From Octopus vulgaris (lineage: Eukaryota): a stretch of 64,000 nucleotides of DNA. Shown piece by piece: positions 1-64,000 of this stretch; within the stretch, counting starts at the first letter, position 1; every line of letters begins with the position of its first letter. The stretch lies in the NCBI GenBank assembly GCA_951406725.2, contig OX597831.1, positions 28,086,001 to 28,150,000 of the forward strand, read 5' to 3'. The notes beneath the pieces were generated by a model. The model had not been told where the DNA came from, made no database searches, and saw nothing but the letters and a program-made list of their open reading frames with translations. Made by a program: the position numbers and the translations under genes.

Positions 1-754
1 ACAGGTACCTACTTAAAAATCTTGAATCTTTATATTCCATTCGCTTCTTTCACATGTTCTCATACACACACACACACACACAAATGGGACAAGAATGCAA
101 AACATCCAGACAGTTAAGTGATACAAAAAAGGGACAACAAAACACCCACACAGACAATACAAAGAAAACAAGGACCGGTCATTCGGAGTTTTCTTTCCTC
201 AGTCGAGTTTCAGATTATCTTTGCGATTTCGGCTGGTTATACTCGAGATTGCTCCAATCTAGCCAGCCCCAAGGAAAAACAAAGCTAAGAGCATTAGAAA
301 GTAGCGAATGTATACGAAAACAAGGACGGAAAAAAACGGAGAAAGTTACACAAATACAAATAACAGGACATAACAACAGGTGTCTTTCGACTAAGGACGC
401 ATTAAATTAAGCTGGCGTGTGTGGAAGTAAAGCTTTACGGCATGGACATAAGATTCAACAGGTACAGGGAGGAATATAGATGTTGCACGGATGGTAACAC
501 ATACATATGTATATATAGGTCTATTCGATATTTTAAGTAGTTAATAATAGACGATTAGAATTAGTCTCTGTGGCGAGTTAAACCGAGCTCTTAGTTATAA
601 ATGAAGTCTCAACATAGGACTGAAACTAGTACAGTGGATTCCCCTTCATCTCTCCATGGAAATATTATATACAAAAGAAAAAAGATTTTTGCATCTGTCT
701 ATTGCATGGTGGTGGAAAAAATCCATATACTCTGTAATATAGACTAAGATACCA

Positions 755-1215
755 ACTTACCAACATAACTACCTATTTATCTATCTACCTACCAAGCTAT
801 CTACCAACCTACTTAGCTATCTACTATTTACCTACTTACCTACCTACCTATTCACCTACCAAGCTATCTAGCAGCCTACTTACCTATCTACCGACCTACA
901 TTATCTATTTACCTACCTACCGTTCCATCTACCTAATAATCTACCTACCTACCTATCTAACCACCAACCTACATTATCTATTTATCTACCTACGGTTCCA
1001 CTTACCTAATAACCTACCTACCTACTTGCCTACCAAGCTACTTACTTACCTATCTACCTACCTAGAATATCTATTTACCTACCTACCGTTCCACCTACCT
1101 AATAAACTATTTACCTACCTACCTACCTACCTACATACATACATGCATACATACACACACACACACACACACACACTACGTACGTATCTACCAACCTACC
1201 TCTCCACCCATCTAC
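755..1215. repeat. Degenerate (CTAC/CTAT)n low-complexity tract with (CA)n
   Basis: Runs of ctac/ctat tetramers visible directly. Confidence 0.85.
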
Positions 1216-1384
1216 GTATTCATATCAATTGCTGCTTGTGGTTTAGTCGATAAGAGTTAAATCCACGTTATTGCCTAAGTAAACACCTTAAGTGAATCAT
1301 TACAGGTATGTTCCTCTTCATTTACTAATTCATACATAATAACAAATGATGGTAAATTGGTTTCTCTTTGTTCGCAAATAATAC

Positions 1385-1895
1385 TGTTGTTGTTGTTGTT
1401 GTTGTTGTTGATAATTCTGTCGCTATTGTTATTGTTACAGATGCTATTATTGATGTCTTTTTTTATTGTTGTTTGTCTATAAAGGTTGTCTTTCGTGATG
1501 ATGATAATGCTGCTGCTACTGGTGATGGTAGCACTAGCGATGATGATGGTGGTGGTGGTGGTGGTGGTGGTGGTGATGGAGGTGGCGGCGGTGACGATGG
1601 TGATAACGATGATTGTGGTGGTGGTGGTGGTGGTGGTGGCGGTGGAGATGGTGGTGGTGGTGATAACGGTGATGGTGGTGGTGGTGGTGGCGGTGGAGAT
1701 GGTGGTGGAGATGCTGATGGTGGTGGCGGTGGAGATGGTGGTGGTGGTGGAGATGGTGATGTGGTGGTGGTTGTGGTGGTTGTAGTGGTAGTGGCGGTGG
1801 TGGTGGAGATGGATGTAGTGGTAGTGGCGGTGGTGGTGGGGATGGATGTAGTGGTAATGGCGGTGGTTGTGATGGCAGTGTTGATGATGATAGCA
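1385..1895. repeat. (GTT)n/(GGT)n/(GAT)n trinucleotide low-complexity tract
   Basis: Direct; explains the poly-G/V/P/H ORFs. Confidence 0.9.
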
Positions 1896-2339
1896 GTGTT
1901 GCGGAGTATCCAGCCACCAGCCACAAAAGCCCTCACCTAATACAATAATAATAAACCCACAGAAAGACTGTGGACGCCATTGTCTGAACTGTCGTCTGTT
2001 TATCTATGGCGTCTGATTATATTGACTGAAGAGGTAGTGAGTGTAGGTGGGAGGAGAGAAACGGAAAACGGAGATAGGTAAAGGAGTGAGTGAGAACATG
2101 GTAAAATGAGAGTGAGTGGAACAGAATAATAGTAAATAGAGAGTGAGAGAGAAAAAGTTGATAAAGGAGTAGTGAGAAAGAGAGGGAGGGAGAAGTTTGA
2201 GAAATAGTGAGGAATAAAAAGAGAGTGAAGAAGGGAAGGAGTAGTAGACATAGAGAGGCAGAAGAAATAAAGAGGGCGGTTATTGTTTTTATTTTTGTAT
2301 TCGAAAGTAATGCTCCATGATGTTTATGGTAGTCACTCA

Positions 2340-3222
2340 GAATCCAGAAAAAAAAAAAAGTCACAGGAAGAAGAAAGGTCACAGAAAAAAGTCGATGGAA
2401 AAATAGCCACGGAAAAAAAGTCAGAAGAAAAGTCACAGAAAAAAGCCAACTAAAAAGGTCTATAAAACAAGATTGTGACAGGGTTGCTTGGTGGCGTCGG
2501 CTGGAATATTTGTCTTAGTCACCCAACATTAAAATTACTGAATATCCATGCAATGCCACCATACTATGTAAGGTTTTTCTAATCTGGACATGTCGTGTAT
2601 TGTCAATAATTGACCGACTTAAATCGTTTGTTTCATTGGCTTATTTTGGTTAAAAATTTGAATAAAATGTTGCTTTTTTCCCCACATATGTATAACTAGC
2701 AGTATCGCCCGGCGTTGCTCAGGTTTGTAATGGAAATAACTATAAAGCATTTTTAGAGAGTTATAGCCAAAAAATAGCAAAAAAATGGGAAAAAAATGAT
2801 GGTAAATTTTTTTTTAGAGTTAAAAAATGTCGAGTTGCGTCCCCTAGACAGTCTGTGGTTTGTGTTTCTGATTCTCGACCCCATGTCGAATTTATCGATT
2901 TTTTCAGAACTGGGGGAACTTTTCAAAATTTTCGCTGCGTTAGTTTTGAATTATGACATTGGGCTATGTGTGCGTCAAGTTTCATCAGAATCGGTTGAAA
3001 GCCGTGGTCAGGGTGAGGGTACAACCAAACAGACACACAGAAACACACAGAGACAAACTGCCGTTTATATAGAGAGAGATGCCATCATTTATAAATTGCG
3101 TAAAGTTCATTTACTGTTAGTTAACTGATTTAAAATCGTTTGCTTTATTACTTGTTTATAGTATTTACATAACATGTAACTATTTCCTAGCTAACTTGTA
3201 ACTTTTTTTCTGAACACCGTCT
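2340..3222. mobile_element. Putative MITE with ~15-bp GGAAAAAAGTCACA subterminal tandem repeats, interrupted by a Helitron
   Basis: Tandem gaaaaaagtcaca units at 2345-2460 and complementary gtaactttttttctg near 3198-3212; boundaries uncertain. Confidence 0.35.
2696..3079 (-). mobile_element. Non-autonomous Helitron
   Basis: Minus strand begins TC and ends with a CC(T/C)GAGCAACGCCGGG hairpin plus CTAG, inserted between A and T; same termini at 8145, 39529 and 46545. Confidence 0.75.
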
Positions 3223-3387
3223 GTCTGGTGATGTGTATGCAATGAGATTTGAACATTTGAAGAGAAAAGTGTATTGGAAGGAATTCCAAGATTACTTCAG
3301 TACCAGGGAGAAATGCAGAAGAATAGCAAAGCTAGACGAAGGGGGCAGTGCTACCCACCATCACCCGCTGTAGGAGTGTGAAAGAGT

Positions 3388-3630
3388 GAAGGCACGTGGC
3401 TTAGTGATTAGGGTATTCGGCTCACAATCATAAGGTTGTGAGTTCAATTCTTGACGGCGAATTGTGTCATTGAGCAAGGCAATTTATTTCACATAGTTCC
3501 AATCCATTCAGCTGATAAAAATGAGCATGAGTAGTACCCGTAATTCAAAGAGCCAACTTTGTCACACTCAGTGTCACGCTGAATCTCCATGAGAACTACG
3601 TTAAGGGTACGCATGTCTTTAGAGTGCTTT
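3388..3630 (+). mobile_element. tRNA-derived SINE (family A)
   Basis: A-box tggcttagtgatta and B-box gagttcaattc; homologous to 56099-56420. Confidence 0.8.
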
Positions 3631-3654
3631 AGAGCTATTTCGTACTTAAGAGAG

Positions 3655-4160
3655 TTATATGTGTCTATTTTTTTCGCCTTCCTTCTTAATTATTCGTGGG
3701 TGAAAGGGACATGCAACATCAACTAAATAACACATATGGTGCATCTTGTCTACCGCCACTAGGTCCGGTCTGTTATGCTCTAGCACCTGATCTATCTGGA
3801 TTGAGAAATCCCAGAGGATTTTGCAGGTTTCCGACTCCGTCACTCTCTACGGTTTGTACTCATACTTCGTCTTGCACATCTCTGGCCCCCACTTTTGCAC
3901 AGTTTCCTATGTACTACTTTCGCTACCTCATTTTGTCACCACAACTTGTAGTGGTTTTCGGCAAGTCTAGGGCATTCGTTCGCGATATGGACAATGGTTT
4001 CGTACTCCCTATAACAAATGCGGAACAGTAGAGACACTTGCTCATTCCTAAGGTTGACCCTCCAATTTGTGGCCAAAGCTTGGAGTCTGGTCTTGCGCTG
4101 CCAGTATAGTGCTCTCAATCTCTTTTTTCAGTGTCCCATTCTTTAATTTCACGGGCAGCC
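3655..4160 (-). pseudogene. R4/Dong-like non-LTR retrotransposon C-terminal fragment (zinc knuckle plus restriction-like endonuclease)
   Basis: Translations RICYREYETIVHIANECPRLA and KILWDFSIQIDQVLEHNRPDLVAVDK...LVDVACP match the knuckle and RPD..D motifs of RLE-clade LINEs; frameshifts present. Confidence 0.8.
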
Positions 4161-4866
4161 TGTTCTACTGATCATATTTACGGGGACACTCATCATCGTA
4201 ACCGACGGAGTGCCAGTTTAGTTTAGGTGTGAAAGGACCCAAGATGTTCTGTTTATCATGCTTGTTAATAAAGACATTACCATATTTTCCCGCAAGTTGA
4301 ATTTTTCAGACCAAAATTTACAGCCTAAAAAGGAAGGTTGATTTATGCACCAAGACAACTTTCGAGGTGACTGTGTTTGTCCCCCCACACCATCGCTTGA
4401 CAACTTTCGAGGAACAAATGTTTTATGTGAAATGCAACAGGATTTAGAAAGATAGTGACGATGTTTGAATATTTACATTACAGGTTGACACTATTATTGT
4501 CGACTTGTATGCCGGAAAATACGGTAATTAAAGCAGCGAAACCATTGCCTTTGCTCGTGGGCGCTGAGAAACCTCGCAACATTGCTGTGAGAATCATTGG
4601 GTGTCTAGTGTTTAGTGCTAGGGTTTGCACAAAATGTGAGACAGAGTAGGAATGGTGATGAAGAAGAGACAGGTGCATGGGATGAACAAAGGTAGCACTC
4701 AGCCAGCTTAGAGTGGCGAAATCTACTTAGTAACATTCCCCCCGGATCTTTGAGATCCGAATTCAAATCCCACTGAGGAAAAAGTTAGCCTTTCGTTCAT
4801 TTGGCATCGATAAAAGATGTAGTACCAGTAAAAGAATTTCAGGTCCTGTGCCTAAAATAAAAACAA

Positions 4867-4897
<31 letters not shown>

Positions 4898-5017
4898 CAT
4901 TTTTATTATTATCATTATCCTGGACGGTGAGCTGGTGTCGTTCCCGTTTCCTGTTTATAAGACATGCCTTTCCGCAGCTCACTTCTTTTGATGGAGCTGC
5001 TGTCCTGGGTCAAGAGA

Positions 5018-5325
5018 AAACAATGGTTTCGTACTCCCTATTACAAATGCGGCACAGTGGAGACACTTGCTCATTCCTAAGGTTAACCCTCCAATTTGTG
5101 GCCAAAGCTTGAAGCCTGGTCTTGCGCTGCCAGTGTAGTGCTCTCAATCTCTTTTTTCAGTGTCCCATTCTTCAGCCAATCCCACCTATGTTTTCCAGCA
5201 ACTCCAGTTGTGGCTACATGAAGCTCATTGTGTTGCCCCTTGTTGCGAAATGCTTCTCCACGTCCTTTTTGTACTTCATTGTTTTTCCCTTTTTGTCTGC
5301 TTTCAATACTCCCTCGTTCCTAACT
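5018..5325 (-). pseudogene. Second fragment of the same R4/Dong-like LINE
   Basis: 5020-5172 closely matches 3991-4142 (acaatggtttcgtactccct...gtgtcccattct). Confidence 0.75.
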
Positions 5326-5329
5326 GACA

Positions 5330-5410
<81 letters not shown>

Positions 5411-5612
5411 GATGGCGAGCTGGTAGGATCGTTAGCATGCGGTGCAAAATGCTCAGCGGCATTTCGTTCCGGGTTCAAATTCCGCCGAGGTCGACTTTGC
5501 CTTTCATACTTTCGGGATCGATAAACTAAGTACCAGTGAAACTGGGTTTCATGTAATCGGCTATCCCCCTTCCCTCAAATTCCAGGGCTTGTGCTTATAG
5601 TAGAAAGGATTA
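5411..5612 (+). mobile_element. tRNA-derived SINE (family C, Meta/Nin-like central domain)
   Basis: gatggcgagctgg head, ggttcaaattcc B-box, gcctttcat.ctttcggg.tcgataaa core; sits in (ATT)n. Confidence 0.75.
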
Positions 5613-5669
5613 TTATTATCATTATTATTATTATTTTTAATTTTTAAATTTTTTTTTATTAATTATTAT

Positions 5670-6230
5670 TATTGAGTGAGAGAGCAAAGCATGTCATCAA
5701 AGTAACGCTGGGGTACAAATATACGAAGACCAATAGACCTATCATGACTATCCGTCTGACAAAGGTATACCAGGCACATGCATCACAACCATATATGCGC
5801 GACATGATGATCTCATTTCAAGATAAACAGCACATGACCTTGCAGGGTGGAGGCAGTCAGAATTCTCTTCAGGTCGAGTAACCCATCCGGCTCAAAAGGT
5901 CCCTGAATAAGGGTTGTTTAAGGATGATAAACGAAACACCCTTGTTTCCAGAGGTGAATGATTCAAACCCCAAAGAATCCCTCTCAACACATGGCTATGA
6001 TGCTCCCCCACTACTTCTGCTCATGATCAGAGATGCACATATCATCAGCTACCACACGACATGCTCAACTGGTTAAGGTCAAACGACTGACAAACAAATC
6101 TGTGGTATTGAGCAGAATATTTGCTGTAGCCCATCTTTTATACCAAGACAAAACAATGTACATGATAACACTTCCAATCAGTTAAGATCAGAAGCCACGA
6201 GAGCCACTGCCTGGTACTGCATCAGGGCAT
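5670..6230 (-). mobile_element. Unclassified interspersed repeat inserted in (ATT)n
   Basis: ~560 bp of complex sequence bounded on both sides by ttattatt; no coding motif recognised. Confidence 0.35.
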
Positions 6231-6962
6231 TTATTATTATTTATTATTATCCGTTGCATCACCTCAATTATTTGAAGAAACGAGGTCGTGAAGGATTACA
6301 TATTTTCGAAAGTGGGTCCCGATAATAAAAAAAGGTTGAGAACTTCTATTGAGAAGGGCCCCTACCCCGTCATTTCGTTAGATCGCCTTTGGCAATGAGA
6401 GTTTGCTTGCTACGATAGAATGTCAGAGACTGAGAAGTCTGGAGACGAAAATAGAATTAGAATCTTATAAAGCCATTGAAACGGGACATATCGTCTGCTC
6501 CCTTCCATATTGTTTGTTGGTGAGTTGGGTACATTGTCGTGTCTGGTTAGCATATATTATTAACCTTAAAACACTTTTTCTGACATACTGTAACCTTTCC
6601 TTTATCTAGCATTCGGAGAAGGGGGGATTTATTCTTTGAATTCATTCCCCCCACTCTCTCCCATACATAGAACCACCTTATATATGTATATATACGCGCG
6701 CGCACGCAAATATATATATGTATATATACTCACGCGCACGCACACACACACACACACACACACATACATACATACATACATACATACATACATACATACA
6801 TACATACATACATACATACATACGTACGTACATACACACACGAGACACCTACGCATGTATATTCGTATATCATATTCATAGACGTACATGCATAAAATAT
6901 ACACATATATTTGCGCATATGTGTACATGTACATGCATGCGTGTGTGTAAATGTCTTTTCTT

Positions 6963-7021
<59 letters not shown>

Positions 7022-7181
7022 TCTCGTTGTGTGTCTACCTGTCTATTTCTCAAAATAAGCTGTGTCGACACTATCAGGGACCGCAAGATTGTAATTAAGT
7101 GGACTGATCGTTCTAGACTATGTGTCGCCTGCCTCGCTTTTACAATTGTGGTCAGTTTTGAGCGTCAAACACGCACGCACG

Positions 7182-7242
<61 letters not shown>

Positions 7243-7344
7243 ACACATACATATATTTAGATACATGCATTTATAGGGCTCAATGAAAACAAACATACAG
7301 TCATACAAGAACAGGGGTATACATACATATATACATACATGCAT

Positions 7345-7533
7345 ACATGGCGCAGCTACGAATCTATATTTAGAAGTTTGCTTCTCAACCATATGGTTCC
7401 GAGTTCGGTTCCACTTCACGCAAGCTTGGGCAAGTATTTTCTACTATAGCCGCGGGTTGACCAAACCCTTGTGAGTGGATTTAGTATGGTAAACGGAAAC
7501 AGAAAGAAGCCCGTTGCATATGTATGTATGTGC

Positions 7534-7589
<56 letters not shown>

Positions 7590-7810
7590 ATGTGCATGCA
7601 TGCGTGTGTGCGTGTCTGTGTTTGTATTTGTCTTCCACCAACGCTCGACAACCCAATGTTGTTTTGTTTACGTCCTCGTATTTTACAGAATACGTACCAA
7701 GTTTTAAATAAAATAAGTAGTGGGGTTGATTTGTCTGAATAAACCCTCTCAAATCGGCGACCCAGCATGGCCACAGTCCAACGACTGAAACAAGTAAAAG
7801 CTAGAAAATA
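7345..7810 (+). mobile_element. CORE-like SINE (family B) with internal (GT)n
   Basis: cttgggcaagt core and gactgaaacaagtaaaag tail; homologous to 58988-59400. Confidence 0.75.
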
Positions 7811-8144
7811 AAATGCGAGGTGGTATCAAAAAGTTCCCGGGCTAGTTCAGTAGCGCGCCAGCAGATGACAGCACACGTTTGTGTGCGCAATGAGAGCTAG
7901 TGGTGACTTTTATGTAGCAGTGTGCCGAGTGAGACCGCTGTGTTTACTTCGCAAGCTGTGAAATTTGTGATTATGTGTATGCTATAGTCTGCGATTTTGT
8001 CATGGACAGGACCAAAGTGCCAAAGTGACAACCGATGTTGGTGTGTTTATGTCCCCATAACTTTGCTGCTCGGCAAAAAGAGTCGAATAGAATAAGGACC
8101 AGGCTTCAATAATAATACTGTGAAGGCTGCGTGACGTTCGATTA

Positions 8145-8657
8145 TCTATATATATAAAACTGTAGTTGTGTGAGTGTCTGTCCCCTTCGATTTAGATTCC
8201 TAACTACTCCCACATTTTGCGGTGCAGTTTAACCAAATTCGGGTATCTTATAGTCGTGATTCATATCGAGCCCGTCTGAGTATTAGCGCGCGTCTACGAT
8301 GAGTCTACGATTTTAAAAATAATTTAACATCATTTTTTATACCATTTTAATGCATAATTTTTCGTGTGTCGATGGCGGCGGAGTTTGCGTCCATGGTCAC
8401 ACCTGCACCTGTTTGCTTCTCCCCCTTCTTCCCTCCCTCGTGAAGCTGTGGGGAAGGGAGTATAAGGAAATCAACGTCGTAAAGCGTTGTCAAGGAGACC
8501 AGCGTTCTTTTAGAACAACGACTTCATGGCTTGAAGACACCAAAACAGAAATGGCTAAGAAAGCCTGAATTGGCATCTATAAGGGAAGTAACTCTCTAAA
8601 AATGCTTATATAGTTATTTCCCTTACAAACCCGAGCAACGTCGGGCGATACTGCTAG
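8145..8657 (+). mobile_element. Non-autonomous Helitron
   Basis: a|TCTATATATATAAAAC start; CCCGAGCAACGTCGGG hairpin then CTAG|t end. Confidence 0.8.
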
Positions 8658-8682
8658 TAAATAAATAAAATTAAATATAAAC

Positions 8683-9180
8683 TAAGTACAGGACATTACC
8701 AACGAGTGAAAAATATCTAAACACACGAGAGATATTTTGTCCTGAACTTATCTCTCGTGTGTTTACGTATTTTTCACTCGTTGGTAATGTCTTGTACTTA
8801 ATGTGTATTTATTTTTTATATCCATCTTTCATGTCCAGACTTATTTCTTCGCATCCGCCACCACAACCTCGTTTAGGCTTAGCAGCCCTTCCTGTCTGTT
8901 TTCACTGTCCTGTTTTTGTCACCAATCTTGACCCTCCGCAAGATCACAAATTTTAATTTAATTTGCTTTGCGGGAGCAACTGTTTTATCGAAGGCGTATC
9001 TTATCGTGAATTGCTCGAAATACGGACTAGAAGAACAGCAGACAACTGACGAAGGGTCGTTCCTCGTGTTGCTTGTCTTGTTTTCTATTTGTTTCTTTCG
9101 TTACTTGCAGAAAAAGCCCTTATTCCATGTCCTCGTACTTCGTACTTTTCGTAGTTTATGTTTTGTGACGTCCTGTGCCC
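8683..9180 (+). mobile_element. Penelope-like pseudo-LTR remnant with terminal fold-back
   Basis: 52-bp inverted arms at 8683-8734 and 8749-8800; degenerate hammerhead-like motifs at 8966-9027 and 9041-9077. Confidence 0.45.
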
Positions 9181-9226
9181 ACATATGTATATACGTATAC
9201 ATGTGTGTACGTATACATATGTATAT

Positions 9227-9276
<50 letters not shown>

Positions 9277-9304
9277 CTATATATATAAAAACTTACTTGG
9301 AGGA

Positions 9305-9343
<39 letters not shown>

Positions 9344-9358
9344 CATGCATACATACAT

Positions 9359-9427
<69 letters not shown>

Positions 9428-10220
9428 GCTCCAGCATGGCTGCAGTCAAATATGACTGAAACAGGTAAAAGAAAAAAAGAATTAAAGAATACACATACAT
9501 ATACACACACACGCACACACTCTCACTGTCACATCTACAAATATTTATCAGCCTCTGAGACCACCACACCTTCGTATCAGTCACTGCCTCCTCCTCTCCT
9601 TCCTCACAACTCAGTACTCCTTACCTCAACACTGAGGTCAGGTCGCCAAATTCTGATGTCAAGGGACACATGTCCCGGAGTAACACTATACTTCCTGTTT
9701 CAAAGAGTATCTTGTTATCCTGATCTGGATTAACTTTTACAAAAAAAGAAAGGAATCTGTTAATCAACCAAAACAGGTTACAGGTCACAACAGGTAACAT
9801 ATTTCATCATCATCATTATCGTCATCATCATGAAAACCATCATTTGCACAGTTCTGGCACCACTGCCATCACACTCACCACACCACCACCACTATCACAA
9901 CAACTGTCACTATCACCACCACCACTGCCGCCGCTGCTCAACCCTGAACCACCGCCTTGTAGTCCGCTGCAGCTACCACCACCACCTCCACCACCACCGT
10001 TGCCACCTCCTCTTTTTCGAGCGCTGAGAGAGAAAGAGAGGGATAAAGGGAGAGATATAAAGAGGGAGAGAACTCTCTGTGACACCATCTTTGCTAAACT
10101 AAAGAAGCGCATGTTCTAGAAGATAGATAGACGGACGGATGAACGGATGGGTAGGTAGATAAAGATAGACAGCCAACCGGACAGCCAGCCAGCCAGCCTG
10201 ACAGACAGACAGAGGGATAT

Positions 10221-10530
10221 GTTTCTTTATTAGCCACACAGGGCTGCACACAGACGGGACAAATTACAAGGTAGAGCTTTTCTTTTTGGGGATAAAAAAA
10301 AAGGGGTTTTGGTTTTCGATCAAAAGGGATCGTAAAAGGAAAGAAAGAGGAAAGCAAAAATAAAAAAGTGGGGGATAAAAATAAAAGGAAAAAGAAAAAA
10401 TCGATCAATAGGGATCGTTATCACAGAAATGTCAATATAAAGTGTAAAGGGGAGGACAGGTGAGGTTTACCCGTGGAAAGAAAAACCTACGGAAAAGACC
10501 ACGGTAACCTCGGTCAATGAAGTCACATGT
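10221..10530 (-). mobile_element. Probable LINE 3' UTR fragment
   Basis: Minus strand ends ...gccctgtgtggctAATAAAgaaac, a tail shared with family C SINEs; no coding part visible. Confidence 0.45.
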
Positions 10531-10579
10531 TATATTTTTTTTACAAATAAGCAACTCTCTGTATTCATTTTTACAGTTC

Positions 10580-10684
10580 ATAGATAGTCAGACAGATAAA
10601 TTAGATAGATAGTCAGACAGACAGACAGACAAATAGATTAGATAGATAGATAGTCAGACAGACAGATAGATTAGATTAGATTAA

Positions 10685-10741
<57 letters not shown>

Positions 10742-10750
10742 CAAATAGAC

Positions 10751-10797
<47 letters not shown>

Positions 10798-10853
10798 CAA
10801 CCAGACAGCCAGGCAGATACAGACAGACAGACAGATAGATAGATGGATGGATA
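10580..10853. repeat. (TAGA/CAGA)n microsatellite
   Basis: Direct. Confidence 0.95.
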
Positions 10854-11658
10854 ATCTTGCTATCTACCTCGTCTATCGGTGTGTTTTTTGTTCATCCATA
10901 TGTCCATGTTTCTAGTTTTTTTTCTCTCCCCAGATGTAAAGTGCAGAAAGATGTTTTGGCTGCCATATTACCATGGTTGGTTGGTTAGATGGTTGGTCAA
11001 ATAAGATGGCTTCCATGGCTAGAACAATCAACTGGAATTTGATACTAGTTCTGCTTGAGTGCAGGCAGGTGCGCAGTGGGAGGAGAAGGGCTGAGATGGT
11101 GGCACGATGGGTGGGTGCCAATAGTGAGAGTAATGCGTTGTGGTGGAGTGGAAGGTAAGAGTGTGGGGTTCAGATGAAACACTAGTTGGTTTATAATAAA
11201 AGAAAATCATACGTGGTGAGGCATGGTTGGATTGGTAAAAGTACTTGGTCTTATAGCTCTTTAATTTGTTGGGTCCGAGTTCCAATACCAGGAGAGTTGA
11301 GTGAGCTTTCCATCTTTCTTGGGTTCAATAAATTAAATACCAGTTATATACTAGGGTTGATATCTGCAACACATAGCTGGGGGAGGGGCAGTAGGGGCGG
11401 TCCGCTCTGGGTGGCACTTTTAAAGGGTTGGTACTTTTGGATCTGCTGTAGGCAATATGTGGTTTTCTGTGGGTCTGGGGCAGCAAACGGAAGGGCCATC
11501 CCAGGTGGCACACACTCTGGCTATGTTAGTGCTACTAACAATTACTAGTCAAAGAATGTGGTGTCTCTATGTAGTCACACGACCTACTAGAAACAGCAGT
11601 CAAATCTCAAAAGAAGGAAACTTTAGATAATAAGGACATATTTATTAGATTAAAGGAG

Positions 11659-11980
11659 TACTCCGTCAGTTACGACGATGAGGGTCCCAGCTGATACGAT
11701 CAATGGAACAGCTTGCTCGTGAAATTAACATGCAAGTGACTGAGCAATCCACAGACATGTGTACCCCTAACATAGTTCTCGGAGATTCAGCATGACACAG
11801 AGTATGACAAGGCCGGCCCTTTGAAATACAGGTACAACTCATTTTTGCCAGTTGAGTGGACTCCTGGAGCAACGTGAAATAAAGTGTCTTGCTCAAGGAC
11901 ACAACGCATCGCTGGGAATTGAACTCACAACCTTACAATTGTGAGACAAATGCCCTAACCACTAAGCTACGCGCCTTCAT
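11659..11980 (-). mobile_element. SINE family A
   Basis: Reverse complement of the 56099-56420 sequence. Confidence 0.85.
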
Positions 11981-13623
11981 AGTTATTAGATTAATGCAAT
12001 TGTAAATATTCCATGCTCTGTTCAACATAGTGATGTTTAGAGAGTATGTGTAGCCATAACAACACCAGCTGTGATGATTGTGGTGGTGACGGTGGCAATG
12101 GTGGCAGTGATGGGTAGCAATGGTAGTGGCAATGGTGACGGTGGCTATGATGGTGGTGGCAATGGTGGTGGTGGCAGTGATGGAATTGACAACAATTTTG
12201 ACAATGATGATGATGACGATGATGACAACAATGATGACGATGATGATGTTCAGTTAGAGCAGCACAATTAGCTATCACTGATTTGCAAGCTTTCTCTGTA
12301 GCTGAAATAGAATTTTCTTTCATCAGCCCATTCCTGAAGTTTTTTCTGTACCTGATCAATTAGAAATATTTCACATCAACTCCAGCAGGCATTGCCAACA
12401 ATAACCTAGAGGGAACTAAAGGAAACAATCCCAACAAACCAAGAACAATGACATACTTTGGGAACCTTAATGGATGCCATACAGAGAAACAACTCAAGTT
12501 TAAAAATTTCCTTTTCTTAAATGTCCTTGCTCTTCCGGAAAGACATATTTTAATTGACCGTTTATTGTGTATCTGGAAGTATGTTTGGATCAACCAGTCC
12601 TTACTGTTGTGTCTACAGAACTGGTTGTATTGTTCTAAAGAAGTGGTTTTACAACTCTCGTTCGACTTTTCATATTCCATTTTCCATTGACAGGGGCTAA
12701 TGTTGGCCATATTGATGTCAACAGTAACAAGAAACCACAACTGTTGTGGTTCAACTGTTGGAATGAAACTCCAGAAATGGGCTGATTTTCTGCTTCATTT
12801 TAAAAGAATGAGAGACCAATTGGACATTAGAGACATGACTGAGTTTCCACATAGTACTGAAGTTGTATTGAATGAACTTGAAATAATAAATTGAATCTTT
12901 GTCAGTTAATTATAGGTGCAGGCATGGCTGTGTGGTAAGATGTTTGCTTCCCAACCACTCCATTCTTGGTTCAGTCCAACTGCATGGCACTCTCAGCAAG
13001 TGTCTCCTATTAAGGCCTCAGGCTGACCAAAGTCTTGTGAGTGGATTTGGTTATGGAAACTGAAAGACACACATCATATATATATATACATACATATACA
13101 TATACTTTTCTCACTGGATTGCGTGTTTGTTTCTCTTTTTGCCATCTGTGATTTTATTTTTGATCTTCTATATTAATGAAGATATTTCCTCCGTCTGGCT
13201 GCATTTCTTTCTGCAAAACAGGAAGTTACATTGTAGAACTACCATTCTAATGAGTTGTATTTATTTATCACCTAACAAGATGCATCTGCACTGCAGGATA
13301 CTCCTGAACCAGTTCTTGAGTGTCCCACCCATGAGGAATCGATGCTAGATGTGTCAAAACAATTGTCGTGATTAATTATAAATTCTCTGTATATTCCATC
13401 TTCTGGGGCTTTCATTTGCCATATATATATGCGTGTGTGTGTATACGTATGTGTGTGTGTATATATATATATATACACATTCGAGGTAAAACTGTTTTAA
13501 CAATTATAGCTTAGCAAAGTAGGTCAGGCCATTGTGTTTTGAAGAGATAATGTATGCATTTGTGTGGTGGGGATGGCAAGGGAATAAGTGTGTGTAGGTC
13601 TATGGATGACTGAGTGTTATAAA

Positions 13624-14291
13624 TGAGAGGAAGTCAAAAATGATCCCCACTTTCACTATAACATATCTTTATTATCGTCACACTGCCTTCTGCACATGTG
13701 TGCTTATACTTGGTACTATTGTGGTCACATAATCGAAATCTGAGCTTGATCCTGCCATTTTTTCTTTCTGACTTCAAAGTGTAAGCATGGTCATTCCACT
13801 AGCAATGTGTACCAAGGAGAACAAAGAGAAGTGATCTGATTTTTCTGGTCAGAAGGCATGTCAGGTGTTGAAATTCATTGGAGGCCTTTTGCACAATACA
13901 AGAACTATGCATTACCACCTAGAAGTGTGTAGGAGTGGATCAAGAAATTTATAAGTAGCTGAACAAGCATGATATACGAAAAAGGAGCAGAGGACCTGTC
14001 AGCCTCCGCCACTGTCGAGAAGATTCAGCAAGCTTGAGAGATGGCAATGGTAGACTGGTTTACTGTCCCCATCTCATGAATCACTGCTCTTTGTTCTCCT
14101 TGGTGCACATTGCTAGTGGAACGACCATGCTTACACTTTAAAGTCAGAAAGAAAAATGGCATGATCAAGCTCAAACTTCACTTATGTGTCCACAATAGTA
14201 CCAAATATAAGCACACATACTCAGAAGGCATTATGACAATAATAAAGATATATTATGGCAAAAGTGCAGATAAGTTTTGACTTCCCCATGT
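13624..14291 (+). mobile_element. Non-autonomous mariner derivative with ~210-bp inverted arms and an N-terminal transposase remnant
   Basis: Arms 13627-13835 and 14080-14288 are reverse complements; interior reads FLWSEGMSGVEIH...EWIKKF-like mariner HTH with stops. Confidence 0.75.
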
Positions 14292-14394
14292 GTGTATAAT
14301 ATATAGAATTTAAAATTTAAATTTATTTATTTATTTAATTTTTTTTTACTAACCAAAAAGTATAAAAAAGCTAAATATAATATAATAAGTAAAA

Positions 14395-14493
14395 ACACTA
14401 CGTACGTTTCATGGCTATAATTAAATTCGAATTACAATTAAGTTTAAATTCAATTGAAAATTCAAATTAAAATTATAGTCAATCTTCAGGTTA
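14395..14493 (-). ncRNA. Hammerhead ribozyme-like motif (type I, weak stem I)
   Basis: Minus strand: ac-CUGAAGA-uugacuauaauu...aauuauagccau-GAAA-cguacg-UA-gu; palindromic stem III ACGUACGU. Confidence 0.55.
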
Positions 14494-14972
14494 ATGATAA
14501 TAGTTAAATATATAAGCAAATAGAGTTACACAATATTTTTAATAAATAAATAAAATAATAATTTTTCTTATAAAAAAACTCTATTATCTAAATTAGAAAC
14601 TTAAAACATTAGGATTATGTCATACAACCCATTTATTATGTTAAAAATTAAATTTTAAGGTAAAAAAGAAATAGAAAAATGTATTTATCTATTAAGATAT
14701 AATATGGCTTTAAAAAACATAATAAACTCATGAATATATAATATATATATAAAATTTAAAATTTTAATAATTTAAATTTTATATTTTATATATATATATT
14801 ATATATTATATTAATTATATTTATTTTTTCTTATTTATGTTTTGGTTTATGTCTATCACTGTTTGAGTTGCCTAATAGTTTTATCTCTAATTTAATTTAT
14901 ATATATACTGTGAAATTTGATTTAATCCTAAATCTAATTTTTCCCTGTAAGTTTGGATATACTCCCTAATAT

Positions 14973-15015
<43 letters not shown>

Positions 15016-15125
15016 TATATACAAGTGTGTATGAGTGTGTGTGAGTAGGCATATGTGTATATACGTGTGCCCATGTGTATGACTGTGTGCATATGTGTGT
15101 TTCAGTATGAGAAACAATATTTGTG

Positions 15126-15158
<33 letters not shown>

Positions 15159-15981
15159 TGTGTGTGTGTGTGTGTGAGTGTGTATTATCAGACATTTGTC
15201 TGTGAATGCAATACTAGATCTGAAACTCTTGGACTGGTTAAACGTCAAAACTAGGATGTGTGTATGTGAGTAGGTGTATGTGTATATACGTGTGCCCATG
15301 TTTGTGACTGTGTGTATATGTGTGTTTCAGTATGAGAAACAATATCTGTGGTATGTGTGTGTGTGTGTGCAAACATACATATGAGTGTATATGTGTATAT
15401 ACATGTGTAAATTTGTGTGCTCTTATATATGTATGAGTGAATCATCATTGCTTAACCCTAATCATGCAAACTAATGATCAAAGCCTTTCCATTTGTGACC
15501 ATCTCATCTTTTTGTTTTATGTTCAATCTCTTGGATATGATTTGAGGGAGATTTCACTGCTCCTCCTAACAGATCAATCGGTCACATACAGGCTTTCTCG
15601 TTGGCTCATTTGTGAACGGTACAAATGTCTGTGCATATGTATGTATGACTGAAAGTAAAAAAGAATGTGCGTGTAGGTGTGTGGATGTTTGTACATGTGT
15701 GTATATGGGTGTGTATCTGTGTGTGTGTATGTATATATATGCATATATGTGTGTGTGTATATTCATACATATAATCATATATATACTCACACACATACAT
15801 ATATACATACATATGTATGTGAGCATATAAACATATATAATATATATATGTATATGTGTGTGTGTATTTATGTATGTGTATATATATATACAAACACACA
15901 TATGTATGTATGCATGTATGTATGCATGTATGTATACATGAACAGTGTATGCATACACATTCTCTCTTATCTGCACCAACC

Positions 15982-16032
<51 letters not shown>

Positions 16033-16457
16033 TAATAATATTCCCATTTTGTAGTTCAATAAATGCAGTTCAGTCTTTATTTCTGTGATTGAGTCATAAT
16101 ATTATCCATTGACCGTTATTGATTATTGTCCCACTAAAGCTGTTCTAATAGCTTCCATGTCCACTTTCTGTGTAATGCACACACACACACACACACACAG
16201 AGGCACACACACACACACACACACGCACACACACACAGACACACGTAAAAACACATGTACACACACACATCTCACAATGACACAATCTGGAATTCCTCAT
16301 AGCTCTTACATAGTCATACAGGAACACACATACAAATACTTGCAGACACATACATACATAAATATAAAGCTTGCAGACACATACATGCACACGCACAGAC
16401 ACACACATGCACAAGCAGACACACACACTTGCACAAGAGTACACACACTTGCACAAG

Positions 16458-16499
<42 letters not shown>

Positions 16500-17296
16500 T
16501 GCACAAGAGTACACACACACACATACACACACACACACACACATTTCATCCATACAACCAGAGTTATACTACTTTACACACACATACAACTACTTATACT
16601 TACAGAACACACACACACAGACACACACACACACACACTGGCATACATATACAGGCAATCACAGTGCCACACATGCACATGCACACACACACACACACAC
16701 ACAATTAAATACACACACAAGCACAACTAAACAGCAACACACACATAAGTAATTAAAAAGATCCATAGACATGCAAACACAAACATACATCTACATTCAA
16801 CTACAAACACACATACACATACATAGTCATATACACACAACACCTACACATTCACACAACACTGACACACACACATACAACCATTACATATGACCATTCA
16901 CATACAACTATACACACACACAATCATACAACCAGTTCCCTAAATTCACACATTATATGATAAGCGGTTTTGATCATTTTTATTGGTTTCCTCTAATTCT
17001 TTCATTTTGGAGATTATTTCGTTTTTGGCTGCCAAATTTATTTTATTTAAACAACTTAATCGTCTATGTAAAAACTGATCAACCATGATAGACTGAAAAA
17101 GGTGTGTGTGTGTGTATGTGTGTATAAATATATATATATATATATTATTTATTTAATGTTATATATAAATATACATATTGTTTATTTATAATAATAATGA
17201 TAATAATATATATATATATTGTTTATTTAATAATAATAATAATAATAATAATGATAATAATAAAAATAATGATAATAATAATAATAATAATGATGA

Positions 17297-17337
<41 letters not shown>

Positions 17338-17417
17338 TATTTAATAATAATAATAATAATAATAATGATAATAATAATAATAATGATGATAATTATATAT
17401 ATATATATATTGTTTAT

Positions 17418-17471
<54 letters not shown>

Positions 17472-17919
17472 TATATATGTCTATACACAAACATACACCC
17501 ACACATAATATACTCTGATGATGATAAATATATTATTTATTTAATAATAATGATGATGATAATGATGATGACAATGATATATACATATATATATATATAT
17601 ATGTATAATTTATTCAATAACAGTTTGATTAGCCTCCATGCAACTTAAAGTTTATCTTGCCCTCCAGCTATTTGCAACAACCAGTGACTGATTAGTCATT
17701 GTTTATATTAGGAGAAAAGAAATTTGTCTCTGCAAGCAGTTAATAGTGGATCCTTGCAACTGAACAGTTGCAAAGACACAGGATTCTGGATTTCGCATAT
17801 CTAATGACACTGCGGGATGCCTTGTATTTGCTACAGATACACTGTGATTTTTAGTACTGTATGCCTATACGAGATGCTTTCTCGAGATGAATAGCACAGT
17901 ATTATGGCTTTCTACAGTA

Positions 17920-18149
17920 TTCTTTTATTCTTTTATTTGTTTCTGTCATCTGTCTGCAGCCATGCTGGAGCACCGCCTTTAGCCAAGCAAATCGACCCCA
18001 GAACTTATTCTTTGTAATCCTGGTATTTATTCTATCAGTATCTTTTGCTGAACTGCTAGGCTACAGGGATGTAAACACATCAGTATCGGTTGTCGAGCGA
18101 TGTTGGTGGGGACAAACACAAACACAAACATACACACACACACATATGC

Positions 18150-18192
<43 letters not shown>

Positions 18193-18350
18193 GCTTCTTT
18201 CAGTTTCTGGCTACCAAATCCACTCACAAGCCTTTGGCTGGCCCGAGGCTATAGTAGAAACACTTGTCCGAGATGCCATGCAGTGGGACTGAACCCAGAA
18301 CCATGTGGTTGGTAAGCAAGTTACTTATCACACAGCCACTCCTGCACCTA
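17920..18350 (-). mobile_element. SINE family B
   Basis: Reverse complement of family B. Confidence 0.8.
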
Positions 18351-18457
18351 TAGTAAGTCCATATTAAAGAAGATATACAGAATGCTATTTTGAACTAATA
18401 ATGCTTCCATTGCTAGTAACAAATATATACATGAGTGTTTATGTGTGTGTGTGTGCA

Positions 18458-18489
<32 letters not shown>

Positions 18490-18513
18490 TGTGTGTGCAT
18501 ATATATATATATA

Positions 18514-19674
18514 TTAGGATGTTCAGAAAGTAATTGGATTTTTTTCATGCACTGTGAAATATGACTCAACCAATGGCGTCAGAGCCTAGGTCAAATGGGT
18601 GGGGAACTGTTTCAAGATAATATATCATCTCTTCTAACCAGCAGTGTGTCTTTCATAGTCGTTTCTGTAATTAACTCTATCAAAGATAAGAACTTTATGA
18701 AACAACATATGTATGAATTTCAAAAGAAAAGTGCTGGTACAGAAGCAACGAAGACCATTTGTGAAGAAGACACAGCAAAAGCTTGTACATGTCAGCTGTG
18801 GTTTCAAAAGGTTTAAGCATGGCGATTGTGACATATTCTTTTGTTTGTTCCTTCTCGAGCCATGCTTGGCTCATAAAGGCCGGTTTCCTGGTTTCCTTGG
18901 CATATAGGTTCCCCACTTGGACGGGACACCAGTCCGTCGCAGGTGAACTGCAAAATGCTGGAGGAAAGAGTGAGAGAAAGTTGTGGCGAAAGAGTCAGCA
19001 GAAGTTCGCCATTACTTTCTTCCGGAGCCGTATGGGGCTTAGGTGTTTTGCTCATAAACACACACATCGCCTGGTCTGAGATTCGAACCAGCGATCCCTT
19101 GACCGCGAGTCTGCTGCTATAACCACTAGACCATGTGCCTCCACAATTGTGACATATCTAACAAGCCTCACTCTGGAAGATGATCCATTCTGAATGGCAA
19201 CCCTTTGAATGAAACTATTGTATCAGGTCCAAATCGAAGCACCAGAGATTTGGCACAAAGACTTAATGTGTTATATTCAACTATCCACAAACATTCTCAA
19301 GCAAATTGGGAAAACATGCAAAGAGGGAATTTAGGTTACACACGAGCTTACACTTGGGAACTAAACATAACGTTCCACCATCTGCAGCAGTCTTCAAACC
19401 AGGAATATCAACCTGTCATTTCTGCAGCACATTGTTACAGGTGATGAAAAATGGGTTTTACATCGCAACAGAAAATGGAAAAAAAACAATGGTTAACATG
19501 TAATGAGAGGCCAGTGCTAACACCAAAACCAGAATCCCCATCCACAAAAATCCTTGCTCTGTGTTTGGTGGGACATGAAAGGTATCGTCCATTACCAGCT
19601 ACTAGAACATGGAAGAACCATCAATGCAGAAGTCTATTGCCAACAACTTGATTGTGTAATGAAAAACACCCTAA
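18514..19674 (+). mobile_element. Decayed mariner element (transposase pseudogene) interrupted by a SINE
   Basis: TIR-like ttaggatgttcagaaagtaattggattttt; translations LWFQK, STRDLAQRLNV, IVTGDEKWV, LCVWWDMKG, TINAEVYCQQLD. Confidence 0.85.
18837..19145 (-). mobile_element. SINE (family A-related head) with 12-bp TSD
   Basis: attgtgacatat at 18825-18836 and 19146-19157. Confidence 0.85.
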
Positions 19675-19992
19675 AATATATATATATATATATAAAAACG
19701 ATGTTATTTTATTCTACATAGGTAGAAATATTGAGAAAAGAGTTGAAAATTCACTGGGATTCATTTAGATTTTTTATCATAACTTTCTATCTCAACTCTG
19801 GAAAAATCAAAAAAAAATTGTGAAAGTGGTTGTCTTTAATAATTTGAAAATAAAAAAATCTAAACGAGCCTCAGTGCATTTTCAACTTCTCTCTCTCTCT
19901 CTCTTTCTTTTTCCCTCTCTATATACATATATATTCTCTCTCTCTCTCTACATATATATATATATATATACATATATATTCTCTCTATATAT

Positions 19993-20035
<43 letters not shown>

Positions 20036-20619
20036 TGTGTGTGTGTGTGTGTGTGTGTGTGCATGTTTAAGTATATATACGTATGTGAGTGTGTATAGAA
20101 GAAACAAAAATGAAAAGCAAGCAGAAAACACATTATACAGCTAAAGAATTGTTAAATGTTTCTGTTAAAATCTTCTTACAGTCTCCAGTAATTGGAAAAT
20201 CTTTTTTATGATTGGCAGTTCCTTGAAAATAAATTGAATAGAATAATTGTCAAGTGCTGAGTGCTTCCAATCATGCATATATACATACATACATACATAC
20301 ATACATACATACATACATACATACATACATACATACATACATACATCAGCAGCAGCAGCAGGAGCAGCATTTAATGTCTGTTTACCATGCTAGCATGGGT
20401 TGGATGGTTTGACAGGAGCTGGCAAGCCAGAGAGCTGCACCAGGCTTAAATTGTTTGTTTTGCCATAGATTCTATGGCTGGATACCCTTCCTAAAGCCAA
20501 CTACTTTACAGAGTTACTAGGTGCTTTCAATGTGGGACTAGCACGTATGTATATGTATATATATATACACATACATATGTACATACCCACATACATACGT
20601 ATACACATACATATTTATG

Positions 20620-21020
20620 TATAGGTGCAGGCATGGCTGTGTGGTAAGAAGCTTGCTTCCCAATGACATGGTTCTGGGTTCAGTTCCACTGCATGGGACC
20701 TTGGGCAAGTGTCTTCTGCTATAGCCTTGGTTCCAACCAAAGTCTGGGAGTGGATTTGGTAGATGGAAATTGAAAGAAGCCCATTATAGATGTATATATT
20801 TGTGTCTGTGTTTGTCTCCACTGCCATTGTTTGACAACTGATGTTGGTGTGTTTATGTTCCCGTAACTTAGCAATTCAGGAAAAAAGAGACCAATAGAAT
20901 AAGTACTAGGCTTACAAAGAATAAGTCTTGGGGTTGATTTGTTCGACTAAAACCCCTTAAGGTGGTACTCCAGCAAGGCCACAGTCAAATGACTGAAACA
21001 AGTAAAAGAATAAAAGAATA
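20620..21020 (+). mobile_element. SINE family B
   Basis: Head, ccttgggcaagtg core and gactgaaacaagtaaaagaat tail. Confidence 0.85.
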
Positions 21021-22562
21021 AAGTTCACCATCATCAATTTACTGCAGGGAAAGTTCACCATCATTGATTCATTGCAGGGAAAGTTCACCATCATCAATTC
21101 ACTGCAGGGAAAGTTCACCATCATTGATTCATTGCAGGGAAAGTTCACCATCATCAATTCACTGCAGGGAAAGTTCATCATCATTGATTCATTGCAGGGA
21201 AAGTTCACCATCATCAATTCACTGCAGGGAAAGTTCACCATCATTGATTCATTGCAGGGAAAGTTCACCATCATCAGTTCATTGCAGGGAAAGTTCACCA
21301 TCATCAATTTACTGCAGGGAAAGTTCACCATCATCAATTCACTGCAGAGAAAGTTCACCATCATTGATTCATTGCAGGGAAAGTTCACCATCATCAATTC
21401 ACTGCAGGGAAAGTTCACCATCATTGATTCATTGCAGGGAAAGTTCACCATCATCAATTCACTGCAGGGAAAGTTCACCATCATTGATTCATTGCAGGGA
21501 AAGTTCACCATCATCAATTCACTGCAGGGAAAGTTCACCATCATTGATTCATTGCAGGGAAAGTTCACCATCATCAGTTCATTGCAGGGAAAGTTCACCA
21601 TCATCAATTTACTGCAGGGAAAGTTCACCATCATCAATTCACTGCAGAGAAAGTTCACCATCATTGATTCATTGCAGGGAAAGTTCACCATCATCAATTC
21701 ACTCCAGGGAAAGTTCACCATCATTGATTCATTGCAGGGAAAGTTCACCATCATCAGTTCATTGCAGGGAAAGTTCACCATCATCAATTTACTGCAGGGA
21801 AAGTTCACCATCATTGATTCATTGCAGGGAAAGTTCACCATCATCAATTCACTGCAGGGAAAGTTCACCATCATTGATTCACTGCAGGGAAAGTTCACCA
21901 TCATTGATTCATTGCAGGGAAAGTTCACCATCATCAATTCACTGCAGGGAAAGTTCACCATCATCAGTTCATTGCAGGGAAAGTTCACCATCATCAATTC
22001 ACTGCAGGGAAAGTTCACCATCATTGATTCATTGCAGGGAAAGTTCACCATCATCAATTTACTGCAGGGAAAGTTCACCATCATTGATTCATTGCAGGGA
22101 AAGTTCACCATCATCAATTCACTGCAGGGAAAGTTCACCATCATCAATTCACTGCAGGGAAAGTTCACCATCATCAATTCACTGCAGGAAAAGTTCACCA
22201 TCATCAATTCATTGCAGGGAAAGTTCACCATCATCAGTTCACTGCAGGTAAAGTTCACCATCATCAATTCACTGCAGGGAAAGTTCACCATTTTCAATTC
22301 ACTGCAGGGAAAGTTCACCATCATCAATTCACTGCAGGGAAAGATCACCAGCATCAGTTCACTGCAGGGAAAGTTCACCATCATTAGTTCACCGCTAAGC
22401 TACGGGTACGTGTGCAGGGAAAGTTCACCATCATCAGTTCACTGCAGGGAAAGTTCACCATCATCAATTCACTGCAGGGAAAGTTTACCATCATTGATTC
22501 ATTGCAGGGAAAGATCACCAGCATCAGTTCACTGCAGGGAAAGTTCACCATCATTAGTTCAC
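21021..22562. repeat. 30-bp minisatellite, ~50 units (AAGTTCACCATCATCAATTCACTGCAGGGA)
   Basis: Exact 30-bp period visible line by line; no unique spacers. Confidence 0.97.
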
Positions 22563-22646
22563 CGCTAAGCTATGGGTACGTGAACACACCAACATCAGTT
22601 GTCAAGCGATGGTGGGGGGACAAACACAGACACACAAATGCACACA

Positions 22647-22694
<48 letters not shown>

Positions 22695-22865
22695 CATGAA
22701 AGTTTTCTTTTAGTTTTCATCTACCAAACCCATTCACTAGGCTTTGGTCGGCCTGAGGCTATAGTAGAAGACGCATGCCCAAGGTGCCTCACAATGAGAC
22801 TGAAGGGACGAACCCGGAATCATGTGGTTGGGAAGCAAGCTACTTGCCACACAGCCACTCCTATA
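22562..22865 (-). mobile_element. SINE family B (3'-truncated at the minisatellite)
   Basis: ccgctaag...aacacaccaacatcagttgtcaagcgat...cacacagccactcct. Confidence 0.8.
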
Positions 22866-23247
22866 AACACACACACTTATGTATATATGTCATCCACATT
22901 TACCTCTGTGTATGTGTGGGGAAGGGGGCATGGACAGTATGTATGTGTGACTGCATGTGTATATGAATGTGTATGTGAGGTTATCATTGCTATCCAATAG
23001 ATAGGTAAGTAAAGATTTACCTAACTTAGGTGAATGAAGAGAAAGTGAAAGAGACAGAGATAGAACAGTGAGAGAGGGGCAGGATATTACATGGGCTGAG
23101 CCGCGTACAAAAATATATCCTTATTTTACCAAATTCAGGTACAACATCAACAATTATAGCAATAATGACAACAGCAATAAAAATCCACCAACAACAAGAA
23201 CTACACTAACAACAATAACTTCAACAACTGCAAAAACAGTAACAGCA

Positions 23248-23250
23248 ATG

Positions 23251-23295
<45 letters not shown>

Positions 23296-23660
23296 GCTAC
23301 TACTGCTGCTGCTACTGCTGCTGCTACTGCTGCTACTGCTACTACTACTCCTATTGCTACTGCGACTGCTACTCCTGCTGCTGCTACTGCTGTTCCTACT
23401 ATTGCTGCTGCTACTGCTATTCCTACTATTGCTATTACTACTGCTACTACTACTGCTGTTGCTGCTTCTGCTATTCCTACTATTGCTGCTACTGCTACTA
23501 CTATTGCTATTCCTACTACTGCTGCTGCTACTACTAGAGATGCTACTATTGCTGCTGCTGCTGCTACTGCTACTAATCCTATTACTGCAGCTGGTACTGC
23601 TACTACTGCCACTATTACTGCTGCTTTTACTATTACTACCACCACCACCACCACCACCAC
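23248..23660. repeat. (ACT/GCT)n trinucleotide tract
   Basis: Direct. Confidence 0.9.
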
Positions 23661-24036
23661 AAGGTGAAGCTAGCTAACAAACCATTATGATTCCTGTTCC
23701 CCCACCCCTCATATTCTCCCCCTGCTCCCTTTCTCACTACCAAACAACTTCAGTGAACAGGAAATATCAGTTTCCTCCATAGTAGGGTATTGATGATTTT
23801 AGTGAGGATAAGTAGGTTTTTGTTTCTTAAATTTCTGCATTGTACATCCACACATTCACCCACCCCACTTCAACACTCCCCAATCCTGTACCCCCTACCT
23901 AGACACTAAGATAAATATATGCATATATATATACATATGCATGAAGAGGGTCATACACATATATGTATGTATGTATGTATCATTTGTAGAATTACATAAA
24001 TCTGGAGAAGCATACTCTAAGATGTAGAGCAGTTAA

Positions 24037-24389
24037 TATGATGGGGGAGGCTGGTTTATGGGGTTACCATGAGTTTTTTGCCCATAAGGGGTTTGGCCTT
24101 ACGGTGTATCCTCAGATCCCAAACACTGCTGGCCTTAAGACCTCTTCAAAATAAGGAAGAAGGAAAGCCTCATTATAAAGGTAAACACTAGGTGATTATC
24201 TCCCTTTGCCATTGGCCATCGAGCTTTGGCCGTGCCACCGTCTTGTGGTCACCAAAGAACCACAAAGGTAAACAATTGTCTCCCTTCAGCCTTGGCTATT
24301 GGCTTGGGTTCTGAATATCTGCCGTAAGGCCAAACCCCCTATGAGCAAGAAACCTAGGGTAACCCCATAAGTTGGCCTCCCCTACTATA
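24037..24389. repeat. Fold-back element with ~68-bp inverted arms
   Basis: 24037-24104 is the reverse complement of 24322-24389. Confidence 0.75.
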
Positions 24390-24877
24390 ATATGTATGTA
24401 TGCAAATGTATAAAAGAGACATAGCTATGTGGTTGTGAAGTCCACTTCTCAACCATGTAATTTGGCATTTAGCCCCATTCCATGGGAACTTGAGGTAGTG
24501 TCTTTGACGTCAGTTTTTGATGCTGGCATGGGATGGGTGGTTTAACCACACCTGGCACACCAGAGAGCTGCACCATGCTTCATAATTTATCTTGGTTTCT
24601 ACAGCTCAATGCCTTTCCTAATGCCTGCCACTTTACAGTGTGTGCACACTGACTTACTTTCACCTGATGATGTAGCTTAATTTCTGCATTATTTTGAAAG
24701 ATTCTTTTGCATTTTGCATTAATACAGACATGCAAGTACTTTATCTATTTTTAAATATAATAATATAAATTATTTACATGTTTCAAGTTACAAAACAATT
24801 TGTTGTGATATTTGAATATTTTTATTGTTAAAATTTCATCAAACTCTTTCTCTATAATTTATGACTTTATATATCTA

Positions 24878-25365
24878 TAGGCGTAGGTATGGCTGTGCAT
24901 AGACACAGGTGTGGCTGTGTATAGACACAGGCATGGCTGTGTATAGGTGCAAGCATGGCTGTGTGATAAGAAGCTAGCCTCCCAACCACATGGTTCTGGG
25001 TTCAGTCCTACTGCATGGCACCTTGGGCAAGTGTCTTCTGCTATAGCCTTGGGTCAACCAAAGCCTTGTGAGTGAATTTGGTAGACGGAAACTGAAAGAA
25101 GCCTGTCATCTATATATATCTATATATCTTTTTATGTGTGTGTGTTTTTGTGACTGCTTGTCCCCCCACCCCACCCACGATTGCTTGACAACCGATGCTG
25201 GTGTGTTTATGACCTTGTAACTTAGTGGTTTAACAAAAGAGACTGATAGAATAAGTACTAGGCTTACAAAGAATAAGTCCTAGGGTCAGTTTCTTCAACT
25301 AAAGGCAGTGCTCCAGCATGGCCCCAGTCAAATGACTGATATGTGTAAAAGAGTAAAAGAGTAAT
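24878..25365 (+). mobile_element. SINE family B with quadruplicated head
   Basis: Four ~22-bp tggctgtg-containing units precede the normal body. Confidence 0.8.
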
Positions 25366-25632
25366 ATTATAACACATCCTTTAGATATATAGATAAGGTA
25401 GATACACAGAAAGAGAGGGAGAGAGCGAGGGGGAGGAAGAGAGAGAAAGCAATACACTAGATGTTTATTATACTTTTACTTTCATTTTATTTTTATTTTT
25501 CATTTTGTTTATTCTGCCCTGTCTGTCTGACACTTGTATATCTAAGTGTATACTTAAGAATGTAAGTGTATGTATACATGTGTAGGAAGCTTTGTGTATA
25601 TATATATTTATGTGCGTGTGTGTGTGTATATC

Positions 25633-25866
25633 TATTTCTTTATTACCCACAAGGGGCTAAACATAGAGGGGACAAACATGGACAGACATAGGTATTAAGT
25701 CGATTATATTGACCCCAGTGCGTAACTGGTACTTAATTTATCGACCCCGAAAGGATGAAAGGCGAAGTCGACCTCGGCAGAGTTTGAACTCAGAACGTAA
25801 CGGCAGACTAAATACGGCTACGCATTTCGCCCGGTGTGCTTATGATTCTGCCAGCTCACCTACGCC
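25633..25866 (-). mobile_element. SINE family C
   Basis: Closely similar to 43818-44050. Confidence 0.85.
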
Positions 25867-26011
25867 TTGTGTGTGTATATCTGCATGCCTCTGTGTGTGG
25901 AGTTGTGTGTATACATACATGTTTAATTATATATATATTTACTTATATATGTCTGCATGTGTGTATATGTCTATATATGTGTATGTATGTATCTATCTAG
26001 CTATCTATCTG

Positions 26012-26073
<62 letters not shown>

Positions 26074-26591
26074 CATCTATCTCTGTAACTATATCTTTAT
26101 ATATACTTACATATATACTTTACATATATATCAGATTAAAATGGATTAAAATGGACTTAGAAATTTGAGTGATTTCCTCAGTCAGCTCTCCTGCAAATAC
26201 TGCCAAGCATAATACACAGAAACGGAGAGTTCTCACTGAAGGAAACCATTCCATACAAACTGAAATTCCAAGGATAATTTATTGATCACAGACCATAATA
26301 CAATAAGTCCAAGAATGGAAATTATGGCATTACATTTATATACTCCATTACAATGGTTTCAATAAACACGTGGTCTAAACAACTATATATCATAATTTTC
26401 CAAGTGTCATTTGTATTGCCTTTTTGATCTTTGTCTAATGAGACGAACATGGATCACATATAATATGTTGTAAGATCACATAATCGTTATTTGCATTTAT
26501 GATGTATCTGAACCATGCATGGTTGAGACAATCATAATGAAGCTATAATTGCAATACCATTGTGTGTGTGTGTGTGTACACGTACATAAGT

Positions 26592-27014
26592 GGGTGCTGA
26601 AAAGTTCCTGGTTTTATGGGTATTGCGAGAGGTGTGGTTGGAGGCCAAACATTTAGAGTGATTTTGCAAAGCTTAGATTAACTGAAGCACTGAAGTGTGA
26701 ATCTGAAAGGGAGATATGTTGCATTAACCCTTTAGTATTTAAACCGGTCATATCCGGCCAAAATAGTTAATCTGTTTTATGTTCAAACTGATCAGATCCA
26801 GGCTCTCACACCTACCCTACAATGTTATTCTACATTAGGTAATTACACCATCAAGATCTTGAAGATATGAGATAATGCATGATTAACTCAAATCAATGAG
26901 AATCAAAAGGTATTATGTTTGATAGAATAATCTGAACGCTAAAGGGTTAAATCAAAATTAACTGATCCTCCTGTAATTTCTTTTACCCATAGGCAAGAAC
27001 TTTTCAGCATCCCC
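26592..27014. mobile_element. Mariner-type MITE hosting a piggyBac-like MITE
   Basis: Inverted termini gggtgctgaaaagttcctgg / caagaacttttcagcatccc. Confidence 0.65.
26728..26946. mobile_element. piggyBac-like MITE (TTAA TSD, CCC/GGG ends)
   Basis: TTAA|CCCTTTAG ... CTAAAGGG|TTAA. Confidence 0.75.
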
Positions 27015-27024
27015 ATCATATATA

Positions 27025-27605
27025 TCATCATCATCGTCGTTTAACGTCCACTTTCCATGCTAGCATGGGTTGGACGATTTGACAGGGCTGGCGAACCAGA
27101 TGGCTGCACCAGGCTTCATTCAATCTTGATCTGGTAGAGTTTCTATAGGTGGATGCCCTTCCTAACGTAAACCACTCCGAGAGTGTAGTGGGTGCTTTTA
27201 TGTGCCACTGGCACGGAGTCAGTCAGGCGGTACTGGCAATGACCACGCTCGAATCTTTTACACATGCCACCGGCACAGGTGCCAGTAAGGCGATGCTAGT
27301 AACAATCACGCTCGAATGGTGTCTTTTACGTGCCACCGGCACAGAGGCCAGATAGCCGCTCTGGCAATGATCACGCTCGGATGGTGATCTTAATACCCTA
27401 CTAGCACAGGGCTTGAGTGCCAGCAAGGTGACGCTGGTAATGATCACACTCAAATGGTGCCTATCATCATCATTTAGCGTCCGTTTTCCATGCTAGCATG
27501 GGTTGGACGGTTTAACTGGGGTCTGTGAAGCCGGAAGGCTTCATCAGGCCCAGTCAGATTTGGCAGTGTTTCTACGGCTGGATGCCCTTCCTAACGCCAA
27601 CCACT
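27025..27605 (-). mobile_element. SINE-like family D (RTE-type tail ending in (GAT)n, internal tandem units), two adjacent copies
   Basis: catcgtttaacgtcc.ctttccatgctagcatgggttggacg; related copies at 52615-53010, 54490-54990, 59510-59790 and 61075-61300. Confidence 0.7.
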
Positions 27606-27769
27606 ATATATATATTCTTTTACTTGTTTCAGACATTTGACTGTGGCCATGCTGGAGCATTGCCTCAAGAGGTTTTAGTTGAAGAAATCAACCCCAGGAC
27701 TTATTCTATGTAAACCTAGCCCTTTTTCTGTTGGATATCTTTCTAAGATCCTGCTTGCTGAAGACTTCC

Positions 27770-28060
27770 TAGTAGGATAGAGATGGAGCAAGGCGAGGTG
27801 AATGTAGGAATTTTAAGATGGTGGTGGGTTCTCATAACTAAGCTAATCAAAAGATTATATGAAAAGTTCCATATATAGAAACAGAGCAGAGATTCACAAG
27901 GTCTTAAAGTAAATTTAGCAAAGGCAAATGTTTTTGTGAGGAAAATAGACAACAGAACTTTACTGCCATCAGGACAGTCAATATACTAGAAAAGATGTAG
28001 GTAGGAATTCTATTCAGTGTCTGTAATGTCAATTATTCTCTGTAGACAAAAAATGTAGGA
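27770..28060 (+). pseudogene. Highly decayed RTE-like LINE fragment
   Basis: GLKVNLAK and VGRNSIQC motifs parallel the 63650-63790 part of the RTE fragment. Confidence 0.45.
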
Positions 28061-29939
28061 TTGATTTGACTAGTTTCTGGTCTTCTTTCTGGTTCATCAG
28101 AGAAAGAACAGCCATAAAGAAACAAATATAGCTGTTAGTTGTGTGTTTGTGTGTGTGTGAGTGAGTGTGTGTGCATGTGTGTGTGTATTGTACATACACA
28201 CACATACACATATGGTGAGAGAGAGGGAGAGGGGACTAACACTCATCTAAACTGGTTTTTCTGTTTTGCATAAAGTTACATATGCTGACAATGCAATTTA
28301 ATTAATGTAACGGTGAATGCACACACACACACACACACACACATTCATACAAACATATATGTATAGACACACATGCACTGATTTTCTCCATTATTAGTCT
28401 CCATAAATAATGCAACTTAATATATGCACCACCACCACCACCACCACCACTACCACCATCATCACAACTATAAACATCATCACCAACAGCTTTGCAATTA
28501 CCACCACCATCAACACCACCAAATTACTATCATCTTCAGTATCACCACCACTACCACTATCACCACCACCACCACCACCACCCATCAACGTAAAGTGCAC
28601 CTGTTCCTTGTATGTACATTAGAGTGCAACCAGGCGTGATGACAACCCATGGAGGACAGAGAGAGAATAGAATAGACAAGGAGGGGTGGGGAGGACAAGG
28701 AGATACAGCGAGAAAAAGAGAGACAGACAGAGTGCGAGAGAGAGAGAGAGAGATAAGAAGGATGAAAGTGAGGGAGGAGCTGTGTTGGGTGGTGGTTCAT
28801 GTAAGATTACTGAATAAACAGATGTTTCAACTGACCTTTGACATGAGAGCAAGGTGAAGATGTACAAGGGTGGGAGAGGGATGTAGGATAAGGAGAGGGT
28901 GATTTTGAGGAAATTAATGGTGGGGTGGCAGAAGAAAGCTGTAAGACAGGTGAGAGTAGGGGGTTGACGAGAGGTTACCAGGTACATTAGTCTCTTCCAA
29001 AATAACTATCTTGCCTATGGTCTGAAATGTGCTTGCTTGCCCCTCTGTTTCTCTGCCTAGGGGTATGTTTGTTTTACACATATATGTGTGTATGTGTGTG
29101 TGTGTGCGCACATGTGTATGTGTGTGTGTATGTGTAAAAAATCTTGCAGATTTTTTTAGCCCCAGATATGGTGATCATTTGTAGTGTATGAATAAAGGAG
29201 TTTAATTCCCTCCCCAAGAACCCAAGTTCAGCCCTACTTTGCTCCAGATGGGTTGGTATGTATCATGTTGCTCCAATAATAACAGGTAAGAAGGTGGTGG
29301 TTAGCTAGCAGAGTTGTTACCGTGCCAGACAAAAGGCTTAGGGGCATTTTGTCCATCTTCATGTACTGAGTTCAAATCCTGCTGAGGTCAATTTTGCTTT
29401 CATTCTTTCAGGGTTAATAAAACAAGTACCAGTTGAGCACTGGGGTCAGTTTAATCAACTTACATCCTTTCCCAAAATTGCTGACCTTGTGCCAAACTTT
29501 GATACCTTTAATTACAGGTATGAAGCTAAAAGTGTATCTTGGGTACTGGATTTGCAAACTCCTTATCAATGCTCCTTAGATGTCCTGCTTCTCTTGTATT
29601 TTTCTAACCACATTCGTGTCCAGAGAGTTGCTGATTGCCACAAGCAGAACATATATTTTCCTTTTGGTCTCACACAACAATATCTTGCTTGTTGTGTTTT
29701 AACTTGGTGGCTCTTTTAATTGTGTGTATATACATATGCATGTATGTATGTATGTATGCATGCATGTATGTATATATGTATGCCTGTATATATATACACA
29801 CACACACATATATATAGTGAAGGTGTGTGGCTTAGTGGTTAAGTCATCCAACTCACGATTGTAAGGTCATGAGCTCACTTCTCGGTGATGTGTTGTATCC
29901 TTCAGCAAGACACTTTACATACATATATACTTATTTTTG

Positions 29940-30090
29940 AGAGCAGTCAGGTTCATTTTTAGTATTCTCGTTTGTGAGAGCAGTCGAGTTTATTTCAGAT
30001 ATTCTCATTTTAAAAATCATCTCTGGCTAATCGTTGAGAGGACGTTGGTCTTGCCTTGGCAGAGGTTTGCGCTCTCCGAGTGCTCTTGTT
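29940..30090 (+). mobile_element. Helentron/HINE-like terminus
   Basis: ccttggcagaggtttgcgctctccgagtgctcttgtt resembles known Helentron-associated ends (recalled, not searched). Confidence 0.4.
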
Positions 30091-31915
30091 TTAACTTATT
30101 TTCCCTTATATTTCAGCACGACTAAGTTGTTTTTTAAGCGACTGAAACTGCTGGCATATTTCGATAAAAGAATTTAAATACCTTCTTTCTTGTATCCATG
30201 ATAAAATTCTCAAAGAATTTTCCTTTTGTTTTATAATATAAATTTATTTGTGTGAAAACCTGTTCATCTTTGCAATAACAAACAAATAAACAATCTCACA
30301 CACACGTGTGTACATATGTATAAATGTAATTGTGTGTGTTTGTGTGTGTGTGTGCATTTAAAGTGAATTCTTTTTCTTGCTACACAAGTTTCATGCTGCT
30401 GGAATCTTCAAACCAGAACTGTTTTACTTTCCATTCATGCTCACTTTATGTATAGTGGTGTGAGCAGTTACTATCTGAAGATTACTATGGTGGAAAGTTT
30501 GAATCATGAGAAAAAAAATTTAGTCTAAATGGATAATTTACTCAGCCACAAGTATTGAGTACTTTTTTCCTCTTTGTTGACAAACTAGAAATTTGAATTA
30601 TTTACTGATACACACACACACACACAACCTATGTTATCACCACTACGAAGACTAACCACAAGGTGATAGGAAAACGGTGATGAATAATACATAATGTCAT
30701 TTGTGTGTGTGTGTGTGTGCATGCATGTGTTAGTGTGTGTGTGCTGAGTGCGTTTGTCTCTATGTCATGGAATATTTTCTCTCTTGCCTCACCCACACCC
30801 CTGCGTCTCTTCATGTCAAATAAATTTCTGACTATGAAATAATACAAATTACATTCTTTCTTCTATGTTTTGACTTGTTTCAGTCATTGGACTATGGCCA
30901 TGCTGGTGCACTTTTTGCTGAACTTCTAAGTTAGGGGGATGTAAGCATACCAGCACCAGGTGGCAAACAAATGGGATGGAAGACAAAATCACAAACACAC
31001 ACACGCACAATACATACACACATACAACAAATGTGCACACTCACGTACACACACACACACATATCACAGGCTTCTACACAGTTTCCATCTACCAAATTAT
31101 TTCATAAATTAAATCATAAATTAGTTCCCCCCTGTGGAATTGAACTGAGAAGCACATGGCTGTAAAGTGGATTTCTTGACCACAAAACCATGTCTGTACC
31201 TTCATTCAATAGTTCTTTCTTTCTTTCTTATTTTCTTCCTCCCTTTCTTCTTTCCTTTCTTCCTTCATTCAATAGTTTTCCTTTCTTTCTTTGTCTTAAT
31301 TCCTTTTATTCCTTCTTTTTCTTCATCTTTTCATCTTCCTTCCTTTCTTTCTTCTTCCCTTCTGCCATTTTTTCCTTTATTAAATTGTTCTTTCTTTCTT
31401 AGTTCCTTTCTCTCTCCCTCCCATATTTCTCTTTTTCTTTATTTCTTTCTTAGTTCCTCTCTCCCTTATTTCTTTCTCTTTCTCTCTTCCTTCTTCACTT
31501 CCTCTCTTTTATATCATTGCAATTTCAACCTCCTCACATAAAACATCTCCAATAATTCCTGTTGGCACAAATCTTTCTTTGATTTGCAGAAAAGTCTACA
31601 AGTTTTGCTGGAGCCAGCACTTAAAAATTCCATCTTCTTGAGAAGATTTTAGCATCTGAAAATGAAGAATTACTTGTGATATTTACTGTACAAGCTGTTT
31701 GTTCTTAGGAATGGTAGTCCAAGATTCTACAGACACAGTCTTTATTCTATGTCAAGAGATGGTTAACAATCACTTTAGCGCCAGTTAAATCGCCTCAGTT
31801 AACAATATCTAAGATTTGGCTTTTACAACAATCTGGTTCTGTGGTTCTGTCTTTCTTCCAGCTCTTTGGTGAACCGTTTAGTATTCACTACTACTGTTAC
31901 CACAGCTGGCACTGG

Positions 31916-31946
<31 letters not shown>

Positions 31947-33499
31947 TGGTCTTGGAGAAATAACTGTTTCTTTAAGTGTTTCTCAGAAGATTTGTTGCTT
32001 TCTGTGGAATATGAGATATGTTATAAACTACACACACACATGCATATGCACACAGATATACACACACATATACATACATACACACACAAGCACACATACA
32101 TTCATTCACATATATTGATAAACATATATACATATGTATATCTACATACATATACACATGTATAAGTGTGCATGTATGTATATATGTATGGTGTACCTAG
32201 CTGTAGTCAAGTGTTTCAAGTGCAATCGTGAATTGGTATTTAATGAGTTATTGTTGGTATTGTAGTAGTTGTTGTTGTCGTTGTTGCTATTGCTAATAAC
32301 AACAGTGGTTATTGTTGTTTAGCCCTAGGCCAGTCTAACAGAGTACTGACCTATGATCAAAGACAATCCAGCCATGACCATACTATCTTACTTTCAACCA
32401 ATGCAGGTTAGAAACTACATTGTTTAATGTGTCCTTCTTTCAAAAACGTATTAAGGTGTTGTTTGAGGACAATTTGGCTGTTATTTCTAGCAACCTGAGT
32501 GATCATGACTGGCAATCATTCTACTGATGGTGGTGGTAGTGGTGTTGGCAATGGCGGTGGTGGCGGCAGTGGTGGTGGTGGTGGTGATGGTGGTGGCAGT
32601 CAGTGAAGGACTGGTAGTGGTAGAGGTGATGGGGGATTTTATGATGCTGTTATTAGTGATGGCTATTGTAATGGCTATTGTGATAGTTTTGCTAGTGGTG
32701 GTGTGGTTGTGGCCAGTATATTGTTTGTAGTAGAGGTGGTTGTTTTGTGGTGGTGTTGTTTGTTGTGGTAATGCTAATGGTCATGGTAGGGTGGTTACTG
32801 GAATAGAAGGGTGGCGATGGTGGTGGTGTTGATGGTAGTGGTGGTGGTTATGCTGGTTGTGACAGTCAGGGTAGTAGAGTGGTAATGGTGGTCATCGTCG
32901 TCGCGACAGTGATGGTCAGTATAGTGGTTGTGGTGATGGTGGTGATGGTGATAATGACGGTGGTGATGGTGATAATGATGGTGGTAATGGTGGCGGTAAT
33001 GGTGGTGGTGGTGCTGTACTATTACTTCCAGATAATTCTGTACTTACATTAAACTCTACAAAAAAATCTGACCAAATACTTTAATTCAAGTGATAAGTTC
33101 CGGGTCAGTTTGATATCATGAGAAGTGGGGGTGAGTGTGTGTGGCACTTTGGCCATTAGTTAATTGGTGCCAGATCTTAGCGAATGCTTTCTCTACATAA
33201 TTAGATATCAAGTGAATGAAGAGAAATAGACCCACATATACCAATGCCATGGATCTGGATAATAAAACCAAGACATCATAAAATAAAAGATGGTCAGTTT
33301 CAAGAAAGGGTAATGCTTCTGAACTAACACTGGACATGCTGCAAAACCATGAAAATTAAGTCTGCAACCGTTTCTTGTCCCATGGATTTGTTTCTTATAA
33401 AACAATTTTTTCACAGACCTTGAAACCATGAACATAACAACATACAAAGTGCTATAAGATATAATTCAATTATTACATATAATAATACTTAAATTTTAT

Positions 33500-33805
33500 G
33501 TGGCTCAGTGGTAAGAGTATCAGGCTCATAATTATGAGGTAGTGAGTTTAATTTCCAGACTGGGCTGCGTGTTATGTTCTTGAGCAAGACACTTTATTTC
33601 ACATTGCTCCAGTTCACTCAGTTGTAGAAATGAGTTATGGCATCACTGGTTCCAAGCTGTATCAGCCTTTGCTCTTCCCTTGGATAACATCGGTGGCATA
33701 GAGAGGGGAGGCTGATATGCATGGGCAGCTGTTAGTCTTCCATAAACAACCTATCCAGGACTTATGCCTTGGAGGGTAACTTTCTAGGTGCAATTCCATG
33801 GTCAT
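33500..33805 (+). mobile_element. SINE (family A head, alternative tail)
   Basis: Reverse-complement homologue at 58500-58828. Confidence 0.75.
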
Positions 33806-35007
33806 GCACCTAAATTATCAACACAATTTTGCCATTTTATCAGTAGGTTATTTATGCCAGCAGCAAAGAATTCTGGAGAGCAAGAGGTGATGAAATCACG
33901 AAAGGCTGTTTTTGCATCTCCTTCAGAATTGAAGTGTTTTCTTGGCAAAAAGTTGTCTAATGCCTGGAAAACATGATAGTCAGTTGGTGCAAGGTCTGGT
34001 GAATATGGTAAATGACAGAGTACTTCCAAGTTCAGTTCTTGTAACTTGAGTAGCATTCTTTCTGCAACATCTGGTCGGGCATTGTCTTGCAAAAGAATTG
34101 ATCTGTTTCTATCGACCAATCTCAGTTGTTTAATTGCAAGTTCACTCATCATTTCATCCAATTGGTTGTTGTATACATCTGCTGTAATTGACTTACCAAG
34201 CCTCATGAAGCTGCTGTGGATAGTATCAGCGCTGGACTACCAAACAGACACCATTAGCTCTTTTTGATGAATATTCTTTTTGGGATTGTGTTTTGGCATT
34301 TCGTCTCTAACCAGTCACCATTCAGAACACTTGCTATTGTTGAAAAGAATCTATTTTTCATCACACATAACAATACAATGCAAAAATGGTTCACTTTTAT
34401 GCCATGCCAGCAAAGAACAACAAGTTTTAAGATGACATGTCATTTGATGTTTGTTCAATTCATGTGGTACCCACTTGTCCAACTACTTCACATTGCCGAT
34501 TTGTTCCAGATGGTCCAATACAGTTGGAATCGTAACATCAAACCTGGCTGCTAACTCATGCATAGTTTGAGATGTATCTGCTTTCACTACAGTTTCTAGC
34601 TCATCATTATCCACCATAGTCTCGGGAATACCACAGAGCTGATTTCCAAGAGTAAAGTCACCAAACCGGATCTTCTCAAACCACTGACATACAGTGCACT
34701 CATTCGCCACACCTTCACCAAACACCTAAATGATGTTTTGAGCTGTCTGGGATGCACTGGATCCATGATGGAACTCATTTTCATAAGCAACATGAATTTT
34801 TGATCTATCCGTAAGGTTGCAAGAAATGGATTTCAAGAGAAAACTCACAATATAATCAGACACCATGAATTGCATTTTGAAAAGTGATGATGTAAACTCT
34901 TCAATGATGTGAAACAAAGAACTGTCAAGATAAAACATTAGAGTTAACGACTGTCAAACTTTATGCATCAGAAAATCGGACATTTCATTCTTAATGATGA
35001 CCTGTTA
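33802..35007 (-). mobile_element. Near-full-length decayed mariner (DD34D-type) transposon
   Basis: ORFs with ILLQDNARP, HLPYSPDLAPTDYHVF, CQWFEKIRFGDF and ELAARFDVT; TIR-like end at ~34975-35007. Confidence 0.92.
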
Positions 35008-35014
35008 TATAAAG

Positions 35015-35050
<36 letters not shown>

Positions 35051-35513
35051 GTTGAACTAGGGACAGCTGATGAAGGGGATTTTTCCTTGTGTAGTTGTCT
35101 TGTACTCTGTTTTTTCGTTGTTAAAAAAATGGTCCGTTCCATGCTGTTTTTACTTTTTTGTTTCTCGTTGAGTTCTACGTCTATTTATGGTGTCCTGTAC
35201 ACACGTATATATATTTATATATGCATGTATATATACATGTAGATGTAGGTACGTACATATATGTTTGTATGTATGCATATATTTTATTTATTACACTATT
35301 GTATGACTGAGCGCCCTCGCGTCGATTCAATTCGATTTGTTTAGTTTCGTTTCTTTTTCTTCCCTAAGCTGGTTTATATATATATATATATATATATATA
35401 AATGTATACATATATATACACACACAGACATACATATATATACACACACACATATATATATACACAAACACACATATATATATACATACATACATACATA
35501 CATACATACATAC

Positions 35514-35547
<34 letters not shown>

Positions 35548-35780
35548 TACACACACTCATATATCCATGAATGTCCTCTATACATCTTGCCCCATTATGC
35601 ATGTTTGTGAAACTAAACAATGAAAGCCCTTACACACAAAATTCAAAAACTTCATCCCAAAAGATTCATGTTCTGTTTTTCTAAGATTTTTTTAGAATAG
35701 TTGATAATTTTTAAGAAAATATTGTGACTCAAGTATATTTTTGGCAAAAACTTTTAAATACATATATACAGATAGGTACG

Positions 35781-35830
<50 letters not shown>

Positions 35831-35888
35831 TATAGATAGGTACGTAGATAGATAGATAAATAGATAGATAGATAGATAAATAGGTACG

Positions 35889-35966
<78 letters not shown>

Positions 35967-36499
35967 TACACACAGACAGAGAGAGATATGTATATATATG
36001 CACACACACATATATATATATACTCACATACATATAAATATATATATATATACATCTCTCTCTCTCATATATATATATATTTATTTATTTATAAATATGG
36101 ATCAAAAGAGCACTGTAGTGGCAGTGGGGTTGGGCAGTGATATAATTTTACTGATGCAGATGTCATAGAGATAAAGTGGAGTGGGGTTCAAGTGTGAACC
36201 ATGGTTATGGGAACGAGGGGGGGTCTTTATTATTAGGTGGGGACGTAGCTAGAAGTTGAACAAAGATACAAAAATCAACATTCACTTATAAATATAGGAG
36301 TGGGCCCAGTGGGCAGTGTAGCTATGTTGGTGGCAGTGATAGTAGTGGTGATGGTGGTGGTGATGGTTACTCAGATATAGTTACAGGGATGATGGTAGTG
36401 ATGATGGTGGTGGAACACTGGACCCCTGGATAAAGTTTGGAGATAAGTATATATAGATAAATATTTATCTTGTATGGTACTTTGTTGTTGATAATCTTG

Positions 36500-36810
36500 A
36501 AGATATTGATGGCGGTGGTGGTGGTGGTGGTGGCAGTAGTTGTGGTGATGGTAGGTAGTGTTGCTGGGTGCAGGGGTGGTGATGATGATGAGGAGGAGGA
36601 TGATTATAATGATGATGAGGAGGAGGAAGATAATGATAATGATGATGGCAATAGTGGTGATGCTGGTGATGATGAGCATGATGATGATGGCAATGGTGGT
36701 GGAGGTGATGGTGATGGTGGTGATGATGGTCATGATAGTCATGATGATTGTGATGTTGATGTTGGTGGTGTTGGTGATAGTGATGATGATGATGATGATG
36801 ATGATGTTAG
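36500..36810. repeat. (GAT/GGT/GAG)n tract
   Basis: Direct. Confidence 0.9.
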
Positions 36811-36999
36811 TTTATGTATTTTATGTATATAACAGCAGTTGTTGCTGTTGTTGTTTTTAATAAATCAGAAAGTAGAGGAAAAACTCATGGCTGGATTGAA
36901 CTGAGATAAAAGTGTCAAAATATGAAATATGGACAGTTTCTCTTTCCTCCTCACTGACCTAGATTAAATGCCATACACACACACACACATGTATGAATG

Positions 37000-37045
<46 letters not shown>

Positions 37046-37051
37046 TATTGC

Positions 37052-37082
<31 letters not shown>

Positions 37083-37227
37083 CACATATATATATACATA
37101 CACACATACATATACATACACACATACATTCATATATACATATATATGTTTAACCCATGCCAGCTTGGAAACCCAGGGATGTTAAATGATGGTGATGACA
37201 CACAATACACACACACACAGACACACA

Positions 37228-37306
<79 letters not shown>

Positions 37307-37635
37307 GTGTGTATGTGTGCATATTTGTTTACAATTGCTCACTACAAATGTCACAAGTTCCAGAGTTTTGGGGTCACAGATTGTTTCCTTCATGCTTTCA
37401 AAGCCAAGTGAAATAAGGGATCTCTCTTACTCCAGAAAGACAAAAAAATACAAGAAGAAAAAAATGGTAAGTGACAGCAAAAGACATATATATGGCTGTA
37501 AAATAATGCCTAAATAATATATATGTCCAACCCATGCTAGCATGGAAACTGAGTTCTACCTTTTAGATTCTCTACAAGAACATGCTCTATCCCAAAATCT
37601 CCCCTCATACCTTAACCTTCATCTTAAATTCCATA

Positions 37636-37951
37636 TTAAATTCCGCTATAATCGTAATGTACACCATCTTAAAGGTATTTGAAGAAAATTTCATTAAAAA
37701 TATACCCATCTTCCTGGAAATTATCAGGAAAGAAAGTCGGGGACACAATTGTGTGGGTCTGCCATTTTATGCACCTTTGAGTTCTTAAACACCCTTTGTA
37801 ACATGCTGGTTGGTACCATAACATAGTTACAAGGTGTCCGGTATTGCTCCTCCAACTGTATGAACTCTTAGCCAGGCAATTTCAGGACAGGAAACCTGGA
37901 GGTTCCAACCAGAAACGATACTTCACTCTTGATATATTCACACAGAATATT
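37636..37951 (+). repeat. Copy 1 of a ~315-bp direct duplication (copy 2 at 43477-43790)
   Basis: Colinear match with scattered substitutions. Confidence 0.92.
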
Positions 37952-39528
37952 TCATTGTAAACAATCGTCTCACAGTACGGAATGATGGTGGTGAGGGGTA
38001 ATACTAAGGCTCGGTAAATAAAACTTGTACATGAAATATTCTTTTCTTCTATAGGATGAAGGCTTGAAATTTGTGGGAATGAGTAGTCGATCATATCTTG
38101 AGTGGCCTTTATTTTATCAACAACAAAAGGATCAAGGGAACCATCGGCCTCGGTGGAATTTGAACTCAGATTGCAAAGGTGTACGAAATGTCGCCGGCGT
38201 GCTAACAAATCTGCTGCTCACCGGGTTATGGACATGAATAATGGTTACTCAACATATATAGTCCATAGGTATATGGAGAGAATAAGTTATAAACTGGGTA
38301 AGTGTTTAAATAAAACACAAGTTTGCTGCTATTAAAATGTTTCATAATGTTTTCTTGAAATTTCAGGAACTTCTGTACGTCTGCGACCGCGGTACATCAG
38401 TCTACATTTCCTCTACATACACGTATTGTACCTTTTTCGAATCAGAATGATTCCTGGATTGAAAATCTGCCCTTCATTTGATTCTTGATCATTCAGTATT
38501 GGGATGTGATTTAAAAGCATTTGGGTTGCTGCTGCTGCTGGAAAGTAAGAGTTGGCTCATGGTGCAGGGTTGTTTGAAGACCGCGAGAGAGTTAAGCGGG
38601 GATTAGTATAAGAGGTTTGTAAAGGACCCCAACTTGCGGCTGCTGGAATGCCTGCTGGAGGCAAGAAAGTTTATTAAAGACTCATTTATGTAACTGTTTT
38701 TAATTGTAATGGACATTTTAGTCCAGAAAAGTGTTATAAAATTGTAAGAGGGTTAATACCTCATTTAGTATTTTTAAAAAACAAGAACAATATTTTAGAG
38801 AAGCAAAAGTCGGCGGGCGCTTTTCGTCTTCTCCCATCCTTGTCATTCACTCATTAATGTCCGTGTCCAGCCCGCAAGCTACCTTACTCTATGTACTGCC
38901 TTTATGGCAAATTTGATAAAATAAAATAAAATAAAGTATGTGTTAAATTTGTAATGGACTTTGTAGTCCAAATAAATTGTATGTGTCGAAAAATTGTAAG
39001 AGGTTTAATACCTCAATGCATATGTTTAATATTGAAAATAATATTGAAAAATTGTAAGTGTTAATACCTCAATATATGTTTAAATATTGAAAAATATAAG
39101 AGGTTGAATACCTCAATGCATGTTTGTGAAAGAACAATGTTATAGAGAAGCAGAGGGACGGCGGACAGCTTTCTGTCTTCTCCCATCCTTATCATTTTCG
39201 TATACCATTATATTACCAAACTCGAATATCAAAGTTTAAAAGGTTTTAATCGACTAAAAATACAGCAATATACAATACAAACAAAGATTGCAAAAATTGT
39301 AAGCAAAACCAAACTTCAACGCAATAACATTTTTATGCAGCGAGTTGCTACATTCTTCTACTAAAATCAACGCTGAACATGTCGTCTGCAAACAGAACAT
39401 GTCGTCTGCTAAAAGAACAGAACTCCGTGCAGAGACAATCAAAATCACGTAATCAAAACTAAAATCACAACAAATGTCTTGTCCAGCCCGCAAAGCTACC
39501 TAATCTTTGTAACTGTCTTTATGACAAA

Positions 39529-39904
39529 CTAGCAGTATCGCCCAACGTTGCTCGGGTTTGTTTTCTTTTCGACCCTTTAGAATTGGAATTTTTGGAAACT
39601 AAAAATTTTGCATTATGTAGCTTGTTATTCTCTTTAAGTGAACATTTTTCTGGTTGAAATACACCGAAAAATGGCAACACAGCAGTCAAAAAAAAAGGTA
39701 AAAAATAGAGATTTTCATAGAAAAATCACCTTTTTGATGTAAATAATTTTTGGTGTTAACATGGTCTGATTTGAATCTTTTCTTCTACGGAATGAAGAGC
39801 AAGCCTTCTTCTATCATACTCTCAGGGTCTCGGAGGAGATAGAGTTAGTTGAAGGCTACCAAACCTACCATAAACAGACAACTTCAGCTTTATATATATA
39901 TAGA
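39529..39904 (-). mobile_element. Non-autonomous Helitron
   Basis: ctagcagtatcgccc..cgttgctcggg terminus and tatatataga terminus. Confidence 0.75.
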
Positions 39905-39918
39905 TTTCTTCTAAGGTA

Positions 39919-40309
39919 TTACGGAGATGTACTTGCATAGCAAGTGACCTGATTTGAGATCGTCTGCTGAAACAAAAACAAACTGCCGTATGGAAGGTGT
40001 TTATAAGCCATTTAAGAAACACTCTAAAATCGTTAGATTCACTTCAACATTTAAATTTAATTTGTCAAAATATTTTCGTCGCTTTGAGACCGCGACCTAT
40101 TTATTCACTGACAAAATTCCGTGCTGCATATCTTCTACTTGAACCCCTGGTCCTCCAATAACAAGCACGGAATTTTGTTAGTGAATAAATAGGTCGCGGT
40201 CTGAAAGCGACGAAAATATTTTGACAAATTAAATTTAAATGTTGAAGTGAATCTAACGATTTTAGAGTGTTTCTTAAATGGCTTACAAACACCTTCCACG
40301 CTACAATTG
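39919..40309. mobile_element. Fold-back Penelope-like remnant with 135-bp arms and a 12-bp flanking direct repeat
   Basis: Arms 39991-40125 and 40164-40298; tcttctaaggta at 39907-39918 and 40310-40321. Confidence 0.65.
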
Positions 40310-40790
40310 TCTTCTAAGGTAGTTGCTTCGTTAATTGTTCCATAATTTTCGTACATCACTATAGTTACGAACACAATTTGATAATACGACTTTGGGGTTA
40401 CTGTTTACAAGTACACCGACACGAAAAAGCGACCCTTTTTAAAAAAAAAAAAATTTTTTTTTCCAGTGGATTCCTGTTTTCAATGACGGAGATTCCGAAT
40501 ATGCAATAAACAATTTTTTCAAAATTTTTAATTCCTCCTCCCCACCCTAAATTTTTTAATTTTAACTTTTCTCGAATTTTTTTTTTTTTTCAATCGATGC
40601 TAGAAATAACAGCCAAATCATACAAAACTGCGATAACATAATGAAAGAAAAATATGTAATCAATCTACTCACCTTTCTGGAAAAGTTTCTTTCAGAATAA
40701 TTTCCCGTGAGTAATATAACAAAGTGAAATGAAAGTGTTAATTTTTTTTTTTTTTACAACTGAACCTTCTGCCATGCACGCCGTTGGAAT

Positions 40791-41005
40791 TTAGCCTGGA
40801 TAAACTTCGGCACTGTGTTTGAGAAATGTGTAGAAATTCTGGAAATTTTTCTTCGCCTTAAATCCATACAATTGTCGATATATAGATTCGTCGACGCGAG
40901 ATCATTTCATATCGCCTGATGATCCAGTGATATACATCAACCGTCTTGTTTGATTCGGGACCAATAGGCCTCAATGTAGTTTGTGCAAGTGCCGGTTTGT
41001 GCAAG
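40791..41005 (-). pseudogene. Merlin transposase C-terminal remnant
   Basis: Minus-strand TGTCTNYIEAYWSRIK and FYTFLKHSAEVYPG* match the (H)TNxIExxW motif and C-terminus of Merlin/IS1016 transposases. Confidence 0.75.
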
Positions 41006-41302
41006 GAAAGGGGGTTGGGGTATTTTTTTTTAAATGGAAAATTGAAAACAATTTTTTTTTTCAGAATCGGAATCTCCATAGCCGAAAACGTGGGATTCCG
41101 TAAAAAAAAAAAAAAAATTCTAAAGGGGTAGAGGGGTCCGTTTACGTTTCCGACATGGTTCAGTGAATTTACGGAATTTACCGAATGCCGTCGCCTTCAA
41201 GGAGAAAACGAAAGATTGCCCTACCACACTACGAACGAAATAATCACACTAATATTTTCACATTTAATTTACACCTTCAAATTTGAAGACTTCATACAAC
41301 AG

Positions 41303-41972
41303 CATGGCTCTTTGTAACTCTTGCAACGTCACTCTATATGAAATCATATCCCGTTTCTGCGGCAAGGATGATGCCTCTATTGAATTTTTAGCCGAACACG
41401 GCCTCCTGCCACATACACGAGATTGTCTAAACTGCAATGCCCCGTGCATTTTGTGTCAAGGGACAAACATATGGCGCTGCCGTAAGGTGATGCGATGACG
41501 TGGACGGTCGAGAAGGGGATGTGGATATTCCATATCTATATTTAAGGGCACCTTTCTGGAAGGCGTCCATCTTCCACCTTCGAAAGTTTTTCTTTTTATC
41601 AACCATTTCCCCAATACATCTTAGTCGCACAAATTAATAGAGGAAAACCTCGGATTCTGCCGTAAAACCTCCGTAGATTGGAGGTCTTTCTGTTCGGAGT
41701 TCTGCCAGTTTTGTGCAGAAAACCACCAAACTGTTATCGGAGGACCGGGGGTTGAAGTAGAAGTTGATGAGACGGTTTTGGTCCGTCGAAAATACCAATG
41801 CGGCAGGATTGTGAAAACGGGTTGGCTTTCTGGCGGACTTGAACCCGTAAGTAAGAAGGCATTCATGGTTCCACTGCTAAACGAATCTGGTGAGGCTGAT
41901 AGACGAGATGTTGGGACTCTTACTCCACTTATTACGGTTAATATAAAGATCTTCAGCCGGGAACAAAAATAA
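41303..41972 (+). pseudogene. Merlin (IS1016/IS1595-like DDE) transposase, N-terminal two-thirds
   Basis: One frame with two stops: IEFLAEHGLL, CxxC/WRC zinc ribbon, SIFKGTFLE, VDWRSFCSE, IGGPGVEVEVDET, RRKYQCGR, KAFMVP. Confidence 0.9.
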
Positions 41973-42276
41973 AAAGCATAAACCGTATTTTTCTACGTAT
42001 TTCGCAAAAAAAAAAAAATAATAATAATAATCCGGAAAAAGTGAAAAATGAAGGGGTTGTATGGGGTAATTGAAATTTTGAAAATGCGATTATTCAAAAT
42101 TTTTTTTTTTCAGAATCGGATCCTCCATAACCAAAAACGTGGGATTCCGTAAAAAATCAATATATATCCATTTTACCGGAAGTCATGACGGAAAAATCGG
42201 ATCTTGTGAATTTTCCGAAAGTCCCCTCCCCACACACCCAGGGTCGTCAGCGCGCATTTTTTTATATTCGTTTTTT

Positions 42277-42753
42277 GGCGATGTTTCGCTTGTCGTAGCC
42301 CACGTTTCCGTCGATTTCCTCCGTCGATTTCCGTAAAAAATGTAAACACTGAATCGGCCATACATACATACATACATACATACATACATACATACATACA
42401 TACATACATACATACATACATACATACATACACACATACATACACACACACATACATACACACACACACACACATACATAGATACATACTTCCTCCGTCG
42501 ATTTCCGTAAAAAACTTTTATTTTTTTACATAAGTAATGAGAGCGAAAGAGACTAAGAGGAAGCGATTTTATGACGAGGGAATTTCTTTTTGAAGTCCCC
42601 GTGTGTGTGTTTGATGGGGTGTGGGAGACAGACAGTATGTTGTGTAAGTGAAGTGCTTCTGTTAGTGTGTGTGAAGAGACAGAGTAATGTGTGAAAGAGA
42701 GAGATAACTGAATTTTTTTACTCGGTGTATGTGTATATGTATGTATGCATGTA

Positions 42754-42784
<31 letters not shown>

Positions 42785-42803
42785 GTGTGTGTGTGTGTAA
42801 GTA

Positions 42804-42834
<31 letters not shown>

Positions 42835-42942
42835 ATGTATGTATGTATGTATGTATGTATGTATGTATGTATGGCCGATTCAGTGTTTACATTTTTTACA
42901 GAAATCGACGGAAACATGTGCTACGACAACCGAAACATCGCC
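42277..42942. mobile_element. MITE with GG-starting TIRs extended by inverted (ATAC)n tracts
   Basis: ggcgatgtttcg...cactgaatcggcc(atac)n versus (gtat)nggccgattcagtg...cgaaacatcgcc. Confidence 0.75.
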
Positions 42943-43191
42943 ATCCCCGCTAAATTCCAACGGCGCACATGGCGGAGGTTTCAGTTGTAAAAAAAAAAAG
43001 TAACTTTCATTTCACTTTATCACATTACTACAGGAAATTATTCTGAAAGAAACCTTTGCAGAAAGATGAATAGTTTGATAACATATTTCTTTAATTATAT
43101 TATCGCAGTTTTGTGACATTTGGCTGTTATTTCTAGCATATTTTCTCACAGTCATCTTCACCTTGTTTTTGGTGTTTGTGGGGATATTTTG

Positions 43192-43603
43192 AGCAGACCC
43201 TCACAAGTGTGCCCTCCACACAATTATTTGCTCATAATTTTCGGAAAAATATTTATACCTTTTACGGAAATATTCTACAAATACCTCTCACATAGCGTAC
43301 ATTACGACCATATCGGAATTTAATGTGAAAAAATAGAGGTCGCGCACACATATATATTGACACACATCACAATTTATATTCAAAAATTCAAGTTTCATTT
43401 TGTGGGTATATATATATGTTATGTGTGTCGGTATATATGTGTACACGTCCGCGAATTTTTTTGCATTTTAAAACTTTAAATTCCGTTATAATCGTAATGT
43501 ACACCATCTGAAAGGTATTTGTAGAAAATTTCATTAAAAATACACCCATCTTCCTGGAAATTATCAGGAAACAAAGTCGGGGACACAATTGTGTGGGTCT
43601 ACC
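43192..43603. mobile_element. MITE with (G/A)GCAGACCC.CACAA.TGTG termini
   Basis: agcagaccctcacaagtgtg at left and cacaattgtgtgggtctacc at right. Confidence 0.55.
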
Positions 43604-43817
43604 GTTTTATGCACCTTTGAGTTCTTAAACATCCTCTGTAACATGCTGATTGGTACCATAACATAGTTACAAGGTGTCCGGTATTGTTCCTCCAACCGTA
43701 TGAACTCTTAGCCGGGCAATTTCAGGACAGGAAACCTGGAGGTTCCAACCAGAAACGATACTTCACACGATATATTCACACAAAATATTTATTTACCGTT
43801 ACTTTATTATGTCATAC

Positions 43818-44050
43818 CTATTTCTTTATTACCCACAAGGGGTTAAACATAGAGGGGACAAACAAGGACAGACATAGGTATTAAGTCGATTACATCGACC
43901 CAGTGCGTAACTGGTACTTAATTTATTGACTCCGAAAAGATGAAAGGCAAAGTTGACCTCGGCGGAATTTGAACTCACAACGTAACGGCAGACGAAATAC
44001 CGCTAGACATTTCGCCCGGCGTTCTGGCGTTTCTGCCAACTCGCCGCCTT
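43818..44050 (-). mobile_element. SINE family C
   Basis: Closely similar to 25633-25866. Confidence 0.85.
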
Positions 44051-44210
44051 ATTACTGTAATATGTTATACCACGACTGGTAGGTTAGTGTAATAGTATAA
44101 CACAGTTGTTAAAGCATGCAAGGTAAAGAAAGTTAATTTCGGCCTACATATCTTGTAGTAGTATATATAGAGAGATATAATGTAACAGAGAAAGGGAAGT
44201 GAGTCAGTGA

Positions 44211-44538
44211 GAGTGGTGGGACGAAACAACTGCATCGTTGGTGAGTTACAATAGTTGTCTCTTTGTAACTTTTCTTTCAGAGACAGCCTTTTCTTCAGCC
44301 AGACTTTGGCTTAAGGAGTTCTTGTTTTTATAACTATCCAAAACCAGCTAGACATATTGTTGAGAACAATAGATTTCGTTGGCGCTCTGTTATCGCTATT
44401 CTAGCTTTTGGTGGCCTAGAAGAGGTTAGAAGGGTCAAGACATTATACTGCTTAGCGAAGGCATCTGGCAAATGTAACTGCTGTCACTCACAGAAAAACT
44501 ATTGTTTTACCGCGAGAAAAGTGCTGTTGAACTGTTAA
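44211..44538 (+). pseudogene. Possible divergent Bcl-2-family fragment (BH3-BH1-like)
   Basis: EWWDETTASL, then a 40-nt GTGAGT...TTTCAG intron (44241-44280), then RQPFLQPDFGLRSSCFYNYPKPARHIVENNRFRWRSVIAILAFGG; similarity judged by eye only. Confidence 0.35.
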
Positions 44539-45148
44539 GTGAAATTTGGCGATCAAGGATTGAATCCACGCTATGCCTGCTTGAAGCCACTACAGTTTCT
44601 TCATTAATTGTTCAATAATTTTCATATAATCACTATACTTACAAACACAATATAACAATACGACTTTGGTTATAAGTGTACAATGTGTTTGGGATCTAAA
44701 ATGTTGTTTCTGTGCAACATTTCTCTCTTTCTTTCTCCGTTTCTCTCTCTCCCACACGCAAACTTGTGATCTTCAAGTTACTTTCGTTCATAAACTTCTT
44801 CTTCCTTTCCTTCTTTTTCTTTAACACTTCCTTCAGATACAAAAACACACACAGATACACACACACACATGCTCTCTCTCACTTTCTCCCCATTCCTCAC
44901 CCTCATGTACTATCTTATAGCTCTCCCCACCCCTACACACTCAATAATACTATAAAAAAGAGTCAAAATTCCTGCAAAAGTTAGTTCAATTTAAAAACTC
45001 CACTAGAGTGGATGAAAGCGCTAATATATGGTATATGATTTATAAAAACACATAACATACTAATAAATATCTGTAAATATAAAACCATCCAGATTTCTGA
45101 GTACCTCATTTCTTCTAATATATAATACCTGTACATCATCTCCAAACC

Positions 45149-45214
<66 letters not shown>

Positions 45215-45227
45215 TTATATACACACA

Positions 45228-45277
<50 letters not shown>

Positions 45278-46179
45278 TATTTATAAAATATAAACTCTCT
45301 CACACACACACACATGAGAGAGAAAGAGAAAAGATATGAAGTAGCAAGATATGAAGAAAGTGAGAGAAAAGGGGTGGGTTTGTCTAATGAAATTTATAAG
45401 GAGTAGAGTGGTGAAGGGAAAGCAAGTGAGAAGAAAGAGATAGATAGATAGATAATTAGATAGACAGACAGAGAGGGAGAGAGAGAGAGAGACAGATAGA
45501 CAGACAGATGAGAGATAAGGGGTGTAAAGTAGGCCATTGGCCACACTGACTCATACTGACACAGAGGGGCTTCCCCCCTATTTTGGGATATGTTAGGAGT
45601 CAGTGTACTAAACAAGGTAGGTAGGGCTCCTTTTATACATTCCAGTAATGGGAAAGGGGACACTCTGTCAACAATCCTACATTTTACTCACCTTACAGAC
45701 ACCCCCTAATCTCCAGGATCTGTCTATCTACACAGATATGTGTATATGTATGTATGTATGTATGTGTGAATATATATTATGTATGTATACACACACACAC
45801 ATATATATATATGCATATATATCATGGAGAAGATAAGTAAAATACAGGCCATCACTTTAGCAACACCCCATGCAGGAAATAAGTTAGCTAAATGTTCAAA
45901 TAACAGTATGAAGGTGTGTGTGTGTATGAATTACTTTACAGTTCCTGGGTGCCAAATCCACTCACAAGGCTATGGTTGGTCCAGGGATATTGTAGAATTC
46001 ACTTGCCCAAGGTGCCACACAGTGGGACTGAACCTGGAACCATGCAATAAGGAAGCAAGCATCTTACCACACAGCTATGTATGCACCTACACACACACAC
46101 ACACACACACACACATAGGAAGTAATGTTTACTGCCACTTCAACATGGCTGTTCCATAGAAACTACCATTTTAACCCCA

Positions 46180-46369
46180 GGAGGATGCCTCCTCCAGCTG
46201 GTTATTCAATGCAATCTGCACGTAATATATATTTCAAGTAAGGGAGTGAACCCCTACCATGTTCTGCTTGGAATATAAATCAGGTGCAGATTGCATCACA
46301 TAACCAACTGGAGGAGGCGTCCTCCACAGGAGGATGCTTCCTCCAGTTGGTTATGTGATGCAATCTGCA
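46180..46369. repeat. Three ~42-bp copies in +/-/+ orientation
   Basis: 46180-46221, 46284-46325 (inverted) and 46329-46369. Confidence 0.85.
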
Positions 46370-46544
46370 AATAAGTAACAAGGACGTCAAGGTATTAATG
46401 CATTACAGCTGTTTCAGGTGACTCCATTTAATCGAACAATGCAAACATTACATCAATTTGAAATATGGTACCTGAGCATAGCTGCAGTCAAATGACTGAA
46501 ACTAATAAAAGGGACAAAACATATATATATTTATATATATATAA

Positions 46545-46942
46545 CTAGCAGTATCGCCCGGCGTTGCTCGGGTTTGTAAGGGAAATAACTATATAAGCAT
46601 TTTTAGAGAGTTATAGCCAAAAAATAGCAAAAAAATGCATTAAAAATGGAAAAAAAATTATGGTAAATTTTTTTTAAAATCGTTGACTCATCGTAGACAT
46701 TTTTAGAGAGTTACTTCCCTTATATAATAGCGAAAAAATGCATTAAAATGGAAAAAAATGATGGTAAATTATTTTTAAAATTGTAGACTCATCGTAGATG
46801 CGCGCTAATACCCAGAAGGGCTCGATATGAATCACGACTATAAGATACCCGGTTTTGGTTAAACTGCACTGCAAAATGTGGGAGTAGTTAGGAATCTAAA
46901 TCGTAGGAGACAGACACACAACTTCACTTTTATATATAAAGA
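46545..46942 (-). mobile_element. Non-autonomous Helitron
   Basis: Same termini as 2696-3079; 46780-46910 is the reverse complement of 8185-8320. Confidence 0.8.
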
Positions 46943-47819
46943 TTATACAGCATGGTTTAAATTGAACTTGCTTTATTTCTTTCTAGCCTTTCCTGAAGAC
47001 CTGTGTGGGCTAGAAAAAAAAAATAAAGCAATGTTTGTGGTAGTGGTGATGGTGACAGCAATAATGATGACTTTGGAATAATACAGCACTACCATGCAGT
47101 CTTCAATGTTATCTACAAAAAATAAAAATAAAAATATAACAGTTCTAAAAGAAAATCCATTTCAATTAACCGAAAGAGGAATTGTATTTCCAAACACATA
47201 CATTTTAAGATTTTCTACTTCTTCAAGAAGACCTACTTCTTTTTCTTCATTTTGTTTCCCTGATATTATCTTCTTTTCACCAATCTACTAAAGTTATCTC
47301 TAAGAGAAATTATATTCTTAAGATATTCCTGAATAACAAGGCAATATATCTCGGGTTTTACTTGGGTTTTATCCCTCACAATTCTCTGAAATATTATAAA
47401 CATGACAAGCATAAAACACTTTCTGAATCTTTTATAGCAATCAGAAATAAAAATTAGATTAAATTTTCTTTTACTTAAATCTTGATGTATTTTGATGTAA
47501 CTACCTTCTGTGAAGATCAGATAATTTCAGTAAAGAACTAAGAGACATGATAAAGGATGGCATAAAACATGTTTTTTTAACATCAACAGCTGTGAGTTTT
47601 ATGAATGAATACTTAGATTTGTTTTTATTTATTTATTTATTTTATGTTATTTTATATGTACATATGTTTGCCACCAAAATAGTAAAAATGGTAATGAAAA
47701 TATGATGACTAAATATAGAGTAACAAATTACATGAAAATTTGTGTCTAAGATAGCGTGTTTAGTGTTGTCGTTTGTAACATTCATATGTCTCTATCTGAT
47801 TCTTGATACTCAACATACA

Positions 47820-48145
47820 GGAGCACTCCATCGGTTACAACGACGAGTGTCCCAACTGATACAATCAATGGAACAGCTTGCTTGTGAAATTAACGTGCAA
47901 GTGGCTGAGCACTCCACACGCATGTCTACCCTTAATGTAGTCCTCGAGGAGATTCAGCGTGACACAGAGTGTGACAAGACAGGCCCTTTGAAATACAAGT
48001 ACTTCTCATTTTTGCCAGCTGAGTGGACTGGAGCAACGTGAAATAAAGTGTCTTGCTCAAGGACACAATGCACTGCCGGGAATTGAACTCACAACCTTAC
48101 GATCATGAGCTGAATGCCCCTAACCACTAAGTCATGTGCCTTCAC
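47820..48145 (-). mobile_element. SINE family A
   Basis: Homologous to 11659-11980. Confidence 0.85.
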
Positions 48146-48491
48146 TCAACATATACAACAACAACAATAATAATAATCCTTTCTGCTATAGGTACAAAGT
48201 CTGAAATTTGAGGAGAGGGGTCTAGTAGTTTACATCTTCCCCAGTTTTCAACTGGTACTTATTTTATTGACTCTGAATGAGATGAAAAACAAAGTTGACC
48301 TTGGCGGTATTTGAACTCAGAACATAAAGATGCATGAAATGCCACTAAGCATTTTGCCTGGTGAGCTTAACAATTCTGCCAGCTCACAGCCTTAATAATT
48401 AATGATAACAATAATCCTTTCTTCTAAAGACACAAGGCCTGAAATTGTGTGGGAGGAGACTAGTTGATTACATCGACCCCAGTGTTTCAGT

Positions 48492-48988
48492 GGTAGAATA
48501 TTTTGGCTGGATCTGGCTGGTTTGAACATACAACTGGTAGAATATTTCAGCTGGATCTAGCTGGTTGAGCATACAACTGGTAGAATATTTTGGCTGGATC
48601 TGGCCAGTTTGAACATACAACTGGCAGAATATTTTGGCTGGATCTAGCCGGCTTGAACATACAACTGGTAGAATATTTTGGCTGGATCTGGCCAGTTTGA
48701 ACATACAACTGGCAGAATATTTTGGCTAGATCTAGCCGGCTTGAACATACAACTGGTAGAATATTTTGGCTGGATCTCGCCAGTTTGAACATACAACTGG
48801 TAGAATATTTTGGCTGGATCTGGCCAGTTTGAACATACAACTGGTAGAATATTTTGGCTGGATCTGGCCAGTTTGAACATACAACTGGTAGAATATTTTG
48901 GCTGGATCTGGCCAGTTTGAACATACAACTGGTAGAATATTTTGGCTGGATCTCGCCAGTTTGAACATACAGCTGGAAGAATATTTGG
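48492..48988. repeat. 44-bp minisatellite, ~11 units (GGTAGAATATTTTGGCTGGATCTGGCCAGTTTGAACATACAACT)
   Basis: 44-bp period; followed by gctaaaggg|ttaa MITE end at ~49003-49015. Confidence 0.95.
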
Positions 48989-49560
48989 GCCCTAGTTTAA
49001 ATGCTAAAGGGTTAATCATAGATATTGCATGCCCAATAGTACAACTATTGACCCCACTTTTTTTAAAACACTTATTTACTGTTCCCTTCCTGTGCATTAT
49101 TCTCTGTACTGTTCATGCAGTTTTGACTGCTTTTTCTGTTGAGTCGTGCACCTGAGCACTGTATACCGTTAGTTCATTATTATTATTAAAAAAAGGCTAA
49201 GGTTGGTGTTGGAAGGATGTGGGATTCTGCCAAGATAGTTGCTAATGTGTTAATGCCCTGTGAAGCAAGATGTTCAAGATATGATAAGTATCTGAAATAG
49301 GGGTATTTATCTGATTAGAAGTCCATGGGATCAATATGTTGGACATGATGAGAGTTTCAGATAATTAGAGATGCAAATTGTGTGGCCATATCATTTGCCA
49401 TATATAGCTTTAAATAGCTGGTGAGTGGCTGACAAAGGTCTCACTGAAAGATGCTAAGAATATATATGTGTATACACACACACACACACACATTACAAAT
49501 GTGTATGTATTTGTGTGTGTGTGTGTGAGTGAGAGATGTGTATATGCATGCGCTTGTGTT

Positions 49561-49596
<36 letters not shown>

Positions 49597-50692
49597 TATG
49601 TGTTAAGTTCTTCAAAGAGAATGCCTGTAGAAATGCTGTGAGTTCTGTATGAAAGGAAGAAAGGACGGAAGAATTTCTCTATTGATTGATCACAAGATGA
49701 AGGAAGGAAGGAAAGAATGTGTAGACATATTGCATCATCATTGCTATGGTAACAACAATGGGCAGTCATCACTGACCACATATGTATATATATACTATAT
49801 ACTATTACATATATGTGTGTATTCACACACAGACACATATATACACATATACACATATGTGTGTGTATATGTGTGTTTTGTTAGATGGTTAACTTAGCTT
49901 TTAATAATAGCTGTGAATTAATCCATCTTTTGTCATTGCTGCATCGACAACAGGAAGTTGGATGATGTTTGCATGGATTGGAGATTGGATGGTCAGGGAA
50001 TGATGGAAGGGTCATCTGTTGGCGTTGATAATATTGGAACAGTTATTTGTGTGGACAACAGTTGTGCAAATATATTGATTGTTTTTATTTAGATCCTGGT
50101 CAACTGCAATTCAATGAATGAAAGACATCCTGTCTTTTGTGTGTGTCCAGGATTACATTGACCACTGTGTGTCCTTCCATTTCTAAAGGCAATATGGTAT
50201 GATATGAGGTAAATCAGTATCTATTTCTAGCAGGTTGGCTAAATGTATAAAGGTTTGTGGTAGCAGTAGAAATTAAAGGGCTCAGTGTATCTGGGACTTT
50301 TGGCAGTGAGTGCGGGGATAGGTCAGTGTAGTGGTGAGGACAACAGATGACCATGTATTGGTATGGATAAGAGATGTCCAGGCATGGCTGGGTGGTTAAG
50401 AAGTTTGCTTCTCAATCTCATAGTTCTGAGTTCAGTCCAACTGCTTGGTACCTTGGTCAAGTAAAAGTTTTTTACCATAGTCTTCGGCTGACCAAAGCTT
50501 AGTGGGTGGATTTGTGAATTCAGTAGACAGATAAGAAAATGAGTCCATCGTATACATACATATGTACATACATACATATATACATACATACATACATTTA
50601 TACATACATACATAGTATAAGGTAGGAAATATGGGTGAATATAGAAAGCTTACCAAGGATTAACTATTTAAATGAAAGCTAAATATATATAT

Positions 50693-51147
50693 ATAATTTA
50701 CAATATAAGGGCAAAAGAAAAATTCTAATGCCAAATATGCCGAAAAAAAGACAGAAATTGTCAATTAACCATTATAATTTATGTGTCTCAAAACAAACCG
50801 ATAGAAATTTCTAAAAAATTTGTTATTAACGTATTGGACCAATTTTGGAAGATTTTCTATTTTGGATATATTTGGGGTACTTAGGTCTGGTCAGGACTTG
50901 GTGTTTGCTTTTTCTGTGGGTATGAGTAAGTATTTCACTTATATCTCGTATATTTGCCTCTGAAGAGAAGAAAATTCTTATGAATTAACTCCGAAATTGG
51001 TCCAATAAGGTAATAACAAATTTTTTAGAAATTTCTATCGGTTTTTTTTCGAGACGCATAAATTATAATGGTTAATTGACAATTTCTGTCTTTTTTTCGG
51101 CATATTTGGCATTAGAATTTTTCTTTTGCCCTTATATTGTAAATTAT
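50693..51147. mobile_element. Fold-back Penelope-like remnant with ~157-bp arms
   Basis: 50693-50849 is the reverse complement of 50990-51147; hammerhead overlaps the right arm. Confidence 0.7.
50954..51013 (+). ncRNA. Type I hammerhead ribozyme
   Basis: uugccu-CUGAAGA-gaag...cucc-GAAA-uugg.u.ccaa-UA-agguaa: complete core, stems I-III, AUA triplet (predicted cut after 51007). Confidence 0.7.
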
Positions 51148-51507
51148 CTATAAATTTAACCTTTAAAGGTATTTTTTGATATGCTGGCCATTGATGAAAT
51201 TTTTTTCTCGAAAAAAATTTTATCCTTCATTAATTATATATATATGTATATACACACACACACACACACACACATACACATCATAATCATCATCATCATC
51301 ATCAGCACCATCATCATCACCATCATCATCATTGCTTAACATCTGCCTTCCATGTTGGCATGGGTTGGATAGTTTGACAGGAGTTGGCATGGCAGGAAAC
51401 TGCACCAGATTTGTGTTTGTTTTGGCACAGTTGTTATCAGCTGGTTGCCCTTCCTAACACCATCTACCCAGCAGAGTGGACATATATATATATATATATA
51501 TAATAAG

Positions 51508-51912
51508 TGTAGGAGTGGCTGTGTGGTAAGTAGCTTGCTTAACAACCACATGGTTCCAGGTTCAGTTCCTCTGTGTGGCACCTTGGGCAAGTGTCTTCTA
51601 CTATAGCCTTGGGCCGACCAAAGCCTTGTGAGTGGATTTGGTAGACGAAAACTGAAAGAAGCCCATCGTATGTATATATATATATAAAATAATGTATGCA
51701 TGTATATGTTTCTGTGTCTGTGCTTGTTCCCTCCCAACAAAGCTTGACAACAGATGCTGGTGTCTTTACATCCCCGTAACTTAGTGGTTCGGCAAAAGAA
51801 ACTGATAGAGTAAGTACCAGGTGTACAAAGAATAAGTCCTGGGGTTGATTTGCTCGACTAAAGGTGGTGCTCCAGCATGGCTACAGTCAAATGACTGAAA
51901 CAAATAAAAGAA
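51508..51912 (+). mobile_element. SINE family B
   Basis: Full-length match to 58988-59400. Confidence 0.85.
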
Positions 51913-52014
51913 TATATATAAGTGAATAGCGAAAAAGTACAAATGTTACTTATATTTTATTCACCTATCCTGAACTCTATGCTTCGTAAATATTATAGAC
52001 AGTATTTTTAATAT

Positions 52015-52399
52015 GATGGAAGCACTCCGTCGGTTACGACGACGAGGGTTCCGGTTGATCCGAATCAATGGAACAGCCTGCTCGTGAAATTAACGTGTAA
52101 GTGGCTGAGCACTCCACAGACACGTATACCCTTAACGTAGTTCTTGGGGATATTCAGCGTGACACAGAGAGTGACAAGGCCGGCCCTTTGAAATACAGGT
52201 ACAACAGAAACAGGAAGTAAGAGTGAGAGAAAGTTGTGGTGAAAGAGTACAGCAGGGATCAACACCATCCCCTGCCGGAGCCTCGTGGAGCTTTAGGTGT
52301 TTTCACTCAATAAACACTCACAACGCCTGGTCTGAGAATCGAAACCGCGATCCTATGACCGCGAGTCTGCTGCCCTAACCACTGGGCCATTGCACCTCC
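52015..52399 (-). mobile_element. SINE family A variant with 11-bp TSD
   Basis: atttttaatat at 52004-52014 and 52400-52410. Confidence 0.88.
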
Positions 52400-52614
52400 A
52401 TTTTTAATATAAAGTATGTCTGTATAGATAAAAGTGGATTTCTTCCCTCAGTTGGGTCTTATTATGAGCATACACTGCAAGAATATCATGTGGCCAGCAC
52501 TTATACAGAAGTCTGATACTCACTAAATAGTGCTGAGTATAAATGTTACTCAGATCTAATAAGGTACCTCGATTTAAGTACCTAATTCAACTGAATTGTA
52601 ATTCTATATATAAA

Positions 52615-53010
52615 TTCGGTGACTGGCAACCATGCCAGTGGAGCGCTAAGAGCACCATCCAAGCGTGATTGTTGCCAGAGCAGCTGACTGGCTTCCGTGC
52701 TGGTGGGACATGAAAAAACATTCGAGTAAGGTCTTTGCCAGTGCTGTTGGACTGGCTCCTGTGCAGGTGGCACATAAAAAACACCATTTGAGCATGGCCA
52801 TTACCAGTACTGCCTGACTGGCCCTCGTGCCGGTAGCACGTAAAAGCAACCACTACACTCTCAGAGTGGTTGGCGTTAGGAAGGGCATCGAGCTGTAGAA
52901 ACTCTGCCAGATCAAGATTGGTGCCTGGTGCAGCCATTTGGTTTGCCAGTCCTCAGTCAAATCATCCAACCCATGCTAGCATGGAAAGCGGACGTTAAAC
53001 GAATGATGAT
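52615..53010 (+). mobile_element. SINE-like family D
   Basis: Ends ccatgctagcatggaaagcggacgttaaacg(atg)n. Confidence 0.75.
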
Positions 53011-53600
53011 GATGATGATGATATATATATATACATATATGTATCATCATCATCATCATCATCATCATCGTTTAATGTCTGCTTTCCATGCTAGCATGGG
53101 TTGGACATATATATATATATATGTGGTGGTGGTGGTGGTGGTGGTGGTGGTGGTGGTGGTGATAGTCATGGTTGTTGATCATTGTTGTGGGTGTGGTGGT
53201 GGTAGTGGTTGTGGAGGTGTCAGTGTTGCTTAATTCTAGATCAGCCTTGACTAAGCAGATTTATGACCAAATTATTCCATCCTTGACCATCTTGCCTTTA
53301 ATTACAAAAAAGTAGGGTATAAACTGCAGAGTGGGAGGGGAGTGGATTTTGGCTGGTGTTTCTAACAGGTCAAACAGCTGTAATAGCAAGGATTATAGAT
53401 GTTGTTGATGTGATTGTGGTAAAGGTCAGTGTTGTTGTAGTATGGGTGTTGGTGGTGGTAATGGATGGTTTCATAACAATGGATTTAAAGCTGGCTTTGT
53501 TGTGGCTGAATTAGTTACACACACACACTCACACAAACAAGCACAAATGCACACACATTATATGTGTGTGTGTGTGTATGCATGTTAGTATCACTCCCCA

Positions 53601-53683
<83 letters not shown>

Positions 53684-54243
53684 CACTACCGTCAGAAATT
53701 AATTAGCACCCTTGATTTGCTCACCATGGTGGGGGTGGTCTGATGGTGTGAGGGGCGTTCAGCTACAGTGGTGTTGGGCGGCTCTATGCCGTCGAAGGCA
53801 ACATCAACGCAGCAAAGTACGTTGAGATAGTACGGGATACCTCTTTGGTGGCGAGGAGTACGTGCTGGCCAGTCACCTGACCTGAACCCTATTGAGAACC
53901 TCTGGAGTCGATTGGGTAGGGATTTGAATGTGCAGCAATACAGGAACCGACACGAGCTGTTTGGGGCACTTCTTGCTGCATGAGAGGCCATCCCTGCACA
54001 GTACCTACAGGCACTCATAGGCAGCATGCCGACCCGCGTAGCAGCTGTCATTGCTGCCAAAGGAGGTGCAACAAGATATTGACTAAATTTCACGATTAAT
54101 AACAATTATGTGGTGTGCTGGGATATGTTTTAATAAATTTTTGATTAAAAACGAGTTCGTTTCTGATAATAAGTTAATTAAATTAAGAAAATGTAAGAAA
54201 ATGTAGAAATTTGAGAAGTGCTAATTAATTTCCGACGCAAGTG
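53684..54243 (+). mobile_element. Internally deleted Tc1-like transposon
   Basis: TA TSD; TIRs cactaccgtcagaaattaattagcac / gtgctaattaatttccgacgcaagtg; HGGGGLMV, PDLNPIENLW, SMPTRVAAVIAAKGGATRY*. Confidence 0.92.
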
Positions 54244-54317
54244 TATATATATAGGATGCCATGTTAGATCGTTAGCTCCTACACGCATTTTTTTCTCTCC
54301 TTGTTTTTTTCTGTGTA

Positions 54318-54357
54318 TCTTTCTGTCAGGAAGAGCGTAGGCTCGAAACGTAAAAGA
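54318..54357 (+). ncRNA. Minimal hammerhead-like motif with corrupted CUGANGA
   Basis: ucuuu-cugucaggaa-gagc.guag.gcuc-GAAA-cg-UA-aaaga. Confidence 0.45.
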
Positions 54358-54453
54358 CATTTTCTATTTCTATTCCTGAGCGTTATACTAATACATTTGT
54401 TTGTTTGTACTCCACCTGCCTTCGTCTTTTGTTTATTTTCGTAAACTTACTCG

Positions 54454-54489
<36 letters not shown>

Positions 54490-54990
54490 TCGTCATCATC
54501 ATCATCATTGTGTAACGTCTGCTTTCCATGCTAGCATGGGCTGGACTATTTGACTGAGGACTAGTGAACCAGATGGCTGCACCAGGCACCAATCTTGATC
54601 TGGCAGAGTTTCTACAGCTGGATGCCCTTCCTAATGCCAACCAGTAGTGGGTGCTTTTACATGCCACCGGCTCAAGGGCCAGTCAGGCGGTACTGGCAAT
54701 GGCCATGCTCAAATGGTGTTTTTTTACGTGACACCTGCACAGGAGCCAGACCAGTGGCACTGGTAACGACCTTGCTCGAATGTTTTTTCACGTGCCACTG
54801 GCACAAGTGTCAGTAGGGCGACACTGGTAATGATCACACTCGAATGGTGCTATTTATGTGCCATTGGCACGGAAGCCAGTTAGCCGCTCTGGCAATGATC
54901 ATGCTCGGATGGTGCTCTTAGCGCTCTGCTAGCACAGATGCCAGTTATCAAATTTGATTTTGATTTCACTTGCCTCAATATGTCTTTGCA
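54490..54990 (-). mobile_element. SINE-like family D
   Basis: Reverse complement of 52615-53010. Confidence 0.75.
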
Positions 54991-55572
54991 AGCAATTATA
55001 TTATATTATATATTATACATTATATATATATATATATTTATATATGTATGTACATACATACACACACACATACATACACATACTCATACACACACACACA
55101 AGCATACAAACATACATAAATACATACATATGCACAGGAGTGGCTGTGTAGTAAGTAAATTGCTTACCAACCACATGGTTCTGGGTTCAGTCCTACTGCC
55201 TGTCAACTTGGGCAAGTGTCTTCCACTATAGCCTCGGGCCAACTAAAGTCTTGTGAGTGGATTTGGTAGACAGAAACTGAATATGTATGTATGTATCTTT
55301 GAGTGTGTTTGCATTTGTCCCCCACCACTGCTTGACAATAAATGATGGTTTCTTTTTCTTTTCTGTAACTTAGTTTGGCAACAGAAATGGATAGGCAAAG
55401 TTTTGCAGGACCAACAGAATAACTTTAAAGGAAAATATCGGTGTTGGGTTTGATTTGTTCAAGATGGGGGCTATAGCATGGTCACAGTCCAATGACTGAA
55501 ACAAGAAAAAATATAAGGTGGTGCTCCAGCATGGCCGCAATCATATGACTGAAACAAATAAAAGAATAAAAG

Positions 55573-55608
<36 letters not shown>

Positions 55609-55609
<1 letters not shown>

Positions 55610-56075
55610 GAGAAAAAGCTGCAAATATTGCAGCAAATACAAGTGTCCCGTACTCATCAGCTAAAACATATATGAGTTCTCCAAACATCCTAGTGGGTGA
55701 GGCTACACTCTGTGCATCATCATTAAAGAACTTTGGAAGTCCGCTTACAACCTAAATTTGTTTTTTATAGAACTATCTCCGATACTTCATGAGTGTAGCC
55801 TCACCCACTAGGATGTTTGGAGAACTCATATGTGTTTTAGCTGATGAGTACGGGACACTTGTATTTGCTGCAATATTTGCAGCTTTTAATAAAGCTTGTC
55901 TTTGTATGAAACAATTGTACTAAAAAAACTAATCCATTCTTGTTGCTTTTTTCTCGTTTATAATCACCCCACATTATTGTATGGTTAATACCATATAGTT
56001 TTCTGGTGCATCTAAGTTAAGTACCGCATTCAAGTGAATTCATTAGAACTGACTTGAATCTTAATTGGATTTACT
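55609..56075 (+). mobile_element. Fold-back Penelope-like remnant inserted in (TA)n
   Basis: 97-bp arms at 55614-55710 and 55791-55887; hammerhead in the right arm. Confidence 0.7.
55835..55925 (+). ncRNA. Type I hammerhead ribozyme with extended stem II
   Basis: uuuuag-CUGAUGA-guacgggaca...ugucuuuguau-GAAA-caauug-UA-cuaaaa: 6-bp stem I, palindromic stem III, GUA triplet (predicted cut after 55919). Confidence 0.78.
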
Positions 56076-56098
56076 GTATATATATATATATATATACT

Positions 56099-56420
56099 GT
56101 GAGGGCGCGTGGCTTAGTGGTTAGGGCATTCGGCTCATGATCGTAAGGTTGTGAGTTCGATTCCCGGCGACGCGTTGTGTCCTTGAGCAAGACACTTTAT
56201 TTCACGTTGCTCCAGTCCACTCAGCTGGCAAAAATGAGTTGTACTTGTATTTCAAAGGGTCAGCCTTGTCACTCTCTGTGTCACGCTGATTATCCCCGAG
56301 AACTACGTTAAGGGTACACGTGTCTGTGGAATGCTCAGCCAGTTGCACGTTAATTTCACGAGCAAGCTGTTCCGTTGATCGTATCAGCTGGGACCCTCGT
56401 CATCGTAACCGGCGGAGTCT
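56099..56420 (+). mobile_element. SINE family A (well-preserved copy)
   Basis: tggcttagtggtta A-box, gagttcgattccc B-box, CpG-rich. Confidence 0.88.
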
Positions 56421-56422
56421 TA

Positions 56423-56483
<61 letters not shown>

Positions 56484-57861
56484 ATCGTAATCATTAATGA
56501 ATACGTTTCCATGCTGGCATGGGCTGGACCAGACTACATATGTATATGTAAACCATTGTCATGTTTATTCACTTTTCTATGGATCAAGACAAGAAGCTTG
56601 CTTCCCAACCACATGGTTCTGGGTTCAGTCCCACTGCATGGTACCTTAGGAAAATGTCTTCAACTATAGCCTCAGGTCAACCAAAGCCTTATGAGTTGAT
56701 TTGGTAGACAGAAGCTGAAAGAAGCTCATTGCATATGTGTGTGTGTGTATCTTTGTGTCTGTGTTTGTGCCCCACCAACACTTGATACACAGTGTTGGTT
56801 TGTTTACATCCCCTTAACTTAGCAGTTCAATAAAAGTGACCGATAGAATAAGTACCAGTCTTAAGAAAAAAAAGAATTTACTGGGACCAATTCATCCAAC
56901 TAAAGTTCTTCAAAGCAGTGCCCCAGCTTGGCCACAGTCCAATGGCTGAAACAGATAAAAGATAAAAAATAGATAGATTGATAGACAAACAGATAGCCAG
57001 ACAGACAGATATACATGTACACACACGCTACATATACACACACATAAACACACACATATTTATACATACAGATATGCATTTGTATACACACATATACACA
57101 CATACACAGAAAAACACATACTCAGACATATATACTTACACATGCATATACATAGATACACACAACATTACACATTTTTAAACAAATAGACCAAAATTCT
57201 ATTCAAGAAGAAATATACTAGAGACCAATGTGTTTTGTTAAAGATCTAAATATAGTTCTGATATCCTGATATGGTTGATGTGATTATGATGGTAAATAAG
57301 CTTCTTCTATTGGTAAATGGTAAATGATTCCCAAGACTTGCTTCTATAGAACAAGCAACACTCATAATGTAGAAATTAGGTAATTTAATTTATTTTCTTC
57401 TTCAAAGTGGTTCTAACTACCATTTTTCGGGGGTGACTGGTGATCAATTTAGATTTCTCGCTTATTCTTTCGCACAGAGATAAATCAACCGTCTACTTTT
57501 ATAGACACACTCTTACCCAACCGCAGACTCACACAAAGTGCTTTCTCTCAAGTACGCACTTACATAAACATGCTCTCACACAGGAATACACACTCGCTCA
57601 AGCACACACACACACACAACAGACACATACACATATGCACATACATCCACACTCAAATACTCTCACACAGACACACAAGTACGCACACACATACACAGAA
57701 GCCTCTTACACAAGCAGACTGTCTGTCTGTCTGTCTGTTTGTCTGCTTGTCTCTGTCTGTCTGTTTGCTTGTATCTCTCCCTCTCTCTTTCTCACACGCA
57801 CAAATACGCACAAATACACACATTCACACACACACACACACACACTCACCACACACATCCT

Positions 57862-57895
<34 letters not shown>

Positions 57896-58499
57896 CACAC
57901 AAACACACACATTCACACACACACACATGCACAAACATACACACACACACACACACACACACAAGCAAGGTGTGTTAGAAAATGAGTTATAGAATTGTAA
58001 CCAGTAAAAAAAGAAACAAAGGAAAATGAAGTCAATTCTAAATTCAAGGAAGAAGAAAACAGCAATGGCGCTACCAATGGGGGGGGGGGGGGAGAAGAAA
58101 TGGAATAATATTGAGATCAATAAGTGATAGAAAGAAAAGGTACAACAGAATGTTCTCTTGTTGTTTTCATCATATTGATCTGGCGGCGCTATCTATTATG
58201 AACAGGGAATTCACCAAGATATGACTTTGCTGTGTATTCGTTCTTCAATCAACTTCGATAACATCAGAAGAATTTTACAGGATTTCATACCATTTATGAG
58301 CTGCATAAAATACAATGATACCATGAGCTTTGAGAATTGAATTTTATAGGAATAATTTCAAGAAAAGCTTTGGCTTTAGAGCTTTGGCAGACAAAAGCTC
58401 TCCAGATCAAGAAATTCAAAAAAAAGAAGAATTTGCTAAATTTGAGAGAATAAGCAAGGGAATGTTGAGTAATGACCAAAGGAACAAAAGGGTAAAGAG

Positions 58500-58828
58500 T
58501 AAAGACCCCCTTTGGTCACGACACTGACCATGGGATTGCACCTAGAAAGTTCCCCTCTGAGGTATAAGTCCAGGCAAGATTGTTTATGGCAGACCAGCAG
58601 GCGCCCATGCACACCAATTTCCTCTCTCCATGCCACTGATGTTATCCAAGGAAAAGGCAAAGGCTGATACAGCTTGGCATCAGTGATGGCACAGCTCACT
58701 CCCACAGATGAGTGAACTGGAGCAATGTGAAATAAAGTGTCTTGCTCAAGAACACAACTCACGGCCCAATGTGGGAACTGAACTTTCTAACCTCATGATT
58801 GTGAGCCCGATGCTCTAACCACTGAGCC
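58500..58828 (-). mobile_element. SINE (family A head, alternative tail)
   Basis: Reverse complement of 33500-33805. Confidence 0.75.
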
Positions 58829-58987
58829 AAAGAATACAAGAGGCTGCCAAAAGGATTTCAGTAGTTGCAAAGTGAGGTTCTTAACTACACAGCCATGCCA
58901 GCACCTATACATATGCACACACACACACACATACACCCCACCACACACACATATAATATGTATATATATGTATATATATATATGTAT

Positions 58988-59400
58988 AGGCGTAGGAGTG
59001 GCTGTATGGTAAGTAGCTTGTTTACCAACCACATGATTCCGGGTTCAGTCCCACTGCGTGGCACCTTGGGCAAGTGTCTTCTACTATAGCCTCAGGCTGA
59101 CCAAAGCCATGTGAGTGGATTTGGTAGACGGAAACTGAAAGAAGCCCGTCGTATATGTGTATATATATATATATGCATGGGTATGTTTGTGTGTCTGTGT
59201 TTGTCCCCCTAGCATTGCTTGACAACCGATGCAGGTGTGTTTATGTCCCCGTTACTTAGCGGTTCGGCAAAAGAGTCCGATAGAATAAGTACTGGGCTTA
59301 CAAAAGAATAAGTCCCGGGGTCGAGTTGCTCGATTAAAAAAGGCAGTGCTCCAGCATGGCCGCTGTCAAATGACTGAAACAAGTAAAAGAGTAAAAGAGA
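58988..59400 (+). mobile_element. SINE family B (well-preserved copy)
   Basis: Head tggctgtatggtaag, ggttcagtccc B-box-like, ccttgggcaagtg core. Confidence 0.88.
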
Positions 59401-60744
59401 ATATATATAAATATATATTTCAAAATATCACTGTTTGGTTTGACTTTGTTATTACAACTTATATCCTCCTCCTCCTCCTCCTCCTCCTCATCATCATCAT
59501 CATCATCGTCATCATCATCATCATTCAACGCTTGTTTTCCATGCTAGCATGAGTTCGATGGTTTGACAGAAGGTAGGTAGCCAGGGGAGCTGGCCAGACT
59601 CCAATTGTCTGTTACGGCGTGGTTTCTATGGCTGGATGCCCTTCCTGACATCAACCACTTTACAGAGTGTGCTGGGTGCATTTATGTAGCACTGGCACGA
59701 GTGCATTTATGTGGCACCAGCACCTGTAAAGGACAAGCCTGTATGTATGGATGGCAGTGATTTTACTCAGCTTCATACATCTTCTCAAGTACTTATATAG
59801 ATATAAAAATATATATATACATACATACATACATATATATATATACACACACATATTTGTACACACTCACATAAAGCATATACATATATATATGCATGTA
59901 TGTATTCTTTTATTCTTTTATTCTTTAACCTGTTTCAGTCATATGACTGTGGCCATGCTGGAGCACCGTCTGTAGTCAAACAAATCGACCCCCGGACTTA
60001 TTCTTTGTAAGCCTATAACTTATTCTTCTGGTCTCTTTTGCTGAACTGCAATGGGCTTCTTTCAGTTTCCATCTACCAAATCCACTCAGAAAGCTTTGGT
60101 TAGTCCGAGGTTATAGTAGAAGACACTTGCCCATATACATAATGGGCTTCTTCTAGTTTCCATCTGCCAAATCCACTCACAAGGCTTTGGTCAGCCTGAG
60201 GCTGTAGTAGAGGACACTTGCCCAAGGTGTCACATAATAGGACTGAACCTGCAACCATGTAGTTGGGAAGCAAACTTATTATCACTCAGCCATAAGCTTA
60301 TTTCCTAACTTAATTCCTGTAACCATGGTAACACCATCACTTGTTCAATACTGTCATCTTAGTAATTTCTCTGTCACACACACACACATGTATACATACA
60401 TATATGTGTGCGTGTGTGTGTGTGTGTATGTATTTGGTTAACAAGAGATGGAAGATGGAAGATACGAGAATTTTTATTAATCACTACAGTTGCTTCAACC
60501 ATTTAACATCAATCCCTCATGGGTGGGATACTTAACTGGTTCAGGAGCATCAGACAGAGCAGATGTTTCTCTTCGGGTGATAAAGAGATATTACTCATTA
60601 AAATAACAGTTTCGCAATGTATCTTCTCAGTCCACGCAAAGAAAAGCAGCAAATTAAAGGATATAGCTTCATTTATTCAGAAGATCAATAATAAAATAAC
60701 AAACAAAAAAGAAATGAACATACATACATATGTGTATATTTGAT

Positions 60745-61035
60745 ACGGCACTTTGGTCTAAAACACTTTCGTCTAAAAGCATTTTCTTCCAAAGACACTT
60801 TCATCCAAGCATTTTTGTCTAAAGATAAAAATGGTTATTAGAGTATAATTATTAAGATCTTTTACATTTTTTTTTGAGATTCTGTAGACAAAGTATTTAT
60901 TAGACCGAATGAGTTTAGACAAAAATGTCTTTATACTAAAAGGCATTTAGACAAAACTGTCTTTAGACCATAGTGTACTTATACAAAAGCCACTGTAGAC
61001 CAAAGTTCTTTAGACCATAGCACATTAGATGAAAA
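60745..61035. repeat. Fold-back MITE-like array of short TTAGAC/GTCTAA units
   Basis: gtctaa units on the left and ttagac units on the right. Confidence 0.55.
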
Positions 61036-61494
61036 ATCCTAGATCTGTATATATATATGTATATATATATATATACGCCTTGACTGGCACCAACCGATAG
61101 TGGCTGTTGCCAGCCTTGCCTGGCATGTAAAAAGCACCCACTACCCTCACAGAGTGGTTGGCGTTATGAAGGGCAGCCAGCTGTAGAAACACTGCCAGAT
61201 CAGATTGGAGCTTGGTTTAGCCTTCTGGCTTCCCAGACCCCTGTCGAACCGTCCAACCCATGCTAGCATGGAAAATGGACGTTAAACGATGATGATGATG
61301 ATATATATATATGTATGTAGAGACGCTACTGTTTTAAACTCAACTCACAGCTTTTCTGTTAATGTTCCGCCATGATTGGTTGGACATTCTTTTCTACTCA
61401 AGGCACAAGGCCTGAAGTTTTTGGAGAGGGGGCCAGTCAATTAGATTGACTCCAGTATGCAACTGGTACTTAATTTATCGACCCCGAAAGGATG

Positions 61495-62075
61495 CTCAAT
61501 GTACACACACCAAGTACTCTTATTCAAAGTACACACATAAATTATATTTGTCCTAAGTACTCTTAAGTACACTTGCTCAAGTACTCTTGCTCAAAGTACA
61601 CTTATTAAGTACACTTGCTCAAAGTACACACACCAAGTACTCTTACTCAAAGTACACACATTAATTACACTTGCCCTAAGTACACTTGCTCAAAGTACAC
61701 ACGCCAAGTACTCTTGCCAAGTACTTTTGCTCAAAGTACACACATTAATTATACTCGTCCTAAGTACACTTGCTCAAAGTACACACATCAAGTACTCTTA
61801 CTCAAAGTACACACATTAATTATACTTGCCCTAAGTACACTTGCTCGAAGTATACACACAAAATATGCATACTTAGTATACTTGCTCAAAGTACACACAT
61901 TAAGTACACTCGCCTTATGTACACATAGCAAGTACACTTGTTTAAAGTACACTCGCCTTATGTACACATAGCAAGTACACTTGTTTAAAGTACACATGCC
62001 AAGTACACTTGCCCTAAGTACACACCCCAAGTACACTTGCTCAAAGGACAAACACAAAGTACACAAACTCAAAAG
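61495..62075. repeat. Degenerate AAGTACAC(TTGCTC) minisatellite
   Basis: Dozens of aagtac motifs with higher-order repetition. Confidence 0.9.
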
Positions 62076-62638
62076 TATTTACAGAGACTACAGGAGAGGA
62101 GAAAGCTTCTTACTGTTGTTTACTAGATTTTGATTTTGGCCACAAGCCAATAATCCCTTAAGCTTTAATCACTTGGTATCTCGACAACAGCTAAAATGTA
62201 ATTGTGTCCAGCAAAAGAAATAATTTATTTGCACAAGAAAAAGGATTTCTTACAACTGATTATAAGATATATCTTGATTGTGCTCCACCTTGCTTATTAC
62301 TTTCATTTAGTTGCTGAGGAAATTTCATAATTTAATTGTGCAGTCATGGCTGTGTGGTATGATGATTGCTTCCCCCCAACCACTTGGTTCCTGGTTTAGT
62401 GCCGCTCTGTGGTATCACGGGCAAGAATCTCTTTCCCTATAGCCCTGGGCTGTCCAAAGTTTACAAGTAGATTTGGTAAATGGATTCTAAAAGAAGCCTG
62501 TTCTCTCTCTCTCTCTTTCTCTCTCTGTCTATCTACCTGCATGCCTGCCTGTTTGTCTGTTTTTGCCTGTCTAATAATCTTTCTATCTACCTATCTGTCT
62601 GCCTGCCTGCCTGCCTGCCTGTCTGCCTGTCTGTCTGC

Positions 62639-62706
<68 letters not shown>

Positions 62707-62725
62707 CTACCTGTCTGTCTATCTA

Positions 62726-62756
<31 letters not shown>

Positions 62757-62775
62757 GCCTGCCTGTCTGTCTGTT

Positions 62776-62809
<34 letters not shown>

Positions 62810-63169
62810 TTGATCTATCTATCTATAACTGTCTGTCTGTCTGTCTGTCTTTTTATCTATCTGCCTATCTTGATTATCATATGATAGTTGTAAATGAGTC
62901 ACTGTCGCATAGGCAATGTCATTCATTTCCAGTATCCTGAAAGAACATGTGAGACCATGCAGGAAACATTACTTTGCTTGGAAACAAGTGAAGGTTGGTG
63001 TCAGGAAATTAATCATCCATCTGTGGAACATCGGCCTCAACAAATTCCATTGACCCATGCAAGCATGGAAAAGTGGACATTAAGTGATAATGATGATGAC
63101 GATGATGATGATGATGGTGGTGGTGGTGGTGGTGGTGATGATGATGATAAAATGTAGCTCAATTAACAA

Positions 63170-63930
63170 AGAAGAGTATTAGCCTTGATGATATGCAGTT
63201 GGGTTTTGTGCCAGGGAAAAGTAGTATGGATGTTCTCTTTCTTGTGAGACAATGTCACGAGAAATATTTGAGTAAAGTAAACCACTATATTTATTATTTG
63301 CTGACCTGGAAGAAGTCTTCTTCAGCAAGGTCTCATGCTTCCTGATTTGCTAGTCACTGAGGAAGTTAGCTGGAGATGAATGGCTTTTGAGAGCCACACA
63401 AGTCATGTACAGAGGTGATGTTAATAAGTAAAGAATTAACAATGAGTACTGTGACAGATTCTGTGTTCAGGAAGGGACCCAGCAGGGCTCAGTTCTCAGT
63501 GCCCTTCTGTTTATTATAGCTGTCCAAGCTATAACAGAGGAGTTTAAAACTGGATGCCTTTAGGAACTGCTATACACTGATGACTGTTCTTTTAGCTGTA
63601 GTTGAATTAGAAAAGAAATTTCAGGGGTTGAAAATAAACTTGAAATTAAAAGGTCTCATAGTAAACTTAGCAAAGATTAATGTTTTAGTGAGTACGAAAA
63701 ACAAGCAGGACTCTGCTTCCACTTAGAAAATGGTCTTGCTTGATATGTAGAAAAGGAGTTAGTCAAAAATCCAGTTGGTGTACTCAGTACAAACTATGAA
63801 CACACAAAGTGTAGTGGTAGAAGGTCAACAGAACAAGTAAACTTCGTATGTGGCAAAAGCACAGGAACAATAAATGCTAAAAATGCATGAGAAGCAAATT
63901 TTCTCAAATGTCCAAGAGGATCGGAGGATG
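63170..63930 (+). pseudogene. RTE-clade LINE reverse-transcriptase fragment
   Basis: DMQLGFVPGKSSMD, LYLLFADLEE, QQGSVLSALLFII, ELLYTDD with stops and frameshifts. Confidence 0.9.
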
Positions 63931-64000
63931 CCCAGTGCTGTCTTAACCCTTTTGATACCAACCTGGCCAAAACCGCCTCTGGCTCTGTAGAACAAATGTC

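Follow-up and report, generated by a model that had tools for sequence, protein, structure and literature searches.

Minimal type I hammerhead ribozymes have been described in the pseudo-LTRs (pLTRs) of metazoan Penelope-like elements (Cervera and de la Pena, 2014, PMC4209133). As far as the available part of that report goes, these hammerheads resemble the octopus motifs analysed here in their type I order, palindromic stem III, extra base after A9 and long stem II, and their copies are likewise mostly solo and truncated, with pairs on opposite strands. Variant cores are also on record: the same text reports a U3-A8 core-swap family in Schistosoma, and the accessible text of Perreault (2011, PMC3088659) lists U3-A8 and A6C, and not G3-C8 or A6U. 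The octopus, a host not covered in the available part of PMC4209133, differs in that one of its families has a G3:C8 swap and a UUU site, another has A6U and another is rich in C4.

The Hydra and Neptune/Nematis EN+ elements of Craig et al. (2021, PMC8557442), as described in its available sections, share with the octopus elements a C-terminal GIY-YIG domain, pLTRs, inverted 5'-truncated copies and (TA)n targets; in its supplement, Naiad_Ovul is labelled HHR_half_core. Non-LTR retrozymes (Cervera and de la Pena, 2020, PMC7229834; Li et al., 2026, bioRxiv 10.64898/2026.07.22.740005) are, like the ORF-less octopus units, hammerhead-bounded tandem units of low GC that lack ORFs and are Penelope-derived or Penelope-dependent. 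In the available text of both sources they carry type I motifs, whereas the octopus units of the 8929 type carry a permuted one, and neither text mentions octopus or cephalopods.

Hammerheads permuted in a non-circular manner came from metatranscriptomes, and their block C (CUGANGA with both flanking strands) was assumed to be unbroken and uninterruptible (available text of Eckert et al., 2023, PMC10085705). Of these, type SGC (HRIMA-1 and variants) shares with the octopus motif at 8929 the order site, GAAA, CUGANGA, a short linker between stems I and II, a stem bridging the far ends of these two stems, and covariation of stems I-III; apart from one GCS candidate, no example from the genome of a known organism appears in that text. 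The octopus motif differs from type SGC, as described there, in its upstream stem II 5' strand, in helices X and Y between A9 and G10.1, and in its thousands of copies within animal retroelements. A split core of this kind, encoded by an animal genome, would broaden the range of wirings that the hammerhead fold tolerates and would account for the failure of descriptor and Rfam searches to detect it. In full-text searches of openly accessible literature, no report was found of cephalopod Penelope hammerheads or of a split-core permutation.

Motifs of the window and their genomic families

The window, a stretch of 64,000 nt of the Octopus vulgaris genome (contig OX597831.1), had been predicted to hold at least eight short elements sharing some or all of a hammerhead layout, four of them tied to long inverted arms and several lying in (TA)n tracts, with no Penelope ORF nearby. 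All eight stretches are present in the window sequence, which indeed contains no Penelope ORF, and the arms were recovered at 39991-40298 (98%), 50685-51155 (96%), 55614-55887 (99%) and 13629-14285 (84%). As to the (TA)n setting, (TA)4, counted within the family 3' part against a background of 112/480 flank windows, follows in 30/30 copies of the 55835 family, 23/30 of the 54318 family, 18/30 of the 40174 family and 9/30 of the 50954 family. Seven of the motifs belong to genome-wide repeat families, and one stretch could not be confirmed:

601-634 (+): 3' half resembling that of a hammerhead, with a palindrome, a broken 5' box and no stem I; near-unique and unsupported

Its box reads AUGAAGU, and its sole relative is 75% alike and lacks the core; a ribozyme at this place is not supported.

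The evidence for hammerheads from the window alone is thin. Only the window copies at 50960 (+), 55841 (+) and 14489 (-) combine intact CUGANGA and GAAA boxes with a stem III palindrome, and the copies at 8929, 40174, 54318 and 60481 carry mutations. A strict descriptor (stem I of at least 5, stem II of at least 3) gives one match in the window versus a mean of 0.02 in 200 local dinucleotide shuffles, and Rfam returned no hammerhead among the best 150 of 341 weak matches in the window, nor any at gathering score in eight representative loci. The case rests instead on genome-wide relatives: each genome search for the seven elements gave 955-4,103 candidates, and their exact patterns count 423-9,268 matches, with 0-30 in controls.

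A general reading of the elements as matches by chance, or as fold-backs of DNA transposons (MITEs), is extremely improbable, and for seven of the eight it is refuted. Short boxes do arise by chance, as seen in the 4/200 shuffles that also reached one strict match and in three unrelated relaxed-descriptor matches in the window, and chance suits 601-634; against it stand the thousands of exact family matches with near-zero controls, the variable 5' ends and fixed 3' ends, and the links to RT/GIY-YIG ORFs detailed below. The fold-backs represent the inverted, 5'-truncated copy that typically accompanies Penelope-like insertions, and pLTRs in partial tandem, such inverted copies and (TA)n targets, as expected of EN+ Penelope-like elements, were all observed here.

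Predicted type I hammerheads in Penelope-linked and ORF-less families

The proposed link to Penelope elements was found in four families (55835, 60481, 40174 and 54318), which adjoin RT/GIY-YIG ORFs elsewhere in the genome. Their members in the window are:

55711-56075 (+): pseudo-LTR of a Penelope-like element (~980-aa ORFs, Hydra-clade motifs), with a complete type I hammerhead at 55835-55925 and a GUA site
55614-55710 (-): inverted 5'-truncated copy of the 55835 element
60480-60581 (-): type I hammerhead, decayed, from an older family that is Hydra-like, with 5' box 60576-60570, 8-bp stem II and GUA site
13124-13403 (+): second, more decayed copy of the 60481 family (74% identity)
40164-40298 (+): 3' end of an RT and GIY-YIG element, with a type I hammerhead at 40174-40228, family core GUGAACA and UUU site; this copy is mutated
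39991-40125 (-): inverted 5'-truncated copy of the 40174 element
54244-54449 (+): 3' end of a GIY-YIG element, with a minimal type I hammerhead at 54318-54357, family core CUGUCGA (A6U) and a palindromic stem III of 4 nt; in this copy, 2 nt are inserted in the core

The term mini-elements, used in the original prediction, does not suit them, most copies being 5'-truncated pLTR remnants of autonomous Penelope-like elements. Of the many non-autonomous families also proposed there, the 50954 and 8929-type families and possibly the 14395 family remain, while the four families above are the ends of protein-coding elements.

Both boxes, stems I and II, a palindromic stem III and an NUH triplet are found together in 55835, 50954, 14395 and the 60481 family. 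In the 55835 family, the pLTR lies 3' of a GIY-YIG ORF on the same strand in 27/30 loci, and five loci hold open frames of 976-984 codons flanked by direct and inverted repeats that bear the hammerhead. The protein of one parent locus (L123) has RWK, DKT, a CxCX5C linker, no CCHH, and C-terminal CxxC and CxH, in agreement with the description of Hydra elements in the available sections of PMC8557442; the 40174 and 54318 parents have a CX2-5CxxC linker (Neptune-like), both clade calls being made by motif only. The CxCX5C linker is also present in a further locus, L204. In the 60481 family, upstream Penelope-profile matches on the same strand occur in 9/20 loci (EN and RT end only); its 5' box had been misplaced and lies farther out, at 60570-60576, reading mostly CCGAAGA or CUGAAGA.

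The 40174 family has RT and GIY-YIG frames upstream in four loci (L393, L396, L404 and L410), with a Pfam GIY-YIG match at E 9e-5 and one 2.4-kb alignment, at 94%, running from the ORF through the hammerhead. A 784-aa element beside L244 was rejected as its parent: 27/30 loci lack the motif, and the motif at L288 is a separate insertion in the (TA)n tail. In the 54318 family, an upstream GIY-YIG frame is seen in L266 and its last codons in L277 and L089 (EN only); a single locus carries the ORF link, its Pfam match lying below the threshold (E 0.006). Neither family keeps the unchanged minimal type I core, the first having the G3:C8 swap with a UUU site in 97/100 copies and the second A6U in 99/100. 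The G3:C8 swap preserves the core pair; the hammerheads of both families may be slow or dead.

Two further type I families are ORF-less:

50849-51241 (+): partial copy of an ORF-less unit that is 470 nt long and occurs in tandem, with a complete type I hammerhead at 50954-51013 and an AUA site
50675-50849 (-): inverted partial copy of the 50954 element
14395-14493 (-): type I hammerhead with an exact core, a stem I of 2 bp, a long stem II, a palindromic stem III of 8 nt and a GUA site, in an AT-rich family of at least 2 kb
13629-14285 (no strand): inverted arms beside the 14395 element

With a hammerhead-to-hammerhead spacing of 470 nt, one hammerhead per unit and a longest frame of 65 aa, the 50954 family is retrozyme-like. 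An RT fragment upstream of L029 was discarded as its parent, unrelated sequence lying between the two. The 14395 family has no ORF across at least 2 kb. More generally, no upstream ORF was found in the fetched loci (20-50 per family) of the 50954, 14395, 8929 and 196 families, and extending the 8929 and 14395 families upstream led into the preceding unit or into AT-rich repeats, again without an ORF; we therefore infer the mobilising enzyme of these four families. Pairs spaced by 3.2 kb and 3.1 kb (L272/L273 and L061) turned out to be local duplications without an ORF. The type I and Penelope elements of the window are of a known kind and represent expected biology, in a host that is absent from the literature found.

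Predicted permuted hammerheads with a split core

The motif at 8966-9027 had been taken for a partial type I hammerhead. Its layout is not type I, and what had been missed is a permuted hammerhead with a split core, which is found in two families:

8929-9059 (+): non-circularly permuted split-core hammerhead, a decayed copy with two stem I mismatches
8929-8935/9053-9059: helix X, followed by hairpin Y at 8936-8973
8974-8978/9012-9016: stem II; bridging stem at 8980-8986/9032-9038
8995-8999/9020-9024: stem III; stem I at 9001-9006/9040-9045
9017-9020: GAAA box; CUGACGA at 9046-9052; C17 at 9000, with the predicted cut at 9000/9001
35047-35243 (+): copy from an 8929-type subfamily, 5'-truncated and lying in (TA)n, with the CUGANGA block only (93% to L327)
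196-268 (-): second permuted family, outside the eight motifs, with upstream stem II strand 268-264 and stem I strand 246-241
Within 196-268 (-): C17 at 247 (predicted cut 247/246), GAAA 230-227 and CUGAGGA 202-196 of this second element

The blocks of the 8929 motif follow the order site-GAAA-CUGANGA and the 5' strand of stem II is supplied from upstream; therefore, two helices interrupt the core after A9. A type II reading of 8966-9060 was abandoned, no stem I being able to close. The exact pattern has 9,268 genome matches versus 30 in the control. Among 40 aligned copies, 86.9% of cells pair, falling to 35-49% when the alignment is slid by 1-3 columns, and 17/24 pairs show two-sided changes. 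All helices covary, with 153 two-sided cells versus 61 after shuffling, these cells counting related sequences from a handful of subfamilies; the number of pairs with two-sided change, taken alone (alignment A1), is not above shuffles (17 versus 15.3; 94/500). Of 33 copies scored as full-length, 21 give matching stems I and III versus 10.5 after swapping blocks between copies, and none of 2,000 swaps reached 21. The search pattern did not contain the site block, and the sites recovered are GUC, GUA, AUA and GUU. Helices X, Y and II reach at least 4 bp in 31, 26 and 30 of 36 copies, with compensatory pairs. The unrelated sequence of the 196 family has a similar layout, with an irregular helix X, 11,287 genome matches versus 2 in the control, 94% of cells paired and 29 two-sided cells versus 8.5 after shuffling. 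The bridging stem pairs in 74% of cells in the 8929 type (A1, with the inner extension) and in 87.5% in the 196 family (A3), with two-sided changes; an in-cis fold needs sharp turns between this stem and stem III.

Block order with covarying stems I and III, the 3-5-nt linker from stem I to stem II and the bridging stem all agree with type SGC. The 8929 motif could then be a plain type-SGC hammerhead whose stem II uses the purine run directly 3' of CUGANGA, with an inhibitory alternative fold arising from the upstream pairings, and this downstream stem II is formable in 96.8% of cells, one pair having a two-sided change. It is, however, largely invariant and rich in wobbles (one pair is U-G in 40/40), whereas the upstream strand pairs in Watson-Crick fashion, with two-sided change in 3/5 pairs and G10.1-C11.1 in 37/40; in the 196 family, the downstream bases are unable to pair with the 11-strand. 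This makes the plain type-SGC reading quite improbable, and we do not file the motif as type SGC because its block C is broken, the upstream strand covarying and the downstream run having its own covarying partner in helix X.

Both permuted families form tandem ORF-less units, of 836-840 nt in the 8929 type and of 713 nt in the 196 family, with a hammerhead in each unit. Such tandems of 713-840 nt would also allow activity in trans only, the CUGANGA block docking on site and GAAA blocks that belong to the following unit or to a separate molecule; the long bridging pairings seem hard to close in cis, and metazoan Penelope hammerheads are reported to act as dimers (available part of PMC4209133). 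Helix X encloses the whole motif inside one unit, however, and the type-SGC precedent cuts in cis according to the available text of PMC10085705, which leaves the trans-only reading doubtful, with some chance of being right. The permuted split-core hammerhead likely still cuts. The region 8870-9160 is absent from the RNA datasets listed; three RNA runs under another species label hold 196-338 reads, unstranded, mostly less than 90% alike and without a pile-up of starts or ends.

Proposed cleavage and the genomic 5' ends

We consider it probable that the seven elements are truncated 3' ends of high-copy families, four of them Penelope-linked, each with a predicted hammerhead, and that the scrambled split-core form of the 8929 and 196 families likely cuts the element RNA. 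Penelope-like enzymes would nick (TA)n, reverse-transcribe from the 3' end and stop early, often adding an inverted truncated copy that would give the fold-backs, and the ORF-less units would borrow these enzymes. The permuted hammerhead would cut multimeric transcripts into unit-length RNA, so that reverse transcription would run off at the cut, and weak cutting, in dimeric form, would be expected of type I motifs whose stem III is palindromic. We also lean, with less assurance, towards the view that the octopus topology lies beyond the six block permutations, the chain entering the core after A9 and before G10.1, where one or two helices are inserted, that two families unrelated in sequence contain it in over 20,000 copies, that its in vivo cuts define unit-length templates, and that it may be the ribozyme that Naiad elements supposedly lack.

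The hammerheads could instead be non-catalytic passengers, i.e., structured 3' ends for reverse transcriptase binding, or decayed relics that were amplified together with their elements. The core changes fixed in two successful families (40174 and 54318) fit this reading, as do the poor in vitro cleavage of minimal Penelope hammerheads in the literature, the absence of the type I motif from three copies of the young 784-aa family and the lack of a 5'-end step at the cut in four type I families. It is nevertheless unlikely, given that the G3:C8 swap keeps the core pair, that the catalytic boxes and preferred NUH triplets are retained across diverged permuted subfamilies, and that the 5' ends of 8929-type copies cluster at the cut.

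These genomic 5' ends give a readout of in vivo cutting by Penelope hammerheads, positive here for the permuted type and negative for the four type I families, in a comparison whose anchors lie nearer the cut in the permuted than in the type I families. In the 8929 type, 13/30 fall at -12 to +2 of the predicted cut versus 2 in the next 17 nt (p 0.004-0.006), 6 of them within 2 nt on either side, whereas none of 120 in the type I families lies within 3 nt; the excess in the 196 family is not significant (7 versus 2, p 0.07-0.09; 1/30 within 3 nt). In both permuted families, many 5' ends lie 5-13 nt 3' of the cut, where they might equally result from stalling or template switching at the pseudoknot.

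Hammerhead-like elements in the window

The original prediction placed eight hammerhead-like stretches in this microsatellite-rich window (G000:C18:28086001-28150000; 2.8-Gb assembly, 227 contigs). A database protein named from Octopus sinensis (P0036) matches part of an ORF linked to these elements at 70%, which makes an octopus the likely host. Families are named after the start of the window copy.

601-634: hammerhead-like stretch
8966-9027: stretch within 8929-9059, a predicted permuted split-core hammerhead (8929 family)
14395-14493: family 14395
40174-40227: family 40174
50954-51013: family 50954
54318-54357: family 54318
55835-55925: family 55835
60481-60556: family 60481
196-268, minus strand: second permuted family, outside the eight

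All eight stretches are present in the sequence, but both boxes are exact in only three window copies. A strict hammerhead descriptor gave one match in the window versus 0.02 in shuffles, and Rfam gave no hammerhead among the best 150 of 341 weak matches of the window, nor any at gathering score in eight representative loci. Recurrence was confirmed for seven elements, which have many genomic relatives, but not for 601-634, set aside because its single relative in the genome search (75% identity) lacks the hammerhead core. Four inverted-arm pairs were confirmed, and tblastn together with a 42-sequence profile agreed that the 64-kb window contains no Penelope ORF.

The window also holds a fold-back at 42320-42912 (170-nt arms, 92% complementary, (CATA)n inside), two tandem arrays with long open frames in them (21020-22562, 30 bp x 52 copies; 48491-48990, 44 bp x 11), and, at 33802-34236 on the minus strand, a fragment of a Mariner-like transposase (Pfam Transposase_1, E 6e-5).

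Type I families and their Penelope-like frames

At locus L065, an inverted 55835 repeat is followed by RT and GIY-YIG frames, and then by a direct 55835 repeat. Used as a query, the endonuclease of this locus gave 150 genomic matches, and a 55835 repeat lies 3' of the endonuclease, on the same strand, in 27 of 30 fetched loci (the exceptions being L101, L115, and L118). Five more loci of the family have open frames of 976-984 codons between hammerhead-bearing repeats. In the window, the family is represented by a solo pseudo-LTR that lies in (TA)n next to a truncated partner in inverted orientation. The linked protein has RWK, DKT, and CxCX5C and lacks CCHH, in agreement by motifs with the Hydra clade, described by the same presence of RWK, DKT, and CxCX5C without CCHH (Craig et al., 2021, PMC8557442).

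The 60481 family is older, with copies 81-86% alike. In its hammerhead, stem I has 5 bp and stem II 8 bp; the site is GUA, and the 5' box reads CCGAAGA in nine and CUGAAGA in five of 18 parsed copies (of 20). Nine of 20 loci have Penelope-profile matches upstream of the repeat and in its orientation, and a CxCX5C linker is found in L204. The 40174 family (5,268 exact pattern matches in the genome) combines a 7-bp stem I, a palindromic stem III, and a UUU site with the core GUGAACA, a C3/G8 swap, in 97 of the first 100 matches; in long copies, a microsatellite-rich tract lies upstream of the repeat, and beyond it are RT and GIY-YIG frames that include a CX3CxxC linker. Contig G000:C16, from which the query for this long tract was itself taken, has 22 of its 40 best matches. 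The 54318 family (2,223 pattern matches) has U at position 6 in 99 of the first 100, and in L266 a pyrimidine-rich tract connects its repeat with a GIY-YIG frame that has a CX4CxxC linker and a Pfam match (E 0.006) below the curated cut-off.

Two other families are linked to no such frame. Copies of the 14395 family span at least 2 kb of AT-rich sequence, internally duplicated with a period of ~740 nt; the hammerhead stem I is 2 bp, and no ORF was found across four 7-kb loci. In the 50954 family, the same hammerhead recurs 470 nt upstream with no ORF within the unit, which, by its sequence, is retrozyme-like. This unit and the RT and/or GIY-YIG links of four families support in part the interpretation of the elements as Penelope relics or retrozymes. 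The type I elements are further members of the known hammerhead class.

The permuted split-core motif

The type I layout proposed for 8966-9027 was not borne out: in the 8929 family, GAAA comes first and CUGANGA lies 25 nt further 3', an order that is not any circular permutation of the hammerhead. The pattern of these two blocks alone has 9,268 genomic matches versus 30 for a reversed control, and sister subfamilies (~70% identity) have an upstream site block with compensatory changes. Of 50 motifs examined (the first 30 matches plus 20 diversity-picked stretches, excluding the unrelated match L364), 33 were full-length by a crude rule. A stem I of at least 4 bp and a stem III of at least 3 bp occur in 21 of the 33, versus 10.5 for block-swapped copies, and the value of 21 was never reached in 2,000 trials of swapping blocks between copies. 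The predicted sites of these 21 are GUC (10), GUA (6), AUA (3), and GUU (2).

In a 40-row alignment, A1 (31 of the 33 motifs, eight earlier loci, and the window copy; L329 and L345 left out as truncated), stems I and III are paired in 91-92% of cells, with both bases changed in 9 of 11 pairs, and stem II with its upstream strand is 97% paired, with three such two-sided pairs; covarying-cell counts are inflated by relatedness among the sequences, and the two-sided pair count by itself is no higher than in shuffles on A1. CUGANGA is followed by a near-invariant run, which would be wobble-rich as a stem II strand. This run pairs with a strand still further upstream (helix X), which hairpin Y connects to G10.1 with zero unpaired bases between, as judged on 36 rows after excluding four truncated upstream. 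The pairings of the upstream stem II strand, helix X, and hairpin Y thus place the opening of the predicted core between A9 and G10.1.

The slide control and a second family are stronger checks of this structure. The element at 196-268 has the same site/GAAA/CUGANGA order in unrelated sequence (11,287 genomic matches versus 2 for the control). Among 20 full-length copies, 94% of cells are paired and 12 of 22 pairs show two-sided change versus 4.8 when shuffled; hairpin Y is missing and helix X irregular.

Tandem units of the 8929 type measure 836-840 nt and contain no ORF. Between stem III and a bridging stem, its subfamilies conserve an internal loop rich in purines (GAA opposite AGUA), which presumably resembles a loop E or kink-turn motif; this loop is lost in the window's own subfamily. 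Two independent copies (L316:3971 and L123:813) represent a subfamily with GUAA for GAAA. A 150 nt palindrome (8667-8816, 84%) lies immediately upstream of the window element.

Copy ends, known systems, and a possible mechanism

On the first 30 pattern matches of the 8929 type, 5' ends were mapped relative to the predicted cut: 13 copies start between 12 nt on its 3' side and 2 nt on its 5' side, two in the next 17 nt, two in the next 40, and 13 past 120 nt. The clustering fits reverse transcription running off a putatively cleaved RNA, but many ends are several bases inside the predicted cut, and the anchor position differs between families. The excess is weaker in the 196 family (7 versus 2) and not significant. 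In four type I families, sampled with patterns 3' of the cuts, 0 of 120 ends fall within 3 nt of the predicted cut; among sampled 40174 copies, none does, and most lie 49-66 nt upstream of it.

In its predicted working, the permuted motif resembles the type-SGC hammerhead, but the latter has an unbroken block C (Eckert et al., 2023, PMC10085705). Since block C is interrupted in the octopus motif, we do not class it as type SGC. No published description of the permuted split-core motif was found in the literature searched, a scope outside which Lunse 2017 and the Eckert supplement lie. In the Craig et al. (2021) supplement (PMC8557442), Naiad_Ovul carries a half-core mark (HHR_half_core).

Published work describes Penelope-like insertions as truncated at the 5' end and partly tandem, with a frequent inverted copy and a preference for (TA)n; minimal Penelope hammerheads are reported to cleave weakly and as dimers (PMC4209133 for dimers). 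Beyond the observed family membership, ORF links, tandem units, covariation, and end clustering, the fold-backs may be by-products of this insertion mode, ORF-less units would be copied in trans, and the predicted permuted ribozyme could free unit-length RNA.

In a young family (L313, L314, L315, and L317), RT+GIY-YIG frames of 784 codons are numerous and 95-97% identical, and a relaxed type I scan detected no hammerhead in its repeats. At L067, L288, and L362, distinct Penelope-related families insert into or join the 3' tails of one another.
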